A DNA stretch of 22,262 nucleotides from a virus (taxonomy: Duplodnaviria > Heunggongvirae > Uroviricota > Caudoviricetes), in IMG/VR virus record IMGVR_UViG_3300045988_036280, positions 1 through 22,262 of that record; one strand, written 5' to 3'. Numbering within the stretch: the stretch's first letter is position 1; each line of letters opens with the position of its first letter. The notes below the pieces were generated by a model. That model saw only the letters and a program-made list of their open reading frames with translations. It had not been told where the DNA came from and ran no database searches. Both the position numbers and the translations under genes were made by a program. Positions 1-22,262 of this stretch are shown here, one piece after another.

Positions 1-278
1 TCGATGCAAAATACACGAAGGAGTTAGCTGATGCGAAAGCTGAAAATGATGCTCTTCGGCGCAAGCTTGATAATGGTGGCAGGGTGCTCGTCAAAGGAAA
101 ATGCCCTGTGCCATCCTCAGCCGAAACCTCCGGCGCCTCCGGCATGGGCAATGATGCCACCGTCGAACTCTCTCCAGTTGCTGGACGAAACGTTCTCAGT
201 ATCAGATCCGGAATCATCAGCGACCAAACATCACTGAGAGCGCTGCAGGAATACATCAACACGCAGTGCCTGAAATGA
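1..278 (+). CDS. Rz: Rz-type i-spanin, 5'-truncated by the window edge
   Basis: Frame 3 translates to DAKYTKELADAKAENDALR...LQEYINTQCLK, matching the C-terminal half of lambda/P22 Rz as I recall it; stop at 276-278. Confidence 0.85.
   Translation, partial: DAKYTKELADAKAENDALRRKLDNGGRVLVKGKCPVPSSAETSGASGMGNDATVELSPVAGRNVLSIRSGIISDQTSLRALQEYINTQCLK
31..237 (+). CDS. Rz1: Rz1-type o-spanin lipoprotein embedded in the +1 frame of Rz
   Basis: 68 aa ORF with a signal peptide and lipobox (LIMVAGCSS) and a proline-rich stretch (PKPPAPPAW) like lambda Rz1; lies entirely inside Rz in another frame. Confidence 0.8.
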   Translation: MRKLKMMLFGASLIMVAGCSSKENALCHPQPKPPAPPAWAMMPPSNSLQLLDETFSVSDPESSATKHH

Positions 279-286
279 ACAATCAT

Positions 287-311
287 AGCCTCGTAATAGC
301 GAGGCTTTTTA
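287..311 (+). terminator. Intrinsic terminator hairpin downstream of Rz
   Basis: 7 bp stem agcctcg/cgaggct (287-293 with 300-306), 6 nt loop, followed by a T-run to 310. Confidence 0.5.
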
Positions 312-328
312 CTAACCGAGGGTAAATA

Positions 329-517
329 ATGTCATCTCCAATCATGAAGTATTTCGCTTATCAACACCTCCCTGCGCATCTGCAGGAAATAAGTAAGCCA
401 ATCGGTGACCTTGCGACACTGATGGATGAATCACTGCCGGACAGTGCTGAAAAGTCAGCAGGTCTCCGCAAGCTGCTCGAAGCTAAAGATGCGCTGGTGC
501 GAGCAAAGCTGGGGTAA
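329..517 (+). CDS. Hypothetical small protein (62 aa)
   Basis: ORF with GAGGG Shine-Dalgarno 7 nt upstream of the ATG; no family recognised. Confidence 0.45.
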   Translation: MSSPIMKYFAYQHLPAHLQEISKPIGDLATLMDESLPDSAEKSAGLRKLLEAKDALVRAKLG

Positions 518-540
518 GTCATTACAAAGCCTATCTACGG

Positions 541-735
541 GTGGGCTTGATAATGAAACCTGAATTTATTCTGGGCAACCAGTTACGGCAGTACAGCGAA
601 ACAACCCAAGCCAGTAAGTGGGGAAATAACACTGGCAGCCACTGTAAGATGAACCTCCTGCCTTATGGCAAAAAAGATTCTTTGTGGTGGCGGACTGATG
701 GAAAGACATCGGTTATTGCAGAGACCATTCAATGA
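541..735 (+). CDS. Hypothetical small protein (64 aa from GTG at 541, or 60 aa from ATG at 553)
   Basis: ORF only; weak ribosome-binding site; no family recognised. Confidence 0.3.
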   Translation: MGLIMKPEFILGNQLRQYSETTQASKWGNNTGSHCKMNLLPYGKKDSLWWRTDGKTSVIAETIQ

Positions 736-812
736 GTGGTCTCGACAATGGCTTATACCCTGCACGGGATAACTTAACTGATATCCCTTTTAACGGATAA
801 ACGGAGCCAACA

Positions 813-1055
813 ATGGCAGAGATTATTCCCATGACTGAAGAACAGAAATTCCAGTTAGAGATTTACAAACTGGTCATGAACCAGAACGCAGCCGCAGAAG
901 AAGCATTTCAGTTCATTGGCACTGACGAACTGAAGCTTGAGCTATTCAAAATTCACTTTCAGTCAGGCGGCGCTAATTCAGATATCACGACCCGAACTAT
1001 CGAAGCGGTGCGTAAATCGAAGGAAGCGTTAGACCTGTTCACTACCGGAGCATAA
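813..1055 (+). CDS. Hypothetical 80 aa protein upstream of small terminase (same position and size as P22 orf80)
   Basis: ORF with GGAG-containing ribosome-binding site; position and length fit the small ORF that precedes gene 3 in P22-like phages. Confidence 0.5.
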   Translation: MAEIIPMTEEQKFQLEIYKLVMNQNAAAEEAFQFIGTDELKLELFKIHFQSGGANSDITTRTIEAVRKSKEALDLFTTGA

Positions 1056-1134
1056 ACATGGCAACTCAAGGTTTCGACAACCCATCCAAATTCCGCGATG
1101 AATGGGATAAGCAAGCAGAAGGGAAATAATCAAT

Positions 1135-1623
1135 ATGGCAGCACCAAAGGGCAACCGATTTTGGGAGGCCCGCAGTAGTCATGGGCGAAAACCTAAATTC
1201 GAATCGCCTGAGGCGCTGTGGGCTGCTTGTTGTGAATACTTCGAGTGGGCTGATGATAACCCGCTATGGGAGGGTAAGGTATTTTCATATCAGGGAGAAA
1301 TAATTAAGGCTAATGTCCCTAAGATGCGAGCCATGACTATTTCAGGATTGTGTACCTTCCTTGATATCACCAGGCAAACATGGGGAACCTTCCGGTCAAT
1401 GGAAGGCTTTTCTGACGTCACATCACGAGTGGAAGACATCATCTACGACCAGAAATTCTCTGGCGCAGCTGCTGACCTTCTCAACGCTAACATCATCGCC
1501 CGTGATTTGGGCCTCAAAGAGCAGTCGCAAGTTGAAGACGTGACACCTGATAAGGGAGATCGCGATAAGCGGCGCTCTCGTATCAAGGAGCTATTCAACC
1601 GTGGAACTGGACGCGATTCTTGA
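1135..1623 (+). CDS. 3: Terminase small subunit, P22 gp3-like (162 aa)
   Basis: N-terminus [38 protein letters not shown] matches P22 gp3 as recalled; same length; overlaps terL start by 23 nt. Confidence 0.9.
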
Positions 1624-3100
1624 TAACTTGAGCGACGAAGAGCAAATCGAATTGCTCGAGCTACTCGAAGAAGAAGAGAACTACCGTAACACACACCTGC
1701 TATATGAATTTACGCCATACAGCAAACAGCGTGAGTTCATCGACGCCGGGCATGACTATCCAGAGCGCTGTTTTATGGCTGGTAACCAGCTTGGTAAGTC
1801 ATTTACTGGTGCTGCTGAAGTCGCGTTTCACCTTACCGGGCGTTATCCGGGCACAAAAGGCTATCCTGCTGATGGTAAATATGGCGGTGAGTGGAAAGGT
1901 AAGCGTTTTTATGAGCCTGTTGTCTTTTGGATTGGTGGCGAGACAAACGAGACTGTAACCAAAACGACTCAACGCATCCTGTGTGGTCGTATCGAAGAGA
2001 ATGGTGAGCCAGGCTACGGTTCCATACCTAAAGAAGACATCATTAGCTGGAAGAAGTCTCCTTTCTTTCCGAACCTTGTTGATCACCTTCTGGTTAAGCA
2101 TCACACGGCTGATGGCGTTGAAGATGGCATTTCAATCTGCTACTTCAAGCCATACTCGCAAGGTCGTGCTCGCTGGCAGGGTGACACAATCCACGGCGTG
2201 TGGTTTGACGAAGAACCACCATACAGCATTTATGGTGAAGGCCTTACCCGTACCAACAAATACGGGCAATTCTCAATTCTGACGTTTACCCCGCTGATGG
2301 GGATGTCTGACGTTGTTACCAAGTTCCTGAAGAATCCAAGCAAGTCGCAGAAAGTGGTCAACATGACCATCTACGACGCTGAGCACTACACAGACGAACA
2401 GAAAGAGCAAATCATCGCATCTTATCCTGAGCATGAGAGAGAGGCGCGTGCTCGCGGTATTCCTACGATGGGTAGTGGTCGAATCTTCCAGATACCGGAA
2501 GAGACTATTAAGTGTCAGCCGTTCGAGTGTCCTGATCACTTCTACGTAATTGGTGGGATGGATTTCGGATGGGATCACCCGCAGGCGCAGGTTCAGCTTT
2601 GGTGGGATAAGGACGCAGACATAATCTACCTTTCACGCGTTTGGAAGGCGAAAGAAAAGACAGCCGTTCAGGCGTGGGGAGCTGTTAAACCATGGGCGCA
2701 TAAAGTGCCAACCGCATGGCCTCATGACGGAAACCAGCACGAGAAGGGCGGCGGTGAGCAGCTCAAAGGGCAGTATGCGGACGCTGGATTTATGATGTTG
2801 CAGGAGCATGCAACATGGCCTGATGGCGGCAACGCTGTTGAGCCTGGCATCACTGAATTGCGAGACATGATGCTCGACGGTCGCTTCAAAGTATTCAACA
2901 CCTGTGAGCCATTCTTTGAGGAGTTCCGCCTCTATCACCGTGATGAAAACGGGAAAATCGTCAAGCTTAACGACGACGTGCTATCCGCCGTTCGCTATGC
3001 ATACATGATGCGCCGCTTCGCAAAAATGATGCGCGACATCAAAAAGCCAAAAGAGAAAAAGATACCAGCCCCAATCAGGCCCATCGCACGGAGAACTTAA
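1601..3100 (+). CDS. 2: Terminase large subunit, P22 gp2-like (499 aa)
   Basis: Walker A-like [13 protein letters not shown] near the N-terminus; length and sequence match P22 gp2; conserved position after terS. Confidence 0.95.
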
Positions 3101-5266
3101 ATGGCCGACGAAAACAGACTCAATTCCATTCTGTGTAAGTTTGACGCAGACTGGATGGCGAGCGATGAAGCCAGAACCGAGGCGACAAATGACCTGTATT
3201 TTAGCCGAGTGTCGCAATGGGATGACTGGCTATCAAACTACACCACCCTGCAATATCGCGGACAATTCGATGTTGTCCGCCCGGTGGTCAGGAAGTTGGT
3301 CGCAGAGATGCGCCGGAACCCTATCGACGTTCTCTTCCGACCAAAAGACGGTGCTAATCCTGATGCAGCCGATGTGTTGATGGGGATGTATCGTACTGAT
3401 ATGCGCCATAACACGGCAAAAATTGCCGTTAACGTTGGCGTTCGTGAGCAGATAGAGTCCGGCGTTGGTGCATGGCGTCTGGTCACGCAGTACGAAGACA
3501 ACGATCCAACAAGCAACAATCAGGTAATTCGACGCCTGCCAATTCATGAAGCCTGCTCACACGTCATATGGGACGCCAACAGCAAGCAGATGGATAAGAG
3601 CGACGCTAAGCACTGCACGGTGATTAACGCCTTGTCGCGCAATGTCTGGAAAGAGTTCGCAGAGGATTACGGTATTGATCCGGACACCTTGCCATCTTTC
3701 CAGAATCCGAACGATACATGGCTGTTTCCGTGGGTATCGAATGATGTCGTCTACGTCGCTGAGTATTACGAGGTCGAAGAGAAGAAAGAGAAAGTCTTCA
3801 TCTACCGCGACCCGCTGACAGGTGAGCCGGTAAGCTATTACCAGCAGGATATCAAAGACGTCATCGACGACCTGGCTAATCGTGGATTCATTAAGGTAGC
3901 AGAGCGCAAGGTGAAGCGTCGGCGTGTGTATAAGTCGATCATCACCTGTACGCAGATACTGAAAGACCGCGAGAAGATAGCCGGAGAGCATATTCCAATC
4001 GTTCCAGTGTATGGTGAATGGTCATTCGCTGGTGACAAGGAGTGCTACGAAGGAGTGGTAAGGCTGACGAAAGACGGTCAACGCCTTCGTAACATGATCA
4101 TGTCGTTCAACGCCGATATTGTTGCTCGTTCACCGAAGAAGAAACCGACCTTCTTCCCTGAGCAAATCGAAGGCTACGAATACATGTACGGTGGAAATGA
4201 TGACTATCCGTACTATCTGCAGAACAGGACCGATGAAAACGGTAACGACCTGCCGATTGGTCCAATCTCCTACATGGAAAACCCTGAAGTGCCGCAAGCC
4301 AACGCTTACATGCTTGAGGCAGCCACCAACGCAGTGAAAGAGGTGGCTAGTCTTGGCGTGGATGCGCAGGCGGCAAATGGTCAGGTCGCTTTCGATACCG
4401 TCAATCAACTGAACATGCGGGCAGACCTTGAGACATACGTGTTTCAGGATAACCTGGCTACCGCAATGCGACGTGATGGCGAGATTTATGCCTCAATGGT
4501 CAACGATATTTATGACGTTCCTCGCCATGTAACGCTGACTCTTGAAGACGGAAGCGAGAAAGACGTTCAACTCTACGCGCAAGTTGTAGATTACCAGTCC
4601 GGCAATGTGGTCACACTCAACGACATTCGCGGTCGCTATGAGTGCTATACAGACGTTGGACCATCCTTCCAGAGTATGAAGGAACAGAACCGCGCAGAGA
4701 TTCAGGAGTTACTCACCAAGGTTCCACAAGGTACTCCAGAGTTCCAGATGCTGATGCTGCAATACTTCACGCTGCTTGACGGTAAAGGCGTCGAGATGAT
4801 GCGAGAGTACGCGAACAAGCAACTGGTGATGATGGGGCTGAAGAAACCAGAAACACCTGAAGAGATGGAGATGGTACAGCAGGCTCAACAGCAGCCGCAG
4901 CAGCCATCAGCAGAGCAAATTCAGGCGCAGGGTATCCTTCTGCAAGGTCAGGCTGAATTGCTCAAGGCAGAGAACCAACAGGCGCAGATTCAGGTTGAAG
5001 CCGCCAAGGTTGAAGCCCAAAACCAACTCAACGCCGCGAAGATTGCGGAAATCTTCAACAATATGGACCTAGACAAGCAGGCAGAACTGCGTGAGTACCT
5101 CAAGCTCGTAGGTCAATTCCAGCAACAGCGCAGCAAAGATGCTCGTGCTAACGCTGAGCTGCTTCTTAAAGATGCAGACCAGACTCATTCACAACGCATG
5201 GATTTCGCGAATCTTATGCGTCAAGTTCAAATCCCCTCCGGCGGAGTAGCCGAGACACCTCAATAA
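3101..5266 (+). CDS. 1: Portal protein, P22 gp1-like (721 aa)
   Basis: Large ORF directly after terL with GGAGA ribosome-binding site; length close to the P22 portal; Q-rich coiled C-terminal region typical of the P22 portal barrel. Confidence 0.93.
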
Positions 5267-5279
5267 GAGAGAGTTAACC

Positions 5280-6191
5280 ATGGACCAAACCACCGACATT
5301 CAGGCTTCTGAAGAATTAACCCTGCCCGGCAATCATGCAGCGGCATCTGCTGATGGCTTAGTTGTCGATAATGCCAACGACAACGCAGGTCAGGAAGAAG
5401 GCTTCGAGATTGTCCTGAAAGACGATGAGAAACCAAAACAAGACCCGGCAACTAATGCTGAATTTGCCCGTCGCCGCATTGAACGCAAACGCCAGCGTGA
5501 GCTTGAGCAGCAGATGGAAGCGGTTAAGCGTGGAGAGTTGCCGGAGCACCTGCGGGTGAACCCTGAGTTACCAAAACAACCAGACCCTAACGATTATCTT
5601 TCCGAAGATGCACTGGCTAAGTACGACTATGACCAGAGCCGCGCACTGGCTGCCTTCCAGCAGGCAAACAGTGAATGGCAGATCAAGGCTATGGACGCAC
5701 GAAGCCAGGCTGTCGCCGAGCAGGGTCGCAAAACTCAGGAGTTCACCCAGCAATCAGCGCAATACGTCGAGGCAGCCCGTAAGCACTACGACGCAGCGGA
5801 AAAGCTCAATATCCCTGACTATCAGGAGAAAGAGGATGCATTCATGCAACTGGTGCCGCCAGCAGTCGGTGCCGACATCATGCGCCTCTTCCCGGAGAAA
5901 TCCGCCGCTCTCATGTATCACCTTGGTGCTAATCCTGAGAAAACACGCCAGTTGCTGGCGATGGACGGGCAATCCGCGCTGATTGAACTCACTCGACTGT
6001 CAGAACGTTTAACTCTCAAGCCTCGAGCCAAGCCAGTTTCAGAAGCCCCGTTACCTGATGAACCCATTCAGGGACACGCTGTTGCTGCAAATATTTCTGC
6101 GATTGAAAAGCAGATGGAAGCGGCAGCAAACAAAGGGGATGTAGAGACATACCGCAAGCTCAAGGCGCAACTGAATAAAGGAATTCGATAA
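5280..6191 (+). CDS. 8: Scaffolding protein, P22 gp8-like (303 aa)
   Basis: Acidic, helix-rich 303 aa ORF between portal and coat; same length as P22 gp8. Confidence 0.88.
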
Positions 6192-7486
6192 TGGCATTAA
6201 ATGAAGGTCAACTGGTCACGTATGCTCTGGATGAAATCATCGAAACCATCCAGAACCTGACGCCAATGGCGTCTAAAGTGACAAAATACACCCCTCCGGC
6301 AGAATCCATGCAACGTTCAAGCAACACCGTGTGGATGCCTGTTGAGCAGGAAGCGCCAACTCAGACTGGCTGGGATTTAACTGGCAACGCTACCGGTATT
6401 CTGGAACTGTCCGTGAAATGCAACATGGGCGATCCGGATAACGATTTCTTCGAGCTTCGTGCAGATGACCTGCGTGATGAGCGTTCTTACCGTCGCCGCA
6501 TCCAGGCATCAGCTAAAAAACTGGCGAATAACATTGAGTCAGCAATTGCCAAACAGGCAACTGAAATGGGCTCACTTGTTGTTCACGATACCCGAGCAAT
6601 TGGTCCATCTACTGGCCTGTCTGGCTGGGATTTTGTGTCTGATGCAGAGCGCCTGATGTTCTCCCGTGAGCTAAACCGCGATATGGGCATCAGTTACTTC
6701 CTGAACCCTGACGATTACCGCAAAGCAGGCCGCAACCTGGTAGATGGTGACATCTTCGGGCGCGTTCCTGAAGAAGCGTATCGCAACGGTACTATTCAGC
6801 GTCAGATTGCTGGCTTTGATGAAATTCTTCGCTCACCGAAACTTCCGGCAGTTACCAAGTCAACCGCTACTGGTGTAACTGTTTCTGGTGCGCAGAAGTT
6901 TAAGCCGCAGGCATACACCCTTGATACCGATGGTAACAAAGAGAACGTCGACAACCGTGTTGCAACGGTAACCGTATCCTCCACCACCGGATTTAAGCGC
7001 GGCGACAAAATCAGCTTCACTGGTGTGAAATTCCTGTCTCAGATGGCGAAGAACGTGCTGACTGATGATGCTACTTTCTCAATCACCCGTGTGATCGATG
7101 GTACTCACCTCGAAATCACGCCGAAACCGATTGCACTGGATGACGCGTCACTGACAAAAGAAGAGAAGGCTTACGCTAACGTAAACACCTCTCTTGCTGA
7201 TACCACTCCGGTAAATGTTCTGAACGTGGCAACAACCACCGCTAACGTGTTCTGGGCTGATGACTCAATCCGTCTGCTGTCTCAGCCGATCCCGGTAACT
7301 CATGAACTGTTTGCTGGCATGAAAACTTCTTCCTTCAGCATTCCTGGTATTGGTGTTAACGGCATCTTCGCAACGCAGGGTGATATCAACACTCTGTCTG
7401 GTAAGTGCCGTATTGCTGTGTGGTATTCAGCATGTGCTGTACGACCAGAGGCAATTGGTGTTGGTCTGCCTAACCAGACTGCGTGA
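6191..7486 (+). CDS. 5: Major coat protein, P22 gp5-like (431 aa)
   Basis: Start overlaps the scaffold stop (TAATG); length and position match the P22 coat protein. Confidence 0.93.
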
Positions 7487-7492
7487 TAACCA

Positions 7493-7518
7493 GAGGGAGC
7501 TTCGGCTCCCTTTTTTAT
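7493..7518 (+). terminator. Strong intrinsic terminator immediately after the coat gene
   Basis: GC-rich stem gggagc/gctccc (7495-7500 with 7505-7510), UUCG tetraloop (7501-7504), then six T (7511-7516). Confidence 0.7.
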
Positions 7519-7530
7519 CTGGAGACAAGC

Positions 7531-7755
7531 ATGACACACATGATCTTTCGTCATGGCGACATGAAGAAGTGGAAAGGCGTTGGCTACGACTTTGAAATCG
7601 TGAAAGCCGAAGAGCTTCAGGAATATCTGGATGCTGGCTGGTTTTCACATCCTGATGACCTTTTGAAGGATGTTGCAGAGCCAGAAGAAAAACAGCGTAA
7701 AAAGCCCGGTCGAAAACCTAAGGCGGCAGCAGATGAACCTGACAACGAAGGGTGA
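7531..7755 (+). CDS. Small hypothetical protein (74 aa) with a basic K/R/P-rich C-terminus, inserted between coat and gp4
   Basis: ATG at 7531 preceded by GGAGA (7521-7525); product [45 protein letters not shown]...[18 protein letters not shown]; 3' end overlaps the gp4 start by 23 nt. Confidence 0.4.
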
Positions 7756-8233
7756 TTTAGTTCTTGCGGCATTACGTAAGCTCGGTGTGGCATCAAATGC
7801 CACGTTAACCGATGTCGAACCGCAGTCTATGGAAGATGGCGTCAACGACCTTGAAATGATGATGGCTGAATGGCTTGGCGGTGATGCGTCACCAGGTATC
7901 AACGTTGGCTACATTTTCGCTGATGCAGATGTCGCTCCAGATCCTGGCGATGAACACGGTTTATCAAATAACGCTATAAATGCTGTCATTTTCAACCTTG
8001 CCTGCCGCATTGCTCCGGATTATGCGCTGGAAGCGTCTGCAAAACTTATAACCACTGCCAGATACGGGAAAGAGCAACTCGTCAAACTGTCTGCAATGGA
8101 CAGAGCAAAAGCCGCTAAATGTAAGTCCGGTTATCCAAACCGTATGCCTGTTGGTAGCGGTAATCAGTTGGCGAAGTGGAACGGTTGGAATTACTTCCAC
8201 CGGAAGGAACCTTGCGATAACGGGAGCGAATAA
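7733..8233 (+). CDS. 4: Head completion / portal-binding protein, P22 gp4-like (166 aa)
   Basis: From the ATG at 7733 the product [47 protein letters not shown] matches the P22 gp4 N-terminus as recalled; the longer 187 aa ORF from 7670 is probably not the real start. Confidence 0.85.
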
Positions 8234-8338
8234 ATGCCGATTCAGCAACTTCCGCTTATGAAAGGTGTCGGCAAAGATTTCAGAAACGCCGACTATATCG
8301 ACTATCTGCCAGTGAATATGCTGGCAATTTTGATATAA
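8234..8338 (+). pseudogene. Remnant 5' end of gene 10 (34 codons: [34 protein letters not shown] then stop), cut off by the HNH cassette
   Basis: Starts TAAATG-coupled to the gp4 stop exactly where gene 10 should begin; first 31 codons are a gp10 N-terminus; reading frame leaves gp10 after codon 31 and stops 3 codons later. Confidence 0.7.
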
Positions 8339-8339
8339 T
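8331..8339 (+). promoter_or_regulatory. Candidate extended -10 promoter element (TGaTATAAT) just upstream of the HNH gene
   Basis: Exact TGnTATAAT match at 8331-8339; no convincing -35, which is consistent with an extended -10 promoter; HNH ATG lies 36 nt downstream. Confidence 0.3.
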
Positions 8340-8374
8340 AAGTACATGAAAAATCGAAACTTTAAGGAGTAGAT

Positions 8375-8959
8375 ATGCTTTCTGAGAATGCTAAAGATAT
8401 ACCTGGATTTGAAGGTGTTTATGCCGTAACAGAAGATGGCAGGGTATATTCTCACTCACGTGTTGTTAAGGCTGCGCATGGCAGCACGCAACTCAGAAAG
8501 GGGCGCTGGTTAAAGCCTAAAATCAATCAGGGAAGGGTGCTTTATAATATCGGAGCAAAATGGACTTTTGCCCATCGAATCGTTGCAATGACATTCCTGC
8601 CAAATCCTGAAAACAAGCCTCAGGTAAATCATATTGATGGCAATCCACTCAATAATAACGTCAATAATCTTGAGTGGTGCACTCAAAGCGAAAACATCAA
8701 ACATGCATACGCCACCGGATTAAAGAAACCAATCAAGTTTTTCGGAACCAAGCACCCAAAACACAAGTTGAGTGATGACGATGTTCTTGCAATCAAGTCA
8801 TCAAAAGAAAGCTTGTCAGTAATTGCGGCTAAGTACGGGATATCTAAGACCTGGGCAAGTAGGCTAAAGCGTGATGCTAACTGGGTTCATATAAAGGTTG
8901 ATTCCAATGGCAATACAACAACTACCACTAATGAAGGGATTGGGGAAAAGTGCGGTTAA
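8375..8959 (+). CDS. HNH homing endonuclease (NUMOD4 N-terminal motif plus HNH_3 core, 194 aa)
   Basis: AAGGAG ribosome-binding site 5 nt upstream of the ATG; GFEGVYAVTEDGRVYSH (NUMOD4-like); AHRIVAMTFLPNPENKPQVNHIDGNPLNNNVNNLEWCTQSENIKHA (HNH_3 signature); C-terminal region looks like a helix-turn-helix; last ~17 codons overlap the new gp10 start in another frame. Confidence 0.85.
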   Translation: MLSENAKDIPGFEGVYAVTEDGRVYSHSRVVKAAHGSTQLRKGRWLKPKINQGRVLYNIGAKWTFAHRIVAMTFLPNPENKPQVNHIDGNPLNNNVNNLEWCTQSENIKHAYATGLKKPIKFFGTKHPKHKLSDDDVLAIKSSKESLSVIAAKYGISKTWASRLKRDANWVHIKVDSNGNTTTTTNEGIGEKCG

Positions 8960-10325
8960 TGCTGATTATATAGACCAACTTCCAGTCAATCTTTTAGCTA
9001 CGCCCAAGGAGGTGTTGAATTCATCGGGATATCTTCGCTCATTCCCGGGCATTGCCAAACGTTCTGATGTGAACGGCGTATCGCGGGGCGTCGAGTACAA
9101 CATGGCGCAGAGTGCTGTATATCGCGTGTGTGGGGGCAAGCTGTATAAGGGCGAAAGCGAAGTCGGTGATGTTGCCGGAAGTGGTCGCGTATCAATGGCG
9201 CATGGTCGGACATCTCAGGCTGTAGGCGTTAATGGTCAACTGGTCGAGTATCGCTATGATGGCACGGTTAAAACCGTCTCAAACTGGCCTACAGACAGCG
9301 GATTCACACAGTACGAGTTAGGTTCAGTTCGCGACATTACGCGCTTACGTGGGCGTTATGCGTGGTCAAAAGACGGAACTGATTCATGGTTTATCACTGA
9401 CCTTGAAGACGAATCGCACCCTGACCGCTACAGCGCACAATATCGTGCAGAGTCGCAGCCTGACGGCATCATCGGCATAGGTACATGGCGAGACTTCATA
9501 GTCTGCTTTGGTTCGTCGACGATTGAATATTTCTCCCTGACTGGTGCAACCACTGTTGGGGCTGCTCTGTATGTCGCACAGCCATCGCTGATGGTGCAGA
9601 AAGGCATTGCCGGGACTTACTGCAAAACGCCATTCGCTGATTCTTATGCGTTCATCAGCAATCCGGCAACAGGTGCTCCGTCTGTATACATCATCGGATC
9701 CGGTCAGGTTTCACCAATCGCCAGCGCGAGCATTGAGAAAATCCTCCGCTCCTACACTGCTGATGAACTGGCTGATGGTGTGATGGAATCGCTGAGATTT
9801 GATGCTCATGAGTTGCTGATTATCCACCTTCCGCGCCATGTTCTCGTGTACGACGCATCTTCAAGCGCCAATGGTCCGCAATGGTGTGTGTTGAAAACTG
9901 GCTTGTATGACGATGTGTACCGCGCTATCGACTTCATTTACGAAGGCAATCAGATAACGTGCGGAGATAAGCTGGAATCGGTTACCGGCAAATTGCAGTT
10001 CGATATCAGCAGCCAGTACGACAAGAAACAGGAACACCTGCTGTTTACTCCACTGTTCAAAGCGGATAACGCCAGATGCTTCGATCTGGAGGTGGAATCA
10101 TCCACTGGCGTAGCTCAGTACGCCGACCGCCTGTTCCTCTCTGCAACCACTGACGGCATCAATTACGGACGTGAGCAGATGATTGAGCAGAATGAACCGT
10201 TCGTTTACGACAAACGCGTTTTGTGGAAGCGTGTCGGGCGCATCAGGAAAAATGTCGGCTTCAAATTGCGTGTTATCACTAAGTCACCTGTCACTCTGTC
10301 TGGCTGCCAGATAAGGATTGAGTAA
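8907..10325 (+). CDS. 10: gp10 tail-hub protein, P22 gp10-like (472 aa from the ATG at 8907), N-terminus supplied by the HNH cassette
   Basis: [48 protein letters not shown]... is colinear with P22 gp10 as recalled; the ORF track extends to 8898 only through a non-ATG codon. Confidence 0.88.
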
Positions 10326-11173
10326 TGGCTGATTCGAATCTCAATGAGCCGGTAATCATTCAGGCTACACGACTCGACACATCAGTCCTTCCGCGTAATA
10401 TCTTCTCGCAGTCATATCTGCTGTACGTTATTGCACAGGGTACTGATGTTGGTAATGTGGCTAACAAGGCCAACGAGGCCGGACAGGGCGCTTATGATGC
10501 ACAAGTCAGGAACGATGAGCAGGATGTGATTCTCGCTGACCATGAGCAGCGAATTTCTGCTGCGGAAGCAACGCTTGTTAATCATGAGGAGCGAATCAGC
10601 CAGGCAGAATCAACTCTTCAGGAACATGAAACACGAATAGCTCAGAATGAAAGCGATATTGCCTCGCTTGATACCAGAGTTCAGTCGCTGGAATCGCAGG
10701 TTTCAGACCATGAAACGCGCATCGATGCTCTGGAGTATGCCACTACTCGCAAAAAGTCAGAGGTTGTTTACTCTGGCGTATCTGTAACCATCCCGACATC
10801 GCCGACCAACCTTGTTAGCCTGCTGAAAACGCTCACTCCGTCATCCGGCACGTTGGCACCGTTCTTCGACACCGTTAACAACAAGATGGTTGTGTTCAAC
10901 GAGAACAAAACCTTGTTCTTCAAGTTGTCGATCGTCGGGACGTGGCCCAGCGGAACAGCCAACAGATCAATGCAGTTAACCTTTTCCGGCTCTGTTCCTG
11001 ACACACTGGTCAGCAGTCGCAATGCGGCGACAACAACCGACAACATCCTGTTAGCTACGTTCTTCAGCGTGGATAAAGACGGCTTTCTTGCCACAAATGG
11101 CAGTACGTTAACCATTCAGTCAAATGGTGCGACGTTTACTGCCACAACCATCAAGATAATCGCGGAGCAGTAA
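10325..11173 (+). CDS. 26: Tail needle, gp26-like N-terminus and coiled coil with a long Sf6-type C-terminal extension (282 aa)
   Basis: N-terminus [43 protein letters not shown] matches P22 gp26; heptad repeats (HEQRISAAE / HEERISQAE / HETRIAQNE / HETRIDALE); about 50 aa longer than P22 gp26 (233 aa as recalled) with a beta-rich tail. Confidence 0.85.
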
Positions 11174-11628
11174 TGATTCAGTTCAAACCAACGCGAAACA
11201 TCGACCTGATCGAAGCAGTCGGAAATCACCCTGACATTATCGCCGGTAGTAACAACGGTGATGGATACGACTACAAGCCTGAATGCCGTTACTTTGAGGT
11301 GAACGTGCACGGGCAGTTCGGCGGCATTGTTTACTATCAGGAGATTCAGCCGCTGACATTCGATTGCCACGCCATGTACCTGCCAGAGATTCGCGGCTTC
11401 AGCAAGGAAATCGGGCTGGCTTTCTGGCGATACATTCTGACTAACACCACCGTTCAGTGCGTCACATCGTTCGCCGCACGCAAATTCCGCCACGGGCAGA
11501 TTTACTGCGCAATGATTGGCCTTAAGCGTGTCGGAACCATCAAGAAATACTTTAAAGGCGTGGATGACGTGACTTTTTACAGCGCCACACGCGAAGAACT
11601 AATCGACTTCCTGAATCACGGGAGATAG
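11173..11628 (+). CDS. 14: gp14-like protein (151 aa)
   Basis: Conserved position between tail needle and gp7 in P22-like phages; start overlaps the preceding stop. Confidence 0.7.
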   Translation: MIQFKPTRNIDLIEAVGNHPDIIAGSNNGDGYDYKPECRYFEVNVHGQFGGIVYYQEIQPLTFDCHAMYLPEIRGFSKEIGLAFWRYILTNTTVQCVTSFAARKFRHGQIYCAMIGLKRVGTIKKYFKGVDDVTFYSATREELIDFLNHGR

Positions 11629-11630
11629 CC

Positions 11631-12323
11631 ATGTTATATGCATTTAAGCTGGGCAGAAAACTGCGCGGCGAGGAACCTTGGTGCCATGAAAAAGGCGGGA
11701 AAGGTGGTAGCTCTGATAAAAGCGCAAAGTATGCAGCAGAAGCCCAGAAGTATGCCGCAGACCTGCAAAATCAGCAGTGGCAGACGATCATGAAAAACCT
11801 TGCTCCGTTCACGCCGCTTGCGGAGCAGTATGTTAACCAGCTTCAGAACCTTTCCAGTTTAGAAGGTCAGGGGCAGGCACTTAATCAGTATTACAACTCT
11901 CAGCAGTATAAAGACCTTGCAGGTCAGGCTCGTTACCAGAGTCTTGCTGCTGCGGAGGCTACGGGAGGACTTGGTTCGACAGCCACAAGCAATCAACTGG
12001 CTACGATCGCGCCGACTCTCGGTCAGTCTTGGTTATCAAACCAGATGAGCAATTACAACAATCTGGCAAACGTTGGGCTTGGTGCTCTGCAAGGTCAGGC
12101 AAACGCCGGGCAGACGTACGCCAACAACATGAGCAGCATTGCACAGCAAAGCGCAGCTCTTGCCGCTGCTAATGCCAACAAACCATCAAGTCTTCAGACA
12201 GCAATTAGCGGCGGAACGTCCGGTGCGATTGCCGGTGCAGGTCTTGCCAGCATTTTGGGAACATCAACGCCTTGGGGCGCTGGCATTGGTGCTGGTATCG
12301 GATTGCTTGGCTCGTTGTTTTAA
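11631..12323 (+). CDS. 7: Ejection protein gp7-like (230 aa)
   Basis: Position and length match P22 gp7; Q/A/G-rich low-complexity product with a hydrophobic C-terminus. Confidence 0.8.
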   Translation: MLYAFKLGRKLRGEEPWCHEKGGKGGSSDKSAKYAAEAQKYAADLQNQQWQTIMKNLAPFTPLAEQYVNQLQNLSSLEGQGQALNQYYNSQQYKDLAGQARYQSLAAAEATGGLGSTATSNQLATIAPTLGQSWLSNQMSNYNNLANVGLGALQGQANAGQTYANNMSSIAQQSAALAAANANKPSSLQTAISGGTSGAIAGAGLASILGTSTPWGAGIGAGIGLLGSLF

Positions 12324-12332
12324 GGGGTAATC

Positions 12333-13721
12333 ATGGCTACTTGGCAAGGAACAAACGGCGGATTGTTGGCTGGTATCGGCGGCGTCAACTCAAACGCTCC
12401 GAGCGTAAATGACATCGGCAATACGCTTCAGCTTATCAGGCAGAACAATGATATTGAGCGTTCAGGCGCTAACAATGTTGGGCTGACTGCTTTGCAAGGC
12501 CTTTCAGGTATTGCGGGGGTGTTTCAGCAGGAAAAGCAGGCTCAGCGGCAGAAAGAATTTCAGCAGGCATACGCTAATGCTTATGCTTCTGGTGATCGCG
12601 GAGCTTTGCGTCAGTTGGCTACTCAATATCCAGACCAGATTGAATCCGTTCGTAAAGGCATGGGATTCATTGATGAAGATCAGCGTAATTCTATCGGCAC
12701 CTTAGCGGCTGGCGCACGCCTTGCGTCATCGTCTCCAGAAGCAATGCAATCATGGCTGCAAAACAACGCCAATGAGCTGGCGCGCGTCGGTGTTGACCCT
12801 AATAACGTTGCTCAGATGTATCAGCAGAATCCTTCAGGATTTGGTGAGTTTGTTGATCACCTTGGAATGGCTGCTCTTGGTCCGATTGATTACTTCAATG
12901 TTCAGGACAAGATGGCTGGTCGTGAGATTGATCGCGGAAAACTTGCAGAGACAATCCGCAGCAATCAGGCTGGCGAGGCGCTAACAGCACGAGGCCAGAA
13001 CATCACGATGCGCGGTCAGGACTTATCTGCTTCTACTGCGCGACGCGGGCAGGATTTGGCAATGCAGCGAGCGTCAACAAGAGGAACCGCTGGGAATGAT
13101 GAGCGTACAGTTCAGTTATCAGATGGCAGAACTGTAACGGTAGGCGGGAAACTTCACGGAGCTGGGGCTAATGCGTTCTACGAAGGCATCGACAACGAGG
13201 GGAATATGGTTCGCGTTCCTGCCAGTTCAATCGCAGCTCCTGCAACATCGTCTGCATCAGCACAAAACTATGCCATGAAGAAGGATATCGACGCGATCGC
13301 AAATGCAGACGCTTCTGCTCTCGATTTCATGACAGGAATGACAGGCGGTGCAGGTAATCCAGCAATTGGTGCTGATGTTCGCAGCCGATTAACAGGAAAA
13401 GAGCAGCGCCAGTTATATAACTCAGCACAACGTATTCAGGGCAGAATGCAGAATCAGGGGGTGGCGGCAGCAAGGGACATGGGTGCCAGTGGTATTAACA
13501 CCGTTGCAGAAGCGAAGATGTATTTTCAGGGGATGCCGCAGGTTGACTATTCAAGCCCGGAGGCTATGCAGCAGTCTATTCGTGAGATTCAGGAATACAC
13601 CAACAATTACAACCAACAATATAACGTTAATGTTGGTAAATCTCAGCGGCAGCAATCTCAACCTGCACAGGTATCACAGCCAGCAGCCAGCAGTAACTTT
13701 TCTTCACTATGGGGTGATTAA
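12333..13721 (+). CDS. 20: Ejection protein gp20-like (462 aa)
   Basis: Position and length match P22 gp20; AAGGGG ribosome-binding site. Confidence 0.8.
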
Positions 13722-15718
13722 TGGCTAAAGCATGGAAAGATGTTATCGCCTCTCCACAGTATCAGGCGTTAGCACCAGAACAAAAAGCGCAGGCTCAGGA
13801 GCAATACTTCAATGAAGTCGTGGCCCCGCAAGCCGGAGAAAATGCAGAGCAGGCTAAGCAAGCTTTCTATGCTGCCTATCCATTGCCATCTGTGCAGCAA
13901 GTGGAGACACAGCAACCAGTAGCACAGCAACAACCACAGCAAAGTGGATTTATGTCTGATCTTGGCGAAGCAGTAAAAGAGACTGGTCGCGGACTGGTGC
14001 AGGCTGGCGTGAACGTGGCAAACATACCTGCATCAGTTGCCGATGCTGTAACAAGCGCGGCGGCTTGGGCTGGCGGTAAACTCGGCATTGGCGATGGTAC
14101 ATATCAACCAGCGCCACGAGTAACAACGCAGGGATTAGAGCAGGACTTTGGCCTTCAGCAAGGCGCGCTGACTCCACAAACGACAGAGGGAAGGGTATTT
14201 GCTGAAGCATTGCCTTACCTCACTACTGCTGGCGTTGAGAGAGCGGCAGCACAGGCACCAACACTTGCTGGTCGAATTGCTCAGGGGGCAACTCGCCTTC
14301 TAGCAGAAAACGCAGTTGGATCACTTGCTGCAAATAGTGCGAAAGATGATGCGGAAGCACTCGCCACCGATTTAGGCGTTGGTGTACTTGCTGGCGGTGC
14401 TATTAACGCTGCTGGACGTGGATTAGGTGCTGCTTATCGTGGCGTTCGTGGTGCTATCGCACCAGAAGCGCAACAGGCTATCAGATTTGCAGAGCGTGAA
14501 GGAGTTCCTCTGCACACCACAGACCTGTTACAACCAACTTCCCGCGTCGGAAAAATGGCGCAGACTACAGCAGAAAATATCCCTCTGGCTGGAACAAGCG
14601 GAATGAGAGCAACGCAACAGGAAGCGAGAAGCCAGTTGGTGCAGAGATTTGCTGATAAATTCGGGGAGTATGATCCAGCGGTTGTTATTGACAGCCTTAA
14701 AGCGAAAACATCAGGAATTCGTCGTGCCGCCGGTAATCGACTGGAGCAGGTTCAGAATGCTATGGCTGGAGTAAACATTCAGCCTGCGCGAGCAATTCAG
14801 CAGATTGATACAGAAATATCTAACCTGCAGAAGCTTGGTAAGGTGGCTGATAACGAGACAATTTCAAAACTTCAGTCATATCGTGATGAGCTTGTTCGCA
14901 ATGCTGGCCCTGAAGGTCCGGTAAATCTGGATTTGAAGCAATTAAGCGACCTGCGCAGTCAGTTCAGAATGGACGTGAAGGGTGAGCGACCAGTGTTACC
15001 AAACCGTTCCGATGCTGCCATTCAGCGCGTTTACAAGGCGATGACCGACGATATCAATGGTGCCATTGGTCAGAATCTTGGCAACGATACTCTCCGTAAA
15101 TATCAGCAGGCCAATGCCGTCTACGCTGACGAAGCGGCGAAACTAAAGAATACCAGGCTGAAGAATGTTCTCATGAAAGGCGACCTGACGCCGGAAGTTG
15201 TCAACAACATGCTATTCAGCAAGAACAAATCGGAAATTAAGACGCTGTATAACTCAGTTGGTCGTGTTGGCAGGGTGCAAATGCGCAATGGCATCATTGG
15301 AAAGGCGATGGAGAAATCTGGCGGATCCCCTGACCAGTTCCTTCGGCAGCTTAACATCCTGCAAAACCAGACTGGCATCACATTTAAGGGGCAGGACGCT
15401 GCTTATCTGAAAGGATTGAAAAATTACCTTCAGTCCACTCAGCAGGCAGCAAAAGCGGCAGTAACAACACCAACAGGGCAGCAAACCATCCCGTTCATTA
15501 TCGGGTATGGGACGGCAATGAACCCGGCGACAACTGGCGCAGCAGTAAGCTACGGACTTCTTACTCGCGCCTATGAGAGCGAACCATTCAGAAATGCAAT
15601 GCTCCGAATGGCAAACACCCCACGCGGATCAACAGCGTTTGAGAAAGCCATGCAGCAGGCGCAAAAGGCCATTAACGCCCTGACTCAGGGTGCCAAGTCT
15701 GATGCGTTGTCAGAATAG
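13721..15718 (+). CDS. 16: Ejection protein gp16-like (665 aa)
   Basis: ATGA overlap with the gp20 stop; last gene of the P22-type ejection-protein trio; longer than P22 gp16 (609 aa as recalled). Confidence 0.8.
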   Translation: MAKAWKDVIASPQYQALAPEQKAQAQEQYFNEVVAPQAGENAEQAKQAFYAAYPLPSVQQVETQQPVAQQQPQQSGFMSDLGEAVKETGRGLVQAGVNVANIPASVADAVTSAAAWAGGKLGIGDGTYQPAPRVTTQGLEQDFGLQQGALTPQTTEGRVFAEALPYLTTAGVERAAAQAPTLAGRIAQGATRLLAENAVGSLAANSAKDDAEALATDLGVGVLAGGAINAAGRGLGAAYRGVRGAIAPEAQQAIRFAEREGVPLHTTDLLQPTSRVGKMAQTTAENIPLAGTSGMRATQQEARSQLVQRFADKFGEYDPAVVIDSLKAKTSGIRRAAGNRLEQVQNAMAGVNIQPARAIQQIDTEISNLQKLGKVADNETISKLQSYRDELVRNAGPEGPVNLDLKQLSDLRSQFRMDVKGERPVLPNRSDAAIQRVYKAMTDDINGAIGQNLGNDTLRKYQQANAVYADEAAKLKNTRLKNVLMKGDLTPEVVNNMLFSKNKSEIKTLYNSVGRVGRVQMRNGIIGKAMEKSGGSPDQFLRQLNILQNQTGITFKGQDAAYLKGLKNYLQSTQQAAKAAVTTPTGQQTIPFIIGYGTAMNPATTGAAVSYGLLTRAYESEPFRNAMLRMANTPRGSTAFEKAMQQAQKAINALTQGAKSDALSE

Positions 15719-15787
15719 CTTCGCAAACACCAGGAACGTGCAAAAACCAAATATGTAGAACGCAATATTCAGCATATCTCTTTGCAT
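15710..15787 (-). CDS. Candidate 25 aa hydrophobic micro-protein (MQRDMLNIAFYIFGFCTFLVFAKLF) downstream of mnt
   Basis: Below the ORF-track length cutoff; found by hand translation. GGAGGA Shine-Dalgarno 3 nt before the ATG; single predicted transmembrane helix; co-directional with mnt; occupies the position of sieA in P22. Confidence 0.2.
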   Translation of the reverse strand: MQRDMLNIAFYIFGFCTFLVFAKLF

Positions 15788-15807
15788 AAATCCTCCGTAA
15801 CTGATGG

Positions 15808-16101
15808 TTAGCTGCTGTCTTTTTTATATAGCTCTTTGAGCGTATCAAAGACAATTTTCTTAACCATATCGGATTGTTGTTCTGCCATACGCTCTGCATC
15901 GTCAATGTAAACTGATGCAGAGTTTTGTTTATCCAGTGATTCTTCAATCGCTGCAATTATCTCTGAGTTCAGAGACCTGTTATTCATCTTCGCACGCTGC
16001 TTAATTTTCGCGTGGAGTTCATGCGGAAGTCTCAAGTGAAACTGCGCCTCGTCGTATTTGCTGTACATCCTTGATGCCTCACCAATTGGGTGGAATGGCA
16101 T
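15808..16101 (-). CDS. mnt: Mnt-like ribbon-helix-helix repressor (97 aa; alternative start at 16068 gives 86 aa)
   Basis: C-terminal DDAERMAEQQSDMVKKIVFDTLKELYKK aligns with P22 Mnt NDAERLADEQSELVKKMVFDTLKDLYKK; N-terminal region aligns with the Mnt DNA-binding strand. Confidence 0.8.
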   Translation of the reverse strand: MPFHPIGEASRMYSKYDEAQFHLRLPHELHAKIKQRAKMNNRSLNSEIIAAIEESLDKQNSASVYIDDAERMAEQQSDMVKKIVFDTLKELYKKDSS

Positions 16102-16189
16102 CGTAACTTACTGGATAAATACTCAATAGTACCATTTCGGTATGCAATCACATCATGGTTGCATCATATCATTCGTCTGGAGCAATGAA
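16102..16189. promoter_or_regulatory. Divergent mnt-tailspike intergenic control region with a candidate operator palindrome
   Basis: Inverted repeat ATGCAA-N11-TTGCAT at 16142-16164 and a smaller TACC-N5-GGTA; position corresponds to the Pant/Pmnt/Omnt region of P22 immI. Confidence 0.3.
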
Positions 16190-18007
16190 ATGTCAGATAT
16201 CACCGCAAATATTGTGGTAAGCATGCCTTCGCAACTCTTCACTATGGCGCGTTCTTTTAAAGCCGTAGCCAATGGCAAAATTTATATCGGAAAAATTGAC
16301 ACTGACCCGGTAAATACTGAAAACCAGATTCAGGTTTATGTAGAGAATGAAGACGGATCTCACGTCCCTGTTTCTCAGCCAATTGTGATCAATGCTGCCG
16401 GATATCCTGTGTACAACGGGCAGATTGCCAAATTTGTAACTGAGCAAGGCCATTCAATGGCTGTATACGATGCGTATGGTGCGCAGCAGTTCTATTTTCC
16501 TAATGTGTTGAAGTACGACCCTGACCAGGGAATTATCAGGTTAAAAGAAGAAATTGCGAAAGATGATGGAGAGAAATATATCGGAATATGCCCTGACGTT
16601 TCTACGCTCAGAACAATTGAGCCATCATTCGTCGGGCAAAATATAACTGTTCGTGGATACTACTCTGACACACCCGGGCTTGGGGGAGGAACGTTTATAG
16701 CCTTTTCCAGTTCTGAAGCTGACGATGGTGTGAATATTTTTGTTACCCCCGGAGGTAAGCGATGGAAGAGAGCAGGAAGCCACATCGATATTCCGGTAGA
16801 GAACGGTGGCATGATGACATCATGTACGGCTGAGCAAAACAGTGAAGCCTTTGAACGCCTGACTGCATGCCTTCCATATGAAGGAGGTACGCTCAGACTC
16901 AATGGATTTTACGATATTAAGTATGGCGCTATCGTGCCTCCACGTGTCACGCTGGAGGGGTGCGGTATGGATTCCTGTGGATTAATTAAAACAGGTAACG
17001 ATATTAAAACCGTTCCGGATCGCATGTGGCAGGGTGTACCACACAGCTTCTCCAAAGACTTTATTGTTGCGGTAGATATGGATAGTGACACATCAGGTGA
17101 TTTAAGCGGGACACAAACAAGAAGCACCAGAATAATTGGATTGAGTATTCTAAATACTGCGCCCAATCCTTGTGATTACGGGGTATATAGCGCTATCAGT
17201 TACAATGTGCGCCTTCAGGACCTGTATATTCATAGGGTGAAAACCGGTTATCGCACTAGTGATAGTTGGTTGCAGACATGGGAAAACATTACTATTCAGG
17301 ATGTCGTTACTGGAGTTAAAATCGAAGCAGGTGGAACTACATATAATTTAAACAATATTTATGTGAAAACATGTTCAGGTGTTGGATTCGATCTTAAAAA
17401 TCCGACATATAGCACAATGACAGGATGTGCTGTGGATTTTGCAAATGGAACTGCATATAAATTCGTGGATTGCACCGGGATTGTGTTAGATGGTTGTGGG
17501 TGCGAAGAAATAACAGGGACACAGATATATGCTCAGGGCTCTAGAATTTGTATTAATGGTTTTAGGGGGGTAAATCCAAAGAAAGGAGATGCAGAATCTT
17601 TTATACTTGATTCATCTGTAATTAATTTAAACTCATCTTATCTTCCTGATTATGTTGGAGGTGGTACAGATAAATATACCAAGATAAATGCGGCGGTGAT
17701 AAATTCGAATAACTCTATATTTCCTGACCATGTAAACAATAAAATTACATGGGGCAGTGTTCAATCCATAATGAATATTCATGATGAAAGAGGTGGATAC
17801 TCAGTAACAGGAAATTCAACGTATACTGTTCTTGGGAGGGTTGAGGGAGGGGTGATTACAATACTCTCTCTACTGCCACCTACGGGAGATGCTAATTTTT
17901 ACCCAATTGGAACAAGGTGGGAGTTACTGTATCCATCGGCTGTAGGTCCGTACAAATGGATTTTGTTAGGGGATAAAATTTGGCATGTTGCAGGATCAAC
18001 ATCGTAA
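16190..18007 (+). CDS. 9: Tailspike: P22 gp9-like head-binding domain joined to an unrelated receptor-binding domain (605 aa)
   Basis: From the ATG at 16190, [42 protein letters not shown]...VLKYDPDQ matches the P22 gp9 N-terminus; beyond about residue 115 the sequence is unrelated and AT-rich. Confidence 0.9.
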
Positions 18008-18014
18008 AAATTAA

Positions 18015-18042
18015 TTGCCAAATTAAAATATACAGCTATTAT
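18015..18042 (+). promoter_or_regulatory. Candidate sigma70 promoter for the acetyltransferase gene (TTGCCA, 16 nt spacer, TATTAT)
   Basis: -35 at 18015-18020 and -10 at 18037-18042, in the tailspike-oac intergenic region. Confidence 0.35.
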
Positions 18043-18063
18043 TTTGCACAATACTATGCATAG

Positions 18064-19047
18064 GTGCAAAAAATGGATGAGAAAGTAATCAATATTAGGG
18101 CCGTGGCTGCTATTATGGTTGTAGTTCTTCATGTTAATTCACAGTATTTTCATGATGTTACAAGCTACTGGACTGTTTTCGCTTTGATTGGTTCAGCAAT
18201 GCGGCCCTGCGTGCCTATTTTTATAATGATTTCAGGGTATTTATTGATAGGAAGAGTTGGCAGTTCAATTGATTTTATGAAGAGAAGAATATCAAGACTT
18301 CTTCCTCCAATATTATTTTGGGGGGTGTTTTATGTTTTTTTTGTATCAGTTGTTGGAAACGCACAAGTTTCAATAAATTCACTCATATCAATATTAATTG
18401 ATCCTCCAATGTTTCATTTATGGTATCTTTATTTGATTGTTGGCGTTTATCTCATGATGCCTATTTTATCCTCTTGGTATTTGTCGGCGTCATTTGGTGA
18501 TAAGATTTTTTATATTTCGCTTTGGTTTGCATGCCTGCTTGTTGCTCAGTTTGGTCTTGGTGTTGAAATTATAAATAGATATTATCTTGGTCAATTTTCA
18601 ACATACTCGTTTTATTTAATAGTGGGTGCTTTTGTTAAGGAGGTTTCATTTAAGTGCAATGTAAGATGGTCTGTTCCGAGCATGGTTTATATTCTAATTA
18701 CATTACTAATAACAACTCTTACGATTTATGACTGTTATAATAATGGAGCGCCGTCAGAGAAGTACTATGAATACACAAATCCAATGGTTGTTCTTCAATC
18801 AATATTTTTATTCATGGCGTTAATTAAGCTTAATAAATCAAATTGGTTTACAAAAGTTGTTTCAAATTATTCACTTGGAGTTTATTGTGTTCATGTTGCG
18901 ATAATATTACTAATATTCCCTACAATAAAGACAACAATAGATAATGCATTCATTTCATACTTTGCATCTATTTCTTTAGTTCTGATCTCATCAGTTATAA
19001 TTAGCTCAATTATCAGATTGGTTCCTTTTATAAAAAGTGCATCGTGA
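18064..19047 (+). CDS. oac: Acyltransferase family 3 integral membrane protein, O-antigen acetyltransferase (Oac-like), about 325 aa
   Basis: Many predicted transmembrane segments; N-terminal IRAVAAIMVVVLHV motif (conserved R and H of acyltransferase_3); AT-rich; sits between tailspike and attP as oac does in Sf6. Probable start is the ATG at 18073. Confidence 0.8.
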   Translation: MQKMDEKVINIRAVAAIMVVVLHVNSQYFHDVTSYWTVFALIGSAMRPCVPIFIMISGYLLIGRVGSSIDFMKRRISRLLPPILFWGVFYVFFVSVVGNAQVSINSLISILIDPPMFHLWYLYLIVGVYLMMPILSSWYLSASFGDKIFYISLWFACLLVAQFGLGVEIINRYYLGQFSTYSFYLIVGAFVKEVSFKCNVRWSVPSMVYILITLLITTLTIYDCYNNGAPSEKYYEYTNPMVVLQSIFLFMALIKLNKSNWFTKVVSNYSLGVYCVHVAIILLIFPTIKTTIDNAFISYFASISLVLISSVIISSIIRLVPFIKSAS

Positions 19048-19129
19048 GTGCTTTAGTTGCATGAGACAAAACTGAGACACAGAAAGCTTTGCACTGGATT
19101 GCAAGGCTTTGTGCTCTTCGATAGTGGTT

Positions 19130-19152
19130 AAGGTGGATCACTCCACCTTTTT
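19130..19152 (+). terminator. Intrinsic terminator downstream of the acetyltransferase gene
   Basis: 8 bp stem aaggtgga/tccacctt with loop tcac, followed by a T-run. Confidence 0.55.
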
Positions 19153-19243
19153 ATCAATCCAGTCCGCCCACCATTGCATCATTTCTCTGCGCTTATCGAG
19201 ATACTGAGCATGGTTGTAAATTCAGATAACCCAGTATGTTGAC

Positions 19244-19283
19244 AAAAAATTAGCGCAAGAAGACAAAAATCACCTTGCGCTAA
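19244..19283 (-). terminator. Lambda tI/sib-like hairpin (int retroregulation element and terminator for leftward transcripts)
   Basis: 10 bp inverted repeat ttagcgcaag/cttgcgctaa (19250-19259 with 19274-19283) with a 14 nt loop, followed on the minus strand by a T-run (19244-19249); matches the lambda sib region as recalled. Confidence 0.5.
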
Positions 19284-19520
19284 TGCTCTGCTACAGGTCA
19301 CTAATACTATCTAAGTAGTTGATTCATAGTGACTGGATATGTTGTGTTTTGTCGCATTATGTAGTCTATTTTTTAGACTAAAGATATTGTAATGCATTGA
19401 TATTAATGGTTTTTAATGTTTCACGTTCAGCTTTTTTATACTAAGTTGGCATTATAAAAAAGCATTGCTTATCAATTTGTTGCAACGAACAGGTCACTAT
19501 CAGTCAAAATAAAATCATTA
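19280..19520. other. attP: Lambda-type attP (P arm, 15 bp core at 19430-19444, P' arm)
   Basis: Exact lambda core GCTTTTTTATACTAA; P' arm AGTTGGCATTATAAAAAAGCATTGCTTATCAATTTGTTGCAACGAACAGGTCACTATCAGTCAAAATAAAATCATTATTTG matches lambda as recalled; arm-type sites CAGGTCACTAAT and CAGGTCACTAT; P arm slightly diverged from lambda. Confidence 0.85.
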
Positions 19521-20588
19521 TTTGATTTCAATTTTGTCCCACTCCCTGCCTCTGTCATCACGATACTGTGATGCCATGGTGTCCGACTTATGCCCGAGAA
19601 GATGTTGAGCAAACTTATCGCTTATCTGCTTCTCATAGAGTCTTGCAGACAAACTGCGCAACTCGTGAAAGGTAGGCGGATCCCCTTCGAAGGAAAGACC
19701 TGATGCTTTTCGTGCGCGCATAAAATACCTTGATACTGTGCCGGATGAAAGCGGTTCACGACGAGTAGATGCAATTATGGTTTCTCCGCCAAGAATCTCT
19801 TTGCATTTATCAAGTGTTTCCTTCATTGATATCCCGAGAGCATCAACATGCAATGCTGTTGGGATGGCAATTTTTACGCCTGTTTTGCTTTGCTCGACAT
19901 AAAGATATCCATCTACGATATCAGACCACTTCATTTCGCATAAATCACCAACTCGTTGCCCGGTAACAACAGCCAGTTCCATTGCAAGTCTGAGCCAACA
20001 TGGTGATGATTCTGCTGCTTGATAAATTTTCAGGTATTCGTCAGCTGTAAGTCTTGATCTCCTTACCTCTGATTTTGCTGCGCGAGTGGCAGCGACCGGG
20101 TTTGTTGTTATATGGCCTTCAGCTATTGCCTCTCGGAATGCATCGCTCAGTGTTGATCTGATTAACTTGGCTGACGCCGCCTTGCCATCGTCTATGTATC
20201 CATTGAGCATTGCCGCAATTTCTTTTGTGGTGATGTCTTCAAGTGGAGCATCAGGCAGACCCCTCCTTATTGCTTTAATTTTGCTCATGTAATTTATGAG
20301 TGTCTTCTGCTTGATTCCTCTGCTGGCGAGGATTTTTTCGTAGCGATCAAGCCATGAATGTAACGTAACAGAATTATCACTGTTGATTCTTGCTGTCAGA
20401 GGCTTGTGTTTGGGTCCTGAGAATAACTCAATGTTGGCCTGTATAGCTTCAGTGATTGCTATCCTTCTGTCTCTGCCTAATCCGAACTCTTTACCCGTCC
20501 TTGGGTCCCTGTAGCAGTAATATCCATTGTTTCTTATATAAAGATTAGGGGGTAAATCCCGGCGCTCATGACTTCGCCTTCTTCCCAT
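19518..20588 (-). CDS. int: Lambda integrase (tyrosine recombinase, 356 aa)
   Basis: MGRRRSHERRDLPPNLYIRNNGYYCYRDPRTGKEFGLGRDRR...DKIEIK is essentially lambda Int as recalled; stop codon lies in the P' arm. Confidence 0.97.
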   Translation of the reverse strand: MGRRRSHERRDLPPNLYIRNNGYYCYRDPRTGKEFGLGRDRRIAITEAIQANIELFSGPKHKPLTARINSDNSVTLHSWLDRYEKILASRGIKQKTLINYMSKIKAIRRGLPDAPLEDITTKEIAAMLNGYIDDGKAASAKLIRSTLSDAFREAIAEGHITTNPVAATRAAKSEVRRSRLTADEYLKIYQAAESSPCWLRLAMELAVVTGQRVGDLCEMKWSDIVDGYLYVEQSKTGVKIAIPTALHVDALGISMKETLDKCKEILGGETIIASTRREPLSSGTVSRYFMRARKASGLSFEGDPPTFHELRSLSARLYEKQISDKFAQHLLGHKSDTMASQYRDDRGREWDKIEIK

Positions 20589-20784
20589 TTCTGATCCTCT
20601 TCAAAAGGCTACCTGTTACTGGTCGATTTAAGTCAACCTTTACCGCTGATTCGTGGAACAGATACTCTCTTCCGTCCTTAACCGGAGGAGGGAATATCCT
20701 GCATTCGCGTACCCATCGACGAACTGTTTCAAGGCTTCTTGGGCGTCGCTGGCGAGCGTTCCACTCCTGAAGTGTCAAGTACAT
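20566..20784 (-). CDS. xis: Lambda excisionase (72 aa)
   Basis: MYLTLQEWNARQRRPRSLETVRRWVRECRIFPPPVKDGREYLFHESAVKVDL matches lambda Xis; 23 nt overlap with the int start, as in lambda. Confidence 0.95.
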   Translation of the reverse strand: MYLTLQEWNARQRRPRSLETVRRWVRECRIFPPPVKDGREYLFHESAVKVDLNRPVTGSLLKRIRNGKKAKS

Positions 20785-20807
20785 CGCAAAGTCTCCGCAA
20801 TTACACG

Positions 20808-20835
20808 CAAGAAAAAACCGCCATCAGGCGGTTTT
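20808..20835 (-). terminator. Hairpin plus T-run between the orf55-like gene and xis (possible attenuator for leftward transcription)
   Basis: 9 bp stem aaaaccgcc/ggcggtttt (20814-20822 with 20827-20835), loop atca; six T on the minus strand at 20808-20813; the orf55 stop codon lies in the loop. Confidence 0.35.
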
Positions 20836-20991
20836 GTGTTCTTTCAGTTCTTCAATTCGAATATTGGTTACGTCTGCATGTGCTATCTGCGCCCATATCA
20901 TCAAGTGGTTATAGCAGTCGTTGAAGTCCTCTGCTTCGATAACCCTGTTGAATGGTTCTCCATTCCATTCACCTGTGACTCGGAAGTGCAT
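20824..20991 (-). CDS. Small ORF (55 aa, MHFRVTGEWNGEPFNRVIEAEDFNDCYNHLMIWAQIAHADVTNIRIEELKEHKTA), lambda orf55-like by position and size
   Basis: Below the ORF-track cutoff; found by hand. GGAGA Shine-Dalgarno before the ATG; same position (just upstream of xis on the leftward transcript) and length as lambda orf55. Confidence 0.45.
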   Translation of the reverse strand: MHFRVTGEWNGEPFNRVIEAEDFNDCYNHLMIWAQIAHADVTNIRIEELKEHKTA

Positions 20992-21091
20992 TTATCATCT
21001 CCATAAAACAAAACCCGCCGTAGCGAGTTCAGATAAAAGAAATCCCCGCGAGTGCGAGGATTGTTATTCACCTTTGACGGCAAGTTGCAGG

Positions 21092-21631
21092 TTAGCCACG
21101 GTTAACCTCCTGCGGTGGTTCCGGTAGTGGCATCCAATTGATTACATCGCATTCAGGGATGCTGATATCATCACCAAGCCACCCTTGACCTTCAGACCAG
21201 CATTGCACGTAATACCCGTATTTTGTGTTCACTACGCACCACTGCGCGTCGTTCGGCATTCGCTCACTACAGCTTATCCAACCATCCGGAGTTACCGGCG
21301 CTGGCTGGGCGGTATAAAGCGGTGTTATATCTGCCCGAAAATTACATGCTTTATGCAGCCGCACCCACCGTTCGACTTCTGCTTTGTCAGAATACATACC
21401 AGTGAACGTGTTATATTCACGGTCAATTTGCGTGAATGTTACCTTCCACGCCACCGGCTCTGCTTCCAGCGATGCCAGTGCAATCCGTGCCAGTTCCAGT
21501 TCCCGTTCAACCATCTCAAGAACAACTTTGCAGTCCTCACCTTCTTTGCTAGCACGTCCTTTCAAGTCTTCCAGATAACTAACGCTTTCGCGTGCATGGG
21601 AGATTAACTGTTCTTTGGTAAAAGTTGTCAT
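21092..21631 (-). CDS. Ea22-like protein with a DUF551-like C-terminal domain (179 aa from the ATG at 21631; ORF is open to 21721)
   Basis: Coiled-coil middle region; C-terminus DGWISCSERMPNDAQWCVVNTKYGYYVQCWSEGQGWLGDDISIPECDVINWMPLPEPP resembles DUF551; the ATG at 21631 follows an AAGGAAAG ribosome-binding site and abuts the upstream ORF stop. Confidence 0.6.
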   Translation of the reverse strand: MTTFTKEQLISHARESVSYLEDLKGRASKEGEDCKVVLEMVERELELARIALASLEAEPVAWKVTFTQIDREYNTFTGMYSDKAEVERWVRLHKACNFRADITPLYTAQPAPVTPDGWISCSERMPNDAQWCVVNTKYGYYVQCWSEGQGWLGDDISIPECDVINWMPLPEPPQEVNRG

Positions 21632-21632
21632 A

Positions 21633-21851
21633 TCAGCTTTCCTTGTACGGGTTAATTTTATTGTGTAGTGCGTTGAACGACGCCCATACCACGTCGTTAT
21701 ACAATTCAATAACTGGCTCAATTATTTTCCCGATTGCCCAGACAAAAATTAGCGGGGATATCGGTATCATCAACACGATAAACAGAATGAGAAACATGAT
21801 TTCTATTGTCCTGCTTCTTCGCGGATATTCTTTTCTGAATAATGTAGGCAC
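21633..21851 (-). CDS. Small hydrophobic early-left ORF (72 aa from GTG, 54 aa from the internal ATG), lambda orf61-like by position
   Basis: ORF only; predicted membrane helix (MFLILFIVLMIPISPLIFVWAIG); translationally coupled to the Ea22-like gene. Confidence 0.35.
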   Translation of the reverse strand: MPTLFRKEYPRRSRTIEIMFLILFIVLMIPISPLIFVWAIGKIIEPVIELYNDVVWASFNALHNKINPYKES

Positions 21852-21852
21852 A

Positions 21853-22041
21853 TCACTCTCCTTTAGTGCGCAAGTGGTTTTTCCAGCGGTTTTGCGCCGC
21901 GCTGGGTTTGTTAAGAAAACACATCACGATATCAGCCGTGTTTGTGAACAATCCCATTCTGCGGTTACTGAGTTTTAACCATTGCTGGACGCCGCGCGCG
22001 TTTCTACAGGTCAAAAGAATTTTTGCTTTACGGTTTTTCAT
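21853..22041 (-). CDS. Small early-left ORF (62 aa), lambda orf63-like by position
   Basis: ORF only; tightly packed with neighbouring ORFs on the leftward transcript. Confidence 0.35.
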   Translation of the reverse strand: MKNRKAKILLTCRNARGVQQWLKLSNRRMGLFTNTADIVMCFLNKPSAAQNRWKNHLRTKGE

Positions 22042-22220
22042 CGTTTTGTTCTCCTGCGTTTGCGTTTCTTTGCTGCTCGTCGTGCCGCTGCAATACCGGT
22101 ATGGCGGCGCTTTGGTGCCGGGATGATGTTGTCAGCCATCAGGACATGTGGCTTTGCAATTAGCGCAGGAGCCCAAAAACGAGTCGGGTACGTTAACAAG
22201 CCGAAAAATGCCACACGCAT
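22038..22220 (-). CDS. Small basic early-left ORF (60 aa, C-terminus KKRKRRRTKR), lambda orf60a-like by position
   Basis: GGGAGG Shine-Dalgarno before the ATG; start overlaps the upstream ORF stop (TAATG). Confidence 0.4.
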   Translation of the reverse strand: MRVAFFGLLTYPTRFWAPALIAKPHVLMADNIIPAPKRRHTGIAAARRAAKKRKRRRTKR

Positions 22221-22262
22221 TACTCACCTCCCTTACCCTGAAGCATGGCGGCGCGATAGGCG
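22220..22262 (-). CDS. 3' end of an upstream minus-strand gene truncated by the window edge (ends ...AYRAAMLQGKGGE)
   Basis: Open frame running to the window edge with its stop overlapping the orf60a-like start; does not match the lambda Exo C-terminus as I recall it, so identity is unknown. Confidence 0.3.
   Translation of the reverse strand, partial: AYRAAMLQGKGGE

Follow-up and report, generated by a model that had tools for sequence, protein, structure and literature searches.

What kind of element joins P22-like virion genes to the attachment site and integrase of lambda, and does such an element integrate where lambda does? Mosaicism of P22-like phages has been described in print (PMC2629481; PMC11990801). 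The stretch of viral DNA analysed here, referred to as the window, is 22,262 nucleotides long and contains, at 1135-18007, a full set of packaging and virion genes in P22 order, followed by an acyltransferase gene, attP, int, xis and orf55 (Table 1). We take it, with a probability of about 0.9, to represent approximately 57% of the genome of a temperate E. coli podophage, P22-like (Lederbergvirus-type) and in the circular or virion attP form, a patchwork of modules circulating among lambdoid phages. A preliminary description had proposed a P22-like virion module combined with lambda attP, int and xis, and this is borne out; its further proposals, that the distal virion genes are of P22 type and that the genes beyond are lambda early-left genes, are not.

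Table 1. Features of the window, with positions, strand and supporting evidence.
Feature	Position	Strand	Evidence
Rz1-like o-spanin lipoprotein	31..237	+	phrog_3198, E = 3e-26; 93% aa identity to HK620 Rz1 region
P22 orf80 / HK620 hkbM homologue, conserved small gene upstream of terS	813..1055	+	phrog_571
Small terminase terS, P22 gp3 type	1135..1623	+	Pfam GP3_package, E = 4e-30
Large terminase terL, P22 gp2 type	1601..3100	+	Pfam Terminase_6N and 6C
Portal protein	3101..5266	+	Pfam P22_portal, E = 7e-162
Scaffolding protein	5280..6191	+	Pfam Phage-scaffold, E = 2e-179
Coat protein	6191..7486	+	Pfam P22_CoatProtein, E = 5e-166
gp4 head-tail adaptor	7733..8233	+	Pfam P22_Tail-4, E = 2e-58
Truncated original gene-10 5' end (copy c1)	8234..8326	+	95-97% nt identity to Sf6, HK620, IME10, CUS-3 5' ends
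Putative HNH homing-endonuclease gene	8375..8959	+	Pfam HNH_3 1.9e-10, NUMOD4 1.3e-8; phrog_59, 4e-53
Gene 10 (head closure)	8907..10325	+	Pfam Phage_stabilise, E = 4e-298
Tail needle gp26, Sf6-type C-terminal knob	10325..11173	+	Pfam Phage_tail_NK, E = 2e-116
gp14	11173..11628	+	Pfam DUF2824
Ejection protein gp7	11631..12323	+	Pfam P22_gp7, E = 5e-133
Ejection protein gp20	12333..13721	+	Pfam Inj_translocase, E = 1e-77
Ejection protein gp16, Sf6 type	13721..15718	+	99% aa identity to Sf6 gene 13 protein
Mnt-like Arc/ribbon-helix-helix repressor	15808..16068	-	Pfam Arc 3e-14, Repressor_Mnt 3e-14
Predicted tailspike, 605 aa	16190..18007	+	Pfam Head_binding 5e-65, residues 1-113
Acyltransferase_3 membrane protein	18073..19047	+	Pfam Acyl_transf_3, E = 3e-40
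Fossil: last 27 codons of IntS/HK620-type (argW) integrase	19141..19221	-	tblastn
Recombination breakpoint, IntS-type remnant / lambda-homologous DNA	19222..19233	.	IntS-type homology ends 19221; lambda homology begins 19234
tI terminator and sib retroregulation hairpin	19241..19288	-	0/48 mismatches to lambda 27535-27582
attP P arm	19277..19429	+	25/153 mismatches to lambda, concentrated at 19351-19417
attP core (overlap region O), strand-exchange site	19430..19444	+	exact lambda core GCTTTTTTATACTAA
attP P' arm (C', H', P'1-P'3)	19445..19522	+	0/78 mismatches to lambda
Lambda-type tyrosine integrase	19518..20588	-	Pfam Arm-DNA-bind_1 and Phage_integrase
Excisionase Xis	20566..20784	-	Pfam Exc, 4e-41
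Lambda orf55 homologue	20824..20991	-	89% aa identity to lambda; phrog_676
Terminator-like hairpin, right end of lambda homology	21041..21067	-	terminator scan; alignment diverges after 21067
DUF551 protein, 179 aa	21092..21631	-	Pfam DUF551, 4e-11
DUF4014, small ea-region gene	21633..21851	-	Pfam DUF4014, 9e-25
orf62, small ea-region gene	21853..22041	-	
orf60, small ea-region gene	22038..22220	-	

The virion module itself reads as a mosaic, with TerS to gp4 of P22/IME10 type and gp10 to gp16, together with the tail-needle knob, of Sf6 type. The window begins within the lysis cassette, which is cut by its start, and the product of the small gene upstream of terS is 99-100% identical in amino acids to its P22, Sf6 and HK620 counterparts. 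TerS has 80.9% amino acid identity to P22 gp3 over 162 aa and 99% to IME10, and TerL, which is 92% identical to that of P22, had no match in Sf6 or HK620 when compared with both phages. The portal protein is 78% identical to that of P22 but only 33% to that of Sf6, the scaffold is 85% identical to P22, and the coat protein, at 73% to P22 and 98% to IME10, had no BLAST match in Sf6. For gp4 (58% to P22, 98% to IME10) the start is likely M22 of an open reading frame that opens at 7670, and a 166-aa gp4 product is called in the isolate genome L011. The packaging, head and gp4 genes would form a first module, from the P22/IME10 lineage.

The gene order had been called P22-type and the Pfam matches uphold it, but it is interrupted by an HNH gene and a duplicated gene-10 5' end, which the preliminary description overlooked. 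The inserted cassette (8327-8906, 40.7% GC) breaks in after 31 canonical gene-10 codons (copy c1), with stop codons TAATAA, and the 3' end of the HNH gene overlaps a new gene-10 start. Codons 1-40 of the new gene (8907-9026, copy c2) are a replacement 5' end with only 60-62% nucleotide identity to the canonical sequence, 31 of the 40 codons differing, mostly by synonymous changes; beyond codon 40 gene 10 is ~95% identical to Sf6. IME10, Sf6, HK620 and P22 lack the cassette, whereas that of Salmonella phage UPF_BP1 is ~99% identical, with a left flank of only 55-75%. As a second module, the cassette would have entered gene 10 at codon 31 and, by bringing its own diverged codons 1-40, restored the gene. 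Family membership suggests the function of the HNH enzyme.

Distally, the claim of P22-type sequence fails. The tail needle is 98% identical to the Sf6 gene 9 protein, knob included, whereas only residues 1-137 align with P22 gp26, at 59%. Identities to Sf6 and P22 are 99% and 93% for gp14, 98% and 82% for gp7, and 90% (over residues 1-253) and 69% for gp20, and for gp16 they are 99% to the Sf6 gene 13 protein and only 33% to P22 gp16. The Pfam scan of the window gave no match for gp16, which was assigned through the Sf6 protein; PF26808 (Phage_P22_gp16) is recorded for a 665-aa product at this position in assemblies L011 and L014, whose DNA is 99.8% identical to this part of the window. Nucleotide identity to Sf6 is 94-97% over 8906-13022 and 13690-15788, and the 3' part of gene 20 that lies between matches neither Sf6 nor IME10. 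Genes gp10 to gp16 and the needle knob would thus form a third module.

To the right, the Mnt-like gene stands alone in the immI region, arc and ant both being absent, and would be a fourth module, an immI remnant reduced to Mnt. Its product is 48% identical to P22 Mnt and 97% to that of IME10, and is called (86 aa) in L011 and L014. In the tailspike, PDB matches to the Sf6 and P22 tailspikes are confined to residues 1-148 and the Pfam Beta_helix match is weak (0.0025); among phage records, the only match to 16530-18007 is a 509-nt stretch, at 74% identity, in Ackermannviridae tail proteins. The protein appears to keep a head-binding domain of P22/Sf6 type while its receptor-binding part, seemingly an unrelated beta-helix-like module, would have been swapped (module five). 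Module six would be the acyltransferase gene (32% GC), which is served by a promoter-like site at 18015-18042 (promoter scan score 10/12) and is probably a lysogenic conversion moron encoding an O-antigen acetyltransferase. For both proteins the function is predicted from family membership. An identical acyltransferase occurs in 389 blocks of public assemblies, each time after a P22-like tailspike.

The join to lambda-like DNA is marked by an integrase fossil, to which residues 359-385 of HK620 Int align by tblastn at 92.6% identity (E = 1.5e-12); upstream of the fossil there is a stop codon in frame. Prophages L009, L010 and L016 carry an intact IntS-type integrase, and their homology to the window, which begins at 16176 in the first two and at 17087 in L016 and runs at 98.7-99.6%, ends exactly at 19221. 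In L009 and L010 this integrase has yfdC-mlaA beside it, the neighbourhood of argW that is found in VE-T9. Lambda homology then extends over 19234-21067 (lambda 27528-29361) at 96.5% identity, so that the breakpoint mapped from these limits falls inside the range of 19153-19243 that had been predicted. A seventh module of lambda/434 type (sib/tI, attP, int, xis and orf55) would have taken the place of the IntS/HK620-type integrase through a crossover that left the last 27 codons of that gene. The same junction is already present in phage JEP4, where it is unbroken over window 19061-21068, in phage 434 and in many prophages.

Within this module the earlier account of an exact lambda core, a lambda-like P' arm, a sib/tI-like hairpin and near-identical Int and Xis is confirmed. 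The hairpin RNA is predicted to fold stably (-30.5 kcal/mol, z = -5.97), and the core occurs once in the window and not at all in 100 shuffles. Relative to lambda, Int carries 4 substitutions in 356 residues (98.3% nucleotide identity) and Xis 1 in 72 (G59S), and the PI/cII-site region at the xis 5' end (20771-20830) is identical to lambda. The P arm has spacers of 434/JEP4 type, its nearest sequences being JEP4 and 434.

Lambda homology stops just short of ea8.5 (lambda 29374-29655), which had rightly been described as apparently absent. The genes right of 21067, however, are not lambda's but match the P22-like phages Dewey and CurroJimenez at 99.7% of nucleotides, and 933W at ~87%. The gene described as Ea22-like with a DUF551-type C-terminus retains the second part of that label only: BLASTP against lambda Ea22 gave E = 0.17, and there was no PF13935 (Ead_Ea22) match at E <= 1. 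The annotations of L019 and L022 include a 179-aa product for it. Matches to phrog_1380 and phrog_13831 were found among the ea-region genes at 21633..22220.

The use of the attachment site can be read from lysogens. Lysogens among public E. coli assemblies contain the window in two halves, the cut between them being exactly the 15-bp core, and at the attR and attL junctions homology switches exactly at this 15-mer. In L011 and L014, sequence matching 11173-19448 at 99.8% gives way to the B' arm and ybhB-bioABFCD-uvrB; in L019, L022 and L023, a match of 99.97-100% to 19430-22262 leads to the B arm and ybhC. A single chromosome (OZ038676.1) holds both L014 and L022, which bound a prophage of ~39.2 kb. 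This split, with ybhB-bioABFCD on one side and ybhC on the other, indicates that lambda attB is really used and that the window, in which the core is flanked without a break by the P and P' arms as earlier described, is the excised or phage form. The sequences show that Int recombination at the core inserts the phage between ybhC and ybhB, at the gal-bio attB where its use in a lysogen had been suggested as a check, giving the order ybhC - B-O-P' - int - xis ... tailspike - acyltransferase - P-O-B' - ybhB-bioA.

The same lysogens bear on whether the lambda-like module is a non-functional relic, integration being blocked by the divergence of the P arm from lambda (25 of 153 positions) or by inactivating substitutions among the four in Int, two of which are His-to-Pro. 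This is very improbable, since exactly this P arm (identical in L011 and L014) and exactly this Int protein, adjoining ybhC, are found at attR and attL of lambda attB. Arm-type sites P1 and P2, sequences H1, X1 and X2 and the H2 IHF core are kept in a variant P arm common to phage 434, a phage that uses the attachment site of lambda, and the Int catalytic residues (R212, K235, H308, R311, H333, Y342) are all intact.

Still less probable is an assembly chimera, in which a metagenome assembler fused P22-like and lambda-like phages through shared sequence. The window apparently comes from a metagenomic viral contig, mosaic phages have in common many near-identical segments by which assemblers can be misled, and the full 22 kb is not found in any one public record: among phage records the highest coverage is 61%, and none of the RefSeq complete E. 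coli genomes covers much more than 80% of 1-19444. The window is probably a metagenome-assembled contig, L034 (IMGVR_UViG_3300045988_011633) being 100% identical to it over 13.3 kb, and the linkage of the left part (P22/IME10-type) to the right part (Sf6-type plus this tailspike) therefore depends on that assembly. Independent examples of every junction, however, exist among isolate genomes and in phages JEP4 and 434. The run from acyltransferase through IntS fossil, sib and P arm to core is contiguous at 99.8% in isolates L011 and L014, and L019 and L023 reproduce 19430-22262 at 100% identity. The HNH junctions are unbroken in L042 (window 1109-10533), L037, E. coli ET729 and 25 IMG/VR contigs, and Sf6 spans 8906-13022. 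That the window was taken from a bacterial chromosome, as part of an integrated or decayed prophage, is hardly credible: near-identical sequences do occur as prophages, one of which, L013, survives at the same site only as a remnant with heavy deletions, but here the attP arms and core are contiguous, the 22 kb are without any host gene, and in true lysogens homology ends at the core, where ybhB or ybhC flanks take over.

For the temperate phage that we favour, lambda biology suggests how the module would work. While the phage is in its attP form, int is followed downstream by sib, and PL read-through transcripts would be degraded via RNase III; integration shifts sib to the opposite end of the prophage, which would allow expression of Int and Xis on induction. 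A P22-like phage with acquired lambda integration genes and attachment site is textbook lambdoid mosaicism, of a kind already common in public genomes, and the finding is correct but ordinary.

When the whole window was searched by megablast in 50,697 phage records, all matches were to P22-like (Lederbergvirus) phages of E. coli or Salmonella. The best of them (IME10, CurroJimenez_Bas106, Dewey and APC_JM3.2) were about 95-97% identical with a query cover of 61% or less. The gene order tested was terS-terL-portal-scaffold-coat-gp4-gp10-gp26-gp14-gp7-gp20-gp16-(immI)-tailspike. By ORF map and Pfam, terS to tailspike is collinear with P22 apart from one extra HNH gene between gp4 and gp10, which bears out the P22-type order proposed in the preliminary description. 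The proteins specific to the P22 family are all present, namely portal, coat, scaffold, gp4, gp10, the ejection proteins and a tailspike with an N-terminal head-binding domain, and PF16510, PF11651, PF09306, PF11650, PF11134, PF25688, PF16928 and PF09008 all scored well over their cut-offs. Pfam scans of the window gave no match for gp16, and this assignment is based on the identity to the Sf6 gene 13 protein and on PF26808 (Phage_P22_gp16), which is recorded for a product of the same length from a lysogen locus. The immI region (15719-16189) consists of a lone Mnt-like repressor gene, without arc, ant or sieA, whose divergent control region directly adjoins the start of the tailspike gene. 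ARAGORN found no tRNA in the window, and NCBIfam gave no match for the tailspike, acyltransferase, HNH, gp16 or ea genes.

Features of the window and comparison of its attP elements with those of lambda
Feature	Position	Strand	Evidence or remark
Rz1-like spanin	31-237		window begins within lysis cassette
terS	1135-1623		Pfam
terL	1601-3100		Pfam
portal	3101-5266		Pfam
scaffold	5280-6191		Pfam
coat	6191-7486		Pfam
gp4	7733-8233		Pfam
NUMOD4 + HNH_3 endonuclease	8375-8959		PF13392 1.9e-10, PF07463 1.3e-8, phrog_59 4e-53
gp10	8907-10325		Pfam
gp26	10325-11173		Pfam
gp14	11173-11628		Pfam
gp7	11631-12323		Pfam
gp20	12333-13721		Pfam
gp16	13721-15718		99% identity to Sf6 gene 13 protein
Mnt-like repressor, divergent	15808-16068	-	Pfam
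tailspike	16190-18007		residues 1-113 = P22 head-binding domain
Acyl_transf_3 gene	18073-19047		32% GC; after tailspike
tI/sib			0/48 mismatches to lambda
P arm			25/153 mismatches to lambda
core	19430-19444		0/15 mismatches to lambda
core-type region			1/34 mismatches to lambda
P' arm			0/78 mismatches to lambda
int	19518-20588	-	
xis	20566-20784	-	
orf55, DUF551 gene, DUF4014 gene		-	beyond xis

Comparison with the complete genomes of P22, Sf6, HK620, CUS-3 and IME10 showed that the virion module is P22-type in sequence only in its proximal half. TerS to gp4 (1135-8233) belongs to the P22/IME10 lineage. Its identity to P22 is 76% at the nucleotide level and 58-92% at the amino-acid level (gp4 58%, the others 73-92%; TerS 80.9% across all 162 residues), and that to IME10 is 96% and 98-99%, respectively; IME10 also shares the Mnt protein (97%). 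The terminase and coat genes of Sf6, HK620 and CUS-3 are unrelated to those of the window, and their portal is just 33% identical. The distal half, however, is Sf6-type, with 94-97% nucleotide identity to Sf6 from gp10 to gp16 (8906-13022 and 13690-15788); the 3' part of gene 20, between these two stretches, matched neither Sf6 nor IME10. The knob of the tail needle is Sf6-type (PF16532, 98% in amino acids) and has no counterpart in P22, and gp16 is only 33% identical to P22 compared with 99% to Sf6, so that a P22-like sequence over the whole module does not hold. The head-binding domain of the tailspike is 92.7% identical to that of Sf6 in nucleotides, whereas the catalytic domain of the Sf6 tailspike is different. 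IME10 and the E. coli P22-like phages Dewey and CurroJimenez differ from the window in having an IntS/CPS-53-type integrase, a P22-type needle without knob, other tailspikes and no HNH cassette in gene 10.

The integration module is that of lambda. Positions 27528-29361 of lambda (J02459) align by nucleotide BLAST with window 19234-21067 without gaps at 96.5% identity, and the lambda core GCTTTTTTATACTAA is present as a single copy, with no matches in 100 shuffles. Int is identical to lambda Int at 352 of 356 residues (the changes being H59P, E134D, H164P and I248V), contains PF09003 and PF00589, and has all six residues of the catalytic R-K-H-R-H-Y set intact. Xis is identical at 71 of 72 residues, and the PI/cII-site region is unchanged. 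The sib/tI element sits downstream of int, across attP, and its RNA folds at -30.5 kcal/mol (z = -6). The lambda-like int region, exact core, lambda-like P' arm, sib/tI hairpin and near-identical Int and Xis of the preliminary description were thus all recovered. The P arm is a variant common to phage 434 and the P22-like phage JEP4. Its differences from lambda are concentrated at 19351-19417. For the attP site names and assignments and for the IHF consensus we rely on the established lambda literature; on that footing the P1 and P2 arm-type sequences and H1, X1 and X2 are retained while the spacers have diverged, and the H2 core still matches the IHF consensus WATCAANNNNTTR. The spacers around X2, F and H2 account for about 20 differences from lambda that match 434 and JEP4, with the protein-binding cores kept, which indicates that at least two allelic forms of the P arm exist and that both work with essentially the same Int. 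By analogy with lambda, Int and IHF would act through the arm and core sites, Xis and Fis would direct excision, and int mRNA derived from PL would be degraded via sib only when attP is intact.

Lysogens were sought by looking up the exact acyltransferase protein in public assemblies. It occurs in 389 assembly blocks, in every case preceded by a P22-like tailspike, and in two contexts. In the first it adjoins an IntS-type integrase, as in two prophage loci (L009 and L010) at the yfdC-mlaA, argW locus. In the second, ybhB-bioA-bioB-bioF-bioC-bioD-uvrB starts about 490 bp later; two such attR loci (L011 and L014) are 99.8% identical to window 11173-19448 and continue with the B' arm (CTTGAGCGAAACG...) directly after the core. 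The exact Int protein, in turn, adjoins ybhC in lysogens, and three of these attL loci, compared with 19430-22262, are 100% (L019 and L023) or 99.97% (L022) identical and switch to the B arm at the core. Isolate genomes therefore carry attR as P-O-B' followed by ybhB-bioABFCD-uvrB, and attL as ybhC followed by B-O-P'-int, with the switch in homology falling at 19430-19444. L014 and L022 lie on one chromosome (OZ038676.1), with their cores 39,179 bp apart. At the level of sequence, these junctions establish that recombination at the 15-bp core takes place between ybhC and ybhB, and that the prophage has int-xis on its ybhC side and tailspike-acyltransferase on its ybhB-bio side. The use of the gal-bio attB, and the phage or excised form put forward earlier, are both supported by these two halves, and we regard the window as a prophage type with lambda attB as its integration site, here in the attP form and with a functional integration module. 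At lambda attB in L013 (GCA_027275985.1, 2756-11376), a prophage of this type has been reduced by extensive deletion to attL with a truncated int, a gp20 fragment, mnt, a portion of the tailspike gene, the acyltransferase gene and attR.

An assembly chimera had been named as the finding that would overturn the mosaic. No single isolate has the full combination seen in the window; each junction is, however, documented independently, which argues strongly against a chimera. Window 2876-16208 is 100% identical over 13.3 kb to a second, metagenome-assembled viral contig of IMG/VR, UViG_3300045988_011633 (35.8 kb).

The left breakpoint of the lambda module is marked by what remains of a displaced integrase. 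The last 27 codons of an IntS-type integrase gene are found at 19141-19221 (- strand), 92.6% identical to residues 359-385 of HK620 Int and with an in-frame stop upstream. Prophage loci with an intact IntS-type integrase share the tailspike-acyltransferase cassette with the window at 98.7-99.6% identity (L009 and L010 over 16176-19221, a third locus, L016, over 17087-19221), and in L009 and L010 the integrase adjoins yfdC-mlaA, the argW neighbourhood also seen in prophage VE-T9. VE-T9, whose acyltransferase differs, matches the window only at the proximal tailspike (16238-17510, 94%) and at 19059-19221 (98%). Homology ends exactly at 19221 in L009, L010, L016 and VE-T9, and that to lambda starts at 19234, which places the crossover within 19222-19233, inside the interval of 19153-19243 suggested from the sequence at first. 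The same junction occurs elsewhere, JEP4 being collinear from 19061 and phage 434 from 19069. The integrase fossil beside sib/tI is carried by the siphovirus 434 as well as by JEP4, Gally and HZ41, which are P22-like, and we conclude that this junction is old and is passed around among phages of different morphotype. A hairpin at 19130-19152 (+ strand; AAGGTGGA-tcac-TCCACCTT, then TTTTT) overlaps the stop of the fossil and could serve as a terminator of late or acyltransferase transcription; it was not listed in a terminator scan.

At the right, homology to lambda ends at 21067, just beyond a terminator-like hairpin (21041-21062), and lambda ea8.5 is absent, as had been supposed. Over 20990-22262, identity is 99.7% with Dewey and CurroJimenez and about 87% with 933W-type phages, and the genes there are generic lambdoid ea genes rather than those of lambda. 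The label "Ea22-like" for the gene at 21092-21721 has to be dropped: BLASTP to lambda Ea22 gave E = 0.17 over 27 residues and PF13935 gave nothing at E <= 1, and the DUF551 protein (179 aa, 21092-21631) was rejected as an Ea22 relative on these two comparisons. A true Ead_Ea22 (PF13935) gene lies farther upstream in the lysogens, beyond the window.

Between the tailspike and att/int lies the acyltransferase gene, with 32% GC compared with 48% for the window and a promoter-like site upstream (18015-18042). Its product has an integral-membrane Acyl_transf_3 domain (PF01757, 3e-40, residues 10-316), and its family and position suggest an O-antigen O-acetyltransferase with a role in lysogenic conversion. 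In a lysogen it would be expressed from its own promoter and modify the O-antigen, and this modification may block superinfection by phages using the same receptor, while the receptor-binding module of the tailspike would set host range. An acyltransferase gene also follows the tailspike in Sf6, which has an IntS-type integrase, but there oac is on the opposite strand, and a relationship to Oac was discarded since tblastn of the window protein to the Sf6 genome gave no match at E <= 1e-3. The tailspike-acyltransferase cassette (16176-19221) is 98.7-99.8% identical between the loci with IntS-type integrase (L009, L010 and L016) and those at lambda attB (L011-L015). The same host-range and serotype-conversion cassette thus travels with two different integrases, and so to two chromosomal sites, argW and gal-bio. 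No close match to the receptor-binding part of the tailspike (16530-18007) was found in the 50,697 phage records, where the sole match was 509 nt at 74% to tail proteins of large Salmonella Ackermannviridae-type phages (STML-13-1 and BRM 13313). The C-terminal 165 or so residues of the tailspike differ from the otherwise similar tailspike of the VE-T9 prophage.

The P22/lambda mosaic of the preliminary description is therefore correct in its main lines, but it is ordinary; the exact junction is already present in the GenBank phages JEP4 and 434 and in many E. coli prophages. JEP4 (MT740315), a Lederbergvirus with the same lambda-type module, is 97.2% identical over 19061-21068, a stretch that includes the integrase fossil, sib/tI, the variant P arm, the core, int and xis, and its Int and Xis proteins are 99% and 100% identical. 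Unlike the window, it has another receptor-binding domain in its tailspike and no acyltransferase; the DUF551 gene matches JEP4 weakly (45% across the C-terminal domain), and outside the int module the stretch compared, from the tailspike to the early-left genes, matches at just about 80%. Lambda shares the core, P' arm and tI/sib, and 434 the P-arm variant and the fossil, and both use the same site between ybhC and ybhB; they are, however, siphoviruses with unrelated virion genes, and of lambda just 1.83 kb is represented, with the b-region, ea8.5 and ea22 missing. Mosaicism in P22-like phages, exchange with other lambdoid phages and varied integrases are documented (PMC2629481; PMC11990801), and as a discovery this exchange of a P22-like and a lambda-like module is minor, being classical lambdoid mosaicism. 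It does provide a clean worked example, with a breakpoint mapped to 12 bp and a 27-codon fossil of the displaced integrase alongside.

Only one element is mildly unusual, and it is the HNH cassette of gene 10 together with the stub and the substitute 5' end, not the mosaic. Gene 10 ordinarily begins right after the gp4 stop codon, and the canonical codons 1-31 are kept there (8234-8326; 95-97% identical to Sf6, HK620, IME10 and CUS-3). An insertion of 580 bp (8327-8906, 40.7% GC) truncates this original 5' end after codon 31, and gene 10 resumes at 8907 from its own ATG with codons 1-40 (8907-9026) strongly diverged. Most changes are synonymous, 31 of the 40 codons being altered (60-62% nucleotide identity to the canonical start), and from codon 41 on there is a sudden return to about 95% identity with canonical gene-10 alleles.

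The three-part structure of stub, HNH gene and diverged start is also found in Salmonella phage UPF_BP1 (KX776161), which is 97.3% identical over window 8233-9000 and about 99% over the cassette proper, whereas identity falls to about 82% overall for the remaining virion module and to 55-75% for the left flank. The gp4/gp10 query region matched 915 complete E. coli genomes, 18 of which carry the cassette, and genome comparison found it absent from P22, Sf6, HK620, CUS-3 and IME10. All 25 informative IMG/VR contigs containing the diverged gene-10 start have the three parts together; neither a diverged 5' end without the HNH gene nor an HNH gene without the truncated stub was found among them. 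Across these contigs the cassette is 98.8-100% identical compared with 85-100% for the stub, and only five have the gp4 type of the window. An exact search of GTDB species-representative genomes for the diverged start gave no match.

One alternative, that a group I intron interrupts gene 10, was rejected, since splicing is unnecessary when the downstream copy supplies an ATG of its own along with all 31 duplicated codons; an Rfam gathering scan of the whole window returned no family, and hence no sign of a group I intron near the HNH gene. In the attR lysogen L011 (GCA_032525525.1, 1521-2407), a related HNH enzyme is encoded between gp10 and gp26. It is 55% identical in amino acids, and its first 47 residues are nearly identical. 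At that locus the diverged tract of gene 10 (48-70% nucleotide identity) makes up roughly the final 340 nt of the gene, mirroring the pattern in the window.

The hallmarks of a homing endonuclease are seen at this locus, namely presence/absence polymorphism, an element better conserved than its flanks and an altered putative target alongside. The pattern is consistent with homing of an intron-less kind, in which the donor tract would resist cleavage, the activity and target of the enzyme being predicted from sequence. We give a probability of somewhat under one half (about 0.45) to the reading that the cassette is a self-contained homing element that entered the essential gene 10 at codon 31. 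On that reading, the old 5' end would have been left behind as a dead stub, and the replacement start with its 40 diverged codons would both restore gene 10 and remove the target of the enzyme. Homing-endonuclease insertions in the virion clusters of P22-like phages have been noted earlier (PMC5261728). If homing is the correct explanation, a small family of HNH homing endonucleases would be sweeping the P22-like virion modules of E. coli and Salmonella and driving local sequence replacement in a gene whose conservation elsewhere is 94-97%. The gene-10 cassette offers a tractable system for the spread of homing endonucleases in the structural genes of temperate phages.

Follow-up and report, generated by a model that had tools for sequence, protein, structure and literature searches.

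I-HmuI nicks one DNA strand and belongs, together with I-HmuII and I-BasI, to a type of endonuclease of Bacillus phages whose genes lie in self-splicing group I introns that interrupt DNA polymerase genes. An enzyme with the same domain order, in which the catalytic His and Asn residues of this type (PDB 1U3E) are conserved, is encoded at the 5' end of gene 10 of a P22-like phage, which was analysed over the 22,262 nucleotides of virus record IMGVR_UViG_3300045988_036280, referred to here as the window. In contrast to the intron-borne enzymes, it is free-standing and lacks a ribozyme. Free-standing endonucleases are also represented by the Seg and Mob enzymes of T4-like phages, for which co-conversion of flanking markers has reportedly been described. 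The genes for these enzymes and for the ICP1 nucleases are located between or beside conserved genes, occur sporadically, drag divergent sequence along on one side and coincide with a sharp change in similarity, all of which also applies to the gene 10 cassette. In ICP1, nuclease genes were placed at exchange boundaries, and no mention of duplicated or remnant gene ends was found in the source (PMC10448857). The Seg, Mob and ICP1 genes are intergenic, however, and leave their neighbours whole, whereas the cassette interrupts a coding sequence, leaves a stump of it and supplies a new translation start.

Free-standing endonucleases inside a coding region, i.e., without an intron or intein, are likewise represented: nrdA of the Aeromonas phage Aeh1 is reportedly split by mobE, and T4 gene 39/60 with mobA is a gene in pieces that results from endonuclease insertion. 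In these two cases, both halves are expressed and form a working protein, whereas the upstream piece is redundant in the cassette, which carries a full replacement. A further parallel comes from fungal mitochondria, with atp6 of Allomyces reportedly being an example. PMC6279837 describes endonuclease genes of these organelles that go together with duplicated C-terminal parts of atp6, cob and other genes. As in the cassette, an endonuclease is combined with a second, divergent gene end, and one copy completes the gene while the other is a fragment; however, the fungal elements are organellar, encode GIY-YIG or LAGLIDADG enzymes and duplicate the 3' end, whereas the cassette is found in a phage, encodes an HNH enzyme and duplicates the 5' end. 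It must therefore also bring a ribosome binding site and a start codon, and the upstream fragment is probably still translated. A similar logic may be seen in synthetic home-and-rescue (HomeR) and cleave-and-rescue drives, in which, according to two sources (PMC7968924; bioRxiv 10.1101/2019.12.13.876169), an essential-gene target is combined with a sequence-divergent rescue copy of the targeted part, so that no allele except that of the drive both escapes cutting and still works. These drives are engineered Cas9 systems in insects, and the cassette would be their natural, protein-only phage equivalent if cleavage takes place as predicted.

Besides introns and inteins, the locus may thus represent a third way in which a homing endonuclease can reside inside an essential coding sequence, namely by bringing a replacement for the part that it displaces. 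The duplicated 3' gene ends of fungal mitochondria and the engineered rescue drives are parallels, but the present case concerns the 5' end of a gene in a well-studied, genetically tractable phage family, and the system is directly testable with P22, Sf6 and HK620. The earlier note on this DNA knew of no description of the arrangement for P22-like virion genes. That it is known and widely conserved, which would have counted against the reading in that note, was not borne out: no description of it was found in the literature on phage UPF_BP1, on homing endonucleases in gene 10 of P22-like phages or on duplicated or remnant gene starts, and it is present in ~2% of region-matching E. coli genomes.

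Layout of the gene 10 locus

P22 genetics has established gene 10 as an essential gene, which is needed to retain the packaged DNA in the head. In the window, the TAA stop of gp4 directly abuts the ATG at 8234, with which the resident gene 10 starts (Table 1). The coupled start, the 31 gp10-type codons and the stop at 8338 that had been read at this position are all in the sequence: after codon 31, the frame continues with three cassette-encoded codons and ends in TAA TAA, resulting in 34 codons in total, and this short open reading frame matches positions 1-28 of PF11134 in a profile search (E 7e-11). The insert behind codon 31 is AT-rich, as had been noted, with a GC content of 0.41 for 8327-8906 and 0.39 for 8907-8999 compared to 0.51 in the remaining gene 10. 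Together with the ATTTTGAT that follows it, the inverted repeat at the end of the stump receives a terminator-like score, and the extended hairpin (8294-8337) has a z-score of -2.2.

Table 1. Features of the gene 10 locus, in window coordinates.
Feature	Position	Strand	Remarks
gp4 (tail accessory factor / head-tail adaptor)	7670..8233	+	PF11650, E 2e-58; context gene 5' of the cassette
Stump of resident gene 10	8234..8338	+	codons 1-31 (8234-8326), then ILI and stop
Inverted repeat TGCCAG-N8-CTGGCA	8307..8326	+	end of the stump; native to gene 10; absent from the replacement copy
Mobile block, ~700 bp	8327..9026	+	stops, promoter-like box, RBS, HNH gene, replacement gene 10 5' end; edges uncertain by a few nt (left) and ~20 nt (right)
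Extended -10 promoter-like element TGATATAAT	8331..8339	+	consensus match, putative
Shine-Dalgarno AAGGAG	8364..8369	+	5 nt 5' of the HNH ATG
HNH endonuclease, I-HmuI-type, 194 aa	8375..8959	+	NUMOD4 and HNH_3
AAGG, candidate RBS of replacement gene 10 start	8894..8897	+	read from the sequence; 9-nt spacing; inferred
Replacement gene 10 5' end, codons 1-40	8907..9026	+	divergent allele class
Functional gene 10, 472 aa; head-completion / packaged-DNA stabilisation protein	8907..10325	+	PF11134 positions 1-469, E 4e-298

The extended -10 element and the AAGGAG site, to which expression of the endonuclease had been attributed, are present as sequence matches. The extended -10 pattern occurs twice in the window compared to 0.55 expected matches, which is not significant by count alone, and a two-hexamer promoter scan makes no call at this position, the site being found with the extended -10 pattern alone. 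The leader of the HNH gene (AATCGAAAC..GGAGTAGATATG) is kept across the cassette lineages and in HZ41.

The assignment of the 194-aa open reading frame to the NUMOD4/HNH_3 enzymes was borne out by a Pfam search, in which residues 7-53 match NUMOD4 (E 1e-8) and residues 65-107 match HNH_3 (E 2e-10). I-HmuI (1U3E) is the single significant PDB match both by sequence (E 1e-8, ~26% identity) and in a Foldseek fold search (178 aligned columns, E 1.5e-6, probability 1.00), in which resolvase-type helix-turn-helix domains appear as weak, non-significant matches (E 0.25-1.1). The AlphaFold2 model (pLDDT 85) places strands at 16-65 and three helices at 134-165 on either side of the HNH core (83-114), and displays the elongated three-part fold of the I-HmuI type with an N-terminal beta-sheet domain, the HNH core and a C-terminal helix-turn-helix; residues ~175-194 form a disordered tail, which results from reading the gene 10 start in another frame. 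The HNH motif consists of N85 H86 ... N98 ... N107. Proper alignment confirmed the catalytic residues: H86, N98 and N107 align to H75, N87 and N96 of I-HmuI and are invariant in 38 homologues. The metal ligand D74 of I-HmuI is replaced by Asn (N85), which is invariant across the 38-member alignment and is therefore probably a trait of the family rather than a defect. Judged by these comparisons, the open reading frame encodes an intact I-HmuI-like HNH enzyme, for which nicking or cutting of DNA is predicted; it offers a new enzyme of this type with a target region that should be predictable. A scan of species-representative genomes with the HNH protein yielded no cassette carrier, and the best matches were 49% identical proteins from Bacilli MAGs.

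As had also been proposed, a second gene 10 start at 8907 lies inside the 3' end of the HNH gene in another frame and opens a full-length gp10, and the start supplied by the cassette is the sole functional gene 10 start. The RefSeq annotation pipeline PGAP already labels the three pieces separately in E. coli genomes: it calls the stump an incomplete pseudogene and uses the same gene 10 start as the one at 8907. The arrangement explains two recurrent annotations, namely the truncated gp10 in UPF_BP1, which is a mis-annotation, and the pseudogene call in RefSeq E. coli genomes. The layout is not an assembly artefact, since it is found in 18 complete E. coli chromosomes and dozens of independent contigs.

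Origin and spread of the block

Comparison of codons 1-31 of the stump and the replacement agrees with the counts made by hand in the earlier note: 24 of the 31 residues are the same, 33 of the 93 nucleotides differ (22 of them at third positions) and 16 of the 24 conserved codons carry a synonymous change. The feature had been thought to end at 9005, which has to be corrected: aligned to E. coli-type cassette-free alleles, the replacement tract shows 62% nucleotide and 80% amino acid identity, and the nucleotide identity leaps to 97-100% at nt ~120 of gene 10 (window ~9026). The divergent tract thus reaches ~codon 40, and the foreign block comprises ~8327-9026. Within nt 73-120 of gene 10, 19 of 48 positions differ between cassette-free and replacement alleles; the insertion breaks the recipient sequence behind codon 31, and the divergent tract takes the place of codons 32-40. 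The GC3 of the tract (0.38) is similar to that of the HNH gene (0.41) and differs from that of gene 10 (0.55).

The replacement starts of the different lineages share 0.67-0.82 nucleotide identity among themselves compared to 0.53-0.68 with cassette-free alleles; the replacement starts thus resemble one another more closely than they resemble almost any cassette-free allele. Native versions of this 5' end were found that are related, not identical: L248 contains one with 79% nucleotide identity without any endonuclease, which is the closest endonuclease-free relative, and L244 contains one beside a distant HNH gene and without a stump. From these alignments, the ~120 nt of the replacement 5' end derive from a class of gene 10 alleles that is naturally divergent, and not from a purpose-made recoding. 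Thus, the divergent copy postulated in the earlier note is present, but it is not bespoke. The search for the exact native donor with a degenerate N-terminus pattern matched cassette carriers only (26 IMG/VR and 8 metagenome contigs), and a tblastn search of the replacement N-terminus against 50,697 phage records gave no match closer than 84% except UPF_BP1. A protein search with the 61-aa N-terminus returned short fragments only and was uninformative. Codon 29 is ATG in the first seven cassette-free alleles that were compared, including those of Sodalis phiSG1 and APSE-1, and encodes Leu or Cys in all five replacement copies; Met29 was rejected as an immunity determinant, as a degenerate-pattern scan revealed ~40 endonuclease-free IMG/VR alleles with Leu29 (N-L-L-A-T-P-K-E).

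The stump, by comparison, differs from E. coli-type cassette-free alleles at 2-6 of 94 nt. Among carriers, the first ~50 nt of the stump follow the background, whereas the last ~35 nt do not vary, which places crossovers within the stump. The earlier note had described the original start as a dead remnant; this pattern suggests that it is probably the left homology arm of the cassette and not just a relic.

The cassette was found in 18 of 5,426 complete E. coli genomes, 915 of which match some part of the region. Among 50,697 phage records, it is carried by UPF_BP1 alone (one phage, two records), and further carriers are 27 IMG/VR contigs and 8 metagenome contigs; all of these contigs, which encode this replacement N-terminus, also contain the stump and the HNH gene, and the stump accompanies the cassette in the E. 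coli genomes and in UPF_BP1 as well. In 28 distinct carriers, the nucleotide diversity (pi) is 0.000-0.016 over 8295-9044, 0.03-0.10 (mostly 0.04-0.08) in the ~950 nt of gene 10 to the right (9045 to ~9990) and 0.054-0.25 to the left. The carriers span at least four coat/gp4 types, with coat protein identities of 100, 73, ~25 and ~23% and gp4 identities of 100, 97-99, 60 and 39-41%, and the gp4, coat and gp26 types vary independently. On the evidence of these comparisons, a sharply bounded, nearly invariant block moves between diverged backgrounds, and its presence partly explains why P22-like phages have a mosaic boundary where gp4 meets gene 10. The cassette is not sweeping, since only ~2% of the region-matching E. 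coli genomes carry one; the arrangement is recurrent but sporadic at a single locus.

Relatives of the HNH protein with 83, 82, 72 and 69% amino acid identity are located at the same place in other P22-like phages and represent four diverged lineages, each of which has a host-specific stump. In all five lineages, including that of the window, the HNH gene overlaps the replacement start and the TGnTATAAT box is kept, its frame with respect to the stump differing between lineages. The break lies at ...LPVNML(A) in four of the five. Related HNH genes that follow directly on the gene 10 stop, at the junction of genes 10 and 26, have no such box upstream. Decayed copies are as expected for the invasion-decay life cycle of homing endonucleases: the copy of E. 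coli ES5 is frameshifted, that of L200 is interrupted by IS21, and the protein clusters P0031 and P0033 are truncated. When L203 is compared to MS2 LVA, a phage without the cassette, the similarity is 90% as far as the stump and 71% over the whole gene 10; the endonuclease, as judged from this alignment, marks an exchange boundary. The switch at nt 120 was sought in the same pair of genomes and no internal switch could be located, because the whole gene 10 is only 71% identical.

Proposed mechanism and alternative explanations

The block at ~8327-9026 is likely to be a free-standing homing-endonuclease cassette that is specialised for the 5' end of gene 10, rescues its essential target and uses the stump as its left arm. 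We infer cleavage, target site, homing and resistance of the new copy from the sequence comparisons. The stop codons of the cassette end the resident frame after codon 31, and the replacement start with its putative ribosome binding site, ATG and codons 1-40 is packed so tightly that the HNH frame runs into it. According to this model, if a carrier and a cassette-free P22-like genome were present in one cell, the enzyme would damage the cassette-free gene 10 around codons 25-40, a position that is deduced solely from the point where the recipient sequence is interrupted, and repair would be templated by the carrier genome. The resident codons 1-31 would pair with the stump as the left arm and gene 10 from ~nt 121 on would pair with the gene 10 of the carrier as the right arm, thereby placing the ~700-bp block in the recipient instead of 27 nt. 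The carrier itself would have no uninterrupted target, as the insertion would split the predicted site and divergent sequence would take the place of the right half of this site. The longest in-register identical run between the two gene 10 start copies is no more than 5 nt; they should therefore be unable to recombine and delete the cassette. Since both homology arms are located in conserved gene 10, the cassette could enter phages with unrelated gp4 and coat genes. It may have originated from an endonuclease between gp4 and gene 10 of a phage of the divergent class, as in L244, and the stump would have arisen when this endonuclease invaded the common class of alleles through an illegitimate join on the left. 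Some of the spread could also be ordinary recombination, as P22-like phages recombine readily at module boundaries. A more far-reaching version is put forward tentatively, namely that the locus is a natural home-and-rescue drive in which a protein-only endonuclease is directed at an essential virion gene and brings along a divergent rescue copy of the part under attack, the stump is a portable left arm, and the enzyme is maybe a weapon expressed in lysogens. If the stump is a portable arm, the cassette would be able to jump between phages whose neighbouring genes are unrelated.

The predominance of synonymous changes (16 of 24 conserved codons) and an amino acid identity to E. coli-type alleles of 0.80, compared to 0.65-0.70 for intergeneric homologues at equal nucleotide identity, would also be expected if the 5' end of gene 10 had been duplicated in place, the endonuclease had landed between the two copies and the downstream copy had diverged under selection for resistance, i.e., by true recoding. 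The abrupt switch at nt ~120 is, however, the signature of a recombination joint, the GC3 of the tract matches the HNH gene and not gene 10, related 5' ends are native without an endonuclease in L248 or beside a distant HNH gene without a stump in L244, and in L203 the whole gene 10 is foreign, all of which makes such a local origin highly improbable. This explanation is already disfavoured. HNH proteins are said to assist the terminases of some cos phages, and I-HmuI itself is intron-encoded, but the chance that the locus is a packaging HNH or a splicing element, either a group I intron or an intein, appears negligible. An Rfam search of 8100-9200 gave no family match even at E <= 1, and nothing needs to be spliced, because the stump frame ends in two stops and the new copy starts at an ATG of its own with a complete N-terminus; a packaging function is at odds with a gene that is located between gp4 and gp10 and not beside the terminase, and that is absent from ~98% of the relatives.

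It was further considered that the block is a passive passenger, whose HNH protein is inactive or lacks specificity for gene 10 and which is spread by ordinary homologous recombination among mosaic P22-like genomes. The mosaic virion modules with their independently varying gp4, coat and gp26 types, the low prevalence and N85 in place of the Asp metal ligand of I-HmuI are compatible with this; however, nearly all copies have an unbroken frame that encodes every residue invariant in the family, and the same architecture is kept through the range of 69-83% protein identity. The retention of an open frame across this divergence argues for selection on the enzyme, and the diversity of the block, which is ~5-10 times below that of the adjacent gene 10, indicates recent spread into already diverged alleles. 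A passive passenger is thus improbable. A reading in which the enzyme is a weapon first and a drive second would let it be expressed in lysogens from its own sigma-70-type promoter and damage the essential gene 10 of superinfecting or co-induced cassette-free P22-like phages; it would mainly benefit the prophage, by interference competition, with homing as a by-product. This reading is rather unlikely: the count of the box in the window shows no statistical enrichment, and the low prevalence and the decayed copies are more in keeping with a selfish element than with a defence under selection. It would be favoured by the conservation of the box in five lineages, with its frame relative to the stump varying among them, by its lack in the related HNH genes between genes 10 and 26 and by the essential nature of the virion gene that would be targeted; an endonuclease with a role in phage-phage competition has a precedent in PMC11620839. 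Both readings, the weapon and the homing cassette with a rescue copy, are compatible and not mutually exclusive; with its own promoter active in lysogens, the cassette would also be a weapon against incoming cassette-free P22-like phages.

Gene layout and extent of the cassette

All elements that the earlier note had named at the junction of gp4 and gene 10, from the gp4/ATG coupling to the second gene 10 start, were found in the window. The resident 5' piece of gene 10 (the stump) is followed by foreign DNA, the cassette, which carries an HNH gene and a replacement start of gene 10. The box of the type TGnTATAAT is a predicted promoter. In codons 1-31, the two gene 10 copies have 24 of 31 residues in common and are mismatched at 33 of 93 nt (22 at third positions), in line with the earlier hand alignment. 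The GC content is 41% in the insert, 39% in the new 5' end and 51% in the remaining gene 10.

Features of the gp4/gene 10 junction (window positions)
Feature	Position	Description
gp4	7670-8233	PF11650; TAA end, ATG at 8234 immediately after
Stump frame	from ATG 8234, 34 codons	codons 1-31 encode the usual gp10 N-terminus; match to PF11134 positions 1-28, E 7e-11
Stump stops TAA TAA	8336-8341	
TGATATAAT	8331-8339	
AAGGAG	8364-8369	
HNH ORF	8375-8959	194 aa; NUMOD4 and HNH_3 domains
Full-length gp10	ATG 8907	472 aa; starts within the HNH ORF 3' end in another frame; gp10 family matched end to end, E 4e-298

The divergent tract was previously thought to end at codon 31; however, alignment with 16 cassette-free alleles extends it through codon 40 (TPKEVLNSS, differently encoded). 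Identity is around 50-57% per 30-nt block and switches abruptly to 97-100% past codon 40. The foreign block therefore covers approximately 8327-9026, about 700 bp, and on this alignment the cassette is a replacement of 27 nt relative to the cassette-free gene rather than a pure insertion. In gene 10 nt 73-120, 19 of 48 positions distinguish free from replacement alleles, and the longest in-register identical run between the two gene-start copies is at most 5 nt. The stump end and the first cassette bases form an extended hairpin (8294-8337; -18.4 kcal/mol, z -2.2), whose inner stem (TGCCAG/CTGGCA) is part of the native gene 10 sequence and, together with the following ATTTTGAT, has a terminator-like score. 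This hairpin may dampen read-through, or it may belong to the recognition site.

The HNH endonuclease and its relatives

The assignment of the 194-aa ORF to NUMOD4 and HNH_3 was confirmed by a domain check. By sequence, the homing endonuclease I-HmuI (1U3E, E 1e-8) is its sole significant PDB match, with H86, N98 and N107 aligned to I-HmuI H75, N87 and N96. These three residues do not vary in the alignment of 38 homologues; the same holds for N85, which replaces I-HmuI D74. An AlphaFold2 model derived from this alignment (mean pLDDT 85) likewise matched only 1U3E significantly when compared with the PDB using Foldseek (178 columns), and the enzyme is grouped with the I-HmuI-type HNH endonucleases. 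The C-terminal approximately 18 residues are predicted to be disordered and are present only in the five endonucleases at the gp4/gene 10 site; as read from the sequence, this tail is the gene 10 start translated in another frame. No RNA families were detectable at the locus, and thus no group I intron.

HNH relatives in the protein database (83, 82, 72 and 69% identity) all come from other P22-like phages, in which they separate gp4 from gp10. In each of these lineages, the stump is of its own host's gp10 type and the HNH frame overlaps the replacement gp10 start; the leader and ribosome-binding site are conserved. The stump breaks at ...LPVNML(A) in four of five lineages, including the window, and one stump is shorter and decaying. 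Each lineage possesses the TGnTATAAT box in a varying frame relative to the stump, and the box is therefore not conserved as coding sequence or stop codon. The replacement starts share 0.67-0.82 nucleotide identity with each other versus 0.53-0.68 with almost any cassette-free allele, which argues for long joint travel with the endonuclease. By these comparisons, the cassette is an old family and not a one-off. Compared with the cassette-free phage MS2 LVA, the 72% lineage (L203) shows 90% similarity as far as the stump and 71% over the entire gene 10. Its gp10 (L203 4560-6353, 43.5% GC background) has 597 aa versus 472, with a C-terminal extension.

Distribution and spread of the cassette

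Among 50,697 phage records, the cassette is found in Salmonella phage UPF_BP1 only (98.8% identical). It is also present in 18 complete E. coli genomes (915 of 5,426 match some part of the region), 27 IMG/VR contigs and eight metagenome contigs; stump, HNH gene and replacement start co-occur in every IMG/VR and metagenome carrier. Among the carriers, the coat/gp4 module comes in at least four unrelated versions, with coat identity of 100, 73, ~25 and ~23%, and gp26 is likewise of several types. In the E. coli carriers, PGAP annotates an incomplete 'packaged DNA stabilization protein' pseudogene for the stump, then 'HNH endonuclease' and gp10. The UPF_BP1 gp10 CDS (L001, NC_047875, 2283-3593) is annotated from an internal start that is too late (436 aa); the real start overlaps the HNH gene, resulting in 472 aa, and the stump carries no annotation. 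In two decayed copies, the endonuclease ORF is divided in two by a frameshift (E. coli ES5, L007 2648-3231) or broken by an approximately 1.9-kb IS21-family element encoding IstA/IstB (L200, ~906-2812).

At 8295-9044, the 28 distinct carriers compared have a nucleotide diversity of 0.000-0.016. To the right of the block, from 9045 to ~9990, it is 0.03-0.10, mostly 0.04-0.08, and it is higher again towards the gene 10 3' end; to the left it is 0.054, then 0.25. The first ~50 nt of the stump vary by background (e.g., in UPF_BP1) and the last ~35 nt are invariant. This stump pattern and the low-diversity block therefore place the left crossovers within the stump and the right ones just past gene 10 nt ~120, which would be the expected product of break repair of a cassette-free gene 10 with a carrier as template. 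In the proposed mechanism, the endonuclease would damage cassette-free gene 10 and the carrier genome would template the repair; pairing within the stump and beyond nt ~120 would then transfer the block. The stump probably acts as the left homology arm of the cassette, which would explain the entry of the block into phages with unrelated gp4. The cleavage or nicking, the exact target, the resistance of the replacement allele and the over-transmission that this mechanism would entail are putative, as is promoter activity of the box.

The main rival explanation, that the enzyme is chiefly a prophage-expressed weapon against cassette-free relatives, is rather unlikely; such a role is compatible with homing. 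Purely passive spread of the block is considerably less probable still: it is disfavoured by the diversity contrast between block and flanks and by the long-term keeping of the open reading frame. In its behaviour, the element resembles free-standing endonucleases known from T4-like phages and from ICP1 (PMC10448857). Its duplicated, divergent gene end has a parallel in the C-terminal duplications beside endonuclease genes of fungal mitochondria (PMC6279837), and its logic is parallel to that of engineered home-and-rescue drives (PMC7968924). A literature search, the scope of which did not extend to Casjens & Thuman-Commike 2011, found no phage virion gene described in which such an arrangement affects the 5' end, supplies start signals of its own and has a stump upstream as homology arm.

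Origin of the replacement start and neighbouring variation

The replacement start was initially regarded as a recoded gp10 N-terminus. Five observations instead indicate that it was kept as a fragment of an allele class with natural divergence and was not recoded in place: the identity switch at nt ~120, a third-position GC content (0.38) close to that of the HNH gene (0.41; gene 10, 0.55), a nucleotide divergence as large as that between intergeneric homologues, and two further loci. In the endonuclease-free L248 (IMGVR_UViG_2909177499_000003), the first ~60 nt of gene 10 match the replacement copy at 85% identity and the common type at 63%; this locus either belongs natively to the donor allele class or bears the footprint of a lost cassette. 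Beyond this start, its gene 10 is otherwise of E. coli type. In L244 (IMGVR_UViG_3300013714_000001), a distant HNH gene (42% identity) is flanked directly by gp4 and by a gp10 whose N-terminus is of the replacement type; stump and TATAAT box are absent, and the HNH tail overlaps the gp10 start as in the cassette. This layout may be the ancestral intergenic arrangement. In what appears to be the most economical history, the endonuclease would have been intergenic in a phage with the divergent allele class and would have cut the common class, and the first repair would have joined the left end illegitimately, thereby creating the stump. A Met29-to-Leu change was also considered as unique to replacement copies; a wider scan, which also turned up L244 and L248, ruled this out by finding ~40 endonuclease-free alleles with Leu29.

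Two more NUMOD4/HNH families, with 55% and 43% identity to the cassette enzyme, occupy the exact junction of gene 10 with the tail-needle gene 26 (L002, phage HZ41, 3274-3819; L006 4620-5153; L114-L125 and L133-L137, ~3001-3537), corresponding to window ~10325, without stump or TATAAT box. Both cassette and junction HNH gene occur in L006, L094, L096 and L097. The last ~290 nt of gene 10 (equivalent to window ~10037-10325) are strongly diverged in HZ41 and L006, and in the remaining loci with junction genes overall gp10 identity reaches only 82-92%, as if a variant gene 10 3' end travels with them. In one cassette carrier (L107 4948-5448), ~500 bp between genes 10 and 26 lack similarity to these families and may be another insert. 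Short tandem repeats vary at the 5' end of the long form of gp4 and in the upstream ORF that overlaps it (window ~7670-7760 vs. L002 1247-1360): HZ41 contains SQSQSQSQ and PEPEPEPE runs at points at which the window contains a single unit.

Follow-up and report, generated by a model that had tools for sequence, protein, structure and literature searches.

The receptor-binding part of a phage tailspike and the membrane acyltransferase gene behind it move jointly, as a 2.4-kb block, between unrelated phage types. The block was delimited in a 22,262-nt stretch of DNA (the window), which is the excised, free (attP) form of a P22-like (Lederbergvirus) temperate E. coli phage. Genes follow one another in the order gp16 homolog, mnt (leftward), tailspike, AT3 acyltransferase, IntS relic, lambda-type attP/int. 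This is the end of the phage genome that carries receptor and lysogenic-conversion functions, and its layout is already known from Sf6, Sf101 and phiV10. Gene content, domain identities, fold, motifs, block boundaries, co-occurrence and co-divergence were directly established. The combined account, in which a mosaic tailspike and an enzyme acetylating its receptor would be exchanged as one block at this end of the phage, and Mnt would regulate its own gene and not switch the tailspike, is considered probable. The main features are the following.

15808-16068, minus strand: mnt, encoding an 86-aa ribbon-helix-helix repressor of the Mnt type (Pfam; start aligned with P22 Mnt)
16190-18007, plus strand: tailspike, 605 aa, with Shine-Dalgarno GGAG at 16179-16182
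16667-19097, plus strand: mobile block, 2,431 bp (tailspike aa ~160-605, 65-bp spacer with candidate promoter, acyltransferase, 50 bp beyond)
17511-19058, plus strand: sub-block (tailspike aa ~400-605 and acyltransferase), from comparison of the window with the E. coli VE-T9 prophage; the lowest-GC part
18073-19047, plus strand: AT3-only membrane acyltransferase, 324 aa, putative O-antigen O-acetyltransferase (PF01757, 2.7e-40)
19141-19221, minus strand: IntS-type integrase relic, last 27 codons; stop at 19138-19140
19430-19444, no strand assigned: lambda-type attP core GCTTTTTTATACTAA, intact, read in the window sequence
19518-20588, minus strand: lambda/434-like int, with lambda Arm-DNA-bind_1 and Phage_integrase domains

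The mobile block and its relatives

Block DNA 96.6-97.2% identical to that of the window was found in L102, L103 and L018, which are phiV10-like Uetakevirus prophages, as indicated by 95.5% identity to phiV10 over 7.7 kb upstream of the block. In these loci the block replaces the receptor domain and oac proper to phiV10, with holin, endolysin and Rz genes coming after it; the tailspike proteins are ~99% identical to that of the window from aa ~176 onwards. A slightly larger block, 16176-19221, is present in three P22-like backbones featuring different integrases and immI contents. In L002 and L003 this backbone is of the IntS/argW type and has a P63C moron, in L005 it is a lambda-att backbone with full mnt-arc-ant, and the third is that of the window. 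Diverged copies are found in L108 (tailspike 82%, acyltransferase 77%) and in Buttiauxella L106 (tailspike fragment 65%, acyltransferase 56%), and a degraded P22-like prophage of Xenorhabdus has a 44% homolog at the corresponding position. Divergence of this extent suggests that the tailspike-acyltransferase pair is old. The exact acyltransferase sequence was found on 188 contigs, and in E. coli lysogens the gene has the same position, between the tailspike and attP/int. Lysogen contigs L004, L007 and L010-L015 are 100% identical to the window up to 19448, and continue into ybhB-bioA.

A smaller exchange marks the VE-T9 prophage. Its tailspike is 100% identical to that of the window at aa 116-398 and ~45% identical after, its acyltransferase is 27% identical and encoded on the other strand, and conservation extends over both flanks, 16238-17510 and 19059-19221. 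The tailspike is a mosaic of three parts, the C-terminal third being separate in origin. A second acyltransferase type lies behind the sister tailspikes of VE-T9 and P0010, gtrABC behind those of P0014 and APEC-O117H42. On the right, similarity to the IntS-type prophages L002 and L003 ends at 19221, the right edge of the integrase relic, in which a tblastn search with L002 IntS matched residues 359-385 at 100% identity.

A preliminary description of this DNA had viewed the receptor domain and the acyltransferase as jointly acquired. Occurrence of the block in both phiV10-like and P22-like phages, and parallel divergence of the two genes, support a single transferable unit on comparative grounds, but its boundaries differ from those proposed, the left edge lying at tailspike aa ~160-175 and not at the end of the head-binding domain. 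The block would move by recombination in conserved flanks, provided by the N-terminal part of the tailspike at the left, and by the late-operon end or integrase region at the right; transfer would occur from one P22-like backbone to another, as well as between P22-like phages and phiV10-like ones. Receptor domain and acyltransferase would be exchanged together because recognition and modification form a matched pair.

Base composition is less informative. Besides the adjoining attP arm, 17100-19050 is the only part of the 22-kb window below 40% GC. The low-GC stretch described earlier therefore exists, but starts at ~17100, inside the receptor domain, and not at the head-binding boundary (16535), GC being 0.463 for 16535-17089 and 0.39 for 17090-18007. 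The resemblance in composition claimed for the tailspike and the acyltransferase holds for GC3 (0.27 in the last third of the tailspike, 0.255 in the acyltransferase, 0.44 in neighbouring genes), but not for overall GC (0.39 vs 0.321). Since the fall in GC begins ~430 bp to the right of the left edge of the block, composition does not delimit the unit, and the case for a joint unit relies on sequence comparison more than on base content.

Tailspike, acyltransferase and their proposed function

The tailspike is made by a head-binding domain (aa 1-113), a neck with a small beta domain, a right-handed beta-helix and a C-terminal beta domain. The P22-type head-binding domain, described earlier as ~115 residues, is complete (PF09008, 5.1e-65, positions 1-113 of 113). 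Structure matches to Sf6 and P22 cover aa 1-124 and 1-148, and the alignment ends about there. Residues 111-605 were modelled with AlphaFold2 (pLDDT 88.3, pTM 0.84), and the suggested search for structural homologs returned beta-helix tailspike depolymerase folds as top PDB matches in Foldseek: the Acinetobacter phage AS12 gp42 tailspike first (6eu4, E 6e-18), CBA120 TSP2 (E 2.5e-12), and also P22 (2xc1, E 2.9e-6). The model thus predicts a right-handed parallel beta-helix receptor-binding/depolymerase domain, marked by a weak PF13229 match and assigned to PF27114 in database records. Tailspikes of Salmonella phages STML-13-1 and pSC20 are 55% identical to that of the window, and the top PHROG is labelled 'colonic acid degradation'. 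One strain label, O117:H42, is the sole clue to serotype.

Hydrophobic segments are distributed along the entire acyltransferase. The AT3 domain is full-length (PF01757 profile positions 6-323 of 326), with no SGNH extension. Motifs defined for AT3 proteins, R/K-X10-H in TMH1, FFXISG in TMH2 and RXXR after TMH2 (PMC7448272), are found as R9-X10-H20, F50-I-M-I-S-G55 and R72-I-S-R75. Comparison with Oac families, advised in the preliminary description, placed the protein in PHROG 3333 'O-acetyltransferase' (6e-24). The nearest phage homolog is phiV10 Oac, whose 28% identity is the highest to any characterised phage Oac; Sf6 Oac was not matched at E<=1e-3 with the window protein as query, and the search for homologs of solved structure found none. 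The gene is surrounded by three local signals.

18015-18042, plus strand: candidate sigma70 promoter TTGCCA-16-TATTAT, 10/12 consensus matches
18043-18071, plus strand: inverted repeat TTTTGCAC-N13-GTGCAAAA, RNA fold -10.3 kcal/mol, z -2.6
19130-19155, no strand assigned: intrinsic-terminator-like hairpin AAGGTGGA-TCAC-TCCACCTT followed by TTTAT, a backbone feature

The promoter candidate, announced in the earlier reading, is the best sigma70-like site of 15600-19600, and resides inside the mobile block, in the tailspike-acyltransferase spacer. It is kept as TTGCCA / TATCAT in the L108 copy, diverged to 77%; promoter-like sites in the region as a whole are fewer than in shuffles (11 vs a mean of 14.7). 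The 3' arm of the inverted repeat overlies the acyltransferase Shine-Dalgarno AGGTG (18062-18066), and in L108 the arms are unchanged while 3-4 substitutions fall in the loop. A terminator proper to the acyltransferase had also been proposed. The hairpin and T-run exist, but are not the gene's own, because they lie outside the block shared with phiV10-like phages (ending at 19097) and inside the backbone segment 19059-19221. This segment is common to VE-T9, L002 and L003 (IntS-type) and absent from phiV10-like loci; VE-T9 has it although its acyltransferase faces the other way. The loop of the hairpin contains the stop codon of the truncated intS relic.

The P22-type head-binding domain would dock the tailspike onto the phage tail, and the beta-helix depolymerase domain would bind, and probably cleave, a surface polysaccharide, most likely O-antigen; the receptor could be another surface glycan. 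In the lysogen the acyltransferase would probably be made from its own candidate promoter. Strong expression of prophage modification genes in a lysogen is on record for gtrA and gtrC of BTP1 (PMC7067206). Gene position and analogues suggest that the enzyme probably acetylates O-antigen, transferring acetyl from cytoplasmic acetyl-CoA onto the tailspike's own polysaccharide receptor. Phages with this tailspike would then not adsorb to lysogens or lysogen debris. The outcome would be a change of serotype along with exclusion of superinfecting phages, effects which Sf6 Oac has been shown to have and which phiV10 Oac is annotated to have. The substrate, acetylation and exclusion are what we infer, as are use of the promoter and binding by Mnt.

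It is possible, though not probable, that the acyltransferase and the final ~200 tailspike residues are adapted to each other as a specificity pair, in which the C-terminal part reads the exact sugar position acetylated, and to which the hairpin at 18043-18071 may add a second layer. If so, a swap of the 1.5-kb sub-block (17511-19058) would give a tailspike that is identical elsewhere a new 'receptor immunity type', comparable to repressor/operator immunity. As an idea, the hairpin may mask the ribosome-binding site in late read-through transcripts and leave it free in the short promoter-derived mRNA, so that the enzyme would be made in the lysogen only.

Linkage of the two genes might instead be purely physical, the acyltransferase being a moron which accompanies the 3' end of the tailspike gene because recombination takes place in the conserved flanks, and which modifies a non-receptor glycan or, instead of excluding phages, benefits the host, for instance by immune evasion. 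Adjacency alone could account for co-transfer, and junctions fall in conserved sequence and not at domain borders (tailspike aa ~160-175 and ~400; 19059-19221). AT3-only enzymes vary in substrate (PMC9558356), and also acetylate ECA; homologs of phiV10 Oac are annotated yiaH in two records. This is nevertheless unlikely, as the pairing holds down to 65/56% identity, across genera and in two phage genera, an O-antigen modification module lies behind every sister tailspike examined, and characterised analogues modify the receptor glycan of the phage itself (phiV10 annotation; PMC10408124).

The mnt gene and the spacer upstream of the tailspike

The gp16 homolog ends at 15718, and mnt is the only gene between this point and the tailspike start at 16190, an interval from which the P22 immI set (arc, ant, sar, a recognisable Pant) is absent. 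The statement that a Mnt homolog alone is left of immI was correct. Both Pfam domains are recognised: the ribbon-helix-helix (PF03869 Arc, 3.1e-14, residues 18-59 of the 97-aa ORF) and the C-terminal tetramerisation helix (PF11423 Repressor_Mnt, 3.4e-14, profile positions 3-28 of 28). The longest ORF, 97 aa, begins with ATG at 16101, but RefSeq and database gene calls use the start at 16068. The spacer to the tailspike measures 88 bp, as described earlier, if the longest ORF is assumed, and 121 bp with the start at 16068, which is aligned to that of P22 Mnt. The alignment with P22 Mnt (47% identity) spans the beta-strand FxxRxP; residues predicted to read DNA are Q/H/R in the window protein vs H6/N8/R10 in P22 Mnt, and DAER...VKKxVFDTLKxLYKK is invariant across 5 aligned Mnt sequences. 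The allele was found in 80 IMG/VR loci (94-100% aa identity). With mnt alone, the phage has an 'ant moron' variant of a kind already described in ST64T, ST104 and Para1 (PMC2629481). Three elements were located in the spacer or next to it.

16100-16126, minus strand: possible Pmnt, TTGAGT (16126-16121), 15-nt spacer, TACGAT (16105-16100), by positional homology and by eye
16128-16143, no strand assigned: candidate Mnt operator AGTACCATTTCGGTAT (TACC-N5-GGTA), position homologous to P22 Omnt
16142-16164, plus strand: palindrome ATGCAA-N11-TTGCAT, exactly at the coordinates given earlier

In alignments with P22 (CTCAAT-AGGTCCACGGTGGACCT, annotated mnt operator) and phage 720R6 (CTCAAT-AAGACCACAGTGGTCT), the candidate operator follows directly on the conserved CTCAAT. 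In the window it is an imperfect 4-5-4 palindrome, TACC-N5-GGTA at 16130-16142. It is retained in 32/32 distinct spacer variants of this mnt allele, and is perfect, TACCGTTTCGGTA, in L030, L084 and L085. Alignment makes 16128-16143 the candidate equivalent of Omnt. The adjacent Pmnt, possible on positional grounds, has a short spacer (15 nt; P22 Pmnt is TTGAGA-17-TATCAT) and is not among the sites returned by the sigma70-like scan. Mnt would most likely still repress, and regulate its own gene, through the Omnt-like site, and the tailspike would be transcribed from the late operon.

The preliminary description had assigned a different role to Mnt, which would bind the ATGCAA-N11-TTGCAT palindrome and control a Pant-like promoter for the tailspike, perhaps also for the acyltransferase. 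Several traits fit: mnt is directly upstream of the tailspike and divergent from it, the spacer descends from the P22 Pmnt/Omnt/Pant region, with CTCAAT and a palindrome conserved, and the P22 ant moron may affect late transcription reaching the tailspike gene (PMC2629481). The promoter scan, however, found no plus-strand sigma70-like site within 16069-16189, and positions matching the -35 and -10 of P22 Pant read GAATGG and TAAATA. The palindrome lies downstream of the Omnt-equivalent site and is within chance, because an inverted repeat of 6 bp with a gap of 3-20 nt arises in 42.5% of dinucleotide-shuffled spacers. It is missing from the spacers of L030, L069, L084, L085 and 720R6, all with mnt; the first four carry unrelated sequence instead, next to the same mnt allele as the window. 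As RNA it could fold into a 9-bp hairpin within the tailspike leader. Pairing is retained in 5/6 natural stem variants, but no compensatory change, and no signal above controls, was found among them. Neither Mnt action through this palindrome nor a Pant-like promoter into the tailspike is borne out, and control of the tailspike by Mnt is regarded as very doubtful.

It is similarly doubtful that the locus works mainly via its transcript or as a bound roadblock, leftward RNA being antisense to the late gp16-tailspike transcript. In a lysogen, antisense mnt RNA could hinder superinfection by a relative, in the manner of STnc6030 from the P22-like prophage BTP1, whose locus has the same position. 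A leftward promoter-like site was found at 16196-16168, and the scan revealed no minus-strand terminator-like site after mnt. Yet Mnt is intact in both domains and conserved across the 80 loci, which indicates selection on the protein. Mnt as a decaying remnant of an arc-ant deletion, with no present role, is highly improbable: the tailspike-acyltransferase block does occur with full P22-type mnt-arc-ant in L005, and degraded ant morons are on record (PMC2629481), but the window carries another mnt allele, which shares 47% identity with the L005/P22 type and is no leftover of it, none of 78 loci with this allele has room for arc-ant (largest gap 728 nt, exactly 121 nt in 65), and both the mnt ORF and the Omnt-like site are conserved.

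Comparison with known phages

Ant morons consisting of mnt alone have already been published, as have O-antigen modification genes located behind the tailspike (ST64T/ST104, Sf101, Sf6, phiV10), and nothing here will surprise a specialist of P22-like phages. Sf6, with the gene order tailspike (gene 14), oac, int/attP, is a P22-like phage whose O-acetyltransferase gene lies near that of the integrase. The head-binding domain of Sf6 is closely related to that of the window (7sg7, 1e-64), and RXXR, essential in Oac, is found also in the window acyltransferase; Sf6 differs in having no ant moron whatever (PMC2629481). In phiV10, the gene directly behind the tailspike encodes an AT3 O-acetyltransferase, to which the annotation ascribes acetylation of host O-antigen and superinfection immunity. 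This phage belongs to another genus (Uetakevirus) and features another N-terminal tailspike anchor, and neither its own receptor domain (O157) nor its oac, which lies on the opposite strand, is related in sequence to the window block.

Tailspike domain exchange among Lederberg-, Uetake- and Kutterviruses (PMC10408124) similarly involves a fixed N-terminal anchor and a swappable receptor-binding domain. That work deals with the receptor-binding protein alone, a modification gene being just a caveat, whereas the block in the window includes it. The receptor domain of the window was found in three settings, P22-like, phiV10-like, and Salmonella phages of ~157 kb (55%). A receptor-binding domain and a putative receptor-masking gene are exchanged jointly, even across phage genera, and prediction of serogroup from a prophage tailspike should consider the gene behind it. 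The window adds one more uncharacterised tailspike/O-acetyltransferase pair to the serotype-converting modules of E. coli prophages, which bear on O-antigen typing, on host-range prediction from prophage tailspikes, and on tailspike/tailocin engineering.

P22 immI (sieA, mnt, arc, sar, ant) also lies between gene 16 and gene 9 with mnt leftward, and its CTCAAT plus palindrome arrangement of Pmnt/Omnt is retained in the window. In contrast, the window is devoid of arc, sar, ant, sieA and a recognisable Pant, and Mnt recognition residues and operator sequence are not the same.

Sf101 (KJ832078; orf14 - tailspike - oacB - int) shares with the window the backbone, and the order gp16-type gene, mnt, tailspike, AT3, integrase region. 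It carries the same mnt allele (protein 97% identical), and the DNA from mnt to the head-binding domain is 97% identical, palindrome included. The receptor domain is unrelated, and OacB, an experimentally established serotype-converting enzyme (PMC4159516, PMC8952252), is another AT3 protein, encoded on the opposite strand. Sf101 integrates at sbcB, the window phage at lambda attB. The mnt gene of Sf101 is mis-annotated as 'putative chromosome segregation ATPase'.

Identity of the phage and gene order

Judged by its ORFs and Pfam domains, the window includes the end of the late operon in a P22-like phage, and all the features named in the preliminary description exist in this DNA.

Features of the window (genes from ORF and Pfam analysis)
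13721-15718, gp16-type ejection protein
between the gp16 gene and the tailspike, minus strand, Mnt-type repressor
16190-18007, tailspike
18073-19047, Acyl_transf_3 protein
19430-19444, lambda att core GCTTTTTTATACTAA, intact, with lambda-like arms on both sides
19518-20588, minus strand, lambda/434-type integrase, followed by a Xis-like ORF

E. coli contigs whose tailspike and acyltransferase match exactly those encoded here agree with the window at every position from 13001 to 19448 (100% identity), and beyond 19448 run into ybhB-bioA, the lambda attB site. Since the att core is intact and the lysogen contigs diverge at 19448, the window represents a phage that lysogenises E. coli, in its excised or virion form. 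The nearest relatives of its left part are IME10, Sf101 and Sf6 (megablast); in Sf101 the same mnt allele is followed by tailspike, oacB and int (PMC4159516). At least 80% of 15700-19550 was covered by no INPHARED record and by none of the 5,426 complete RefSeq E. coli genomes, and the segment made of the tailspike receptor part and the acyltransferase (16667-19097, hereafter the block) was located solely via an exact-protein index. Several assemblies (L002, L004 and L005) are 98-100% identical in DNA across the tailspike but have no annotated tailspike gene, or list just 346-398-aa 'hypothetical protein' calls (clusters P0006 and P0012), which may stem from gaps in gene calling or indexing or from genuine frameshifts.

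Receptor domain and acyltransferase as one unit

The preliminary description took the chimeric tailspike and the AT-rich acetyltransferase as a jointly acquired unit. The core of this idea is supported, by comparison of loci more clearly than by composition, and with different boundaries. The interval 16176-19221, whose left end lies 14 bp upstream of the tailspike ATG, is found at 98-99% identity in three P22-like prophage backbones.

Backbones carrying 16176-19221
IntS/argW with a P63C-domain moron, in loci L002 and L003
lambda-att with a complete P22-type mnt-arc-ant, in locus L005
lambda-att with a lone mnt, in the window

The same receptor domain is joined to a different N-terminal anchor in two 700-aa tailspikes (P0002 and P0003). 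Their contigs, L102 and L103, belong to phiV10-like Uetakeviruses (95.5% identity to phiV10 across 7.7 kb upstream), and feature the tailspike, the same 324-aa acyltransferase and then lysis genes. DNA common to them and the window spans 16667-19097 (about 97%), protein identity being about 99% from residue 176 or so. In phiV10 itself an O157 tailspike domain and the phage's own oac occupy the position of the block. More diverged pairs also occur: locus L108 (tailspike 82%, acyltransferase 77%) and a Buttiauxella remnant at sbcB, in which a tailspike fragment (aa 390-605, 65%) lies beside a 56% acyltransferase. A degraded P22-like prophage in Xenorhabdus ends with a 44% homolog; the 349-aa protein upstream of it has no similarity to the tailspike. 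Judged from these homologs, the pairing of receptor domain and acyltransferase is old.

In the prophage of E. coli VE-T9 the tailspike is identical at aa 116-398 and about 45% identical thereafter; behind it lies an unrelated acyltransferase gene, encoded on the opposite strand. Placed by the conserved flanks, the swapped piece spans 17511-19058. Other sister tailspikes have a second type of acyltransferase (P0010) or gtrABC (P0014, APEC-O117H42) after them. Taken together, these arrangements point to a family of receptor domains in which every member has an O-antigen-modifying module of some kind downstream and is probably swapped by recombination in conserved flanks. A head-binding domain followed by a variable receptor domain has been described for these tailspikes (PMC2629481), and exchange of receptor domains among Lederberg-, Uetake- and Kutterviruses is documented (PMC10408124). 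An explicit statement that receptor domain and acyltransferase are transferred and diverge together was not found; their co-transfer and co-divergence make a tidy illustration, which follows from existing knowledge.

In E. coli APEC-O117H42 (L104, NZ_CP172331.1 1543862-1548616) a tailspike gene lacks the first 11 codons, has no phage genes upstream, adjoins a truncated LysR-family gene next to dsdX, and is followed by gtrC, gtrB and gtrA. It is 69% identical to that of the window, nearly identical to about aa 300, and the locus resembles a prophage end left stranded. A phiV10-type 699-aa relative (P0029) is encoded in this genome as well.

A low-GC tract is real, and unique in the window besides the attP arm. 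GC content is 0.438 in the head-binding domain, 0.463 at 16535-17089, 0.39 at 17090-18007 and 0.321 in the acyltransferase. GC3 is alike in the last third of the tailspike (0.274) and in the acyltransferase (0.255); as both are far from gp16 (0.443), the bias is not solely an amino-acid effect of a membrane protein. The AT-richness claimed earlier thus stands, but its onset at the head-binding boundary does not, the tract starting some 560 bp to the right. A GC change-point was discarded as cassette edge, since the best two-boundary fit (17275/18215) matches no recombination junction. Composition by itself does not define the unit.

The terminator had been assigned to the acyltransferase as its own. 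The terminator-like hairpin (19130-19155) falls outside the block shared with the phiV10-like phages, within a backbone segment also present in VE-T9, and the assignment is dropped. The minus strand at 19141-19221 encodes the last 27 residues of an IntS-type integrase (100% vs the L002 IntS), the stop codon lying in the hairpin loop. This relic sits between the acyltransferase and the lambda-type attP, and the block therefore once adjoined an IntS-type integrase. From the sequence, 19221/19222 marks the joint at which a lambda-type attP-int module replaced the IntS/argW module.

Tailspike and acyltransferase proteins

Residues 111-605 of the tailspike were modelled with AlphaFold2 from 28 homologs (mean pLDDT 88.3), with a predicted neck helix, small beta domain, long beta-helix and C-terminal beta domain. 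Structural homologs of the C-terminal part, sought with Foldseek, are headed by phage tailspike depolymerases: AS12 gp42 (6eu4, E 6e-18), the O157-specific CBA120 TSP2 and Klebsiella K2 depolymerases, with the P22 tailspike lower in the list. The fold is thus of the P22-like type despite a sequence unrelated beyond the head-binding domain. The closest tailspikes of isolated phages (55% identity) are from Salmonella phages of about 157 kb. Hints about the receptor are limited to the sole serotype label among cluster members, O117:H42, and to the related tailspikes in APEC-O117H42; a review of E. coli O-antigens contains no data on O-acetyl groups in O117 or O107. The tailspike's best PHROG (8280, E 1e-109) carries the label 'tail spike protein with colonic acid degradation activity'; on that label, the receptor may be other than an O-antigen.

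The acyltransferase is a full AT3 domain without SGNH extension, and features the three motifs (R/K-X10-H, FFXISG, RXXR) defined for characterised AT3 carbohydrate acetyltransferases (PMC7448272). Its best PHROG is 'O-acetyltransferase', and the nearest phage homolog, phiV10 Oac, is 28% identical. It belongs to a sparse lineage comprising E. coli members, a single copy at 77%, and homologs in Buttiauxella (56%) and Xenorhabdus (44%), below which identity is 34% or less. Among species-representative genomes the 44% Xenorhabdus protein was the only homolog, and a search of solved structures returned only spurious transmembrane matches. What is said here of substrate, acetylation, exclusion, promoter activity and Mnt binding is what we infer.

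The ribosome-binding site of the acyltransferase is paired by a perfect 8-bp inverted repeat at 18043-18071, TTTTGCAC-N13-GTGCAAAA (-10.3 kcal/mol, z -2.6). A candidate promoter (18015-18042) has its predicted start in the 5' arm, and therefore the hairpin would form in read-through late transcripts only. In the 77%-diverged L108 the arms are unchanged and the loop is variable.

The lone mnt gene and the spacer before the tailspike

Mnt carries an Arc ribbon-helix-helix domain and the Mnt C-terminal domain (Pfam). The spacer measures 88 bp, as first described, if the longest ORF is taken (ATG 16101), and 121 bp from ATG 16068 (86 aa), preferred because of the P22 Mnt alignment and database gene calls. 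Ant morons reduced to mnt are known in ST64T, ST104 and Para1 (PMC2629481). The spacer set comprises 78 of the 80 IMG/VR loci sharing this mnt allele, plus the window and five other loci; each contains mnt as well as the head-binding domain. In 65 members of the set the two lie exactly 121 nt apart, and in none is there room for arc-ant.

In P22 the annotated order is Pant (TTGACA...TATATT), CTCAAT, Omnt (AGGTCCACGGTGGACCT), with Pmnt oppositely directed. CTCAAT is followed by AGTACCATTTCGGTAT in the window (16128-16143), and by AAGACCACAGTGGTCT in phage 720R6, where a lone mnt likewise adjoins the tailspike. The Omnt-equivalent site is kept throughout the 32 distinct spacers of the set, and is a perfect TACCGTTTCGGTA in three. 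Recognition-strand residues of Mnt are Q/H/R, vs H/N/R in P22, consistent with an operator different from that of P22. One extra match to the candidate operator was found in the window, at 6778, with 3 mismatches and within chance.

The palindrome ATGCAA-N11-TTGCAT is located exactly at 16142-16164. It was rejected as Mnt operator: an equivalent inverted repeat occurs in 42.5% of dinucleotide-shuffled spacers, the position is off that homologous to Omnt, and it is unlinked to the mnt allele, the stretch bearing it being swapped for unrelated DNA in four of the 32 spacers, as in 720R6. At the RNA level it could form a hairpin in the leader of the tailspike, pairing being kept in 5 of 6 variants; among these, neither compensatory changes nor an excess over controls were seen, and the variation does not establish it.

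A promoter scan found no plus-strand promoter-like site in the spacer, and the positions of the P22 Pant hexamers are degenerate. Control by Mnt, through the palindrome, of a Pant-like promoter reading into the tailspike is thus not upheld. Our conclusion is that the spacer derives from Pmnt/Omnt and no longer contains Pant, the tailspike being transcribed with the late operon. Autoregulation would be the default role of the lone Mnt; it might also act as a roadblock or in an antisense setting, as for STnc6030 of BTP1.

A leftward promoter-like site (CTGACA-17-AATGAT, 16196-16168, minus strand) overlaps the tailspike start codon; its transcript would be antisense to the tailspike leader, then to mnt and possibly to the end of gp16, and recalls the BTP1 antisense RNA STnc6030. 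The mnt leader (16073-16102) contains another 6-bp inverted repeat, GATGCC-N18-GGCATC, in which CACC-AATTG-GGTG is nested; this stretch belongs to the extension that makes the ORF 97 aa long, and GATGCC...GGCATC is kept also in 720R6. The spacer is enlarged to 654-728 nt in about 12 loci with this mnt allele (L001; IMG/VR L025-L027, L037, L048, L050, L064, L072, L083, L098), and the VE-T9 insert (L001 3501-3959) is a minus-strand HNH endonuclease gene. Mnt homologs are named 'putative chromosome segregation ATPase' or 'partition protein ATPase' in Sf101 (orf14, L020), in P22 RefSeq (mnt, L021) and in PHROG 795; the proteins are ribbon-helix-helix repressors of 83-97 aa, whose wrong annotation has been propagated.
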